Shown one piece after another: positions 1 through 64,000 of a stretch of 64,000 bases of DNA (position 1 is its first letter; each line of letters starts with the position of its first letter). The stretch is taken from contig NIVC01003053.1 in assembly GCA_002269645.1 (NCBI GenBank), positions 1-64,000 of the forward strand, read 5' to 3'. A model generated the notes under the pieces. The model was not told where the DNA came from, ran no database searches, and was given only the letters and a program-made list of their open reading frames with translations. Made by a program: the position numbers and the translations under genes. The DNA is from Macrostomum lignano (lineage: Eukaryota).

Positions 1-3000
1 CATAGTCTGTTAATACACTTTCAGTTATAATATCTTTGTCGACTGTTGCAACTGTTCGCACTGTGTGAGTTTCACATGTTGCAACGACATTTTCAACTCC
101 AAACTCTCGGCGTTCCACGCTATAGCCTGAGCCGAAATCCTCCATAAACTCGCCGGTTTGGCACAGCACATCATTGCGAGGAGCTGACTGTTCCAGTGTA
201 ACAACTTGTTGCTGAAAAACTTCTTCAACACGCTCTTCTTGCTCGAATTCTGTCTCTACATCAATGCAGTACACAACTGTTTGAACCTCTGCTGCATTTG
301 TATTAGCTCCAGTCCTTACTTCTGCTGTGCACGTTTCGACCTCTGCCTCGCCATCGAACTGAACCGCAGCGTTAGCGTAGTCGGTATCCGGCATGGATGA
401 AGAATCTTTTGTTTCGACCTTTATAATCGTGTACAGATCATCCACTGCATCCTGTTGAGGTTCATCTGGCTCTGCATGACCTTCAAACTGAACCGAACTG
501 TTTGTGAGAATTCCTTCCGTCTGAACTTCCCTTTCGGTAGAATTTTCCTTTCTTTCTTCGTGCGGTACTTTTGTTTCAAGACGAGCCACAACCAAGGCAT
601 TGCACGAATCCTCAGGCTCAAATTGAACGTGTGCTTCAGCTGTGAATACTGACGTCCTCATCTGTGACGTCTTTTTAACCTCCTGATCAGCCGGGTCAAC
701 CCTAGGAGGTGTACACTCGTGTATGGTTGTTTCAAACGTTTCCTTAACTTCTTCTTCAACGAATTCCGTTTGAGTAGAGACTTCTGGTAATTTTCGTTTT
801 CTTGAGCGTGAGCGAGATCTTCTATCTCTCAGTACTAGAGAGTTCATCTGGACTTGAGCAGATCTCTGTTCAGCTCTGTGACGCACGCTCGTTTCGCCGG
901 ATTCGGGTCTTGACTTTCGCGTTAAAGTATCCACTTCATCTGCAATGAACTGCATCGCAGTTGAGGCGCACTCAATCGAAGTTTGGCATTCTTGATCAGT
1001 AATCTCTGTACTTTTTTTAGCGGCGCGTAGCTTTCCGGCGTACTTTGGCCGTTGATTTTCGTCGAAGTCTTCGAAGTCGTATTCAACAGAAGCATCAGCG
1101 CTGTAACACATCGTTTGCGTGTCTACGGAATCACAAAAAGTCTTTGTTTGAACTTCGACCTCCAATGTCTCGATGGCTTCGCTTACAGACAACTTGCGAG
1201 GCGTTGAAGAAATCAATGAGCACTGTATAACCGAGTCTTCAGTTTGAATTGGCTGAGACAGATTGTCGGTTCTAGCAACTACGCTGGCTTCAAGTGTTTC
1301 AGTATCTGGCTCTGTATAGTGAGTGACTGGAAACATGACATTGTCAACATACTGCTGAATTTCTCTACTGTCAGTCTTGTCAGGTTCATCGCTGTCCGAT
1401 CTGACTTCTGATTTTTCATCATCCACTGTTTGTGTTTCACTTCTGGAATGAAGAGCAACTTCAAACACGCACATGCTACTCGTGACAGAAATGGGCCATT
1501 GTGTCTTTACAAGCACATCACAGACTTCTACTGAGTATTGGCCTGAACTCTCATCCATTTCCTCTTTTGTCTGGTTTCCTTGAGAAACTTTCCTTGACTC
1601 TAGCGATTCTAGCGATTCATATCGTACCTCAGAAGATTCATATTGGCCACTACTGTCCTCCATGAATGACTTTGTCTGGCAAAATTTGTTACTAACAACT
1701 GGAGCTGCTGTTTCAGCAAGTTGAGCTTGCACTATTGTAATAACTTCTTCGTCGTCCTTGATTACGTCAGTGGACGCATCGTCTATCTCTATGCAGCAGC
1801 TCGTCTGAACAGAAGCAGTTTCTGTTATCATCAAACAGGCAACTTCGGCCGTTTCAACGTCTGTTCCACTACTCTTAGCCACGTGGACGACTGGCATAAT
1901 GTCCCACTTGGGACAGTAGGGCGGCACTTCGGACTCTTCTTCTTGCGCTGACGCTTCAAACTGTTCGGTATTCGTACTGGCGTTCTTGATCTTAGAGAAC
2001 GGAACGCCTCTCTGAACTCGCTTTGCTTGGCGCGGGATCTCAATAGGATCGCATGCAGCTTCAGCGCTGTCGACATGCCTAGGAGATGGCTCCGACTGAA
2101 AATCGATGCTACACTGAACTTCGATGTCACAACAGTACTCGATAGTCTGGGTGCCGAAGTCTTCAAATTCATCGGAAAGTCGACGAGGTCCAAACTGTTT
2201 TTTAACGTTGCGCGGTGAATCATCGAACTGTTCTTGAGTATCGATGCTACACTGAACTTCGATGTCACAACAGTACTCGAAAGTCTGGGTGCCAAAGTCT
2301 TCAAATTCATCAGAAAGTCGACGAGGTCCAAACTGTTTTTTAACGTTGCGCGGTGAATCATCGAATTGTTCTTGAGCCAGAACGGCTATTTCGGCGCGGA
2401 AGGCAGCTGGACATCCATGCTGAATGCACTTTCCCTTGAACTCCTTCGTGCTTTCAACTGGTCCTGGCTGCACATCAAACTGGACTTCACTGTCACAGCA
2501 GTATTCAATGGTTTGAGTACCAAAATCTTCAAATTCAGTTGAAAGTCGACGAGCCCCAAATTGTTTCCTTGAAGTTCCGGGCGAATCGTCTGATCTTTCT
2601 AGTGCCAGAACACCCGCTTCCATTCGGAGGGCAGTTGGGCATCCATGCTGAATGCATTTTCCCTTAAATTCCTTCGTGCTTGTAACTGGTCCTGACTGAA
2701 CATCAATGCTACACTGAACTTCCATGTCACAGCAGTATTCAATGGTTTGAGTACCGAAATCTTCAAATTCAGTGGAAAGTCGACGAGCCCCAAATTGTTT
2801 CCTCGAAGTTCCGGGTGAATCTTCGGATTTTTCTTGTGCCAAAATACCCGCCTCGATTCGGAAGGCAGCTGGACATCCATGCTGAATGCGTTTGCACTTG
2901 AATTCTTTTGCGGTGGTAGGCTCTGTGCTCTGCAGCTGCATTTGTACTTCTTCAAAGATTTCTTCCGTTTCCGTATTTGAGCTTGCTTCGCGAGTCATCA

Positions 3001-6000
3001 ACCAAGGGCAGCCTCGCTGGATGGCCTTCATCATCACTTGAATGTCGTACTGATTTCCACTGTCGATCATTTCGGTCTTGTCTTGAGTCACTTGGTATGG
3101 CACAGCAGGGCTCTCTAAGCCAGCAGTGTCGCATCCAACAGCACTCAGCTCTGTGTAGCACTGAACTCCACAGTCAACAAGTGAAGCCTTTGTCTGCGGT
3201 TCAGGTGAACTACCAAGGCCCTCGGTATCGCACTCGACTTCGTATTTCATGCTCCATGGGCAGCCACGCTGAATGGCTTTTCTCGCTATCCCAACATCAA
3301 ATTGATTTCCACTTTCGACAAGATCGCTCCTCTTGACTGGCGTAGTGAACGGCGGGTCCATGTCTGCGCTGCACTCAACTTCGTGTAGCATTGAAAACGG
3401 ACAACCCTTTTGTATTACCTTGCCAATTGTTCCAGGGGGCAAAAATGTACTCGTACTGTCTTGAGTAGCAGCCTTGTAGGCAACCAATATCTCTCCAGAG
3501 TCCTTTTCAACCTGAACGATAGTGGGCTGCGTGAGTTCGACTTGAATTCCGAGTTCTTCTATTTCCTGGAAGGACTGCGTTGCTGCATTGCTGCATTGAG
3601 GCACAGAAGCAGATTGAACTGGCACAGTTACTTCAATTTGAGTTGGCTCAAACAATTCTACTTGGACTCCCCACTCTTGAACTTCTTGAAACGCTTGAGT
3701 TGTTGCATCGCGCTTGCGTACCGGGGCGGACTCGAACTTTGGCGCCTGGACTGCAGCCACAATTTCTGTATCCGGATCAGTTTCAGTTCCTACGTCGGAG
3801 TGCATGGCAAACGGACATCCATGCTGAATAGCTTTTCGGTGAAGATCTGCTTTTATGCTTGCCTTCACCATTGCATCTGAGTACTCGGCAGTTTTTAAAG
3901 TCTCCGGGAGCACATACTGATCGTAGGATCCATATTCGACGTAGTCCTCAGTCTCGAAATTCTCCGTGTTTGAAGCAACGTTGCGAACGGCAAACGATGG
4001 ACAGCCTCGTTGAATTGCTTTTGATTTCCAGGTGATTTCTGGAGTGCCGACGTTTTCATCGAGCTTGCTAACAACCAATGGTACGGGAATTTCGATTGTT
4101 TCCGCCTTTAGCGGTTCGGTATTGCAGTCGCCATCAACCATCATAAAGTAGGGGCAACCGTGCTGAATCACCTTATGCTTAGATTCTGATTTAAATGTTG
4201 TCTCTCTGTCCAGCATCAAGGATCGGTGCGATTGAGTTGCGATGCTGACTTTTTCAGGAGGCGGTGCAGATTCTACAAAGCGAATTTGAACTGGCACCTC
4301 TTCATCTTCGGTATTAGTACCTGTTTCAACCAATCTGAAGAAAGAGCAGCCATACTGCGACACTTTATTGTCAAGGTTTGCATCGAACGTCGTCGAAATA
4401 TCTTTCATCCGTACGCCAAATTCCATTTTCGTTTCGGCGAATTCTTTTTCTGGCCCAGTAGTCGGAGATGTCACAACCGGTTCATAGAGACGAGCTTGAA
4501 TTCCAACGCTTTCATATTGAGATTGTTGATACTGAGTACCTAAATCGGCCAGTTCAGGTCGGGGTGTAGACTCTACATGGCGCACCTGAACTTCTACTTC
4601 CTCGACTTGATCTGTATTACAGTAGTTTTCGACTCGGTTCGAAAATGGCGAGCCCAACTGAATAACTTTGTGCACATGAGTGACATCAAAGCCGGTTGAT
4701 AGTTCTTGCATTTCTACTCTGGCTTTTACCTCAGAATCGTACATCTCCTTCTCAGCGGGTTTGGTCGTGTCCACCTTGACTATTGCATCCTCACGAGCAA
4801 CACCAAAGCCAGTTGATAGTTCTTGCATTTCTACTCTGGCTTTTACCTCAGATTCGGACACCTCCTTCTCAACGGGTTTGGTCGTGTCCACCTTGATGAT
4901 CGCATCCTCACGAGCAACACCAAAGCCGGTTGATAGCTCTTGCATTTCTACCCTGGCTTTTACCTCAGAGTCGGACACCTCCTTCTTAACAGGTTTGGTC
5001 GTGTCCACTTTGATGATCGCATCCTCACGAGCAACACCAAAGCCGGTTGATAGTTCTTGCATTTCTACTCTGGCTTTTACCTCAGAATCGGACACCTCCT
5101 TCTTAACAGGTGTGGTCGTGTCCACCTTGATGATCGCATCCTCACGAGCAACACCAAAGCCGGTTGATAGTTCTTGCATTTCTACTCTGGCTTTTACCTC
5201 AGAATCGGACACCTTCTTCTCGACAGGTGTGGTCGTGTCCACCTTGATGATTGTATCCTCATGAGCAACACCAAAGCCAGTTGATAGCTCTTGCATTTCT
5301 ACTCTGGCTTTTACCTCAGATTCGGATACCTCCTTCTCGACAGGTGTGGTCGTGTCCACCTTGATGATTGTATCCTCATGAGCAACACCAAAGCCAGTTG
5401 ATAGCTCTTGCATTTCTACTCTGGCTTTTACCTCAGAATCGGATACCTCCTTCTCGACAGGTGTGGTCGTGTCCACTTTGATGATCGCATCCTGCAAAAA
5501 TGATTGCGTCTGGACCTCAATGTTTTCTGTGTCGGCTTTTGGCGCTGATTGCAGCTGGACGACCTCCCGGATGACCTCCGGTTCCTCAGCCGGATCGGTC
5601 TGGACAAACATCTCGGCTAGATTGAAAGCCGATGTTCCTTTTTGGATTCGCTTTGCTTTTTGATACGGTTTGACACGCACGTGCTCCTCTAAGCCTACTC
5701 TATTTGCGGCTGCCTCTAGATCTGAGACTTTCTGTGACAGTTGAGCAACAAGGCTCTCGTATGTGTGGCACACAACCTCCAGACTCTGGTAGTCGTAGTC
5801 CAGTGCCACGACACAAGCATCAGCTGTTTCTTTTGGCTGGGTAGCTTTAAAACCTTTTTCTATAGTTTTTGGGCTTTCAGAAGTAAACAGAACCTGAAGG
5901 CTCTTGTCATCGCTAGATTGGTCATATTGCGCGGCTCTGTCAAGCAGAGGGGACCAGTACTGGGTCTGCGATTCAATTATACTAACTTTGCCACGACGAG

Positions 6001-9000
6001 CGCACTCTGGGCACTGGCTTCTAAACAACAGGCTGTCGTCCTGATAAGAAAGGCGTTTGCTGGTTGCAGCCCCATCGACATGCTCCACTTGAGTCGTTAA
6101 AGCAACACGAACCGATTCCGACTTTAAGTCTTTCTCTACTTCTTTAGCCACGACACTAACCTCGGCACAGTCGGCATAGTACGCCGACATGACGTCTCGC
6201 TTCTCAGTTTTGCCAGTCTGACAAGCCCTATTTATTCCTTCACGCTGCTGCACGGCCATAACTTGAACAGCTGTCTCCGGCTCGATATCAGTCTCTTCTT
6301 CCGTGTCTTCAATTAGTAGCTGATCGGTCTGTGTTTCGCTCGAACTCCAGATAAACATTGTTTGACAGTCTTGCTCAAATCTGCTAACCGTTTGGTCAGT
6401 TAAGCTGTCTTCATCTGATGACGATTCTTCTGTCTGAATGGCTGAGTCGGAGTAGAAATTCCACGGTACTCCGAGCTGTACTCGCTTTGAAATCAGCTGT
6501 GGCGCAGCCTGTGAGCTGAAGTCTTCTCCTCGGGCGTGGTAATGCAAGCTGGATTCGTTCAGCTCGGGATCAAACTGGCTTGATAAATCGGATTGCACAG
6601 TTGTCTTCACTTTCATTTGGCTCTCCTGAGCGTTCGGCTTCACTATAACATTAATATCGGTCTGCGTGCTTCTAGCAATATCCGCCTCATCCATTGAGCG
6701 TTCAGTTTGAAAGCCTGACTCGATTAAACTTTCACTTTCGCTGTCCATAGCCACAGTTTGAACGCTGTTATTTAAAGAAGCACTTGGCGCAAAGCCGCAG
6801 GCGGACTCCTTCATGGTCGGAGCAGAGTGCGTCTGGCATTGGAAATCTATCATTTCAGCCCTCGGTTTCTCAAACTGGGTCTCCAAGCCAACCTGCACAT
6901 GGCCAGTGGCTTCGAATCTCTCTGTCTGAATACCGAAGGTGCTGGAGCTAGCATTGAAAAATTGGGCATCGGTGTCTTGCATGGCCGAAACAACTTGCGT
7001 GCTTTTGTTCACTTGCTCAGTTGGTTCCATTTTTAGAGGTGCCTGCTCCACCTGCACAATTGTTTCGACTTCTTCCTCAGTTTGGCTAAACGCATTGTGC
7101 GATGACGCCAGGAGGACGTAGTGAGTACTGACATCCCTCATTTTCGTTGTACTCACGCTCTGAGCTGAAGCTATTGCGGAAACAGTTTGTGAGGAAACGT
7201 CCGACTTTTCGTCGAATACCCGAGCTACAATTCTGCTATCCGAACTCTCCAGCGCCGCTTCGGCCTCCGACGAAGAGGCAACAACACCGGGAACAAGAGT
7301 GGCAGAGTTTGCTGTCTTGAGGTAGTACTGCCCGCTGGAATCAACCATGACCCGAGAACCGGCCAAGGCACTGGCTGTTTTACCGAGCGGCTGAACGCGA
7401 GCGCTCTCATCTTGAGCATCAACTGTCTGGCTGAACACCGCCACAGACTCCCAGTGGCAATATCTGTTGATAAACCTTTGTCTGATGCATACAGCACGAA
7501 CTCGCTCTGGACGTCCCGCAGGGGTCCACGAGTCGATCGTGTTTTTGAGGTACTACTTTCAACAACAGTCTGCGATGTAACGTCGCGTGTTTCTGTTACC
7601 ACCTTGGCTATTATACTCTTTTCGGAACTCGACAGATGGCTTTGAGCTTCGGTCTCGGAGACGACTTGACCACGAACCATCATTCCAGTATCGGCACTGG
7701 CTAAGTAGTACTGTCCGGCACTGTCGCACATTAACTTGGATTGAGCAAAGGTGCTTTCAGCTAGTCTTGTTTTTGTTTGCGTGGCAAAGTCCTCTGAGGT
7801 CTTTACTGCATGTACATCCGCTGTAATGCTCTTATTAGACGAGTAAAGAGAATACTGCGTGTTCACTTCTGAAAGAGTAGAGCCGCTTTGTGTGGCAGCT
7901 TGCTTAGAGTCAGGGACTTGTGGTTGATGCGTCTGTACTGTAAAGTCTCTAGTATCGCTGCTGACTCTTGCAACAATGCTTCTCTCTGAAGTAGCCAAGT
8001 AGTTCTTAGCGTCGGATTCCGTAACCGGTTTGCCAGAAATGATCACACTACTGTCAGCGCTGGACAAGTAGTATTGGCCTGAGCTGTCTCGCATCAGCTT
8101 CGGCTGGTATTGGCTGCCTGCGTCGACATAGTCACCATCAACTTGCACCGAAAAATCTTCGCTGCGACTAGCTAGCATGGACAAGTCTTTAGTTGCGGAG
8201 TACAACTCGTACTGCTGCCGTTCTGCAACGATTTCCTCTTCCGTGGCAACAGTTTGGGTAGTGAAATCTCGAGCATTGCCGACGATTCTCGCCACAATGC
8301 TTTTCTCCGATGTGCTGAGGTGATGCCGCGCCTCAGACTCAGTCACAACTTTTCCTAGAACTCTGACGGCAGAATCCTGACTCGTCAAGTAGTACTGACC
8401 TGCACTGTCTCGCAGGAGACTTGGCTTTGACGCAGCACTGTGAACGCTGACCATTTTGGTCTGCGTGGCGAAATCCTCAGAAGATTTAACAAATTCAGCT
8501 GTTTGGCTCTTGCTAGATGAGAATAGATCATACTGTGCGTGTACGTCTGTGAGTTCATTTGTGCCGCTCTGCGTTCCACTCTCCTTTTTAACGGGGCGAG
8601 CGAGAGACGCTGTTTGAGTCGAGAAATCTTTTCCTTCATCTGAAACTCGAGCAACTATGTTCTTTTCAGAAGTATCTAGGTAGTACTGCGCCTCAGCCTC
8701 CGTCAGTGACTGGCCCTGCACCGCCACGCCTGCAGTGGAGCTCACCAGATAGAACTGCCCAGAGCTGTCCTTCATTAGTTTGGCCTGCGACACTGCCGCA
8801 TCAGAGTAGTCTAAATTGGCTTGAGTGCCAAACTCTTCCGAGCTTCTTACGTCCGCAGTTGCTAGCGACTTGTTAGACGAATAAAGGACGTACTGCTGCT
8901 CGCTGGAAATCAACTCGCGTCTGCTGTCTTCCTGAGCAGTTTGAGACGTGACGTCTCTGAATTTACTAATCACTCGAGCTACAATGTTGTTCTCAGAAGT

Positions 9001-12000
9001 ATTGAGCTGGTGCATAGCCTCCGACTCTGTGACAATTTGGCCCTGAACTCGAACGCTCGAGTCCTCGCTTGTCAGGTAGAACTGACCGGAGTTGTCGCGC
9101 ATCACCACTGGAAACCTGACTGCGCTGCTTTCGGCCGTACTTGACCTGGTCTGCGTTGAAAAGTCTTCCGAAGTGGCGCTGAAGTCTACAGTTACGCTTT
9201 TGTTTGATGAATACAACGCGTATTGAGTTTGCATTTCAGCCAGCGGTTGGCCACTCTGCGTCTCGCTTTCAGCCTTTCTAACCGACGCTGACCGCTGGTC
9301 AGTTTGAGTAGAGAAATCTTTTGAATCGGCAGTAACGCGAGCCACTATATTCTTGTCAGAGCTCGCCAAATGCTGTTTAACCTGAGACTCGGCTATCGGT
9401 GTACCGGCCACTGCAACGCTCGAATCGGCGCTGCACAAATAGTACTGCCCCGAGCTGTCTTTCATTAGTCGGGGAACGGCGTAATCGGCAGTGTCTCGAG
9501 ACGGAACAATCACATCGGAGGATAAATCAGCCGACAGGCTTTTGTCTGAAGAAAATAGCACATACTGCGTCTGCGATTCTTTCTGCTCGTTGCTTCTACG
9601 AAGTTCAGCTTCTTTGCGAGCCGACGATGACTCCATTAACGTTAGCGTTTGGGTAGAAAAGTCGCTCTTTTCTTCAGGGACACGGACCACAATGTTTTTG
9701 TCTGACGAGGTCAGGTACATCTGGGCTTCCGATTGGGTAACCTTTCTTCCAGCCATCGCCACGTTTGAGTCGCAGCTGTAGAGATAGTACTGTCCAGAGC
9801 TGTCTTTCATCAGTTTCGATTTGAATACGGCGCTGGACTCGTCTTTGGGACTCTCTCGTGGAGTATCCGCCTCCAAACTCTTATTAGACGTGTAAAGCAT
9901 GTACTGAGTGTCAACTTCAGCCAGGGTTTTTTCACTTTGATTGCTTGAATCTCTCGTGGCTGCAATGCACACCGTCTGGCCAGAGAAGTCCCGCGATTCG
10001 GTTTCAACTCGCGCAACGATATTCTTTTCCGAGCTGGCCAGGTGTTGGCGAGCCTGTGATTCTGTTACGAAAACGCCTTGAACTGCAACGTTAGAATTGG
10101 CAGAGGTCAGGTAGTACTGGCCGGAGCTATCGCGCAATAGTGCTGGTTGGAATACCGCCATCGACTGCGAGGAGACCTTCTGCGCTGAACTCATCGAGCT
10201 TTTCACCATGTCGGCGCCTACATCCTTGTCCGAAGAATACATCAGGTACTGACTGGAAACGTCTTTCAGGGCACCGCTGGCGTCGGCCTTCACTGCGGCA
10301 CTCTCGTTTCTTACTTTAACAACAATGTTCTTCTCAGAGCTGGTTAGATGTTGCACAACTTGGCCTGGACTGACAGGGGTGCCTTGGACAACAACCGAGC
10401 CATCAGTGCTTCCAAGGAAATACTGTCCGCTTGAGTCCTTCAGGAGTGTCACCTCGGTGTTGATTGCCATCTGGCGCAGATCTGGCTTGCCGGTTGCACT
10501 CGACTTGTCTGTTCTGAACACCACATACTGCGCTGTTGAATCGCTAGTAGCTCGAGGCTGAGTCGATGCTTCAGCTGTGGCTGAGCCGAAACTAGCGGCT
10601 AAGCTTTCGTCTCGGGTGAGCAGGTCGTACTGTGTATAAATCTCGCAAAGGCTCGATTTGGCCTCGCCAGAAAAGGCTGTCTGACTAGCCGCCCCAGTTA
10701 GTGGAACAACAGTCTCTTCTGTTACTCTAGCAACAATATTCTTTTCGGACGATTGCAGAGCGGTTTGTACTTGAGAATCTGCAATTAATTTTCCAGCAAT
10801 CGGATTGGTTCCCTGAGCGGTTGAGGTCAGGAAATACTGACCGCTGGAATCTCTTAAAAGCCTTGGTTGAGCCCTAGTTAGCTTTGGCTGGCTTTGGAAA
10901 ATTTCGAACTCTGAAGTGTCATCCGTAGTGGTCTCGCGCGAAACGTTGCTAGTAAAGCGATGGGCGACCTGCTTGTCCGATGAAAACAGCTTAAACTGGC
11001 ATTCCGAATCTCTGAGGCCTCCGGCTTGCTGGCGACTTTCGGAAACCTGCTGCTGGAAGTCGCTGGTCGCTGGAGTGGACACGCGAGCGACAACGACGCC
11101 ATCAACCATGCGGGTGAGGTAGGACTGCGCCTCGGCCTCGCTTACCGATTTGCCTTGGATCAGTGCATCTGCTTGGTTCAACGCGAGGCAGTAGCCGCCT
11201 TGCGAGTCACGCATCAGTTTAGGAATGAACTGAGTCTGAACATCTGATACAGTCTTCGTTGTAGTCTGGTCTTGTCGGTCGACACTGTACCGCTGGTACT
11301 GCGCTTCCGAGTCTGTCTGTTGGACAGTCGATGCCGCTGACATTGCCGTGGCTTCACGCGGTGTGTGGAACACAACGTACTCGTGGTTCATTCTGCTTGA
11401 CGTCTGAGATTGTGCATCTCGTCCAATCAGTTTTGCCGACAATTCTGGGCTTGACTCAAATAGCACGAACTGCGTCTCAGACTCTCGAGTCGCTGATTTT
11501 GTGCTTCTCAAATTTTCTGCACTAAACAGAAGGAATTGGGTCTCCTTGTCCGAGGATTCAGCTCGAGCCTGGGTTTCGGCAGTCGATGAATCGACGAAAG
11601 CAGACAGCTGCTTGCTGGCTTGGAACAGCAGATACTGCGAGCTGCGGCTTTCCGTGCTGGCTTGCTGGCTCACGCTAGCAGTTCTCTTGGTGGTTAGAGC
11701 GCTAACATCCTTGTCCGATTGGACCAGAACGTACTGGGCTTGTCTGTCAGCTGTGCGACTTTCTACCTGGGCACTGAAGTCTCTGGAATCGACCGTTGGC
11801 TTAACGCTTGCGTCGCATCGGAACAGGACAAACTGCGTCTGTGTGTCTGACGATTTAGCTCCTGCTTGAATTGTAGCGTCTTTGACTGTTGTAGTGGACA
11901 CTGTCGATAAGTCTTTGTCAGACTGGAAGAGAATGTACTGGGCCTGACTGTCCGCTGTCTGCCTACTAGTAGAAGCTTGCAGGCTCGCGTCCCTCAGCTG

Positions 12001-15000
12001 CGGAGTCATGAGTGCGGTCAGATCCTTGTCAGATTTGAATAGGATGTACTGCGCTTGCCCATCCTGAGTTGTGCTCGACGCTTGCAGACTGGCGTCTCTG
12101 ACAGTCGGTGCCAAATTAGTACTCATGTACTTATCAGACTGCTGAGATATATACTGTGCCTGGTGTTCTTGAGTTGTGCTAGACGCTTGCAGGCTGGCGT
12201 CTCTGACAGTCGGTGCCAAATTAGTACTCATGTACTTATCAGACTGCTGAGATATATACTGTGCCTGGTGTTCTTGAGTTGTCCTAGACGCTTGCAGGCT
12301 GGCGTCTCTGACAGTCGGTGCCAAATTAGTACTCATGTACTTATCAGACTGCTGAGATATATACTGTGCCTGGTGTTCTTGAGTTGTGCTAGACGCTTGC
12401 AGGCTGGCGTCTCTAACTGTCGGAGTCAGTAGTGTCGATAAATCCTTGTCTGAATGGAACAGTACGTACTGAACTTGACTTTCTGTAGTGGATCGGCTGG
12501 CCTGTTGACTGGCATCTTTCACCGGGCTAAGCAATGTATTCAAGTCTTTGTCCGACTGGAACAAGAGGTACTGCGCGTGGCCTTCTCTGGTTTGGGTTGA
12601 TGCTTGGAGACTGGCGTCTCGAGTGTCGCTCGTTGTTAGCGCCGATAGGTCTTTGTCCGATTGGAAGAGCACATACTGCGCCTGACTCTCGGTAGTGACT
12701 CTAGAAGCTTGCTGGCTAGCGTCTCTCAATTTTGGACTCATCAAGGCCGTCAGGTCTTTGTCTGACTGGAACACCAAGTACTGAGTCTGACCCTCTGTCA
12801 TCGTCCGAGAGACTTGCATGCCGGCGTCTCGCATTTTTGGCTCTAGCATGACCGACAGGTCTTTGTCCGATTTGAACAAAACGTACTGCGTATGACCCTC
12901 CGTGGTCAGAGCCGACGCCTGAGTGCTAGAGTCGGTAACAGCCGTCGAGTCTTTGTTCGACTGAAAAATGACGAACTGCGTGTCGGTGTCGCGCGAGCGG
13001 GTCTGCAAACCTGCTTGGCAGCTTCTGTCTCTGAGGATGAGCCTCTGCTGCAGTTCAGCTCGGAGCTCCTCCGTATCCAAGCGCTTCAGCCAATTGACGC
13101 TGTCCGTAGCATCTACCGGCTGACTCACCGCCCGCACCTTTTCCTCCGTCTGCCAGTCTTCGTCCAAGTCGATTTCGACAATTCTTGGTCCAGAGAACTC
13201 CAAAGCGGTGTCCTTGAGCGCCCAAGACGTTTGGATGGCGTGGTCGATTTGGCTCAGGCTTTGCTCCTCCGTCGCGACTTGAAAGAACGCGCTGGCCTCT
13301 CCGGAGTCCGGCATCGTCTGGATGGCGTGCTCTCGACCTTCGACTTGGCTGTACTGACTGCCCGATTGGGTGGCTGGCAGCCGTGTGCTCAGCATTAGCG
13401 TGTCGTTGGTAGAGTACCGAGTCTGGACGCCGTGGTCCGCCCGCTCGCTGTCGAACTGACTACCCGAGTGCTCCGTGACCAGGCGCTGAGACACCGCCGA
13501 ACTCAACAAGCCACCGCCGACTCCCACGGTCTGAATTCCGTGCTCCATAGCTGAGGGTCGCTGCGCTGTAACGCTCGAGTCGGCCGTGGCGAAGCCAGTC
13601 TGAATTCCGTGATGCTGCTGGCTGGCCGCGATTCGCGTTTGGATGCCGTGCTCCGCCCGGCGGCCGACGCTGCGCTCCGTCGTCTGCAACGCCGCCTCGC
13701 GAGTGCCGGCCTGAGTAGTTTGCAGACCGCGCGAGTGCTGCTGCAGCCACTGGCGACCGACGACGTTGTCGGCGACACTTTCGCGGGCGGAGGACGAGGC
13801 TACCGAAGACAGCTCGCTCCAGCGGGCCTCGTCGACGCCCGCCTGTCGTAAGCCGGCAGCGGCGGCTTCGTTGAACTCGGACTGACGGGCACGCTGCGAC
13901 GGCAGCTGGAACTGCAGAAGCCCCGCGACAGTGTCGCCGCCGGTAGCCGCATGAGCGGACATCAGCACCTCCTGGCGGCGCAGCTTGCGCACGTGGCGGC
14001 GCTGTTCGGCAGCCTGGCCAGCTCGCCAAGCGTTCAGTTTGGCGAAGAGCGACTCCAGTTGCTCCTGGCCGCTGGCTTGGAGAGTCCTGCGGAATAGCGA
14101 TTGCATTGCTGGCTAGATGGGTTGCTACCGACTGTCTAGAGATGTACTAAGCATCTTTGATGGCTGTTGACTGACGATTGATAGCTCATTGATAGATGAT
14201 GATAACTTATTGATTGATTGATTGGTTTGTTGATTGATTGATAATTGATTGGTGATTGATTGATGATTTCTTGATTGATTTATCGATTGATGTTTTATTG
14301 ATGATTGATTGGTGATTTGTTGATTTATGATTGATTGACATAATAATTGATGATTGATTTCGAGATGTATGTAATTGCTAATCATCTGAGAGCTGACTAT
14401 TTGTAAATGCAAATTGTTTGCGGACTTGATGAAGGAACTGCTGCTCAACACCATCCAAAACTATGCTCAATACTCACTCTAGCAGAGCGATGGAATTATG
14501 CAGCTCAGGCTTGGAGCAGTCCAGCTCAGTCAGCCAGTACTCGGAGCCGCGCACGGCCAGAGACTGGCGCCGGAACGACTCCCAGTACTTGATGTGCGAC
14601 TCCAGCTTGGCCAGCAGGCTCCTCAGCTGCACAATTTCAGCCTCTTTGAGCAGCACTCGCTTCCTCGAGCCGCGTTTCGACGGGTCGTTGCGTCGGTCCA
14701 ACTGAGCGAGGGTCTGCAGCACCGAACGGAACCGATCGTCGTCTCCAAAGATATTGTACACCTCCTGCTTGAGCAGCTGCCACTGCTCGGGGCTCTCAAA
14801 TTCGGCGTAGTCGTGAGCGGACAGGTGGCGGAAGAGCAAGGTGAGGTAGTCGCACAGCACCGTCTGGAACCGGGCCGCTGAGCTGCCCCAGAGAGACAGG
14901 AATTTCTCCTCCAGCCTGCGGAATGACAAATCATCACGTTTGAGACAGGGGAATTCTTTTTTTGGGATCGGGGAATCCCTTTAGAACAAGATAAAATAAA

Positions 15001-18000
15001 ACAAATTTGAACTGGGAATCTCAGTTGGAATGGGGGAATCCTGTTTATTATGGGAATTTGGATTGGAATGAAAGAATAAGATGCCTAAATTTGGTATTAG
15101 GGAATCCGTGTCAATAATGGGGAAATTCGAGTCGATACGGGAGAATAAAAGTTAATAAAGAGGGAATCAATTTTAATATTTGGAAAATTCAATTTAATAA
15201 ATGGGGAATCCAATTCAGTACTTAGGGAATCCAAGCAATTAATGAGGGAATCCAATTTAAAAAAGGAAGAATCCTATTTATTTATTGAGAATCCAATTTA
15301 ATAATTGGGGAATCCGATTCAATAATTGAGGAATCCGATTCAATAATTGAGGAATCCGATTCAATAATTGGGGAATCCGATTCAATAATTGAGGAATCCG
15401 ATTCAATAATCGGGGAATCCGATTCAATAATTGAGGAATCCGATTCAATAATTGGGGAATCCGATTCAATAATTGAGGAATCCGATTCAATAATCGGGGA
15501 ATCCGATTCAATAATTGAGGAATCCGATTCAATAATTGGGGAATCCGATTCAATAATTGAGGAATCCGATTCAATAATCGGGGAATCCGATTCAATAATT
15601 GAGGAATCCGATTCAATAATTGGGGAATCCGATTCAATAATTGAGGAATCCGATTCAATAATTGGGGAATCCGATTCAATAATTGGAGAATCCGATTCAA
15701 TAATTGGGGAATCCGATTCAATAATTGGGGAATCCGATTCAATAATTGGAGAATCCGATTCAATAATTGGGGAATCCGATTTAATAACTGGGGAATCCTT
15801 ATTTTCTTTTAGAGAAGAGGGTGAATTTCTTTTAGAACTGGGGAGAATTTGTATAGGGAGAATACTCTACTCACTTCAGCGCCAGCTCGGTCGCGCCGAG
15901 ATCAGGCGGAGGCAGCCACAGCATGATAGAAGGCACGTCGAAGCTGGCTGCCTCGCCATCCTCAGACTCGTAGGAGACCCGCCAGAGCAGACTGTCCGAG
16001 TTGTCAAGCAGGGTGAGCTCGGTGCCCTCCTCGAATCGGCCGATCGAGTTCTCGAATGGGCACAGCAGCAGGGCCGGCCGGGGCTGTCGGGTGGGTTCGA
16101 GTCTCTGCTGCACCTAGGTGTAGGGATGATGAATGGTTTTATGGACTATGTGGATTGCTAATCTATCCAATCATATTGATAAAGGAATAGAATGGATTGC
16201 TAATCTAACCAATCGTATTGATAAAGGAATAGAATGGATTGCTAATCTAGCCAATCATATTGATAAAGGAATAGAATGGATTGCTAATATAGCCATTCAT
16301 ATTGATAAAGGAATAGAATGGATTGCTAATCTAGCCATTCATATTGATAAAGGAATAGAAATATAGAATGGATTGCTAATCTAGCCAATCATATTGATAA
16401 AGGAATAGAATGGATTGCTAATCTAGCCATTCATATTGATAAAGGAATAGAATGGATTGCTAATCTAACCAATCGTATTGATAAAGGAATAGAATGGATT
16501 GCTAATCTAGCCAATCATATTGATAAAGGAATAGAATGGATTGCTAATCTATCCCTAACTCACTGGCACAACCCGCCGGCTAGCAGACACCACAGTCTGC
16601 ACCCGCTGCCAGAGGCACAGGAACTCCGACAGCTGGCTCTGCATGAAGGTCTTGATGGAGTCGGTTTCTCGCACAATCGGCTTGGGCGAGAAGGCGCTGA
16701 GCCAGTGCTCCAGCTGGTGCCAGCGGTCTTTCAGCAGCAGGAAGGTGTCCCGGTAGTCGAAGAAGAACTGATGATAGTCTGAGGCGTTTCTGGTGTGCAC
16801 GCGGGTCAGGTCGGTGAGCCGCTGCACCTGCGACCAGCAGTCGGTCACGCCCTGGCTTGTCACCTTGTCACCGTGCGGATGGTCACGCATGGCCTTGGCG
16901 CGGGCCATAACAGTGTGCATCAGTTTCTGGGGGGATAGGGTAGCGTTCAGTAGAAGTGTAGTACAGTAGAGTAGATCTGAATAGAGTAGAGTAGGGTAGA
17001 TCTGAGTAGAGTACAGTAGAGTAGATCTGAGTAGAGTAGAGTAGAGCAGAGTAGATCAGAGTAGAGTAGATCTGAGTAGAGTAGATCTGAGTAGAGTACA
17101 GTAGAGTAGATCTGAGTAGAGTAGAGTAGAGCAGAGTAGATCAGAGTAGAGTAGATCTGAGTAGAGTAGAGTAGATCTGAGTAGAGTAGAGTAGATCTGA
17201 GTAGAGTAGAGTAGAGCAGAGTAGATGAGAGTAGAGTAGAGCAGAGTAGAGTAGATTAGATCTGAGTAGAGTAGAGTAGAGCAGAGTAGATCAGAGTAGA
17301 GTAGATCTGAGTAGAGTAGAGTAGATCTGAGTAGAGTAGATCTGAGTAGAGTAGATCTGAGTAGAGTAGATCTGAGTAGAGTAGAGTAGAGCAGAGTAGA
17401 TCAGAGTAGAGTAGATCTGAGTAGAGTAGAGTAGATCTGAGTAGAGTAGAGTAGATCTGAGTAGAGTAGAGTAGATCTGAGTAGAGTAGAGTAGAGCAGA
17501 GTAGATGAGAGTAGAGTAGAGCAGAGTAGAGTAGATTAGATCTGAGTAGAGTAGATCTGAGTAGAGTAGATCTGAGTAGAGTAGATCTGAGTAGAGTAGA
17601 GTAGATCTGAGTAGAGTAGAGTAGAGTAGATCTGAGTAGAGTAGAGTAGAGTAGATCTGAATAGAGTAGAGTAGATCTGAATAGAGTAGAGTAGATCTGA
17701 GTAGAATAGATCTGAGTAGAGCAGAGTAGATCTGAGTAGAGCAGAGTAGATCAGAGTAGAGTAGATCTGAGTAGAGTAGATCTGAGTAGAGTAGATCTGA
17801 GTAGAGTAGATCTGAGTAGAGTAGATCTGAGTAGAAAAGATCTCTGAGTCGGATGGAACAGAGCAGAGTAGAATATATCAGAGCACTAGTAACAGCCATC
17901 ATTACCGTGAAGTCGTCCTCCAGTCCTGCAATCCGCTGCAGATAACCAACGCACTTCTTGTTCTGGTGAATCTCGCCTTTGATGCTCTCGCTCTCCTTCA

Positions 18001-18838
18001 GCAGGCGGGCCTCGGTGTCGCCCTGTTGGGGTTGCGAAGGGGAGGGTTCAATGTTGAACATCAGCTAGCCATCGGCAGCTCAAGTACCATGAAGCACTGA
18101 AAGTTCAATGGACGATTCTCACCCGGACTCCATCGCAGATCTGCTTCTCTATATCGAAGAGGCGAGTCTCCAAATCTTTTTGAAGCTCGCCAGCCTCGCC
18201 CAGAAACAAATTGTTGTCCCCGAATCGAACTCTGGTCGCTTCGTCCTGCGAGCGGTGTTCGGGTTTATGTGGGTCTTTGTTAGATATAATCTTAGGAGAA
18301 TTATTTCAGTTGTTCGAGTGTAACAGGTAACAGTTCAAGTCTAACAGGTAACAGTTCGAGTCTAACAGGTAACAGTTCGAGTCTAACAGGTAACAGTTCG
18401 AGTCTAACAGGTAACAGTTCAAGTCTAACAAGTAACAGTTCGAGTCTAACAGGTAACAGTTCAAGTCTAACAGATAAAACACCAGTCTAACATGTAAAAC
18501 CTACCCCAGTCTAACAGGTAAACACCTGTATAACAGGTAAAACCCCCAGTCTAACAGGTAAAACACCAGTCTAACAGGTAAAACACAGAGGTCTAACACG
18601 TAAAACCCACCCCAATCTAACAGGAAAAACCCCAGTCTAACAGGTAAAACCCGATTCTAACAGGTAAAACACCAGTATAACAGGTAAAACCTCAGTCTAA
18701 CAGGTTAGAATTTAAACAAATTCAACTCCAATGTTAACAGAGAAATTCTCAAGAGTCAAGTATTATAACAAAATATCATGGACTCACCTTGATAGCTCGA
18801 AGAGCATCTTCAAGCTGCACCTCCACCTCTGTCCCCAT
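1..18838 (-). CDS. Giant plakin-family protein (spectrin repeats + plakin SH3) with a very long repetitive tail; 3'-incomplete, >5,100 aa in window
   Basis: Phase-consistent GT-AG exons: 18838-18788 (MGTEVEVQLEDALRAIK), 18290-18123, 18064-17906, 16926-16564, 16113-15875, 14915-14478, 14086-<1. Exon 4 (CWSQVQRLTDLTRVHTRNASDYHQFF...VVSASRRVVP) and exon 5 (LLCPF...GTELTLLDNSDSLLWRV...VPSIMLWLPPPD) match the plakin spectrin-repeat and SH3 pattern of plectin/desmoplakin/dystonin. Confidence 0.8.
2..7444 (-). CDS. Giant exon of the plakin gene, part after the frameshift; runs off the window edge
   Basis: Spot translation at 7444, 5460, 2160, 660 and 2-60 gives open sequence in one frame (VAVFSQTVDAQ..., EVQTQSFLQDAIIKVDTTT, DEFEDFGTQT, VATVDKDIITESVLTDY). 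The ORF track reports nothing in this frame, as expected if no stop occurs before the edge. Not every codon was checked. Confidence 0.8.
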   Translation of the reverse strand, partial: MAVFSQTVDAQDESARVQPLGKTASALAGSRVMVDSSGQYYLKTANSATLVPGVVASSSEAEAALESSDSRIVARVFDEKSDVSSQTVSAIASAQSVSTTKMRDVSTHYVLLASSHNAFSQTEEEVETIVQVEQAPLKMEPTEQVNKSTQVVSAMQDTDAQFFNASSSTFGIQTERFEATGHVQVGLETQFEKPRAEMIDFQCQTHSAPTMKESACGFAPSASLNNSVQTVAMDSESESLIESGFQTERSMDEADIARSTQTDINVIVKPNAQESQMKVKTTVQSDLSSQFDPELNESSLHYHARGEDFSSQAAPQLISKRVQLGVPWNFYSDSAIQTEESSSDEDSLTDQTVSRFEQDCQTMFIWSSSETQTDQLLIEDTEEETDIEPETAVQVMAVQQREGINRACQTGKTEKRDVMSAYYADCAEVSVVAKEVEKDLKSESVRVALTTQVEHVDGAATSKRLSYQDDSLLFRSQCPECARRGKVSIIESQTQYWSPLLDRAAQYDQSSDDKSLQVLFTSESPKTIEKGFKATQPKETADACVVALDYDYQSLEVVCHTYESLVAQLSQKVSDLEAAANRVGLEEHVRVKPYQKAKRIQKGTSAFNLAEMFVQTDPAEEPEVIREVVQLQSAPKADTENIEVQTQSFLQDAIIKVDTTTPVEKEVSDSEVKARVEMQELSTGFGVAHEDTIIKVDTTTPVEKEVSESEVKARVEMQELSTGFGVAHEDTIIKVDTTTPVEKKVSDSEVKARVEMQELSTGFGVAREDAIIKVDTTTPVKKEVSDSEVKARVEMQELSTGFGVAREDAIIKVDTTKPVKKEVSDSEVKARVEMQELSTGFGVAREDAIIKVDTTKPVEKEVSESEVKARVEMQELSTGFGVAREDAIVKVDTTKPAEKEMYDSEVKARVEMQELSTGFDVTHVHKVIQLGSPFSNRVENYCNTDQVEEVEVQVRHVESTPRPELADLGTQYQQSQYESVGIQARLYEPVVTSPTTGPEKEFAETKMEFGVRMKDISTTFDANLDNKVSQYGCSFFRLVETGTNTEDEEVPVQIRFVESAPPPEKVSIATQSHRSLMLDRETTFKSESKHKVIQHGCPYFMMVDGDCNTEPLKAETIEIPVPLVVSKLDENVGTPEITWKSKAIQRGCPSFAVRNVASNTENFETEDYVEYGSYDQYVLPETLKTAEYSDAMVKASIKADLHRKAIQHGCPFAMHSDVGTETDPDTEIVAAVQAPKFESAPVRKRDATTQAFQEVQEWGVQVELFEPTQIEVTVPVQSASVPQCSNAATQSFQEIEELGIQVELTQPTIVQVEKDSGEILVAYKAATQDSTSTFLPPGTIGKVIQKGCPFSMLHEVECSADMDPPFTTPVKRSDLVESGNQFDVGIARKAIQRGCPWSMKYEVECDTEGLGSSPEPQTKASLVDCGVQCYTELSAVGCDTAGLESPAVPYQVTQDKTEMIDSGNQYDIQVMMKAIQRGCPWLMTREASSNTETEEIFEEVQMQLQSTEPTTAKEFKCKRIQHGCPAAFRIEAGILAQEKSEDSPGTSRKQFGARRLSTEFEDFGTQTIEYCCDMEVQCSIDVQSGPVTSTKEFKGKCIQHGCPTALRMEAGVLALERSDDSPGTSRKQFGARRLSTEFEDFGTQTIEYCCDSEVQFDVQPGPVESTKEFKGKCIQHGCPAAFRAEIAVLAQEQFDDSPRNVKKQFGPRRLSDEFEDFGTQTFEYCCDIEVQCSIDTQEQFDDSPRNVKKQFGPRRLSDEFEDFGTQTIEYCCDIEVQCSIDFQSEPSPRHVDSAEAACDPIEIPRQAKRVQRGVPFSKIKNASTNTEQFEASAQEEESEVPPYCPKWDIMPVVHVAKSSGTDVETAEVACLMITETASVQTSCCIEIDDASTDVIKDDEEVITIVQAQLAETAAPVVSNKFCQTKSFMEDSSGQYESSEVRYESLESLESRKVSQGNQTKEEMDESSGQYSVEVCDVLVKTQWPISVTSSMCVFEVALHSRSETQTVDDEKSEVRSDSDEPDKTDSREIQQYVDNVMFPVTHYTEPDTETLEASVVARTDNLSQPIQTEDSVIQCSLISSTPRKLSVSEAIETLEVEVQTKTFCDSVDTQTMCYSADASVEYDFEDFDENQRPKYAGKLRAAKKSTEITDQECQTSIECASTAMQFIADEVDTLTRKSRPESGETSVRHRAEQRSAQVQMNSLVLRDRRSRSRSRKRKLPEVSTQTEFVEEEVKETFETTIHECTPPRVDPADQEVKKTSQMRTSVFTAEAHVQFEPEDSCNALVVARLETKVPHEERKENSTEREVQTEGILTNSSVQFEGHAEPDEPQQDAVDDLYTIIKVETKDSSSMPDTDYANAAVQFDGEAEVETCTAEVRTGANTNAAEVQTVVYCIDVETEFEQEERVEEVFQQQVVTLEQSAPRNDVLCQTGEFMEDFGSGYSVERREFGVENVVATCETHTVRTVATVDKDIITESVLTDY
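2030..2900 (-). repeat. Coding repeat, 4 copies (SPRNVKKQFGPRRLSDEFEDFGTQTIEYCCDIEVQC-like)
   Basis: Anchor TCGACGAG at 2180, 2318, 2546 and 2780 (spacings 138, 228, 234 bp). Confidence 0.85.
4680..5495 (-). repeat. Coding tandem repeat, 117 bp / 39 aa, about 7 copies
   Basis: Anchor TCGTGTCCAC at 4765, 4882, 4999, 5116, 5233, 5350, 5467. Unit IIKVDTTTPVEKEVSDSEVKARVEMQELSTGFGVAREDA. Confidence 0.95.
7445..14086 (-). CDS. Giant exon of the plakin gene, part before the frameshift (ORF-track 7225..14106 frame)
   Basis: Acceptor ctattccgcAG|G at 14087/14086 is phase 2, matching the donor at 14477. Open frame of about 2,200 codons made of 35-aa and roughly 105-135-aa repeats. Confidence 0.85.
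12055..12430 (-). repeat. Coding tandem repeat, 105 bp / 35 aa, about 3.5 near-identical copies
   Basis: Unit TNLAPTVRDASLQASSTTQEHQAQYISQQSDKYMS, embedded in a longer degenerate 35-aa series (about 11400-13000). Confidence 0.9.
14155..14365. repeat. Degenerate (GATT)n microsatellite in plakin intron 6
   Basis: Runs of ttgattgattg. Confidence 0.8.
15180..15800. repeat. 21-bp minisatellite GGGAATCCGATTCAATAATTG in plakin intron 5
   Basis: More than 20 near-perfect copies at 15305-15795, degenerate copies on the left. Confidence 0.95.
16148..16555. repeat. 42-bp minisatellite filling plakin intron 4
   Basis: Unit GATTGCTAATCTAGCCAATCATATTGATAAAGGAATAGAATG, about 9-10 copies. Confidence 0.95.
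16960..17835. repeat. Pentamer satellite (AGTAG / ATCTG / AGCAG) in plakin intron 3
   Basis: Continuous agtagagtagatctg pattern. Confidence 0.95.
18320..18705. repeat. About 21-bp minisatellite (GTCTAACAGGTAACAGTTCGA and variants) in plakin intron 1
   Basis: Tandem copies with a TCTAACAGGTAA core. Confidence 0.9.
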
Positions 18839-19844
18839 GGCAACCGAAGGGGAAGTGGGGCTGCTAATAGAGCCGCTAAAAAAGTTTCGAGTAAAGTAAA
18901 TTGGCAGTGATCAGACGGTGATCGGCAGGTATCGGTCTGTTTTGTTAGTGCCAATTGGAATATATTGTTAATTTTAGTTAGTTCAAATACCGATTTCGCG
19001 GTGGCCCTATGAAAAGTTTGGCACAAAAGCAGGCGGGAGGCAGACGAGCCGGCTATATTATAAAGATGCGCGCTAGAGGGCGGGAGCTGAGCCCAAACTC
19101 AAGCTTCTAATTCGCTGTACCTCTGACAATCCACCCCCTGGCCTAACCCTTATCTCAAGCGATGGTTGCCCACCCAACCTTATCTCTCTCTCTCTTTTCA
19201 ATTCTTTTTTTCCAGATGAACAAAAGATGCCCACAAGAGATAAAGTGAAGCACGGAGAGACTTAGTTGGCATCGAAGAATACTCGGTTGAGCATGCTCGG
19301 AGAAGCAGGCAGATAGCCCTCTGTTTGTGTTCCATTCAACCTCAACCATCTCACTGCCCTGAGCCTCGCCGCTCGCGCTCAGAATAACAACCTGCAGAAT
19401 TGCAGTTTAGCTTAGTTATGTTTGAGCAGAGAATGCAAAGTTCTCAAGCCATTATGACCATGGTCTATCTATCCACAGTATCTGCTGGGACGCTGCTCTG
19501 TTATTGCAATCTTGCGTGTTGACGAGTTCGCAACAAAAAAGTGGGTGGGCACCCCAGCTAACACCAGCACTTCACTGTCTAAACTTGGAAAGATTCTTCA
19601 GCTACAGAGCAAGAGCGAAGATAACCAAAACTATTGCTTTAGCGCTGAGATGGCTATAGGGACGGTAAAAGACAAAGATTGCAGCTGCTATTTCTGTTAA
19701 TGATATGATTGTGCGAAATGTGCTTTTGCTGTGAAGTTAACTTTTTAAAAAATGTCCCACGTAATGGCGCTTTTTATTGGCAGTTAAAACAAAACCATTG
19801 TCAGCTGAAGGGCGGCCATTGCAGAGGGGTGCATCAAACGATCG

Positions 19845-20815
19845 AAAGACAGGCGCCATTAGAGACAGGCGCCATCAGTGACAAGCGCCATCAGAGACAG
19901 ACGCCATTAGACAGGCGCCATCAAAAAGAGGGGCCGTTTGAGACAGACGCCATCAGTGACAGGCGCCATCAGAGACAGGCGCCATCAGAGACAGGCGCCA
20001 TCAGAGACAGGCGCCATCAAAGAGAGGGGCCGTTTGAGACAGACGCCATCAGAGACAGGTGCCATTAGAGATAAGCGCTATTAGAGACAGGCGCTATCAG
20101 AGACAGGCGCCATTAGACAGGCGCCATCAGAGACAGGCGCCATTAGACACGCGCCATAAGAGACAGGCGCCATTAGAGACAAGCGCTGTCAGAGACAGGA
20201 CAGGCGCCATTAGACACGCGCCATCAGAGACAGGCGCCATTAGACAGGCGCCATTAAAAAGAGGGGCCGTTTGAGACAGACGCCATCAGAGACAGGTGCC
20301 ATTAGAGATAAGCGCTATTAGAGACAGGCGCTATCAGAGACAGGCGCCATTAGACAGGCGCCATCAGAGACAAGTGCCATTAGAGATAAGCGCTATTAGG
20401 GACAGGCGCTATCAGAGACAGGCGCCATTAGACAGGCGCCATCAGAGATAAGCGCCATCAGAGACAGGCGACACATTAGACAGGCGCCATCAAAGAGGCG
20501 CCGTTAGAGACAGACACCATCAGAGACAGGCACCACCAGAGACAGGCGCCATTAGACAGGCGCCATCAGAGATAAGCGCCATCAGAGACAGGCGACACAT
20601 TAGACAGGCGCCATCAAAGAGGCGCCGTTAGAGACAGACACCATCAGAGACAGGCACCACCAGAGACAGGCGCCATTAGACAGGTGCCATCAGAGATAAG
20701 CGCCATCAGAGACAGGCGACACATTAGACAGGCGCCATCAAAGAGGCGCCGTTAGAGACAGACACCATCAGAGACAGGTACCACCAGAGACAGGCGCCAT
20801 TAGACAGGTGCCATC
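19845..20815. repeat. GGCGCC-containing minisatellite (AGAGACAGGCGCCATC / ATTAGACAGGCGCC) with 124-bp higher-order units
   Basis: Dozens of 13-16 bp monomers. Variant GCGACACATTAG recurs at 20468, 20592, 20716. Confidence 0.9.
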
Positions 20816-21349
20816 TTACTATCCTATCATTTATGTACTTTTTGAGCCATCAATTGAGTAGCCTAGGCTTGCAATTTAAAAGTGTTGAGTGGGCAACATG
20901 TTGCTAAAAATAGTCCAGCCCGTCGGATGAACTGATGACGCCCAAATTTTAGCAAAACGAATGGCTAATAAGGCAGACCCAAGCACACACGATGTCACAT
21001 GATTAAATAGCCAAAAAACCATCTCTATTTGTTAGAGACGAAAAAAAAAGAAAAACAGAGAGTTCAAGAGGACCGCCATGCAGTGAACTTCGTTGGCTAT
21101 GGCGCCACTCCTCTCTGTATGCCCGAACAAGCTGAAAGCAGATGACCGCTCATGCAGTCAACTACAACTTTTAAATAAATAATAAATCTATTTGTGCCGA
21201 AATAACTTGGTTGCTGTCTAATAGGTACATGTACGCTCATAGTGTACATGTAACTCATAGTGTACATGTAACTCATAGTGTAAATGTATGTACATGTGCA
21301 TGTATGTGCATGTATGTACATGTAGCTCATAGTGTGTGTACATGTACAT

Positions 21350-24300
21350 CTAACAGACACATGGGGAGTGTCCCCATGCGTCTCTAACAGGTAGCATCGG
21401 TATCTAACAGACTGTATCTCAATCTAACAGACTGTATCTCAATCTAACAGACATCATCTCTATCTAACAAACAGCAACTCTATCTAACAGACAGCATCTC
21501 AATCTAACAGGTAGCATCTCTATCTAACAAACAGCAACGCTATCTAACAGACAGCATCGGTATCTAACAGACTGTATCTCAATCTAACAGACTGTATCTC
21601 TATCTAACAGACAGCATCTCTATCTAACAGGTAGCATCTCTATCTAACAGACAGAATCTCTATCTAACAGACAGCATCTCAATCTAACAGGTAGCATCTC
21701 TATCTAACAGGTAGCATCTCTATCTAACAGACAGCATCTCAATCTAACAGGTAGCATCTCTATCTAACAGGTAGCATCTCTATCTAACAGACAGCATCTG
21801 TATCTAACAGGTAGCATCTGTATCTAACAGACAGCATCTCTATCTAACAGGTAGCATCTCTATCTAACAGACAGCATCTGTATCTAACAGACAGAATCTG
21901 TATCTAACAGACAGCATCTCTATCTAACAGACAGCATCTGTATCTAACAGACAGAATCTGTATCTAACAGACAGCATCTGTATCTGACAGACAGAATCTG
22001 TATCTAACAGACAGCATCTCTATCTAACAGACAGCATCTGTATCTAACAGACAGAATCTGTATCTAACAGACAGCATCTCTATCTAACAGACAGCATCTC
22101 TATCTAACAGGTAGCATCTCTATCTAACAGACAGAATCTCTATCTAACAGACAGCATCTCTATCTAACAGGTAGCATCTCTATCTAACAGACAGCAACTC
22201 TATCTAACAGACAGCATCTCTATCTAACAGGTAGCATCTCTATCTAACAGACAGAATCTCTATCTAACATACAGAATATCTATCTAACAGACAGCAACTC
22301 TATCTAACAAACAGCATCTCTATCTAACAGACAGAATCTCTATCTAACAGACAGAATCTCTATCTAACAGGTAGCATCTCTATCTAACAGACTGTATCTC
22401 AATCTAACAGACTGTATCTCTATCTAACAGACAGCATCTCTATCTAACAGGTAGCATCTCTATCTAACAGACAGAATCTCTATCTAACAGACAGCATCTC
22501 AATCTAACAGGTAGCATCTCTATCTAACAGGTAGCATCTCTATCTAACAGACAGCATCTCAATCTAACAGGTAGCATCTCTATCTAACAGGTAGCATCTC
22601 TATCTAACAGACAGCATCTGTATCTAACAGGTAGCATCTGTATCTAACAGACAGCATCTCTATCTAACAGGTAGCATCTGTATCTAACAGACAGAATCTG
22701 TATCTAACAGACAGCATCTGTATCTGACAGACAGAATCTGTATCTAACAGACAGCATCTCTATCTAACAGGTAGCATCTCTATCTAACAGACAGCATCTG
22801 TATCTAACAGACAGAATCTGTATCTAACAGACAGCATCTCTATCTAACAGACAGCATCTGTATCTAACAGACAGAATCTGTATCTAACAGACAGCATCTG
22901 TATCTGACAGACAGAATCTGTATCTAACAGACAGCATCTCTATCTAACAGACAGCATCTGTATCTAACAGACAGAATCTGTATCTAACAGACAGCATCTC
23001 TATCTAACAGACAGCATCTCTATCTAACAGGTAGCATCTCTATCTAACAGACAGAATCTCTATCTAACAGACAGCATCTCTATCTAACAGGTAGCATCTC
23101 TATCTAACAGACAGCAACTCTATCTAACAGACAGCATCTCTATCTAACAGGTAGCATCTCTATCTAACAGACAGAATCTCTATCTAACATACAGAATATC
23201 TATCTAACAGACAGCAACTCTATCTAACAAACAGCATCTCTATCTAACAGACAGAATCTCTATCTAACAGACAGCATCTCTATCTAACAGGTAGCATCTC
23301 TATCTAACAGACTGTATCTCAATCTAACAGACTGTATCTCTATCTAACAGACAGCATCTCTATCTAACAGGTAGCATCTCTATCTAACAGACAGAATCTC
23401 TATCTAACAGACAGCATCTCAATCTAACAGGTAGCATCTCTATCTAACAGGTAGCATCTCTATCTAACAGACAGCATCTCAATCTAACAGGTAGCATCTC
23501 TATCTAACAGGTAGCATCTCTATCTAACAGACAGCATCTGTATCTAACAGGTAGCATCTGTATCTAACAGACAGCATCTCTATCTAACAGGTAGCATCTC
23601 TATCTAACAGACAGCATCTGTATCTAACAGACAGAATCTGTATCTAACAGACAGCATCTCTATCTAACAGACAGCATCTGTATCTAACAGACAGAATCTG
23701 TATCTAACAGACAGCATCTGTATCTGACAGACAGAATCTGTATCTAACAGACAGCATCTCTATCTAACAGACAGCATCTGTATCTAACAGACAGAATCTG
23801 TATCTAACAGACAGCATCTCTATCTAACAGACAGCATCTCTATCTAACAGGTAGCATCTCTATCTAACAGACAGAATCTCTATCTAACAGACAGCATCTC
23901 TATCTAACAGGTAGCATCTCTATCTAACAGACAGCAACTCTATCTAACAGACAGCATCTCTATCTAACAGGTAGCATCTCTATCTAACAGACAGAATCTC
24001 TATCTAACATACAGAATATCTATCTAACAGACAGCAACTCTATCTAACAAACAGCATCTCTATCTAACAGACAGAATCTCTATCTAACAGACAGAATCTC
24101 TATCTAACAGGTAGCATCTCTATCTAACAGACAGCATCTGTATCTGACAGACAGAATCTGTATCTAACAGGTAGCATCTCTATCTAACAGGTAGCATCTG
24201 TATCTAACAGACAGCATCTCTATCTAACAGGTAGCATCTCTATCTAACAGACAGCATCTGTATCTAACAGACAGAATCTGTATCTAACAGACAGCATCTC

Positions 24301-24620
24301 TATCTAACAGGTAGCATCTCTATCTAACAGACAGCATCTGTATCTGACAGACAGAATCTGTATCTAACAGACAACATCTCTATCTAACAGACAGCATCTC
24401 TATCTAACAGACAGCATCTCTATCTAACAGGTAGCATCTCTATCTAACAGACAGCATCTCTATCTAACAGACAGAATCTGTATCTAACAGACAGCATCTC
24501 TATCTAACAGACAGCATCTCTATCTAACAGGTAGCATCTCTATCTAACAAACAGCATCTCTATCTAACAGACAGCATCTCTATCTAACAGACAGCATCCC
24601 AATCTAACAGTGGCATCAGT
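21350..24620. repeat. 20-bp satellite TATCTAACAGACAGCATCTC, about 160 copies, intergenic
   Basis: In-register 20-bp monomers with few variant types. Preceded by a TACATG-type microsatellite at about 21225-21350. Confidence 0.97.
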
Positions 24621-25095
24621 AACAGATAATTGATAAATAGTAAAGATGAAAATAATTTTATAGCTACTCGAGACATGCAAGCAAAGTATTTTGCATTCTT
24701 TTTTAAATTTATAATGTACAGACAGACTAACAATACTTTTATAAATCACTGTATATTCATAGTTCATGCGATAAAAGCAGCACAATTTTGGAACCTGATA
24801 TCGAAATTCAAGCAAAAAACTAGTCATGAACACTCGCTACTACTGTACATAGCACATTAGAATAGAATTACACTGAGGTTAATAATCTTTTGTTCCTAAA
24901 CTGGTTAATTTCGCTACTAACAGTAGTCGCATATAAAATTGAATGCGAAAAAAATTTCACCAAAAAATAGAAAAATAGCTATCTTTAACATATCGATCTG
25001 TTTGCATCCAAATTACTCTACTATTAGTAGCTAAGTTAAGCAATTTGTTAGTAAAATTAACTTTGACAATAAAATTATTGCGCAATCGCCGTATT

Positions 25096-28000
25096 TCACG
25101 CCGACTCGTCCTCGAAGACAACGCGTCGCTCCTCCTCGGCGCACAGAAGATCTTCGGCAGCGGCTCCGTCTTGATGACCGCCAACAACTCGGACGAATTG
25201 ATCAAAATCGCTGGCCAGACACCACCGTCTGGCAGCGGCAGCGTCAGCCGAATGACCCGTGGCGGCGGCGAATTGCAACAGTTGCGCGCCGCAGTGAAGC
25301 CGGCTGAGCGAGTAGGCGAACTCCCGAGCAGCGTGGGTCAGGCGATCTGCTGGCACCGCGGCTGCCACGGTCAGCACTCGACGGTAGGAGGCGCGCAGAC
25401 GATCCACCGGCGCCGATAGACCCAGCACGCTTGGCGCCGAGCCGGCAACGCTACAGGCCGACTCGAGGCTGCGCTGCAGGGCAGGCAGGGCAGCGCCGCG
25501 CGATTTGTGCAGGGCGCGCAGCAAGTCCAGGCTCAGCACGTTGGTGGTGCCCTCCCAGATTGGGAGAACGTTGGCGTCGCGTAACATCCCGGGAATGCCG
25601 CTCTCCTCGACGTAGCCGACTCCGCCAAACATCTCCATAGCCTCCTGGGGTGGCAAGGAAAATTTCAGAATTGAAATTAATTGTTTACTTGAGAATGAGA
25701 CGATTGACAGCAGGAGTCTAGAAAGAGCAATTATGGAGAGACTGATTGTTAAAAAATTATTTAGGACATCGAAGCAAGTAATAGAAAAGGAAGAGAGTAG
25801 GGGAGAGGAGCGAAGAAGAAATGGAGAGGAGTGGAGAGGAGAGTAGAGAAGAGAGTAGAGGAGAGGAGGGGAGAGGAGAGGAGGAGAGGACAGGAGATAA
25901 GAGGATGGGAGAGGAGAGGATGGGAGATAAGAGGAGGGGAGAGGAGAGGAGAGGAGAGGAGAGGAGGGGAGAGGAGAGGATAGGAGATGAGAGAAGAAGA
26001 GATAAGAAGAAAGGAGAGGAGAAGAGAGGAGAAGAGAGGAGAGGTGAGGAGAGGTGAGGAGAGAAGAGAGGGAGAACAGAGGAGGGGAGAGGAGAGGAGC
26101 AGCGGACATGAGCATGCTAGTCAGGCCAATCCCCAGCAGCTCACCTGAGCCTGTCTGACTGCCTGCTTAGCCGTGAACAGTTTCAACAGCGGCGACAACA
26201 ATCTGACAAGCTGTTGATCATCCTCGCCAGCTGCGGCGTCAGCGCCATCGCCACGAGGCAGCAGGCGGGACTCTGTCCGGCCCAGCGCTGCCGCGTAGTT
26301 CATTGCGAACAGGCAGGCGGCCCGGGAGTGCACCTCGAGGTCCGAGAGGCCGCGAACGTGCAGCGGATACTCGGAGATTCGATTGCCAAATGCCGTGCGC
26401 TGTCTGGATTGGGGACAGGAGGGTGAGGAGGGTGAGGAGAGTACAGGGGTGAGGAGGGTGAGGAAGGAAGGGAGGGTACAGGAGGGTGAGGAGGGTAAGA
26501 AGCGTACAGGAGGGTGAGGGGTTGCGGAGGGTGACGATGGTAAGAAGGGTACAGGAGGGTGAGGATGGCAGAGGAGGCTTCAGCAAGCAGCCAGCAGTTC
26601 CTGCACAATGCCCTCACCTAGCGTGGTCCCGACACAACTGGCTGAAGCGCCTCAAAGCTCCGGCAGCGTGCACGGCGTTGTGCAGTCGGGTGATCTGCAG
26701 CATGGTGGAGATCTCAGCCACCCCGCGACGCGGCTCGCCAATCAGGCGGGCCCGGCAGCCGTCCAGCAGCAGCTCGGCCGTGGGCAGCTGTCTGGTGCCC
26801 AACTTGTTCTTCAATCGCACCACCTGGATGCCGTTTAGCTGGTCCGGATTGTCGGGGCTTCGCACCCGGATGAAGAAGAGGCTGAGGCCGCGACTTCCAG
26901 GCGTTGGGGCTCCGCCTGAGCCGTTCGGCACCACCCGAGCCAGAGCCAGGGTCATGTCCGAGTCAGTAGCCGAGCTGAACCACTTGAATCCGTACAGCCT
27001 AAATTGGAAAATAAAAAACTCTTTTTAGAACTAGTAGTTTTTAAAACCAATATAACACTGGTAACTATAGATACTGTATTTTCAGATTCAAAATCCATAC
27101 CTGTATGCAAAAAATATTACACTATACATAAAGTAGCTTGCTAACTTTATAATTAAAATCGATAAATGACGCATGTATCTATTTTAAGAAACAAAGATCG
27201 ATAAAATGACTTAGTTCGCATTATCGATCTATTTTTAGAAGAAAAATCAATAAAAATGACATAGGCAGCAATTTTAGAAACTGAAATCAATACATGACGT
27301 ATGTTGTATTTCCAAAATTTGAAAATTACTATTAATGTCGGTAGGTCTTTCTTTGGAATTTCCTCAATCTGCGAGCCTCACCGATAAGTGCCGTCATCCT
27401 GAGGCACGGCGACAGTCTCGGTGCCGTCGCCAACATCCGAGCCGCCGCCTCGTTCCGTCATCCACTGACCAGAGGTCCAAAATCTTTTAGGATCGCGAGT
27501 TGTTAGTCTGAAAAAAAATTGCAAAGCAGCAACAGGTTTTTGAAATCAGGCAATTAGAAATTAGCATTAGGTAAACCTAAAAATACAATTGCTATAGCTG
27601 GCACTTTCATTTTACTTTACTAACAGTGAAAATGACACAATAAGTTAATCGAACAAACCTATCGTAAGCCTCCGAGAGACAGCCCGTCTGTCCCGAACCT
27701 CCCCGCTCATCCAACAAGCGAAGAGTTTTGGCAGCCCCGTCTGTCATGGCCAAAGGACAGCCGTACAATCCGCTCGATGGTGCGTACAAAAGATTCTTCA
27801 ACATCTGATGAAGCCGTCCGTTGCTAACGACTCCGCCGCCGTTGCTAGGGCTAGGATAAGCCAGAGCAATGAAACCTTCCTCGGCTGAGAAAGTTTTCAT
27901 CGATTTCCAAGCGTGCGAAGTGTGAATCCGATCGATTCTGCGACCCCAGCAGTCGAACTGTTCCAGGGTTGGTGGCTGACGCTCGCAGTCGAGCGCCAGT

Positions 28001-28635
28001 TCGTGTACATCCGTTGCTATGCGGTTGCCGAGGCGACTGAGATCCAATTGGATCGCTGCAAGCTCTGCTGACTGTGTTTATTGACAAAATGTTTTTAAGA
28101 ACAACTTTTGATGACCTATTTTATATGAAATCAACCATGAGTGGTCATGGACACTCTATTGAGAATTTCTCTCTCTGACATTGCTGATCAAGCCTTCACA
28201 GTAGGCAAGCCTCAACTGCTGGACATTCTCAGCTAGTGCCTAGCTTAGTCTCCCAAGCTTTCTATGGTATCCCAATGGTAATAAGTAAATAAATAGCAAA
28301 ACCAGTACAGGGACCACTAGTAAACTAAAGGGAAGATAATAATTTAGGCATACTAGCTATGTAAAAAATTGATGCTTTGTTGTTACTACAAGTATATAAC
28401 CATTTTGATACTTGCTGTTTTTTTAGAAAAAAAATAAATTATATAATTAGCTTACCTTATTACCAAAGGCCACTTTAACATATCTCTGCATAAATGGATC
28501 CTTGTCAAAGGGATTGGTGACTGGCACTGATTGTTGATAAAAGGAGCCATGCTTGGCACCCTGAAAAACTGCTTCATTGTGAGCAAATCGCTTAATCAAA
28601 TGAGAAAATCTTGATATTTCTCTTGCTTGAAGCAT
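25096..28635 (-). CDS. acdh-11: Acyl-CoA dehydrogenase, AidB / ACDH-11 type (about 635 aa, 6 exons)
   Basis: Exons 28635-28456, 28071-27659, 27507-27382, 26998-26618, 26403-26145, 25644-25096; all GT-AG, phases compatible, 1908 nt. Motifs GCPLAMTDGAAKTL, TSGQWMTERGGGSDV, YGFKWFSS, KNKLGTRQLPTAEL, EAMEMFGGVGYVEE, catalytic IWEGTTNV. Confidence 0.92.
25790..26100. repeat. GA-rich simple repeat in ACAD intron 5
   Basis: gaggagaggagagg runs. Confidence 0.85.
26410..26575. repeat. Purine-rich degenerate repeat (GAGGAGGGTGAGG...TACAGG) in ACAD intron 4
   Basis: Several imperfect copies. Confidence 0.7.
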
Positions 28636-31224
28636 TTCAATGTTTGATAATAAAACATAAAAGAATATAAGCAAGTTTAATTAAAATAAATTAAATGCAA
28701 TATTCAATATACTTAAATATTTGTTTTTTCTTACATTTTTGCAGTTAAAGACTATAAAAAGCTTGTTTATAGATTTATTGACAAAATAAAATATAGATCA
28801 TATGGTTTTGCTTATTATATATTTAAGCATATATAAGCACACACATATATAAGCATAACACAGCAGACTAAGGTTCCTTTATTTTAGACTAATTTGGTGT
28901 ACTTAATTATCATTTGAAATTAGCCACTCTCTCTAGTCAAGCATATCTAGTATCTGTCTTTAATAAAATATTTGGTATTGGTAAATAAAATATGGTGTGA
29001 ATATGCAACAAAAGTATTTTCGATGTATCAAAACTTTTTTAATTTTAATTTTATTAATTGTTGACAGCGCTAAAAAGCAAAACTTAAACACTATACGGAT
29101 TATAGATTGCGAATGTTGTGCAAACTTTACAATATAGGAAGTAAATAAAATCGGTATTGTGGCACCGCACCATATAGCCCATACATACACTTGAGTGCTT
29201 TAGGTACGTTCGTCTTCGAGATGAAGTCATTATTGCTGTGTGTTTTGAGTGCATGTGGGTTTGCTTGTGACGGAATAACTAAAAAATGAGATATTGATAT
29301 AAAAAAATATAAAATGAGGCTGGTTTCTTGTAAAGCATGAAATTCAAACCTAGACTCGATCGATCATATTTAAATCTAAGCAGTTAAACAGTTCCTAAAT
29401 GAAAAAAAGCATAAGAATATGTTATGCTTACTCTGGGACTATAGCTTGTTTTAAAAAATAAACATCAACAAATTAAAGTTTGAGAGCGCTTTTGAAGCGA
29501 TTAATTTCTGCATTATATATCCAGCTCCAAAGAAACAAAAATGCCTAATTGAGGCTTTGTTGATAAACCATAAAATCTCCAGGGCCATTTTATAAAGGAC
29601 AAGGACCATCAGACGTCAAGATATTGTATTCGGATATAGCACTTGCGTTCTATATAGACGTTTTTTGCAAATTAATTCATGGTCATACATATGTAGACAG
29701 CTGCTAAAAGCTATGTACATGTAGTAGAAGCTAGAACGCTTGTCACCTTGCCGATTTTCTCAGAACTAAACTGGAGGCCGTTAAGTGACGTACATGTGTG
29801 TTTATATGCATACGTAAGCATACTTTTGATAATTTTCACGTTCACGTTTTAATTGCTTGCAGTTGATATAATTATTAAAAAACTAGTTCAGGTTCAGAAT
29901 TCGATCTTATTTACGTATCCTAATTTGCATATACATTGGGTAGTTTGTTGATTAAAAGCTAGAGGCCGTGACGAATCACTATAAACATTTTTTGGCTAGT
30001 AGCAATAGTATATTTGCAGCAATTTTACACTAGGCGTCTAAAAAATTGGAACGCAGCTGAATAAAACTGCGCGAATGTACTCAATACAGAGGCAATAAAT
30101 GTAATTATGTACATGCATCACGATCGTCTTACATGTAACTTCTAAATGTAGCAGTAGAAATTGAACCAACATTTTACTGGGCGTCGACCGATGGGACCCA
30201 AATATTAGTAGCTGTTTCCGTTTTTGTTAATGTGAAAGCTAAATATTCGCAATATACTACTAAATTCCACTAATTTATATATTCGACATATCATCAATAA
30301 TTTATCTTAATTACATTTACAGACCGCGGTAAAACGTGTACTATGTACTTATCAAATCCAACAGTATATGTACGCTTTCCGTACGCAAGTTTTCAAAGTA
30401 ATTGTTTAAGCTATACTGATAGCTTACCCGAATGAAACACAGCTACCTGTGTAATGCCACACGTACATTGTAGTACATGTACTTAATTTATATTATGCTT
30501 GATGTGAAATATATACATAAAAAATAACGATCAACGTCACAACTTCAATAAAAAAGGTGAATCTGCTGCATGGCTGTTTTGAATTTAAAAAGTCTACTGC
30601 AGCAACGAACTACACACGTACACCTGTACGTTGCACAAACCGGGATACCTAGTAAATATTGTATTCATATTTTGCAGTAACCCCCTCCCAGAGAGATAGA
30701 ATGTGAATTGCCACGACGAAATTCACATTATGATACGCGGCGCCCATCCGTGTGGTGCTTACGAGCGCGTATGAGCATTTTTTATGTCTGGTTGATTGGC
30801 AATATACACTTTTTAATGCAGTTTTCGCGTTATACGACATATGCAGCTCAATTTCTTTCTAGATTCCATCAATATTGCTCAACTGCTGTAAGCTCATCAT
30901 ACTCAGTTATTGCCTCCTGCAATTGGGATTTATCTCGCATCTGTACCTCCGCGATAGCCCTGTCTGCTTTTTTCAACAGCAGCCACCCAACAGCTGATCG
31001 TACGATGCGCGCGTCCATGCATCCATCCTCCCCATAGGCTGTGAATAGAGAATGAACCGCTAGAACTAAAAGCCCAGTATTGGATATTTATTATGAAAGC
31101 ATTCAGGGGTGGTTTTCAACCCACAAACGCAATAAATGCTAATTTAAAACCGATGTAGGGATCAATTTTAGAAAATAACTGCGATAGCTGTATTGTTGCA
31201 TCCGTGACATTGCTGTTGCAGATA

Positions 31225-33860
31225 ATGGAGAGTGTCAGAAACTCCAGTGGGAGGCGCAGCTCAAATCGGAAGAATTCGGAGCAGAGAGCTTGTGGGATCG
31301 CACACGCTAGAAACTCCATTTTACCTCATAAGGAGGACGTGGTTGCCGCGGCCCGGACTGGTTTGATCAAACGAGCCATTGAAACGTTCATAGAAAACAC
31401 GTCGCTTCGTGGATTTCGCAAGTGCTACTCAAACCAATACAAAGTGCTGCGCCTCCACTGGCTATTATATCTGTTGAGTATGACCGCCATTCTATCCTAC
31501 GGTTCCTATGAACTATTGAAAGAGTACTTCGAGTACCATACTACCTACCAGATTGAAGAGCGAGTCAACGATCCGACTCATTTCCCTAGCATGACAGTCT
31601 GCTCAGTGTACCCGTTCTCGCCCGGCGCCCATCAGCTGTGGACCTCGAATCAGCTGATCAGTCCGGCCGAGTTCTCGCGCCAAATGCGTCGAGGCATCGG
31701 TCACTACATCCGGCGCAATATGATCAAAGAGGCCGGCACCCTGTTCCATAGCGATCGCGTGTCCACCTACTTCCAGCGGTTGAACGCCACAGAGCTGTCC
31801 ATGGTTGAACACTCTCTGCACGAGCTCATGCCATTCTGCAGCATGCGGCACAGCGCCAAGGTAAATCCTAGCGTATCGCACTCCGAGCCGTGCGAGTTCC
31901 AGATGCGCAGGGTCTACCATCCGGACTATTTCACCTGCTACACGCTCCAGCTGCCGCTGAACAAGTCCACTAAAGTTAGCGACGTGTCGCTCATTTTATC
32001 CAACGTCAATTTTAAAAGCATCGAACAGGGAAATCACAGCAACATAGCTGTGGGACGCCAATCGAAATTACTTGAGGAGCACGTGTACAACATTTTTACT
32101 CAGGGAGCCGGGTTCCGCATTGCGCTGCACGAGCCTGACACATATCCCCACCTTGATGAGGACAGTTTCAGTGTACAGATGCAGACTTCGACGTTGCTTC
32201 GTTATCGCACTATTCGCTATCAGAAAGACTCCAAGCAAACGGACAAATGCTCGGACAAAGCCGACAGGACAGTCCAAATTCGAGACGTACAAGAGCGGTA
32301 CAACTACACTAGAAGCGCATGCATTAGTGAATTCATTGGACGATACATCCTTAAGAAGTGCGGCTGCATCTCCGCCTTTCATATCCGGCCTCGTCAGCCG
32401 GACCGCAGAGTGCCTTACTGCGGCCACTACAACTTTAGCGAGTCACAAAAATTTGTCGACAGGCTCAACTGCGTTCGCCAGCTGAACTTGACTGACCTGG
32501 TCTACGGTGTCGGGCATCACCAGTGTCGCAAGCGGTGCTCGCACCACTCGTACGAGAGTCACATGTCCTCGTCGAACTGGGAGCCGAGTCTCTGCCAGTT
32601 TCACTGGGTGGGCCACATCGAACGGGCTCTGGATCATCTGCAGGATAATCCGCGGTGAGTTTGCCGTGCTCTGAAAACAGAGAAAAAGCCATTTTAAATA
32701 TGGTAGCCTTAGGCACCTCAAGCACCAAGAAACAGCTTTGACACATTCACATCTCTATTTAGTTACCATCGCGAGTAAAAGCGCCACGACGTCTCTTCAA
32801 GGTCGATTTAAGCTCCCTAGTAGAATAATAAAGTTAATAAAACTGTGATAACATTTCCCAATATCCCAAAGTAAACTGGAGAAATACGGAGGTACCTAGG
32901 CCGTTATGAAGTCAATGAAGTCCTTCAGGTCTTGTTCTTGGCTGTGATCTAGAAAGCTCACATTAGACAGAAACTGCAACTCCTTGGACGATATTCCATC
33001 TAAGGATTCGACCGGTAGATGCTTCCAATTAATCATTTTCAGTTTGTCGCTTGACAAGAAAAAATAATCTCAATGGTGTCTGTCTGTTTGTTATCGTCTA
33101 AATAGTACACACAGGCTCTGACAAGCTTCGATCTGACCAAGAAAAAACTTTCTATGGCCTCAAGCAACCGAGATTTCTCGTCTTTCTAGCGTTGAACAAT
33201 CAGATTCGCTTTATCGTTGAACAATGATGGATTGTTCAACGCTGATCAAAAGCGTACATCTATGAAACAATGTTGATGCTTCGCCACTCGTGAAACTTAA
33301 TCATTGTCAATCTCTCAAACCACATACGCAACTATACATTGTTCGGTGTCTAATTTGACATACCCTTTGCAAAACAATCGCTCATATTCAGAAGCAGCGA
33401 GAGCCGAGAGCAGCTGCTCCGATTCGCCGAATTAGACTCGATTCTATCAGCTCCCGAACAGATGAAAATTCAACACTTCGAAGACAGGGCTCTAAAGAAC
33501 ATGGCTTTGGTCACGGTCGCCAGGCTCAACTATCGTACAGTTGTCAGCCGAGAGAAACTGCAAATCAGTCTGAGCGCCCTGTGGAGCCGCCTCGGCGGTC
33601 TCGGCAGCCTAACTATCGGCGTCACGCTCACGTTCGCCTTCGAATTAGTCGAACTGCTCTACCTAATAGGCAGGTGGAGTTTTGAAGAGTTGGCCTCTAA
33701 AGTTGGCTTGCGCAACAATCGAGACAGCAGCTACGAAGAAGATTCGAACTCTTTCGAACCGATGGAGACGCTGGAGGAGTCAAATCAGAGCGACGGGATT
33801 GCCGACGGCGACAGGCAGACGTCGTTCTACGACAATGTGCCGGATGGTGCTCAAAACTGA
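31225..33860 (+). CDS. DEG/ENaC (amiloride-sensitive sodium channel family) subunit, about 632 aa, 2 exons
   Basis: Exons 31225-32654 (CG|gtgagt) and 33392-33860 (ttcag|A), phase 2. TM1 (HWLLYLLSMTAILSYGSY), FPSMTVC, GFRIALHEPDTYP, Cys-rich thumb (YTRSAC...KKCGC...YC...C...CRKRC), TM2 region LWSRLGGLGSLTIGVT..FELVELL. Confidence 0.92.
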
Positions 33861-33869
33861 TATTCGCCG

Positions 33870-34165
33870 GAGTCTTGTCTTGGGGTTGAAGGTTTACCCT
33901 GGCGCTACGCCTTCAAAGACATGGTTTCACAACCGGTGAGGTGAGGCAGTTCAGCCCATTCCACTGACTCCCAAGCACACCCAAGCGTTCGGATCCTGTA
34001 CGCAGACACGCACTCGTGCACACGCACAAACAGGTTGTACAGCGGCCCTGACTTCTAGTTGTCAGGCATGTGCACTCTCTGTGCCTTGGGGTTTGGCCAG
34101 GGTGTAAGTCTCACGACAGCCGAGCACGAACTCGAACCAAGGGTCGTAGCCTCCTTACCGGTCTA
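33870..34165 (-). mobile_element. Possible tRNA-derived SINE-like dispersed repeat
   Basis: Minus strand has an A-box-like TAGACCGGTAAG followed by a B-box-like GGTTCGAGTTC. Segment 33994-34052 is roughly 80% identical by eye to 52440-52494. Confidence 0.4.
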
Positions 34166-34918
34166 ATAGTGGGGTCTTTCCAATTTGAGACAATTCTGAC
34201 ATCCGCAATTATTGAATAAATTTATTGAAGCAGAAGGCTAAATTTCGGTTCACAATTCATTAGGAAAATTTAAATTTAAAATCGTCACGAAAAGCAACAA
34301 CGGCACGTTTGGCTCCATCTTCCTGATTAGCCAGTCTCCAATAATAAAGTAATTTTGCAGCCTGCATCTCTGACCAAGCGTAAACATCGGCTTTATCACA
34401 ATTTGAAATCAGTTGAAAACACAGAAGACTTCAAGACTTCTGGTCTCCCTGTGATTCGTCTTTTATCTGTTAGAAGTTTGCCTTCTCTCCTTTTTGGTTG
34501 ATTGCCACATCCCACATCTATATTTTTTTATTTCAAATTTTTACTCCGCAGACCATCAACCTGCGCTTAGTTATGATGGAGTTGCTAATGAGAGCGCCAC
34601 TTTTAATTGAGGAACTATTTTAGCAGTTGCCATGAGCTCATTCTGTATGACCTGCCGGTTGGGCTTAAGCTAAGGACTTTTAAAATTTTTTTAAAACAAT
34701 CTGGATCGGACAGTCGAAGCCTGGGCAGTAAATTTAAAGGCCTACCAGACAGCACAAAAGCTGGTATACCCATTTGTCTCATCAACATTCAGCCAACATG
34801 CGTTGTGTCCTAAAACATCCCGTGCCTCTATGGCGAAACCTGAGAAATTTCCTAATCCAAGTTCTGAATAAAAAAGTCCATGGCCTAATTTATCGTTATA
34901 CTAGAGCTTTTTGAAGCC

Positions 34919-35590
34919 AATTTGGGCCTACGCGCGTTGAATTTAATCCAGGATACGTTTGCCAATGTAACGGAGCTTTTGTCTATGGTAGCAAGGCTGG
35001 CACAGCGGCCAACAAGCATCAATTTGGTCCAAACGCTCCTGCCTTCTCGCAACCGTCTGCAGGTTGCTGAGTACCGCTGGAATGTCTGCGTCTCTACCGA
35101 CAATTTTCAGTCGCTTTTCCAGAGCTCTGCTGATAGTCGAAATCTGATAACCAACTGGAACTGTTCCTTCAACTTCTGTTGTATTTTCTGCAACGTCAAC
35201 AAAGGGTTCGTCTCCACTGCATCGAGTAGCAACTTGTCTTGGCGATCGCCACCCCTTTCGCAGGCGACCTCTGCCCGCAGTGGTTTCAACGCGTTCATGG
35301 ATGCTGTAAACCATGTTTTCTTTTACATTCAGCAGCCTTGCAATGTCCTTTGGGTGTTCACCTCTATCGAGTTCTTCGATCACAAGCCAATGGCATTCTT
35401 TCGACAGCCTAGTATATGTTCCACAATTTTGGGGCTGATGTTGCTACCCTGCAGCAGTTGCAAATGAAGCAATGGACCAAATTGATGCTTGTTGGACCAA
35501 AGGAAATGCCAGCCAATTGCTACCATAGACAAAAGCCCATTACATTGGCAAACGCATCTTGGATTAAATTCAATGCGCGCAGGCCCAAAT
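34919..35590 (-). mobile_element. Non-autonomous element with about 110-bp imperfect inverted repeats enclosing a Tc1/IS630-type transposase N-terminal (HTH) remnant
   Basis: 34919-35031 is the reverse complement of about 35472-35590. The interior translates with frameshifts as RLSKECHWLVIEELDRGEHPKDIARLLNVKENMVYSIHER...GGDRQDKLLLDAVETNPLLTLQKIQQKLKE. Confidence 0.7.
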
Positions 35591-36245
35591 GGGCTATATT
35601 ACTATATTAGGATATGGGCTATATAAGCTATATTAGGATCAGACACCATACCCCAGCCAATAACAGTCTACTCAGAGCAATTAAAAAAAGTGTCACCAGC
35701 TAGCTGCATGGAGTCCCATGCACAAGCAACTAGCAACCTGTCCAGCACTGAATTTATGAGTTTACGGCCTATCTACCATGGCTAAGTTTGTTTTACTCAT
35801 TTTTATTTGACTGTTATGCGCCTCTGATGATATATTTTTCATACACGTAGCTGTTTAATTGCTAAACGAATGCTCAACTAATATTTTCCAGTCATAAACG
35901 CTCATGGTGTTTAGGGGGCGTCAACCCACACCTAAATTGTTTTACCTAATTGTTATTCTACAATAGTTAACGCACGAAATAAAAAAACAAGAACTTTTAT
36001 TTTAGCTTTTCCTTTTTTCAATTGTCAATATATCGACAACTCAAGCACTTTGAAAATTATATTTTTATAAGTGTTTTATTAGACAAGAAAGTATGCGTTT
36101 AAGCGGTGTACACTTCACCCGAGAAATTAATCGCTAGATGATAGTAAACAAGTGGTTTTTGTTTGGCAGTCAATAACAAATTTTTGGTCATTATCGACAG
36201 TTTTGATGTACGGAATTAAAAAAAACATTTAGTCAGATATGATTC

Positions 36246-36460
36246 TTACATTAACTCAAGCCTGGTCACTTTGGCTTGTATGGTCTCATGGATATTGCCT
36301 GACACTCCTGGTAGCTCAGCGTCTCGTCCAGGAACATCCTTGGCCTTCCGGTAGCCTGAAATTGCGGTTTATTAAAATTAGCAAAGCTAAAGCAGACTCA
36401 CCGATTGCACCGTGGATTCTCGAATCAATCAGACTCAAATTTGGAATTTCAGGGATTCCA
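36246..36460 (-). other. Possible spliced terminal exon pair (...SRIHGAI|GYRKAKDVPGRDAELPG...TRLELM*)
   Basis: Donor G|gtgagt at 36401, acceptor aatttcag at 36356, 46-nt phase-1 intron, stop at 36246-36248. Link to the upstream gene not resolved. Confidence 0.35.
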
Positions 36461-37145
36461 TCCAGGATATACATGGTAGGAGATCTCATCCAGAATCTAC
36501 GCGGTAGGAGATCCAATCCAGGATCTACATGGGAGGAGATCCCATCCAGGATCTAGTAGGAGATCCCATTCCTGATCTAAATGGTAGGAGATCCCATCCA
36601 GGATCTACGCGGTAGTAGATCCCATCCAGAATCTACATAGTAGGAGATCCCATCCAGGATCTACATGGTAGGAGATCCCGTCCAGGATCTACATGGTAGG
36701 AGATCCCATCCAGGATCTACATGGTAGGAGATTCCATCCAGAATCTACATGGTAGGAGATCCCATCCAGAATATACGCGGTAGGAAATAGGAGATCCCAT
36801 TCACGATCTACATGGTAGGAGATCCCGTCCAGGATCTACATGTTAGGAGATCCCGTCCAGGATTTACATGGTAGGAGATCCCGTCCAGGATCTACATGGT
36901 AGGAGATCCCGTCCATGATCTACATGGTAGGAGATCCCGTCCATGATCTACATGGTAGGAGATCCCATCCAGGATCTACATGGTAGGAGATCCCATCCAG
37001 AATCTAAATAATAGTAGAGCCCATCCAGGATCTAAATAATAGTAGATCCCATCCAAAATCTACATGGAAGTAGATCCCATCCAGGATCTAAATAATAGTA
37101 GATCCCATCCAAAATCGATATGGTAGGAGATCCCACCCAGGATCC
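36440..37145. repeat. 28-bp minisatellite GGAGATCCCATCCAGGATCTACATGGTA
   Basis: About 24 tandem copies. Confidence 0.95.
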
Positions 37146-37200
37146 AGTTAGTTCCCACTAAGGATCCGATAAAAGGTCTCAGTGATACAACTTAGAAATT

Positions 37201-40200
37201 CTACAACATGTAATTTAGAATCTTGAAGAATACCGACATCGCAGAAATAGTCTCAAAGCCCCCCTCAGAGCTCACCAGATAGTAGGATTCGCTAAAGAAC
37301 TGGCCATATCTGTAGTCGGTCTCCACCTGGCGGTATTCGGTAATGTGCCGTTTCTCCTCTATAAGCCTACGCTTCAGGTGCAGATGGTCATTAGCCACAA
37401 TGCTGGCCTCGTCCATCGGTGCTAAAAATGGCATCAACGCGTAGTCGCGCTGGAAAACTGTAACGGCGCCGGTGGAACCCATGGCCGACATGCCCGACTT
37501 GGAGTCGATGGTGTCCGGCACTGGCACTTTTTGGACGCAGCAGCGTCTGCTCCGATTGATGAGGAACTGGCTAATCTCTTCCATGCTCCTCGGCGATTTA
37601 TCAGATTCGCTGACAATTCTGCCGTGGCTGTCCTTGACGGTGTTGCGCCAGAATCTGTCGCTGAAGGTGCCCAGTATGCAAATGACTGTGGAGTTGGCGG
37701 CCAGGTGGAACGGAGTGGTTCGCAGCACCCGCATGAGGACGGACAGCGAGATGTTTGGCACGCTGTTGACGGCGCTTGTCAGGCCGAGGTAAACATCGAA
37801 ATAGCTGTAGGCTACAAATGATTCTAAGAATTTTGAGCAGCAGAGCACTTCGATGAGCTGATGAACGATTCGTTCGATTGTTGATTCGTCTTGATCGCAT
37901 TGGATCGCGTTTTGGGCAATGCTGAACAGAAGGCAGATGCAGTTGAACACGTCCCAGCGTTGGTACCAGGCCAGCGAGTCTTCGCTCTGCGGAAGCCCGG
38001 TTCGATGATCCCAACTATTAGTCTTGGTTGTGATGATCCCAACTATTAGTCTCGGCTTTGATGATCCCAACTATTAATCTCGGTTGTGATGATCCCAACT
38101 ATTAGTCCCGGTTGTGATGATCCCAACTATTAGTCCCGGTTGTGATGATCCCAACTATTAGTCCCGGTTGTGATGATCGAAACTATTAGTCCCGGTTTTG
38201 ACAGTCCTAACTATTAGTCCCGGTTTTGACAGTCCTAACTATTAGTCTCGGTTTTGACAGTCCTAACTATTAGTCCCGGTTGTGATGATCCCAACTATTA
38301 GTCCCGGTTTTGACAGTCCTAACTATTAGTCCCGGTTTTGACAGTCCTAACTATTAGTCTCGGTTTTGACAGTCCTAACTATTAGTCCCGGTTGTGATGA
38401 TCATAACTATTAGTCCTGGTTTTGATAATCCCAACTATTAGTCCCGGTTGTGATGATCATAACTATTAGTCCTGGTTTTGATAATCCCAACTATTAGTCC
38501 CGGTTTTGGTGATCCCAACTATTAGTACCGGCTTTGATGATCCCAACTATTAGTCTCGGTTGTGATGATCCCAACTATTAGTCTCGGCTTTGATGATCCC
38601 AACTATTAGTCTCGGCTTTGATGATCCCAACTATTAGTCTCGGCTTTGATGATCCCAACTATTAGTCTCGGCTTTGATGATCCCAACTATTAGTCTCGGC
38701 TTTGATGATCCCAACTATTAGTCTCGGCTTTGATGATCCCAACTATTAGTCTCGGTTGTGATGATCCCAACTATTAGTCCCGGTTGTGATGATCCAAACT
38801 ATTAGTCCCGGTTTTGACAGTCCTAACTATTAGTCCCGGTTTTGACAGTCCTAACTATTAGTCTCGGTTTTGACAGTCCTAACTATTAGTCCCGGTTGTG
38901 ATGATCATAACTATTAGTCCTGGTTTTGATAATCCCAACTATTAGTCCCGGTTTTGGTGATCCCAACTATTAGTCCCGATTCGATGATCCCAACTATTAG
39001 TCCCAAATTGAGATATCAGCTTTTGCGCCAGAAATGATAGAAAACCTCCATATTGTTATAAATCTGGTCGCAAACACCCAGCACAGAATCCCAATACTTT
39101 TGACCGCACTCACAGAGCTAATCTCTTCCCATGGCTGGTTCCTCAGGTACACCATAGCGTTCCCAGTTCCCTGTCGCATGCTATAGACGAAATCATAGAT
39201 TTGAAAGACCAGCGGCTCCTGCCAGATGTCTGTGCACGAGCAGATTGGGTGCATGGTGAAAAATTCCATTTTTAGCATGCTGTCAACCAGAGCCAGAACT
39301 TGAGCAAGGCTTCGCATGTTGTCGCGGTCGTAATAGTTCAGATGCACCAAAAACCGGCGGAGTGGCGAACAGGCGTGTGGCAGCACCGGCCTGATCACGC
39401 CCTGGTGCTGCGGGGGAGCGCGGGTTGCGGAGGGATTGGTTGAAGTCACCCAGTAACAAACTAGTGCCATTAGCTAGCGGGATGGGAGGGCGAGAGAGGG
39501 GGAAAGGGAGAGGAGAGAAGGGGAGAGAGGAGAGAAGGGGAGAGAGGAGAGAAGGGGAGAGAGGAGAGAAGGGGAGAGAGGAGAGAAGGGGAGAGAGGAG
39601 AGAAGGGGAGAGAGGAGAGAAGGGGAGAGAGGAGAGAAGGGGAGAGAGGAGAGAAGGGGAGAGAGGAGAGAAGGGGAGAGAGGATAGTAGGGGAGAGAGG
39701 ATAATAGAGAAGAGAGGATAGTAGGAGAGAGAGGAGAGAAGGGGAGAGAGGAGAGAAGGGGAGAGAGGATAGTAGGGGAGAGAGGATAATAGAGAAGAGA
39801 GGATAGTAGGAGAGAGAGGAGAGAAGGGGAGAGAGGATAATAGGGGAGAGAGGATAATATGGGAGAGAGGATAATAGGGGAGAGAGGATAATAGGGGAGA
39901 GAGAATAGTAGAGAGGATAATAGGGAAGAGAGGATAGTAGGAGAGAGAGGAGAGTGGGGAGGATAATAGGGGAGAGAGGAGAGAAGGGGAGAGAGGATAG
40001 TAGGGGAGAGAGGAGAGAAGGGGAGAGAGGATAGTAGGGGAGAGAGGATAATAGGGGAGAGAGGATAGTAGGAGAGAGGAGAGAAGGGGAGAGAGGATGA
40101 TAGGGGAGAGAGGATAGTAGAGGAGAGAGGATAATAGGGGAGAGAGGATAATATGGGAGAGAGGATAATAGGGGAGAGAGGATAATAGGGGAGAGAGAAT

Positions 40201-43200
40201 AGTAGAGAGGATAATAGGGAAGAGAGGATAGTAGGAGAGAGAGGAGAGTGGGGAGGATAATAGGGGAGAGAGGAGAGAAGGGGAGAGAGGATAGTAGGGG
40301 AGAGAGGAGAGAAGGGGAGAGAGGATAGTAGGGGAGAGAGGATAATAGGGGAGAGAGGATAGTAGGAGAGAGGAGAGAAGGGGAGAGAGGAGAGAAGGGG
40401 AGAGAGGATAATAGGAGAGAGAGGAGAGAAGGGGAGAGAGGATAGTAGGGGAGAGAGGATAATAGGGGAGAGAGGATAATAGGGAAGAGAGGATAATAGG
40501 GGAGAGAGGATAATAGGGGAGAGAGGATAATAGGGGAGAGAGGATAATAGGGGAGAGAGGATAATAGGGGAGAGGGGATAATAGGGGAGAGGGGATAATA
40601 GGGGAGAGAGGATAATATGGGAGAGAGGATAATATGGGAGAGAGGATAATAGGGAGAGAGGATAATAGGGGAGAGAGGATAATAGGGGAGAGAGGATAAT
40701 AGGGGTGAGAGGATAATAGGGAAGAGAGGATAGTAGGGGAGAGAGGATAATAGGGAGAGAGGATAATAGGGGAGAGAGGATAATAGGGGAGAGAGGAGAG
40801 AAGGGGAGAGAGGATAATAGGGGAGAGAGGATAGTAGGAGAGAGGAGAGAAGGAGAGAGGAGAGAAGGGGAGAGAGGATAATAGGGGAGAGAGGATAATA
40901 GGGGAGAGAGGATAATAGGGAAGAGAGGATAATAGGGGAGAGAGGATAATATGGGAGAGCGGATAATAGGGGAGAGAGGATAATATGGGAGAGCGGATAA
41001 TAGGGGAGAGAGGATAATAGGGGAGAGAGGATAATAGGGAGAGAGGATAATAGGGGAGAGCGGATAATAGGGGAGAGAGGATAATAGGGGTGAGAGGATA
41101 ATAGGGAAGAGAGGATAGTAGAGGAGAGAGGAGAGAAGGGCAGATAGGAGAGAGAAGGAGAGGAGAGAGGGGGAGAAGAGTTAGGAAGCAGCCGACACTG
41201 ACAGAAAAGAGCAACAGTTTAGCCTTGGGTTCAAAATAGTCTGAATCAGCGATGCAGTCCCGGTGCCGCAAGTCTCTGGGATCGCTGCGTGTCTTACCTG
41301 CTTGAAAGCGTCGGCAAATATGGCGGGACAGCGAGCGTCCCTGTCTTTGTACACCCTCCGGCCAGCGTACAGGCCACGAAGCTGCTTCTCCTTGCAGTTG
41401 GCCTTGGTGAGCTTCCGTAGCTCGACGCACTCAAGCATGCTGCGACCGAAATAGCGCAGATCATCAACGTCCACTCCGCCAATGTCTATCAGCCTCTCGT
41501 AGAAGCCCGTGATTGATATTGTCGGATTGGTGCGCAGATGGTAGCGGATCATGTCTACCCAGTCGAGGAAGGGCGTCATGTACTGGTAATACCGGCGCCT
41601 GTACAGCAGCACCTGCGGCGAAGGACGGGCGAGTGGAAAGAAAATTAAACTGATGGAAATAATAAAGCGTTTCTAGAAAGTCTGTGAATATTAACAAATG
41701 CTTAAAGCAATGCAATGGATTGCCAATCTATCAATATTAACAAATGATTGAAGCAACACAATGGATTGCTAATCTATCAATATTAACAAATGATTGAAGC
41801 AATGCAATGGATTGCTAATCTATCAATATTAACAAATGATTGAAGCAACACAATGGATTGCTAATCTATCAATATTAACAAATGATTGAAGCAACACAAT
41901 GGATTGCCAATCTATCAATATTAACAAATGATTGAAGCAACACAATGGATTGCTAATCTATCAATATTAACAAATGATTGAAGCAATGCAATGGATTGCT
42001 AATCTATCAATATTAACAAATGATTGAAGCAACACAATGGATTGCCAATCTATCAATATTAACAAATGATTGAAGCAACACAATGGATTGCTAATCTATC
42101 AATATTAACAAATGATTGAAGCAACACAATGGATTGCTAATCTATCAATATTAACAAATTATTGAAGCAACACAATGGATTGCTAATCTATCAATATTAA
42201 CAAATGATTCAAGCAACACAATGGATTGCTAATCTATCAATATTAACAAATGATTGAAGCAATGCAATGGATTGCTAATCTATCAATATTAACAAATGAT
42301 TCAAGCAACACAATGGATTGCTAATCTATCAATATTAACAAATGATTGAAGCAATGCAATGGATTGCCAATCTATCAATATTAACAAATGATTGAAGCAA
42401 CACAATGGATTGCTAATCTATCAATATTAACAAATGATTGAAGCAATGCAATGGATTGCTAATCTATCAATATTAACAAATGATTGAAGCAATGCAATGG
42501 ATTGCCAATCTATCAATATTAACAAATGATTGAAGCAATGCAATGGATTGCCAATCTATCAATATTAACAAATGATTGAAGCAATGCAATGGATTGCTAA
42601 TCTATCAATATTAACAAATGATTGGATCAATGCAATGGATTGCCAATCTATCAATATTAACAAATGATTGGATCAATGCAATGGATTGCCAATCTATCAA
42701 TATTAACAAATGATTGAAGCAATGCAATGGATTGCTAATCTATCAATATTAACAAATGATTGGATCAATGCAATGGATTGCCAATCTATCAATATTAACA
42801 AATGATTGCATCAATGCAATGGATTGCCAATCTATCAATATTAACAAATGATTGAAGCAATGCAATGGATTGCTAATCTATCAATATTAACAAATGATTG
42901 AAGCAATGCAATGGATTGCTAATCTATCAATATTAACAAATGATTGGATCAATGCAATGGATTGCCAATCTATCAATATTAATAAATTCTTGAAGCAATG
43001 CAATGGATTGCTAATCTATCAATATTAACAAATGCTTGAAGCAACACAATGGATTGCCAATCTATCAATATTAACAAATGATTGAAGCAATGCAATGGAT
43101 TGCTAATCTATCAATATTAACAAATGATTGAAGCAATGCAATGGATTGCTAATCTATCAATATTAACAAATGCTTGAAGCAACACAATGGATTGCCAATC

Positions 43201-45521
43201 TATCAATATTAACAAATGATTGAAGCAACACAATGGATTGCTAAACTATCAATATTAACAAATGATTGAAGCAATGCAATGGATTGCTAATCTATCAATA
43301 TTAACAAATGATTGGATCAATGCAATGGATTGCTAATCTATCAATATTAACAAATGATTGAAGCAACACAACGGATTGCTAATCTATCAGTATTAACAAA
43401 TGATTGAAGCAACACAATGGATTGCTAATCTATCAATATTAACATTCAAGCAACACAATGGATTGCCAATCTATCAATATTAACAAATGATTGGATCAAT
43501 GCAATGGATTGCCAATCTATCAATATTAACAAATGATTGAAGCAACACAATGGATTGCTAATCTATCAATATTAACAAATGATTCAAGCAACACAATGGA
43601 TTGCTAATCTATCAATATTAACATTCAAGCAACACAATGGATTGCTAATCTATCACTCACCGAGGGACTGTTGGGCAGCCAGCCCATATCCAGCATGATC
43701 GGTACAGCGTCCTGGTATTCCCGCCTAACCATGAGGTAGTCGAGCTGGAACCGGAAGATATCGCCCTCGTAGCAGTACACATAGGTAGCGTACTGAAACG
43801 CGTACACATTGAAGAATGGCAGCATTTTCTCGGCTTTTTTCTTTTCGTAGGCTTTTGCTGAAGCGAAATCCGACTGCGGCTGGCCTTGCCTCGGCTGTCG
43901 GTTCTCCCGACGGTTGATCATCTTCGGGGTGCGCGGCAGGACACCTTTAGAGTGCACGCGTACTAATAGACTGAGAGCGGTTGTCTGCTTCAGGTAGATT
44001 AGGACACCGATGCTGGTCAGGTAGAGCACGACTCGGTCTGACAGGGGATTTTGGGGAGTTGTGACTTGGGAGTTTGTGAGGAACTCTACCCAACTACATA
44101 GTCTCTTCTTGCTGCAACCTTGCTGTCCTTGCCATCGTCAAGTTTCTTCATTGATTCCCATTTTTATTCCCTCTCTTCGATCCTACTTTTAACTCCCTGA
44201 TCCTCTTCCCCCTACTGATCCTCTTCCCCTATCCTGATCCTCTTCCCCTATCCTAATCCTCTTCCCCTATCCTGATCCTCTTTCCCTATCCTAATCCTCT
44301 TCCCCTATCCTGATCCTCTTCCCCTCTCCCCGATTTTCTCTCCCCCCTACCTGATCCTCTTCCCCTCTCCCCGATTTTCTCTTCCCCTATCCTGACCCTC
44401 TTTCCCTCTCCCTGATCCTCTTCCCCTCTCCCCGATTTTCTCTCCCCCTCCCTGATCCTCTTCCCCTCTCCCCGATCCTCTTCCCCCCTCCCTGATCCTC
44501 TTCCCCTCTCCCCGATTTTCTCTCCCCCCTACCTGATCCTCTTCCCCTCTCCCCGATTTTCTCTTCCCCTATCCTGACCCTCTTTCCCTCTCCCTGATCC
44601 TCTTCCCCTCTCCCTGATCCTCTTCCCCTCTCCCTGATCCTCTTCCCCTCTCCCCGATTTTCTCTCCCCCTCCCTGATCCTCTTCCCCTCTCCCCGATCC
44701 TCTTCCCCCCTCCCTGATCCTCTTCCCCTCTCCCCGATTTTCTCTCCCCCTCCCTGACCTTCTTCCTCTATCCTGACCCTCTTCCCCTATCCTGATCCTC
44801 TTCCCCTATCCTGATCCTCTTCCCCTATCCTGACCCTCTTTCCCTCTCCCCGATCCTCTTCCCCTCTCCCTGATCCTCTTCCCCTCTCCCTGATCCTCTT
44901 CCCCTCTCCCCGATTTTCTCTCCCCCTCCCTGATCCTCTTCCCCTTTCCCCGATCCTCTTCCCCTCTCCCTGATCCTCCCTCCTTCTCCCTGATCTCCAG
45001 TAACCAAACGGTATTTGAATCCCTCGCTGCAACATAAGCAAGTCCTACTCACTGTGAAAGCAAGGCAAATCCGTGCACTTGCTCCTGAAGTACAACTGAG
45101 GATCGTCCAGGATCTGATAGTACCTGTCATCCCTGAGCATAGCTCTCAGGTGCACCCGGTTCAATAAGCGAGTCATCCTAGTATGATTCGAGTCCAGCAA
45201 AATTGACAACAAAGTTGACGTCTCGGCCGAGTTAAAGCTGAAATACTCCGGCAAAGCAACGGTCGGATGGGTCTCGATCGCGTCGAGAACGAGGCCGTTG
45301 TCTAGGAAATCTTCGCAAGCCGGCGGCAACAGCTGGTCAACCGGATTCAAGTCGCGAAACACCGGGTGCCGGACCCTGCGAACCCGATCATGCATCTTGG
45401 TTTTGGCCTCCTTGATCTGCTCAACTTCGTGCTTGATCTGTTGACGAATTTCGGTCAGATGGCTCTGCGGTCGGCCTTGCGAAGCCTGCTGGCAGCTGCT
45501 GCTATTGTTGCTTGTCGCCAT
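37201..45521 (-). CDS. Uncharacterised 5-exon protein (about 746 aa), candidate highly diverged KDZ/Zisupton-type transposase derivative
   Basis: Exons 45521-45053, 44037-43661, 41612-41298, 39407-39114, 37986-37201 (alternative donor at 37275); GT-AG, phases 1,0,0,0. The gene model is well supported. The KDZ call rests only on motif order seen by eye. Confidence 0.75.
38000..39005. repeat. 28-bp minisatellite TGATGATCCCAACTATTAGTCTCGGCTT (intron 4 of the unknown gene)
   Basis: About 35 tandem copies. Confidence 0.95.
39490..41180. repeat. 17-bp purine-rich minisatellite GGGGAGAGAGGATAATA and variants (intron 3)
   Basis: About 1.7 kb array with internal block duplications. Confidence 0.95.
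41712..43655. repeat. 46-bp minisatellite filling intron 2 of the unknown gene
   Basis: Unit AATGGATTGCTAATCTATCAATATTAACAAATGATTGAAGCAACAC, about 42 copies. Confidence 0.97.
44195..44998. repeat. About 20-bp pyrimidine-rich minisatellite CCTGATCCTCTTCCCCTCTC (intron 1)
   Basis: About 40 tandem copies. Confidence 0.95.
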
Positions 45522-45852
45522 GCCGACTGGATGTTCTGATGTTTCTTTATTGCCAAGAGAAAACAACTAAGAATTTTTTCGTTCAACGATTACGTTGCTT
45601 CTATAGTTTTCTCGGCAATCTCTACTTGGCAATATAAAAGTCCAAGTTGTTCGGATGTTTAACCATAGACAAAAGTTTACGAGCGCATCGCAGCTAATCT
45701 CAGTTCGAGCGAGTGCCAACTGCATTCTACGGTAATCATGTCAGGAGCGACTGAAGAGACCGACCGACTGACTAGCGGATTGGGACTAGACTACTAAGAA
45801 ACTAAGGACGTAGAACTTAGCATTCGTAGGATTTTTTTTCAAGGCCTGCAGT

Positions 45853-45894
<42 letters not shown>

Positions 45895-45895
45895 G

Positions 45896-45962
<67 letters not shown>

Positions 45963-45995
45963 GTCTATCTATCTATCTGTCTATCTATCTATCTA
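45853..45995. repeat. (TATC)n microsatellite
   Basis: About 35 units. It resumes briefly at 50086-50100. Confidence 0.97.
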
Positions 45996-46199
45996 CACTC
46001 AGCAACATTAAAAAGTGTCCACCCTTGCGCCAAGGGTCAATGGGCAGCACGATCGATGGTTTCGCCAATTGGTTTTGGGCCATAGACAAATGAGCAAAAA
46101 AGGGCAGGAAAGTAAAGACCGATATCTGGTGTCACAGGGAAAAGCGTTACAGTAACGAGTGTACAGGGGTTTACTGGAGGCATCTGGACGCAGGTGACA

Positions 46200-46420
46200 A
46201 CGATAGCCCGCTAAATGACTGATTGGCGCACTCTGCGTTGGCCGTCCAGATCACCGGATATGAACCCGATTAAGCACGCGTGGGATTTCCTAAAGCGCAC
46301 GATTCGGTGCAACAATTTCTATCCCCCCAGAACATGGTCCAGCTGCACAATGCGCTTTTTTAAGTCGCGTGGCAACAGCTTCCACAATACTTTCTGCGGC
46401 GCCTTGCTCGGGAATGCCTC
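46200..46420 (+). pseudogene. Tc1-family transposase C-terminal remnant
   Basis: LRWPSRSPDMNPIKHAWDFLKR matches the Tc1 WPSxSPDLNPIExxW motif, with the catalytic Glu replaced by Lys. No intact upstream DD region. Confidence 0.8.
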
Positions 46421-46775
46421 GACGAGTGAGCGGTCTGTTGGATGCTCGTGGTTGCTATCTATACCTGTTACTGACTGTGCTTTAAACATGTACACAGCGT
46501 GGAAATGGGTATGAACTTGTTTCGCTGCTCATTCTTATTTGATTCTTTCATTTTACATTCTGCCCAAAAAAGGTTATAATTGATATTACTATAGACATTA
46601 CCCGCTGCTAGCGGGGGTGCGGGGGCAGAGCCCCCGCTGGGGGCGTGGGGGCGAACCCCCCACATTTTAACCATAGACAAAATCAATCTTGCACGCTGGA
46701 GATGGTGAGGGGAGGGGGTAACGAAAGGAGATTACAATTGAAAGCTAGTTGCCACTATAAAAACAAAGCAATGGT

Positions 46776-47630
46776 TTGTTTCGCCATATTATGAAGTTGC
46801 GAGCGATTGACATAATAAATGATAAAGCCTTTCATGCCGCCAATCTTACCATGAAGAGCATTTGCAACGCTTTCCTTCGATCTGGAGGAAGAGTGAAGCA
46901 CTACGATGCTATTGAGAGTGACGACCTGAAGAAGCTCGGTAAATACTTCGATCGGTCGAATCCGGTGCGTCTTCAAGAGGAAGTATACTTTAACATCATT
47001 TATTACTATGGGAATAGAGGCCGTGAATGGTTGCGTGGTTTGAGGTTTGATCGGTTTTGTGAGAAGCGGCTCGCCAATGGACTCTACGCGATTGAGCTTG
47101 TTCAGGGAGATTCAAAGAATCTACATGGTTCTATCAGCGTCGCCGTCTTGGTTGACAACAAGCAAGCGTTGATGGTGTCAAAGGGAGATTCTGCCAAATG
47201 CCCAGTTGAGGCGTTCAGACTGTACAAGCAAAAGGTCACCGAAGTTGAAGGATGGAACGGAGTGGACTTCTTTCTGCGACCAAACGCTAACTTTCGTTCA
47301 TCTGGTAAGTGGTACAGCAAGAGTGCAGTAGGAGTCAACACCCTTGGGCCTCTGATGAAGAAAATTTCTACGTCCGCCGGATTGTCCAAGCCATACACTG
47401 CGCATTGTGTGCGTGCAACTGTAATCACAGAACTTCACGACGCTGGATTTAATGTCGAAACTATCGCTAAAGTGACTGGCCACAAGCGAGGTGCATCCGT
47501 CGAGCGCTACATTCGACGAGGGAATAAACGAGAGCAAGCGATCTGTGCTATGAGCCATCAACTAACGGCTGCCGTGGAGGTGGCTACTACGGCCGACCCT
47601 CAAGTTGTAGGCACTGAGGCACTTATTTGA
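46776..47630 (+). CDS. Crypton-type (DUF3504-like) tyrosine recombinase, C-terminally truncated duplicate (284 aa ORF)
   Basis: Same protein as the minus-strand copy up to VVGTEA. Catalytic set present: GNRGRE (R), SKN (K), HCVR (HxxR), GHK (H), VERY (Y). Confidence 0.8.
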   Translation: MFRHIMKLRAIDIINDKAFHAANLTMKSICNAFLRSGGRVKHYDAIESDDLKKLGKYFDRSNPVRLQEEVYFNIIYYYGNRGREWLRGLRFDRFCEKRLANGLYAIELVQGDSKNLHGSISVAVLVDNKQALMVSKGDSAKCPVEAFRLYKQKVTEVEGWNGVDFFLRPNANFRSSGKWYSKSAVGVNTLGPLMKKISTSAGLSKPYTAHCVRATVITELHDAGFNVETIAKVTGHKRGASVERYIRRGNKREQAICAMSHQLTAAVEVATTADPQVVGTEALI

Positions 47631-47813
47631 TTCTGCGTGCAGGATTGCTGATCTGGCACGCCCAAGCGTGCAGAATTGATGTTGTCTATGGCAAATTATC
47701 CTTTAGGTCTAATGCATCTTACGTGCAGGATTGCAATTTATTTTTAGACAACAAGAAAACAACGAGTGAAAATTGGTTAATATCATTACTAGTTTTTCGC
47801 TTGCGATCAGATG

Positions 47814-48794
47814 CTACTCAAATACAAATTCAATGACGTTGGTGTCACCATTGGCTCGAATCTTCAAATTCTTCCGATTTTCCGGAATAACTCGCACACA
47901 GCGCACCGAGCCCGACGTAGGATCGTTGATAACGTCAACTGGGTCACTTGCCTCAGTGCCTACAACTTGAGGGTCGGCCGTAGTAGCCACCTCCACGGCA
48001 GCCGTTAGTTGATGGCTCATAGCACAGATCGCTTGCTCTCGTTTATTCCCTCGTCGAATGTAGCGCTCGACGGATGCACCTCGCTTGTGGCCAGTCACTT
48101 TAGCGATAGTTTCGACATTAAATCCAGCGTCGTGAAGTTCTGTGATTACAGTTGCACGCACACAATGCGCAGTGTATGGCTTGGACAATCCGGCGGACGT
48201 AGAAATTTTCTTCATCAGAGGCCCAAGGGTGTTGACTCCTACTGCACTCTTGCTGTACCACTTACCAGATGAACGAAAGTTAGCGTTTGGTCGCAGAAAG
48301 AAGTCCACTCCGTTCCATCCTTCAACTTCGGTGACCTTTTGCTTGTACAGTCTGAACGCCTCAACTGGGCATTTGGCAGAATCTCCCTTTGACACCATCA
48401 ACGCTTGCTTGTTGTCAACCAAGACGGCGACGCTGATAGAACCATGTAGATTCTTTGAATCTCCCTGAACAAGCTCAATCGCGTAGAGTCCATTGGCGAG
48501 CCGCTTCTCACAAAACCGATCAAACCTCAAACCACGCAACCATTCACGGCCTCTATTCCCATAGTAATAAATGATGTTAAAGTATACTTCCTCTTGAAGA
48601 CGCACCGGATTCGACCGATCGAAGTATTTACCGAGCTTCTTCAGGTCGTCACTCTCAATAGCATCGTAGTGCTTCACTCTTCCTCCAGATCGAAGGAAAG
48701 CGTTGCAAATGCTCTTCATGGTAAGATTGGCGGCATGAAAGGCTTTATCATTTATTATGTCAATCGCTCGCAACTTCATAATATGGCGAAACAA
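47814..48794 (-). CDS. Crypton-type (DUF3504-like) tyrosine recombinase catalytic domain (326 aa ORF; N-terminal domain missing or degenerate)
   Basis: IDIINDKAF...KHYDAIESDDL...LQEEVYFNIIYYYGNRGRE...KWYSKSAVGVNTLGPLMKKIS..AGLSKPYTAHCVRAT...TGHK..SVERY is the animal Crypton / ZMYM-QRICH1-KCTD1 type YR pattern. An upstream in-frame stop leaves no clear ATG-started full-length ORF. Confidence 0.85.
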   Translation of the reverse strand: MFRHIMKLRAIDIINDKAFHAANLTMKSICNAFLRSGGRVKHYDAIESDDLKKLGKYFDRSNPVRLQEEVYFNIIYYYGNRGREWLRGLRFDRFCEKRLANGLYAIELVQGDSKNLHGSISVAVLVDNKQALMVSKGDSAKCPVEAFRLYKQKVTEVEGWNGVDFFLRPNANFRSSGKWYSKSAVGVNTLGPLMKKISTSAGLSKPYTAHCVRATVITELHDAGFNVETIAKVTGHKRGASVERYIRRGNKREQAICAMSHQLTAAVEVATTADPQVVGTEASDPVDVINDPTSGSVRCVRVIPENRKNLKIRANGDTNVIEFVFE

Positions 48795-49229
48795 ACCATT
48801 GCTTTGTTTTTATAGTGGCAACTAGCTTTCAATTGTAATCTCCTTTCGTTACCCCCTCCCCTCACCATCTCCAGCGTGCAAGATTGATTTTGTCTATGGT
48901 TAAAATGTGGGGGCTTCGCCCCCACGCCCCCAGCGGGGGCTCTGCCCCCGCACCCCGCTAGCAGCGGGTAATGTCTATAGTAATATCAATTATAACCTTT
49001 TTTGGGCAGAATGTAAAATGAAAGAATCAAATAAGAATGAGATTCTTGAACGCTAACGAGTGCGTCATTGGCAAAAGCAAATTCTTATTTGTTGCCTTAT
49101 TTTGATTGTCTATGGCCCAAAAATAATTAAAACCTTTCAATCCTTAATCGTTCAGCTAGTGTAGCCTTTTGTAACAGATGGATTTGGCTATAGAAAAGAA
49201 TCGAAACATGACAATGACGCACAACAACA

Positions 49230-49881
49230 AAAACAACAAAATGAGTAGTACGCTCGTATTATTTTTTCTGTCACAGATAAGTTCGACAAGAACTCCGTTT
49301 CAACACTTGAATGATTCTCCGGTAATGATGTTCACCTGGCGATTGACGGACGGGTTCCAGTGCAGGTGCCGTTGAATTGCCGCACGAAAACAGATAAAAG
49401 ACTTCGGCGCGCAGTGTGCTCCATCCTGCTTTCGAAGAGACGAATAGAAAAGCCTCAGATAATCGTTCAGGAATCGACCCGGCACGCGCTTTAGACTCCT
49501 GGCGAGCCCCTTCTCGTTGAGGAACTGACGGAACATTGCCACGTAAAGTTTTCGTTGAGTCTCGGTCGATTTCCGCGCAGATTCATTCTCAATCCGGTGC
49601 AGCATTTGTAGATCTTCGCTAGTCAGCTCAGGCAGCACTTCGGTACTAAACGACGCATCCAAATTGTTAATCTCCAGAAAAGCGACTGCTCGACTCTCGG
49701 TTGACAAAAGCCAACTCGTCCGTGGAGAGTCCACATTTTCTCCGCCAGGGTTTTTGTAGCGAAACGAACATACATGTAGCTCCTTTTTCGATTGGTAATT
49801 TAGTTGAAATCTGAAAAATCCACTAGAGAATTTTTTATGACAGATAGGCGAGTCGTCTTCACTGTCCTTTCCAACTACCAT
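49230..49881 (-). pseudogene. N-terminal half of a second, different Crypton recombinase
   Basis: LTSEDLQ...NESARKSTETQRKLYVAMFRQFL...LNDYLRLFYSSLRKQDG...PKSFICFRAAIQRHL...RQVNIITGESFKC*NGVL. Premature TGA at 49300-49302, and homology fades soon after. Confidence 0.75.
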
Positions 49882-50952
49882 AGACGACTGACTATTAGCT
49901 TTACTGCTCTTTCAAAGTGCCATAGACAGCAGAATTGACTAGAAATCCGGCAACAATAAATTTCATGCAGAAGGGTACAATAACGACATAGACAGATTCT
50001 TTCACTGCAGCAATTGCTTTAGTAAGCTGAGTAAAGCAATTGCTGCCGAAAAAATCTGTATATATCGTTACAATGTTGCTGAGTGTATCTATCTATCTAC
50101 ATATTTGGAGCGGCAAAGATAAGCCTCTCTTGATGAGTACCAGCAGGATTTTATACTAGAGGCAAAGAAATATCTGACGCAATCTGTTAACATTGCGATC
50201 GACTTGAGAAAATGAGAATTAACATTTTTAGTATGATGGATATACATTACATTTAGATAACTCGTATTTTAATCCTATATACTAAAAATCAGGTACCTAA
50301 AATTTAAAAACTACAATGGACCCAGATGAAATACATGCCAGTAGAAGAAATTCAACCCTCGTATAAAATTCTCATAAACTACTAACACGTAGACCAAGAG
50401 TAGTTTATTATACCGACCTATCTATATATTGTAATTATACCATAACTTTACTAAATAAAGTTGCCAAAACAATGTTTAATACAAGCATGGTTTTGGATCT
50501 TAAAGTTCTAAAGCTTTAAGCTTTAAAAGCTTTAAGTCACCATGAGAAATAGTTCAGAAACTCATAGAACTTAAGGCTTTGTTATTTATTGTTGACCGAA
50601 TGGCAAAGTAGCAACACGAATTTTCAATAAATATCGCTAGAAATATTCAAGTCCAAAACCCGAAATGATTGTTTTACTGACCTCATATCCAGCTTTAATA
50701 CTTTGTTTCGCTGTAAATGTTTTATTAACGAGTTTATTTCAAGCGAAAATGATTATAAAGTCATGTTATGTACAAAATGTTTTATTAGTATTTTACATAT
50801 CTTATTTTACAATGACAATAAATACTTTGTCGACCAAATAGAAACTGCAAATTTAGCTATTGCAAATTAACTTCAGTGATTCATGACAAATCGCATTTAT
50901 TGCGTGCCTCACATCATACTGTACTTACTCTTGATCTATGAGGCGGTGCCCC

Positions 50953-51240
50953 AGAATTTGAGGATCTGGGAGGCTATCCTAGCAACTGAGGATCTGGGAG
51001 GCTGGTCCAGCAACTGAGGATCTGGGAGGCTGGCCCAGCAACTGAGGATCTGGGAGGCTGGCCCAGCAACTGAGGATCTGGGAGGCTGGTCCAGCAACTG
51101 AGGATCTGGGAGGCTGGCCCAGCAACTGAGGATCTGGGATGCTGGCCCAGCAACTGAGGATCTTGGAGGCTGGCCCAGCAACTGATGATCTGGGAGGCTG
51201 GCCCAGCAACTGAGGATCTGGGAGGCTGGCCCAGCAACTC
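50953..51240. repeat. 28-bp minisatellite GGCTGGCCCAGCAACTGAGGATCTGGGA, locus 1
   Basis: About 10 copies just 3' of the hnRNP L stop codon. Confidence 0.95.
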
Positions 51241-51305
51241 GACTCCTCCCCGCTTAGCTTTTCATTCCAAGGCGAAATAGCAACAATAGAAACCCCCCAA
51301 CAGTC

Positions 51306-54300
51306 TCAAGCGGCAGCCCCACCAGCAGTCCCTGATAGAATAGCAGAATCGCTAAAGTTCAGCTTCAACAAATGCTGCTGCTGGCGTTGCTGCAGCTTCT
51401 GCTCCGCATCCTTGCCAGTGACGGTAGCCGACTCCTCCTCAGCAGCAGCGGTTGGCACCGGCAGGTGATTAGCCAGACACACGGCTCTAACAGCTGCATC
51501 TCGACTAGAGAACTCCGCTAATCCGGCTACAAACTTTGCTCCGCCGCCGCCGCTATTGCCGAATCGAACCAATCGGACGGGCCTCTCGGCGCCGCACTGG
51601 CCAAACAGATCGGACAGATTGGCATCCGTGACGCCGTTTGGCAGATTAAAAAAGTGCAACGTAGCCGACGGAGAGCACAGACGATTTCGTCTGGCCTTGC
51701 CGGCCACCACGAACCGGTTGTTCTTGCTGCCCGTGTAGTCGGCGTAGGCCGGGCTGCCGTCCGGCAGGGTGTCCACGCTCCGGTGCTTGATGACGCTGTC
51801 CTGTCGGCATGGCAACGCCGTTAATCTCCGACCGAACAGCGGACAACCAGACAGATGGCGGAGAGCGGCCGAACAGTCCGCTGGCTGGCCGAACTCGGCA
51901 ATAACAGTGTCCGGACGGTTGCGTAGGAATTTCAATCGGAGCACGTTGCCATAGAGACAGAGAAGGTTAAATAAACGCTGACAATTGACTAGATTCCGAG
52001 GCACGTTGCGCAATAGGAGACAGCGATGGGTGCAGCTTCCAGTGCTTGGCTGCGGCTCTTCTGACTGCTGCTGCAGCTGCGGAGTCTGATGAGCGCTAGC
52101 CTGATGAAGCTGGAAGCTGCTTGCCGAAGGTTCAACGCTGTTTGGAGCCAGTGCTGAATACAGGTCGGCCTAAAACAGGGGGATAGAGAAGAGATGAATT
52201 GAAACTATCCCGGGTTTGATTCCACAATCATTACGGAGTTATGAAGGAAAATTTGACCTAGGGAACTGCCGTGCGATTTATACCAAAGAGAGCCAAGCCC
52301 CGAGGCTTTTAATTCCCCAGCTGCCACAGTCTTCATTCCCCAGCTGCCACAGTCTTCATTCCCCACCTGCCACAGTCTTCATTCCCCACCTGCCACAGTC
52401 TTCATTCCCCACCTGCCACAGTCTTCATTCAGTCTTCAAGGGCCGCTGTACACCCCGTGTGAGCGTCTGTATGAGTGCGTGCCTGCGAACAGTATTAGCG
52501 CACAGGCAAATATTGGAAAAGTGCAACAGAAAGAACTCACAGCAGCAGTTTGCACTGCCCTATCGCATCGGGCAAATGCTGGCACCAAGCCAGCCGACCA
52601 GTCCAATAGGCAAGCTCTGTAGGGGGCATCTGGCGCCTCAAGCAATTCGGCACTGTAGTGACAGGCGTCGTTAGTAACGCCTGGACTGAAGCGGATTTCC
52701 GTTTGATTGGAATAGCTGGCTCGAATCCGGTGCGATTCCTGGAACAGCTGGGCGCCGTTTAGGTGGCGCTTGGCGCGCGTAGCCTCCTCCTGGCTGGAGT
52801 ATTCGACAAGGGCCTGCAGGGGGGGGGGGCAGGGTGGCAAAGCGGCTTTAGTTATATTTCCTGCTCTTAACTGGCTATTGTTTATTCATGCATGATATGG
52901 ATGAAAATAGGAAGAATAATGAGGTGAGGAAGAATAAAGGAAAGTTGGGGAGCAGGATATAGGGGATTTAGGGAGCAGGATATATGGAATTTGGGGAGCA
53001 GGATATAGGGGATTTGGGGACAGGATATAGGGGATTTGGGGAGCAGGATATAGGGGATTTGAGGAGCAGGATATAGGGGATTTTGGGACAGGATATAGGG
53101 AATTCGGGGAGCAGGATATAGGGGATTCGGGGAGCAGGATATAGGGGATTCGGGGAGCAGGATAAAGGGAATTCGGGGAGCAGGATATAGGGGACTTGGG
53201 GAGCAGGATATATGGAATTTGGGGAGCAGGATATATGGAATTTGGGGAGCAGGATAAATGGAATTTGGGGAGCAGGATATAGGGGATTTGAAGAGCAGGA
53301 TATATGGAATTTGGGGAGCAGGATATAGGGAATTCGGGGAGAAGGATATAGGGAATTCGGGGAGCAGGATATAGGGAATTCGGGGAGAAGGATATAGGGG
53401 ATTTAAAGAGCAGGATATATGGAATTTGGGTGCAGGATAGTTTTGGTTAGCAGGATTATACAATTGGGGATTAATTAGGGACAGTTATCATAACTCTCTA
53501 TAGCACACAGTGAAGCAATCCAAACGCAACATAAACACAATTATATCAACACTCACGTGAACGCACATGTCGGCCACGTGGTCCCGGCGCATGACCAGCA
53601 GTCGAGTGATTCGGCCAAACTGGCTAGCCGCCTGACGCAACAGCTGGGCGGTGACCGGCGGCCCGCCAGCGGCCAGATCGGTGAGCACCAGCAGGAGGAC
53701 CCGGGATCTCCGGCCGCCGTCCAGAGCTCCGGCATGATCGATTCCCGGCTGTCGACAGTACTGAAGTCGAAGACGTTGGCCGTGCACCGTCGGCGGTCGC
53801 TGATTGCCGCGACTAGCCGCCACGGCAGTCTGCGCAGCCAGGATGTCGTTGAACTGGACGTAAGCCGTAGCCCGGCTGGGCAGGACGACAATGTCGCGAA
53901 TAACGCCGAAAGATGACAGACTGTGCAGCAGGGCGGCTTCGGTGGTGTTGGGCGCCAAATTACTGACGTGAACAACTGGCGACTGGTGCAGATCGGATGC
54001 GAGAATAGGCGAAAGCTCTGGCTCACTGGTTGCTATGGTAACTCGTTTGTTGCTATGCTGGTCGATTGGCTGCTGCTGCTGACTGGTACGGTGATAGCCA
54101 AACTGATTACCGAGATGGCTATCCAATTGGTTGCCATGGAGACTATTGGCATGATAGCTCGGCTGGTTGCTATGCTGATCGCGTTGGTTGCTATGCCGCA
54201 AATGATTATGATGATCGTAGTCTGTGCTTAGCAGATTCTGTCTATAGGCGTCGACAGCGGTTGGAACTGATTGGCAGGGACGCTGCAAAGGTACGATGTG

Positions 54301-54482
54301 AATTACTCGTAGAACCGATTTGCGAAGGCAAGACAAAAAAATAGGGCTATTTTGTCTGTAAGAAATCAAAGAAAACAAACCTTAGCATTTGGCCACTGTC
54401 CAACAGAAGTCCAATGACCAGCGTTAGCAGCTGGCATAGCGGAGGCGACGCCATTTGAATATGGAACTGATGGACGTTTCAT
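51306..54482 (-). CDS. HNRNPL: hnRNP L-like RNA-binding protein with 4 RRMs (about 654 aa, 4 coding exons)
   Basis: Exons 54482-54381, 54282-53557, 52813-52541, 52169-51306, all phase 0. RRM1 SPVVHVSNL, RRM2 SRVLLLVL...ALVEY...AKRHLNGA, RRM3 NCQRLFNLLCLYGNVLRLKFL, linker LPDGSPAYADYTGSKNNRF, RRM4 PSATLHFFNLP. The exon 1/2 boundary is the least certain. Confidence 0.88.
52315..52430. repeat. 23-bp tandem repeat CCCACCTGCCACAGTCTTCATTC, about 5 copies (hnRNP L intron 3)
   Basis: Direct reading. Confidence 0.9.
52950..53450. repeat. 23-bp minisatellite GGGGAGCAGGATATAGGGGATTT (hnRNP L intron 2)
   Basis: About 21 copies. Confidence 0.95.
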
Positions 54483-54557
54483 GCTGCAATTTTGGCAGTG
54501 CAATAAACGTATAGCGACTATCATCGATTAGTGATACACTATGGAATTGAAGAGTTA

Positions 54558-55285
54558 GCCCAGCAACTGAGGATCTGGAAGTGGCCCAGCAACTGAGGAT
54601 CTGAAAGTGGCCCAGCAACTGAGGATCTGGAAGTGGCCCAGCAACTATAATCTTGGAGGCTGGCCCAGCAACTGAGGATCTGGAAGTGGCCCAGCAACTG
54701 AGGATCTGAAAGTGGCCCAGCAACTGAGGATCTGGAAGTGGCCCAGCAACTATAATCTTGGAGGCTGGCCCAGCAACTGAGGATCTGGCAACTGTAATCT
54801 TGGAGGCTGGCCCAGCAACTGAGGATCTGGAAGTGGCCCAGCAACTGACGATCTAGGAGGCAGGCCCAGCAACTGAGGATCTGGAAGTGGCCCAGCAACT
54901 GAGGATCTGGAAGTGGCCCAGCAACTGAGGATCTGGGAGTGGCCCAGCAACTGAGGATCTGGAAGTGGCCCAGCAACTGAGGATCTTGGAGGCTGGCCCA
55001 GCAACTGAGGATCTGGAAGTGGCCCAGCAACTGAGGATTTAAAATTGCCCCAGAAACTGAGGACCTGGAAGAGTGGCCCAGCAACTGAGGATTTAAAATT
55101 GCCCCAGAAACTGAGGACCTGGAAGTGGCCCAGCAACTGAGGATTTAATAAAAGTGCCCGAGCAACTGAGGATCCAGAAGAGTGGCCCGGCCAGTAACTG
55201 AGCATCTACATGTAGAAGAGTGGCCCAGCAACTGAGAATCTAGAAGTGCCCAGCAATCTAAAAGTGCTCAGCAATTAAGGATCTG
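54558..55285. repeat. GGCCCAGCAACTGAGGATCTGG minisatellite family, locus 2
   Basis: About 26 copies of 26-28 bp, upstream of the hnRNP L ATG, decaying to the right. Confidence 0.93.
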
Positions 55286-57722
55286 GAGGTGGAGGCGCAC
55301 TCTGAATTACTTAAGCGAATCTGTTTGAAAGGAACTGCATGAAAAGTCGACAATGCTTAGGAGTTAGGAATATTCAATAGCTTTTAATACGCTTTTTTTA
55401 TATATTTGTACAAGCATATTGTAAAAAAATAAGTAGCTAGAATGGCATGCTTCTTAGCGGCAAAAATCAACGAAGTTCAAATACATTCAAGTACAGCTTG
55501 TTTAATATAGGAATCCCATAATGATTATTGTATAATAAAAAATTTCAATAATGCAAAAATACCAAGTAACTGGGCACAATATATTCTGCAGCCCTGGCTT
55601 GAACTAAGAGGAAAAATCTTGAAATAGTACTAATTGATAATGTGAAAGTAGAAATTATAGATCTTGTTTCTTTCGAAACAAACGGAAGCCCGAAAAGAAA
55701 AGCATCGCTTGGGCATAAAGGAACTACACTGGAGAGTGGAGAGCAATAATAAAAAGTACTGTTTTGTTGCAACCTGCAATCAAGATACTTATATTGTAAT
55801 TTTTTAAGTTGAGATTGAAACAGACTCTGTCATATTACGCCTTGAGCCTTATAAGGGTAGTATTAGAAAACGTATATAGCCTAGAACTAGAATTCCTTTT
55901 TTATGGAGGATCACACCCCTTCACGCAAGGGGTGGTTGGTGTTTATCGATTTTCTTGTTGGCTTTCGCATCCTACCCTGTTACGAGCATCTTTTACCACG
56001 CTGCACGTAAGGGGTGGTTGGTTGGCGCTTATCGATTTTCTTGTCTCACCCTTTTTCGTTTCCCTTTTACGAGTACCAATGCTAACCCTGACAAATTTCA
56101 CCAAGGCTGGAAGGCTGGATTGCCGGGCTAGGCGTTAGGGGAGGGGGGTGGTTGGCTATCAGTTTTCTGGTTGGACCAAAGTGTTCTTGATCTTCACATC
56201 TACCCCCCTCCGCGGGTAACCCTACATAATGGCTGATAATTAGCTGGATGCCCCTTCTCTGACGTGCTGCGAGTGGGGGTTGGTTGGTCATTATCGATTT
56301 TTATGGGTTAGCTGTTTGCAAACTGGCTAACCGATTGTAGATTTTTAATAGGCTATAAAATCTCGACGCTGAAACGCAGACGGTTGGAGAACATTTGCGA
56401 TATAATCTAAACTACGCAGCCACTATATAGCTTCTTATTCACCCCCTTACACTCACAGAATTTGTGTTCAATATTAGGAATATAAAAAGGAATTCTTCGC
56501 TTCAAAGTTGACTCAGGAATAAATTATGCAAACAAAGTAGCAGTTTTACTTGGTTAATTTAGGTACAGATACACGATACAAATATTAAGTATTGGACATC
56601 GATTTTGGTTCCAAATTTCGTTTTTAGATTCAAAACAGAAATCAATATACATCGTCGCTTGTATTAAAATATACAATGCAGCAATAAAATGTGTAAAAAA
56701 TGAACAGTCAATTTGGACGCTGAGATAATGTGAAAGCGAAATAGATTAATTCTATTCTCAAACCTAACAGCACAACATAATTTGCCTATTAGGCAAATAT
56801 ACTATCACCTAATCAATCATAATGAATTAACTATAAATTTAATTTGTCAAAACATGCAAATAATGGGAACAGTGTAAAATAAATAACCCTTAATTTTAGA
56901 GTTAAAATAAATCCTGTCGTTGCTTAAGGCAAGGTTAGACGAATCAAAACAAAAAAAAACAATTTCTTCCTGTTAAAACTAAATCACCGAATCAACCGAA
57001 AAAAACTTGAATAGAACTAAAAACCGTTTCAAAAGACTGAATAAGCAGAATCTATAGATGGTTTTTTGTCTTTAAACACGATTTGAATGAAAATAGCCGT
57101 AGTGAGTTGTAGTGAAATTGTAACAATTTTGCTTTAACCCGATGAAAACGGTACCCAGGCCAAAAAGCGTCCCAGAGTCGCTTGCGCCGCCAAAAAGTCG
57201 TCATCGTCAAAGAGTCGCTCAACAATCACTTTGAAGCGTTTTATTTCCTGAAACTCTGAAACGACACTGGGGCGATGCAAGTGACTCTGGGGCATAAAGT
57301 GGTATTTGAGGCGTGCTAGAGTCACTGTAGAGGAACTGAGTTGTGTTTAGAAGCGCATTTGCGTCGCTTCATGATCTGAGTCGCATCTCTAGCGAAAGCT
57401 AAGTGCCAACACAACGATTCTTGGACGACTCTTTTACGATTCTACAACTCACGTGACGCGCTTGTGACGCAAAAGTCGCCTCTCCGTCGAGTTAGACGCG
57501 TTTGAGACGAGAAAAAGTCACAGGAGTTGTCCCAGAGTCGCTAGAGTCACTAGTGAGTTGTTTGCAATGGCTGTTTAGCGATTCCTGTCATGGTAACGTT
57601 TTCAATTGGTTTTTTAGTTACTTACTTATAGCACACTTTTCGTTTCAACAAGGCTCAAAACGATGCTCTTGTAAAAAAGGGGACTCGGATCTGGAAGCAA
57701 CAACAACACTAGATAAGCATTA

Positions 57723-58003
57723 TCAGGCAAAATTGTAATTGTCCGGCGGCTCGCAAACTGTAGGCTGCGGAGTAGCCGCCAGCGCGGCCGGGCTGACCCC
57801 AGCCTGGGCCAGCACAACCAGTCTGGCCTCCAGCTCTAGTCGGACAAAGCCGTCCAATTGCTGCCGATAGAGAGGGGATCTCATTGGGCCGCCATTAAGG
57901 CGGTTCAGACCGTCTGACCAGTGGTGAAACACTTCAGCATCGTCTGTGTGCAGCAGGCAGCTGATTTCGGTTTCAAGCTGATTTTCGATTTGCTGCAGTT
58001 GCA

Positions 58004-58034
<31 letters not shown>

Positions 58035-61000
58035 GGCTGCCGCTTCTGCTGTTTGATCGCCAAAGTCGTTCGGCTCGCCTCTGCGCGGTTGAAAGGTGAG
58101 AAGGGTTGAGTTGTTTATTAAACACCTAGGAAAAAATAGAATAACTATAAATGGGCGAAAACAAATGAGAAAAAATAAAGAATAGAGACATTTATGAGAC
58201 AACAAACAAGAAATAAGTAAAAATACCCATGGGATAAATGAGAGGAGTGACGTTAGCGAGGAATAAACACACGTCTGATAGATACCTACAGGATAAACAC
58301 ACGTGTGATAAATACTCTATGCGATAATCACACGTGTGATAGATACCCCATTCGATAAACACACGTGTGATAAATACCCCATTCGATAAACACACGTGAG
58401 ATAAATACCCCATTCGATAAACACACGTGTGATAAATACCCCATTCGATAAACACACGTGTGATAAATACCCCATTCGATAAACACACGTGAGATAAATA
58501 CCCCATTCGATAAACACACGTGTGATAAATACCCTATGCTATAAACACACGTGTGATAAATACCCTTATGCAATAAACACGTGTGATAGATACCCCATTC
58601 GATAAACACACGTGTGATAGATACCCCATTCGATAAACACACGTGAGATAAATACCCCATTCGATAAACACACGTGTGATAAATACCCTATGCTATAAAC
58701 ACACGTGTGATAAATACCCTTATGCAATAAACACGTGTGATAGATACCCCATTCGATAAACACACGTGTGATAGATACCCCATTCGATAAACACACGTGA
58801 GATAAATACCCCATTCGATAAACACACGTGTGATAAATACCCTATGCTATAAACACACGTGTGATAAATACCCTTATGCAATAAACACGTGTGATAAATA
58901 CCCCATTCGATAAACACACGTGTGATAGATACCCCATTCGATAAACACACGTGAGATAAATACCCCATTCGATAAGCACACGTGTGATAAATACCCTATG
59001 CGATAAACACACGTGTGATAAATACTCATGGAATAAAAAGTCATGGTATAAATACCCCATGTGATAAACACATGTGTGATAGATACACCAAGGGATAAGC
59101 ACACGCGTGATAAATACCTCTCATGCGATAAACACGTGTGATAGATACCCATGCAATAAGCACACGTGTGATAAAGACCCCATGGGATAAATGCTTATTG
59201 GGATCAACCCGAATGGGACAAACTCTATAGCAGATTTACCTATAAAGCAGCTGTATGGCATAGTCGGACAGGAGTTTAAGCTGCCTAGAATCGGTAACAC
59301 CAACGGTGTCCCGGCCGATATCAACCCGAATGGGACAAACTCTATAGCAGATTTACCTATAAAGCAGCTGTATGGCATAGTCGGACAGGAGTTTAAGCTG
59401 CCTAGAATCGGTAACACCAACGGTGTCCCGGCCGATATCAACCCGAGCCAGATGTTGTATTGGCACTTTGTGCACAGTTGAAGAATATTGATGCTGAGGC
59501 TGCTGAGACTGCAAGTCGGAATCCGGCAATCGGAACATCAAGTACTTGCTATTAGCCGACAGTGAGAGGTGAATCCTTTGACTATAAAACTTTTTGCTGC
59601 TAGGCCGAACCAAACGATTAAATTCGGAGCCTCTGCGCATATAAGCCAAGCGTTGGCGAGCGATCAAATCTGAAACGGGCGACTGCAGCTGGGCGGTCAG
59701 GTAGACGAGGGCGCCATTGTCCCCGCTGCTCAAGGAGCTTTGCCAGCGCGCTTTCACGTCTTCGTAGGTGACCTGTTGGGTGGTTGAAGGGCGTCAAGCG
59801 CGCTTTGTGCTTTGCAGGGATAGACAATTTAAAATGGGATGCAATAACGCTTTCTGGAATTTTTGAAAGTGGGGATGGGGAGCGGGGATGGGGGAGTGAG
59901 AGTGGGGAGTGGGGATGGGGAAGTAGGGATGGGGGAGCGGGGATGGGGGAGTGGGGATGGGGAAGTAGGGATGGGGAAGTAGGGATGTGGGAGTGGGTAT
60001 GGGGAAGTAGGGATGGGGAGTGGGGATGGGGGAGTGGGGATGGGGGAGTAGGGATGTGGGAGTGAGAGTGGGGAGTGGGGATGGGGAAGTAGGGATTTGG
60101 GAGTGGGTATGGTGAAGTAGGGATGGAGAAGTAGGGATGGGGGAGTGGGGATGGGAAAGTAGGGATGGGGAAGTAGGGATGGGGAAGTAGGGATAGGGGA
60201 GTGGGGATGGGGAAGTAGGGATGGGGAAGAAGGGATGGGGAAGTAGGGATGGGGGAGTGGGGATGGGGAAGTAGGGATGGGGGAGTAGGGATGGGGAAGT
60301 AGGGATGGGGAAGTAGGGATGGGGAAGTAGGGATGGAGAAGTAGGGATGGGGAGTAGGGATGGGGAAGTAAAGATAAGTTGTAAGAGAATGTTTTAGTGC
60401 AGCGAAAGTTCAGGCAAAAACGGGCATATAAAAATTGTCGAAAAAAGAATCAGTTAAAAACTAAGAATGGTTTGCGAGCTCGTACTACACAGCACGCAAA
60501 AACACTGACGCTCAATAGGCAGTCACAGAAAATATAGTTAGCTTAACTTTTCTGACAGTCTAAACCACTAAACAGCAGGTTTACAGTGTTGCTAAAAATA
60601 GTTCAACTAGTCGCTACCACACAAATAACCGGATAGGCATTTAAGAAAGGCAAGCAAAATTAGAAAACCAGAAGTATGATTATGAAACATTTCGAAAACA
60701 ACGAACCCGATCCAGCTCTCGCCTCAGCTTATCGGCCGTGTCGGGCCTCTGCTTCAGCGCCATCCTCAGCTGCTCCTCAACTACGGCTGTCACCGTGCCA
60801 AGATCTTCGCGATTGGCGCGCGACTCTGTCCAGGTGCGCTGAAAGGTGCGCATGCAGGCCACGAAGCAGTCGCTGAAGACGTTCGGCAGTGTGAGCAGCA
60901 GCGGCGGGAACTCCGCTAGAGGTGGCGGCACCGCGGCCAACGACTGCGGGAGATGACAGCGAGGGAGATTTGTGTGAGCACAGGAGATCCGGGAGGCTGG

Positions 61001-62269
61001 CCCAGCAACTGGGGATCTGAGAGGCTGGCCCAGCAACTGAGGATCTGGGAAGCTGGCCCAGCAACTGAGGATCTGGGAGGCTGGCCCAGCAACTGAGGAT
61101 CTGGGAGGCTGGCCCAGCAGATGAGGATCTGGGAGGCTGGCCCAGCAACTGAGGATCTGGGAAGCTGGCCCAGCAACTGAGGATCTGGGAGGCTGGCCCA
61201 GCAGATGAGGATCTGGGAGGCTGGCCCAGCAACTGAGGATCTGGGAGGCTGGCCCAGCAACTGAGGATCTGGGAGGCTGGCCCAGCAACTGAGGATCTGG
61301 GAAGCTGGCCCAGCAAATGAGGATCTGGGAGGCTGGCCCAGCAACTGAGGATCTGGGAGACTGGCCCAGCAACTGTGGATCTGAGAGGCTGGCCCAGCAA
61401 CTGGGGATCTGAGAGGCTGGCCCAGCAACTGAGGATCTGGGAGGCTGGCCCAGCAACTGAGGATCTGGGAGGCTGGCCCAGCAACTGAGGATCTGGGAGG
61501 CTGGCCCAGCAACTGAGGATCTGGGAGGCTGGCCCAGCAACTGAGGATCTGGGAAGCTGGCCCAGCAACTGAGGATCTGGGAAGCTGGCCCAGCAACTGA
61601 GGATCTGGGAGACTGGCCCAGCAACTGTGGATCTGAGAGGCTGGCCCAGCAACTGAGGATCTGGTATGATGGGTATGGCTCAATAAAGGATTATTTGCTT
61701 CAGCACTTGAAAAGGCACTAGAAGTTTCTCACCATGAGCTGCTGCTGGCTGCTGTCCGCATCAGCCTGGCTGCCGTTGAAGCCGCACAGAACCCGAAGCA
61801 GAATTTTGGTCAAAGCCACGGCAGCCGAGGCCATCGGCAGTTCGGCAGCCGGCCCAGACGAATGATGGAGCTGCTGCTGCTGGAAGATCTCTCTCAGCTC
61901 CTGATTGCGCACCCGAACCAGATAATCCAGCTGGCGCAGCGCTAGCAGGCCCGGCGGCGTCTCGGCCGCGAATTCAGACATAAAAGTGGCCGGATCGGCT
62001 GGGGCAAAGCCGGCATCGGCGGCCGAGGACGAGCCGGATGAGGGCGTGGAGCTAGACTGGCGCTTGTCCGCCGTGCTGCTGTGGCTGGACGAGCCCGAAT
62101 TCGACGCCGCAGTCACGCAGGAGGCGGCCAGCGCCAGCGCCGAGCAGATGCCGTCGATTTCGCGCTGGTTTCGCTGATCAACGGGGACGAGGGCTTCGCG
62201 CTGTTGCGGCCGGAGGAACAGGCGGAGCAGGAGGTGAAGCTGCGACTCCAGACGAGGAAATGCGGCCTC
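57723..62269 (-). CDS. ELMO: ELMO / CED-12 engulfment and cell motility protein, 3' four exons (5' part lies beyond the window)
   Basis: Exons 62269-61733, 60943-60707, 59772-59357, 58080-57723; phases 0,0,2. ELMO domain (AVALTKILLRVL; FSDCFVACMRTFQRTWTESRANREDLGTVTAVVEEQLRMAL), PH domain (RQRLAYMRRGSEF...LSLSANSKYL), C-terminus (HWSDGLNRL...LEARL...EPPDNYNF). Confidence 0.9.
58262..59190. repeat. 31-bp minisatellite ATAAACACACGTGTGATAAATACCCCATTCG (ELMO last intron)
   Basis: About 29 copies, with a 154-bp higher-order unit in the centre. Confidence 0.95.
59203..59446. repeat. 117-bp tandem duplication of an ELMO exon end plus its donor site
   Basis: 59203-59319 equals 59320-59436. ATCAACCCGA occurs at 59203, 59320 and 59437. 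Confidence 0.92.
59870..60370. repeat. 14-bp G-rich minisatellite GGGGAAGTAGGGAT (ELMO intron)
   Basis: About 35 copies. Confidence 0.93.
60985..61665. repeat. 28-bp minisatellite GGCTGGCCCAGCAACTGAGGATCTGGGA, locus 3 (ELMO intron)
   Basis: About 24 copies. Confidence 0.95.
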
Positions 62270-62299
62270 CTGCAGTGTGGGTGTGCTAAAATTGGACTG

Positions 62300-62432
62300 G
62301 CTGACTGAAAGACAGACAGACACAGACAGATAGACAGACAGACAAACAGACAGACACAGACAGGCAGACAGACAGACCGACAGACAGACAGACACAGACA
62401 GGCAGACAGACAGACAGACAGACAGGCAGACC

Positions 62433-62472
<40 letters not shown>

Positions 62473-62475
62473 CTA

Positions 62476-62557
<82 letters not shown>

Positions 62558-62680
62558 GCAGGCAGACAGACAGACCGACAGGCAGACAGACAGACACTAA
62601 GACAGACAGACAGACAGACAGGCAGACAGACAGACAGACAGACAGACACTAAGACACTAATACACTAATACACTAAGACA

Positions 62681-62717
<37 letters not shown>

Positions 62718-62790
62718 CTAAGACAGACAGACAGACAGGCAGACAGACACTAAGACAGACAGACACTAAGACAGAAAGACAGACAGACAG

Positions 62791-62829
<39 letters not shown>

Positions 62830-62922
62830 CTAAGACAGACAGACAGACACTAAGACAGACAGACAGACAGGCAGACAGACACTAAGACAGACAGACACTA
62901 AGACAGAAAGACAGACAGACAG

Positions 62923-62965
<43 letters not shown>

Positions 62966-62968
62966 GTA

Positions 62969-63001
<33 letters not shown>

Positions 63002-63054
63002 GGCAGACAGACACTAAGACAGACAGACACTAAGACAGAAAGACAGACAGACAG

Positions 63055-63114
<60 letters not shown>

Positions 63115-63180
63115 GCAGGCAGACAGACAGACCGACAGGCAGACAGACAGACACTAAGACAGACAGACAGACAGACAGGC

Positions 63181-63225
<45 letters not shown>

Positions 63226-63278
63226 GGCAGACAGACACTAAGACAGACAGACACTAAGACAGAAAGACAGACAGACAG

Positions 63279-63338
<60 letters not shown>

Positions 63339-63453
63339 GCAGGCAGACAGACAGACCGACAGGCAGACAGACAGACACTAAGACAGACAGACAGGCAGAC
63401 AGACAGACAGACAGACAGACACTAAGACACTAATACACTAATACACTAAGACA

Positions 63454-63490
<37 letters not shown>

Positions 63491-63563
63491 CTAAGACAGA
63501 CAGACAGACAGGCAGACAGACACTAAGACAGACAGACACTAAGACAGAAAGACAGACAGACAG

Positions 63564-63614
<51 letters not shown>

Positions 63615-63617
63615 CTA

Positions 63618-63662
<45 letters not shown>

Positions 63663-63870
63663 CTAAGACAGACAGACAGACAGGCAGACAGACACTAAGA
63701 CAGACAGACACTAAGACAGAAAGACAGACAGACAGACAGACGGACAGACAGACAGACAGACAGACCGACAGGCAGACAGACAGACACTAAGACAGACAGA
63801 CAGACAGACAGGCAGACAGACAGACAGACAGACAGACACTAAGACACTAATACACTAATACACTAAGACA

Positions 63871-63907
<37 letters not shown>

Positions 63908-64000
63908 CTAAGACAGACAGACAGACAGGCAGACAGACACTAAGACAGACAGACACTAAGACAGAAAGACAGACAGACAGACAGACGGACAGACAGACAG
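62300..64000. repeat. (GACA)n microsatellite with GACACTAA and GGCA interruptions (ELMO intron)
   Basis: 1.7 kb, continues past the window end. Confidence 0.97.

What the first reader, a model, noticed from the sequence alone, without database searches (positions are those of the whole stretch)
1..18838. Giant plakin-headed protein with a multi-kilodalton tail studded with LC8-type TQT motifs
Seen: six small exons encode about 470 aa containing plakin spectrin repeats and the plakin SH3, with no recognisable actin-binding domain. They join a single exon of at least 14,086 nt (about 4,700 aa). That exon is Ser/Thr/Gln/Asp/Glu-rich and holds dozens of motifs such as DFSTQT, DFATQT, DFGTQT, RDVTSQT, EHGIQT, HAIQT and EREVQT. 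Established: [K/R/D]xxTQT and GIQ[T/V] motifs in disordered regions are the binding sites of the dimerising hub LC8/DYNLL, and multivalent partners such as ASCIZ carry around ten. Inference: this could be an undescribed cytolinker in which LC8 dimers zip two very long tails into a semi-rigid rod, replacing the usual plakin coiled-coil/spectrin rod.
Basis: partly seen in the sequence, partly recalled or inferred. Interest (0 to 1): 0.82.

Follow-up and report, generated by a model that had tools for sequence, protein, structure and literature searches.

The report
Giant flatworm plakin with LC8-type motifs
This is a real but badly annotated Macrostomum lignano gene for a giant (>5,100 aa) plakin-family cytoskeletal linker. 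Its orphan, repeat-built tail carries far more dynein-light-chain LC8 docking-type motifs than chance allows, but whether LC8 binds them is untested.

Summary
On the minus strand, six small GT-AG exons (18838-14478, 444 aa) encode a short plakin head. The SH3_10 match has E 3.5e-11, and the head resembles the desmoplakin plakin domain 3R6N (E 1e-13). They join one exon from 14086 to the contig end. The gene is M. lignano BOX15_Mlig027648g1, annotated 'hypothetical' and truncated at 2730 aa. The truncation comes from one missing G at 7450-7452, which both paralogs possess. With that base restored, the ORF is at least 5,139 aa, and a paralog stays open for another 2.2 kb. dN/dS between paralogs is 0.23-0.25, so it is coding.

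The tail is a mosaic of repeat families, not one disordered thread. One family has 12 modules, each a 47-aa folded core plus a low-confidence linker that carries DFxTQT.

A PSSM built from 66 verified LC8 sites gives 43 hits. Shuffled tails give 6.6 and the reversed tail 15. Published position rules pass 25 sites; 12 pass both filters. Context matches the LC8 consensus (D at -4, T/I/V at -1), with near-identical verified precedents (bassoon AEFSTQTP, Nup159 ADFDVQTS).

LC8 laddering is plausible, most of all at the six-site HGIQT array beside the head. It is unproven, and sites about 100 aa apart argue against a continuous rigid rod. No orthologues were found.

The parts
18788..18838 (-). Coding exon 1 (MGTEVEVQLEDALRAIK); ATG at 18838
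   Evidence: Exact match to PAA53624.1. Donor GTGAGT.
18123..18245 (-). Coding exon 2 (aa 18-58)
   Evidence: tblastn and splice mapping. AG acceptor, donor GTGAGA.
17906..18022 (-). Coding exon 3 (aa 59-97)
   Evidence: Splice mapping. Donor GTAATG.
16564..16926 (-). Coding exon 4 (aa 98-218): plakin spectrin repeat (SR4-like, 'DYHQFF')
   Evidence: Aligns to desmoplakin 3R6N and plectin 3PE0. Splice sites.
15875..16113 (-). Coding exon 5 (aa 219-297): plakin-type SH3
   Evidence: Pfam SH3_10 (PF17902), E 3.5e-11, 43.4 bits.
14478..14915 (-). Coding exon 6 (aa 298-443): spectrin repeat following the SH3 (SR5/6-like)
   Evidence: Its first ~20 aa lie in the 3R6N alignment, which ends at aa 318. 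The SR5/6 label for the rest rests on position after the SH3, not on a match. Splice sites.
2..14086 (-). Giant exon 7 (aa 444 to at least 5139); it runs off the contig end
   Evidence: Open frames 14112-7228 and 7552-2. Window position 1 is the contig end. The paralog L003 continues for 2.2 kb or more. pN/pS is 0.13-0.38 in every sub-region.
7450..7452 (-). One-base frameshift: GGG here, GGGG in both paralogs. It causes the annotated protein to end falsely at 7228.
13225..13656 (-). Array of six [E/D/H]-H-[G/A]-[I/V]-Q-T motifs (aa 588-731), with anchor glutamines 13-36 aa apart, about 145 aa after the plakin head
   Evidence: Four of the six pass the published LC8 position rules. PSSM scores are 3.8-8.7 bits.
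11221..12981 (-). About sixteen 35-aa repeats: [TA]QY[VIL]LFQSDKDLS...RDASLQAS. The Q-anchored motif is degenerate here (LQA, not TQT).
6965..11220 (-). Twelve modules of 102-138 aa. Each has a 47-aa core (KLMKDSSGQYYL..VAVQG..VTESEA..HL.SSEKNIVARV) and a linker carrying [KR]DFxTQT, TQYxLYSSNKSL and SEDFxTQT.
   Evidence: Alignment A1. In the AF2 model the core has pLDDT about 80 (three strands, a helix, a strand) and the linker is mostly below 50.
4683..5493 (-). 6.9 near-identical 39-aa repeats (IIKVDTTTPVEKEVS...), with no QT motifs
   Evidence: TRF period 117. Translation.
2894..4669 (-). Region with recurrent K-x-I-Q-[RH]-G-C-P-[FW]...NTE motifs
   Evidence: The pattern occurs 13 times against 0.1 in shuffles.
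2024..2893 (-). Four 76-78-aa Cys-rich repeats, each with EDFGTQT[IF]EYCCD
   Evidence: The AF2 run was uninformative (pLDDT 44, four-row alignment).
2..2023 (-). Acidic distal tail with scattered single QT motifs (PEVSTQTE, TEREVQTE, DSVDTQTM, ETASVQTS...)

Best explanation
What it is (shown). The locus is a functional, Macrostomum-restricted member of the plakin cytolinker family.
- Its head is a shortened plakin domain (spectrin repeat, SH3, spectrin repeat).
- No CH actin-binding domain, coiled-coil rod or plakin repeats are detectable.
- One exon of more than 16 kb encodes a tail of more than 5,400 aa, built by repeated tandem duplication of several unrelated short units.
- At least part of the tail alternates small folded 47-aa units with flexible acidic S/T/Q-rich linkers.
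- The tail carries Q-anchored 8-mers that fit the LC8/DYNLL binding consensus in every region except the start of exon 7 and the 39-aa repeats. Twelve pass two independent filters, and 25-43 pass one.

How it probably works (inferred). Each LC8 homodimer binds two such strands, so LC8 would pair two parallel chains in register.
- The tight six-site HGIQT array just after the head would act like the Nup159 DID or the KANK1 L2. It would form a short stiff dimerising stalk where other plakins have their coiled-coil rod.
- The sparser DFxTQT sites, about one per 100 aa, would add rungs along a long, flexible, beaded double strand.

The 2730-aa GenBank model is truncated by a one-base indel that is probably an assembly error.
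For: Gene reality:
- Canonical splice sites.
- Three paralogous copies share the model.
- dN/dS is 0.23 and 0.25 over about 4,600 codons, and 0.13-0.38 in every tail region.
- The frameshifts are private 1-nt indels at different places in each copy.

Head: SH3_10 at E 3.5e-11; desmoplakin 3R6N at E 1.2e-13.

Tail architecture. The AF2 model gives the core pLDDT about 80 and the linker below 50.

LC8-likeness:
- PSSM from 66 verified sites: 43, 25 and 16 hits at the 10th, 25th and 50th percentile of known sites. Shuffles give 6.6, 2.2 and 0.6; the reversed tail gives 15, 9 and 1; the head gives 0.
- 39 of the 43 hit 8-mers are unique sequences.
- D at -4 is enriched 5.9x, and F or H at -3 more than 6x.
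- The published rules say -3 wants a large side chain and -4 wants Asp (PMC6607443).
- 25 sites pass those rules, against 7.6 +/- 2.6 in shuffles.
- Verified near-identical sites exist in bassoon, Nup159 and syntaphilin.
- Motif codons show 0/372 and 1/372 amino-acid changes between paralogs, against 61/4238 and 37/4313 elsewhere.

No coiled coil: a crude heptad scan covers 28 of 5,139 residues, against 277 of 284 for a tropomyosin control.

Precedent for LC8 making rods from a disordered cytoskeletal linker: KANK1 (PMC12803091).
Against: - No binding data and no LC8 docking could be run here.
- Jespersen et al. stress that many TQT peptides do not bind LC8.
- Many DFxTQT copies, including all four EDFGTQT[I/F], have a disfavoured hydrophobic +2 residue.
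- HGIQT sites score only 3.8-8.7 bits, because H at -3 has no precedent in the training set.
- The 35-aa repeat family carries RDASLQAS in place of the motif, so the ancestral unit need not have been an LC8 site.
- Tail composition is borderline ordered, and disorder is shown only for the module linkers.
- The reversed-tail control still gives 15 hits, so composition and the palindromic TQT explain part of the signal.
- The paralog constraint signal is weak (p = 0.006 and 0.18), and synonymous changes are also fewer in motif codons.
- No orthologue was found, so conservation across species is unknown.
Confidence: 0.5

Rival explanations
1. The QT motifs are a structural signature of beta-strand-rich repeats. 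The same would hold for the equally recurrent xQ[YF]VLF, GQYYL and K.IQ.GCP motifs. On this view they are not LC8 docking sites. The tail would be a fibrous or beaded structural domain whose strands pair with each other or with unknown partners, and the resemblance to LC8 motifs would be coincidental.
For: - Each repeat family named here has its own conserved Gln followed by a beta-prone stretch.
- Composition is at the order/disorder boundary, with 22-29% hydrophobic residues.
- The low-confidence AF2 model of the Cys repeat pairs the KxIQH strand with the TQTIEYCC strand.
- The N-terminal half of the module core hits generic beta-hairpin repeats in bacterial adhesins.
- RDASLQAS variants lack the TQT anchor.
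- A hydrophobic +2 residue in many copies suits a buried strand.
Against: - QT motifs with D at -4 recur in at least five unrelated sequence contexts, including non-repetitive stretches.
- The directional flank signal is strong: 16 forward hits against 1 reversed at the median-score threshold.
- With the same 12-row alignment, AF2 folds the core but not the motif-bearing linker.
Confidence: 0.3
2. The conserved glutamines are transglutaminase acyl-donor sites. The protein would then be a cross-linkable scaffold comparable to the envoplakin/periplakin/involucrin system of the vertebrate cornified envelope.
For: - The head is of the desmoplakin/envoplakin/periplakin type, lacking an actin-binding domain.
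- The tail has 8.2% Gln and an invariant Q in every repeat family.
- That envoplakin, periplakin and involucrin are transglutaminase substrates comes from my own knowledge. It was not tested here.
Against: - Nothing in the flanks is specific to transglutaminase, whereas they fit the LC8 consensus position by position.
- No evidence on tissue or cross-linking is available.
Confidence: 0.07
3. The giant 'exon' is a decaying pseudogene or a mis-annotated repeat-rich intergenic ORF, and the frameshifts are real.
For: - The window copy has a frameshift at 7450.
- The two other copies have several 1-2-nt indels each.
- All database models are truncated at different points.
Against: - dN/dS is about 0.24 overall and below 0.4 in every region.
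- Frames stay open for more than 2,000 codons between indels.
- Each indel is private to one copy, and several sit in short homopolymer runs. This fits consensus errors in a long-read assembly.
- In-frame 3-nt indels are shared between copies.
Confidence: 0.05

Closest known systems
Plakin family without an actin-binding domain (desmoplakin, envoplakin, periplakin)
   Same: The N-terminal plakin domain has an SH3 embedded between spectrin repeats. SH3_10 matches at E 3.5e-11 and the best PDB relative is desmoplakin 3R6N. No CH domains were found.
   Different: - The head is only about 440-500 aa (roughly SR3-SR6) rather than about 900 aa.
- There is no coiled-coil rod.
- There are no plectin/plakin repeats (no PF00681 hit at E <= 1), and no Pfam GAR or EF-hand hit either.
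- The tail is an orphan mosaic of more than 5,400 aa encoded by one exon.
Multivalent LC8/DYNLL clients that form ladders or rods: Nup159 DID, ASCIZ, KANK1 L2, and bassoon as a giant scaffold
   Same: - They carry clusters of Q-anchored 8-mers in low-complexity sequence.
- The HGIQT array (six sites in 145 aa) has Nup159/ASCIZ-like spacing.
- DFSTQT is nearly identical to bassoon AEFSTQTP and Nup159 ADFDVQTS.
- KANK1 shows that LC8 can stiffen a cytoskeletal linker through 15 or more weak sites (PMC12803091).
   Different: - Binding here is only predicted.
- Most sites are about 100 aa apart and are separated by folded units.
- The -3 residue is F or H rather than K or R.
- The scale is far larger: 12-43 candidate sites over about 4,700 aa, against 5-15 sites over 100-600 aa.
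Giant repeat-built flatworm proteins encoded by single large exons (for example the M. lignano adhesion proteins Mlig-ap1/ap2, PMC6410801)
   Same: They are lineage-restricted, very large, tandem-repeat-rich proteins in the same species (resemblance from my own knowledge).
   Different: Those proteins are secreted gland products. This one has a cytoplasmic plakin head, and I saw no signal-peptide-like N-terminus (by eye, not run through a predictor). No sequence similarity was tested or seen.

Membership tests
Plakin family | Plakin domain: spectrin repeats with an embedded SH3 (SH3_10) | tested here: met
   PF17902 matches at E 3.5e-11, above its gathering score. phmmer against PDB finds desmoplakin 3R6N at E 1.2e-13, covering SR4-SH3-SR5, and plectin 3PE0 at E 4e-7.
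Plakin family | C-terminal plakin (plectin) repeat domains or GAR domain | tested here: not met
   Pfam scans of both halves of the tail at E <= 1 give no PF00681 or GAR hit. Foldseek of the module model against PDB has its best hit at E 1.2. The module profile against PDB sequences has its best hit at E 0.35. Caveat: the true C-terminus lies beyond the contig end.
Plakin family | Central coiled-coil rod (desmoplakin/plectin type) or long spectrin-repeat rod (spectraplakin type) | tested here: not met
   A crude heptad scan covers 28 of 5,139 residues, against 277 of 284 in a tropomyosin control. No Spectrin Pfam hits. No dedicated coiled-coil predictor was run.
Plakin family | N-terminal calponin-homology actin-binding domain (optional; absent in desmoplakin, envoplakin and periplakin) | tested here: inconclusive
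   All three paralog models start at the same ATG. The 6.2 kb upstream, up to the neighbouring ACAD gene, is mostly minisatellite and stop-ridden in all three frames. A formal Pfam scan of that stretch could not be run.
Multivalent LC8/DYNLL client | 8-residue motif with a [T/V/I]-Q-[T/V] anchor and compatible flanks (-4 polar or Asp, -3 large, -2 not aromatic, +2 not hydrophobic) | tested here: met
   43 PSSM hits against 6.6 in shuffles. 25 sites pass the rules against 7.6 in shuffles. 12 pass both. Rules from PMC6607443; training sites from PMC5746249 S1 Table.
Multivalent LC8/DYNLL client | Motifs lie in intrinsically disordered, accessible regions | tested here: inconclusive
   Module linkers are mostly below pLDDT 50 while the adjacent core is about 80. 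The Cys repeat is uninformative. Composition-based measures are borderline. No IUPred was available.
Multivalent LC8/DYNLL client | Physical binding to the LC8 dimer groove | not testable with these tools
Multivalent LC8/DYNLL client | Island-like conservation of the motifs among orthologues | tested here: inconclusive
   No orthologues were retrieved. Among the 12 internal modules, Q of the first DFxxQT is at least 90% conserved while the linker around it varies. Between paralogs there are 0-1 changes in 372 motif codons (p = 0.006 and 0.18).

The most novel reading that the evidence does not exclude
This would be the largest multivalent LC8 client known, and the first plakin that dimerises and is stiffened by LC8 rather than by a coiled coil. 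A Nup159-like six-site LC8 stalk would sit at the head-tail junction, followed by dozens of further LC8 rungs along a beaded tail of more than 5,400 aa. A further and more speculative possibility is that the other recurrent Q-anchored motifs (xQ[YF]VLF, K.IQ.GCP) are docking strands for other members of the dynein-light-chain-fold family.
Probability: 0.3. Interest if true: 0.75.

Novelty: new variant of a known kind. Interest (0 to 1): 0.55.

Why it matters
If LC8 really zips this tail, three things follow.
- The principle that a hub protein converts disorder into a rod would extend from linkers of 100-600 aa (Nup159, ASCIZ, KANK1) to a megadalton cytolinker.
- It would show an alternative evolutionary route to dimerising a plakin.
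- It would provide a natural library of about 40 divergent LC8 sites with an unusual aromatic or His -3 residue, useful for refining motif predictors.

M. lignano supports transgenesis and RNAi, so this could be tested directly. Independently of LC8, the analysis corrects the database models. They are truncated by indels, and the real protein is at least twice the annotated length.

Tried and rejected
- **Plakin repeats in the tail.** The 47-aa core loosely resembles a plectin repeat by eye (G-x-x-V-T-E-S-E-A-x-x-x-L). Pfam, Foldseek against PDB and a profile search of PDB sequences all find nothing. Rejected.
- **Orthologue searches.**
  - Word-indexed searches with both halves of the tail found only the M. 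lignano cluster.
  - An exhaustive HMM search of 1.84 billion representative proteins with the module profile found only the query cluster, plus nine weak hits. The three I read were bacterial repeat proteins sharing a generic D-x-S-G-Q-[FY]-x-[IL] hairpin; the other six (E 5e-6 to 7e-4) were not inspected. Not treated as homologues.
  - The search with the head returned nothing at all, not even the query itself.
- **Recovering the true C-terminus.** Two of the three paralog contigs end inside the exon. The third was still open at the 10-kb flank limit.
- **AF2 on the Cys/EDFGTQT repeat.** The four-row alignment is too shallow and the result (pLDDT 44) is uninformative.
- **In-phase alignment of four-unit windows of the 35-aa repeats for AF2.** MAFFT aligned the overlapping windows out of phase. 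Abandoned.
- **Literature.** No paper mentions the three locus tags, Macrostomum plakins, or a link between plakins and LC8.
- **Protein-level paralog comparison.** Differences were inflated by repeat misalignment. I replaced it with a codon-level comparison.
Full report
**Identity and gene structure**

The window is the first 64 kb of Macrostomum lignano contig NIVC01003053.1 (assembly GCA_002269645.1). Window coordinates equal contig coordinates. The feature lies on the minus strand and corresponds to BOX15_Mlig027648g1 (PAA53624.1). GenBank calls it a 2730-aa 'hypothetical protein' and UniRef calls it 'Desmoplakin SH3 domain-containing protein'.

Mapping that protein back onto the window gives seven coding exons, all with GT donors and AG acceptors:
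- 18838-18788
- 18245-18123
- 18022-17906
- 16926-16564
- 16113-15875
- 14915-14478
- 14086 down to position 2

The six small exons encode 444 aa.

**The frame break**

The giant exon is not one intact ORF in this sequence. One frame is open from 14112 to 7228 and another from 7552 to 2.

The switch is a single missing G in a GGGG run at 7450-7452. Both paralogous copies have the G (L001 on NIVC01000890.1, L003 on NIVC01000392.1). The paralog protein P0003 reads straight through it ('...DIATGESVAVFSQT...').

Each copy carries its own private 1-2-nt indels at other places. In-frame 3-nt indels, by contrast, are shared between copies. That pattern points to consensus errors in a long-read assembly (inference).

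With the G restored, the window encodes at least 5,139 aa. The ORF runs off the contig end. In L003 it continues for a further 2.2 kb and is still open where the fetched flank stops. That stretch consists of near-identical ~125-aa repeats, which probably explains why two of the three contigs break there.

**Is it coding?**

Codon-wise comparison of exon 7 with the two paralogs gives dN/dS of 0.23 and 0.25 over about 4,600 codons. The ratio is 0.13-0.38 in each of six sub-regions. The whole tail is under purifying selection, so a pseudogene or junk ORF is unlikely.

**The head**

- Exon 5 matches Pfam SH3_10, the plakin SH3, at E 3.5e-11.
- Residues 108-318 align to the desmoplakin plakin domain (3R6N, E 1.2e-13) and to plectin (3PE0, E 4e-7) across SR4-SH3-SR5.
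- Pfam's generic Spectrin model does not fire.
- No CH domain is evident. All three paralog models start at the same ATG. The 6.2 kb up to the next gene, an acyl-CoA dehydrogenase at 25.1-28.6 kb, is mostly minisatellite.

**Tail architecture**

The tail is 12% S, 9% each of T, E, V and A, 8% Q and 6.5% D. It has no Pfam hit. It is a mosaic of repeat families, not a uniform thread.

| Part | Residues | Content |
|---|---|---|
| i | 588-731 | six [E/D/H]H[G/A][I/V]QT motifs, 13-36 aa apart |
| ii | about 813-1399 | about sixteen 35-aa repeats, [TA]QYVLFQSDKDLS...RDASLQAS |
| iii | 1400-2818 | twelve modules of 102-138 aa |
| iv | 2819-3300 | non-repetitive stretch |
| v | window 4683-5493 | about seven 39-aa repeats |
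| vi | mostly 3584-4175 | region studded with K-x-IQ-[RH]-GCP-[FW]...NTE; 14 copies across aa 2978-4466 |
| vii | 4176-4465 | four Cys-rich 78-aa repeats carrying EDFGTQT[IF]EYCCD |
| viii | 4466-5139 | acidic distal part |

In the 12 modules, the conserved core is KLMKDSSGQYYL.S.DS.V.V.G..VTESEA...L.SSEKNIVARV. The invariant positions are D5, G8, L12, G23 and L35. The core is followed by [KR]DFxTQT, a variable spacer, TQYxLYSSNKSL, and usually SEDFxTQT.

AlphaFold2 on one module, using the 12 modules as its alignment, gives two clearly different parts:
- The core has pLDDT about 80 and folds as three strands, a helix and a strand.
- The linker after it is mostly below 50 (block means 45-57).

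The core has no structural match in PDB (best Foldseek E 1.2). It has no sequence match to PDB chains. It has no homologue among 1.84 billion representative proteins. The nine weak hits (E 4e-10 to 7e-4) were not treated as homologues; the three I read are bacterial repeat proteins sharing a generic hairpin.

Composition-based order/disorder measures are borderline for every tail region.

A crude heptad scan finds essentially no coiled coil.

**Are the motifs more than chance, and are they LC8-like?**

Simple counts exceed composition-matched shuffles:

| Pattern | Observed | Shuffled mean |
|---|---|---|
| TQT | 18 | 3.1 |
| DF.TQT | 11 | 0.0 |
| [GA]IQT | 7 | 0.1 |

Tandem duplication inflates such counts, so I applied three stricter tests.

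Test 1, a PSSM. I built it over positions -5 to +2 from the 66 non-redundant, experimentally verified LC8 sites in S1 Table of Erdős et al. 2017 (PMC5746249). I calibrated it by leave-one-out scoring.

| Threshold (percentile of known sites) | Tail | Shuffled tail | Reversed tail |
|---|---|---|---|
| 10th (8.7 bits) | 43 | 6.6 +/- 2.2 | 15 |
| 25th (10.9 bits) | 25 | 2.2 | 9 |
| 50th (13.3 bits) | 16 | 0.6 | 1 |

- The head has 0 hits at all three thresholds.
- The reversed tail keeps both the repeats and the palindromic TQT, so it is a stringent control.
- 39 of the 43 hit 8-mers are unique sequences.

Test 2, flank context. The residues around all 67 QT dipeptides are directional and consensus-like:
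- D at -4 (26 of 67; 5.9x enriched)
- F or H at -3
- G at -2
- T, I, V or C at -1

Jespersen et al. 2019 (PMC6607443) state that -4 favours Asp, -3 favours large side chains, -2 excludes aromatics and +2 disfavours hydrophobics.

Test 3, the published rules. Applying them literally passes 25 tail sites. Shuffles give 7.6 +/- 2.6 and the reversed tail 12.

Twelve sites pass both filters:
- IDHAIQTS
- KDFSTQTD
- EDFSTQTR
- RDVTSQTA
- KDFSTQTA
- EDFATQTK (two copies)
- EDFSVQVD
- STFGIQTE
- IARSTQTD
- PEVSTQTE
- TEREVQTE

Verified sites elsewhere are almost identical:
- bassoon AEFSTQTP
- Nup159 ADFDVQTS, NFSVQTF and ESGIQTD
- syntaphilin ERAIQTD
- PAC11 DKGIQTD

Weak points:
- The HGIQT class scores only 3.8-8.7 bits, because H at -3 has no precedent in the training set.
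- The four EDFGTQT[I/F] copies and several module copies have a hydrophobic +2 residue.
- The 35-aa family carries RDASLQAS instead of a TQT anchor.

Between paralogs, motif codons show 0/372 and 1/372 amino-acid changes. Other codons show 61/4238 and 37/4313 (one-sided Fisher p = 0.006 and 0.18). Synonymous changes are also scarcer in motif codons, so this is only a hint.

**Interpretation**

*Shown:* a real giant plakin-family gene with a short plakin head. No detectable ABD, rod or plakin repeats. An orphan repeat-mosaic tail in which at least the module linkers look flexible. A strong, directional enrichment of LC8-consensus 8-mers.

*Inferred:* LC8 dimers pair two chains.
- The six-site array about 145 aa after the head has Nup159-DID/ASCIZ-like spacing. 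It sits where other plakins place their dimerising coiled coil, which makes it the most persuasive candidate.
- Elsewhere, sites are about 100 aa apart and interleaved with folded 47-aa beads.

The concept of LC8 converting a disordered cytoskeletal linker into a rod is already published for KANK1, with 15 or more sites over 600 aa (PMC12803091). No paper connects plakins with LC8 or mentions this gene.

**Rivals**
1. The Q-anchored motifs are structural beta-strands of a fibrous repeat protein. This is favoured by the parallel xQ[YF]VLF, GQYYL and K.IQ.GCP motifs, the borderline composition and the hydrophobic +2 residues.
2. The glutamines are transglutaminase donor sites, as in the envoplakin/periplakin/involucrin system. 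This rests on my own knowledge and was not tested.
3. The exon is a pseudogene or artefact. The dN/dS values contradict this.

**Verdict**

The motif case is quantitatively good, but binding, disorder outside the modules and conservation across species remain open.
- This is a new variant of known kinds: the plakin family and multivalent LC8 clients.
- It is of moderate interest now, and of high interest if binding is shown.

Noticed in passing
window ~2050-6490 (-), aa 2978-4466: A second recurrent short motif, K-x-[IV]-Q-x-G-C-P-[FWAY], is usually followed within about 10 aa by [ST]-N-T-E. There are 14 copies, 45-330 aa apart, and a slightly looser pattern gives 13 matches against 0.1 in shuffles. 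I know of no binding partner for it.
   Followed up: partly
window ~7830-12980 (-), aa 813-2530: A third recurrent motif, [TA]-Q-[YF]-[VIL]-L-[FY]-x-S-[DN]-K-[DS]-L, has at least 25 copies. It is shared by the 35-aa repeats and the 12 modules, which suggests the two families derive from a common unit.
   Followed up: partly
window 1; L001 end; L003 31770-33983: Window position 1 is a contig end inside the giant exon, and a second paralog contig ends at nearly the same point. The third contig shows near-identical ~375-nt coding repeats there (TVGVNQKPS...CAQTD...SIQTQ...QCQTR...CVQTS). These probably broke the assembly. The true stop codon was not reached.
   Followed up: partly
window 46761-47627 (+) and 47817-48809 (-): Two ORFs in inverted orientation, 190 bp apart, each match Phage_integrase (tyrosine recombinase) and DUF3504. 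This may be a Crypton-like element or a duplicated domesticated recombinase.
   Followed up: no
window 31159-32655 (+): An apparently intronless 499-aa ORF matches the amiloride-sensitive sodium channel family (ASC/DEG-ENaC, E 1.8e-43).
   Followed up: no
window 25096-28626 (-): The upstream neighbour on the same strand is an acyl-CoA dehydrogenase-like gene (AidB_N / ACDH-11_C domains). It has the same position in all three paralogous loci, so the duplication is segmental or genome-wide.
   Followed up: no
window 15192-15798, 16151-16551, 16960-17843, 19847-20815, 21383-24610, 36454-44995, 62310-64000: Minisatellites fill several introns and intergenic stretches. Examples are a 20-nt unit repeated 161 times at 21383-24610, a 17-nt purine-rich unit repeated 97 times at 39508-41132 (which creates spurious ORFs of more than 700 aa in three frames), and (AGAC)n from 62310 to the window end.
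   Followed up: no
window 51309-54381 (-) and 61721-62596 (-): There are exons of an RRM protein (RRM_5/RRM_10, PTB/hnRNP-L-like) and of an ELMO/CED-12 domain protein.
   Followed up: no
tool behaviour: The word-indexed homology search with the 494-aa head returned no hit at all, not even the database entry that contains it.
   Followed up: no
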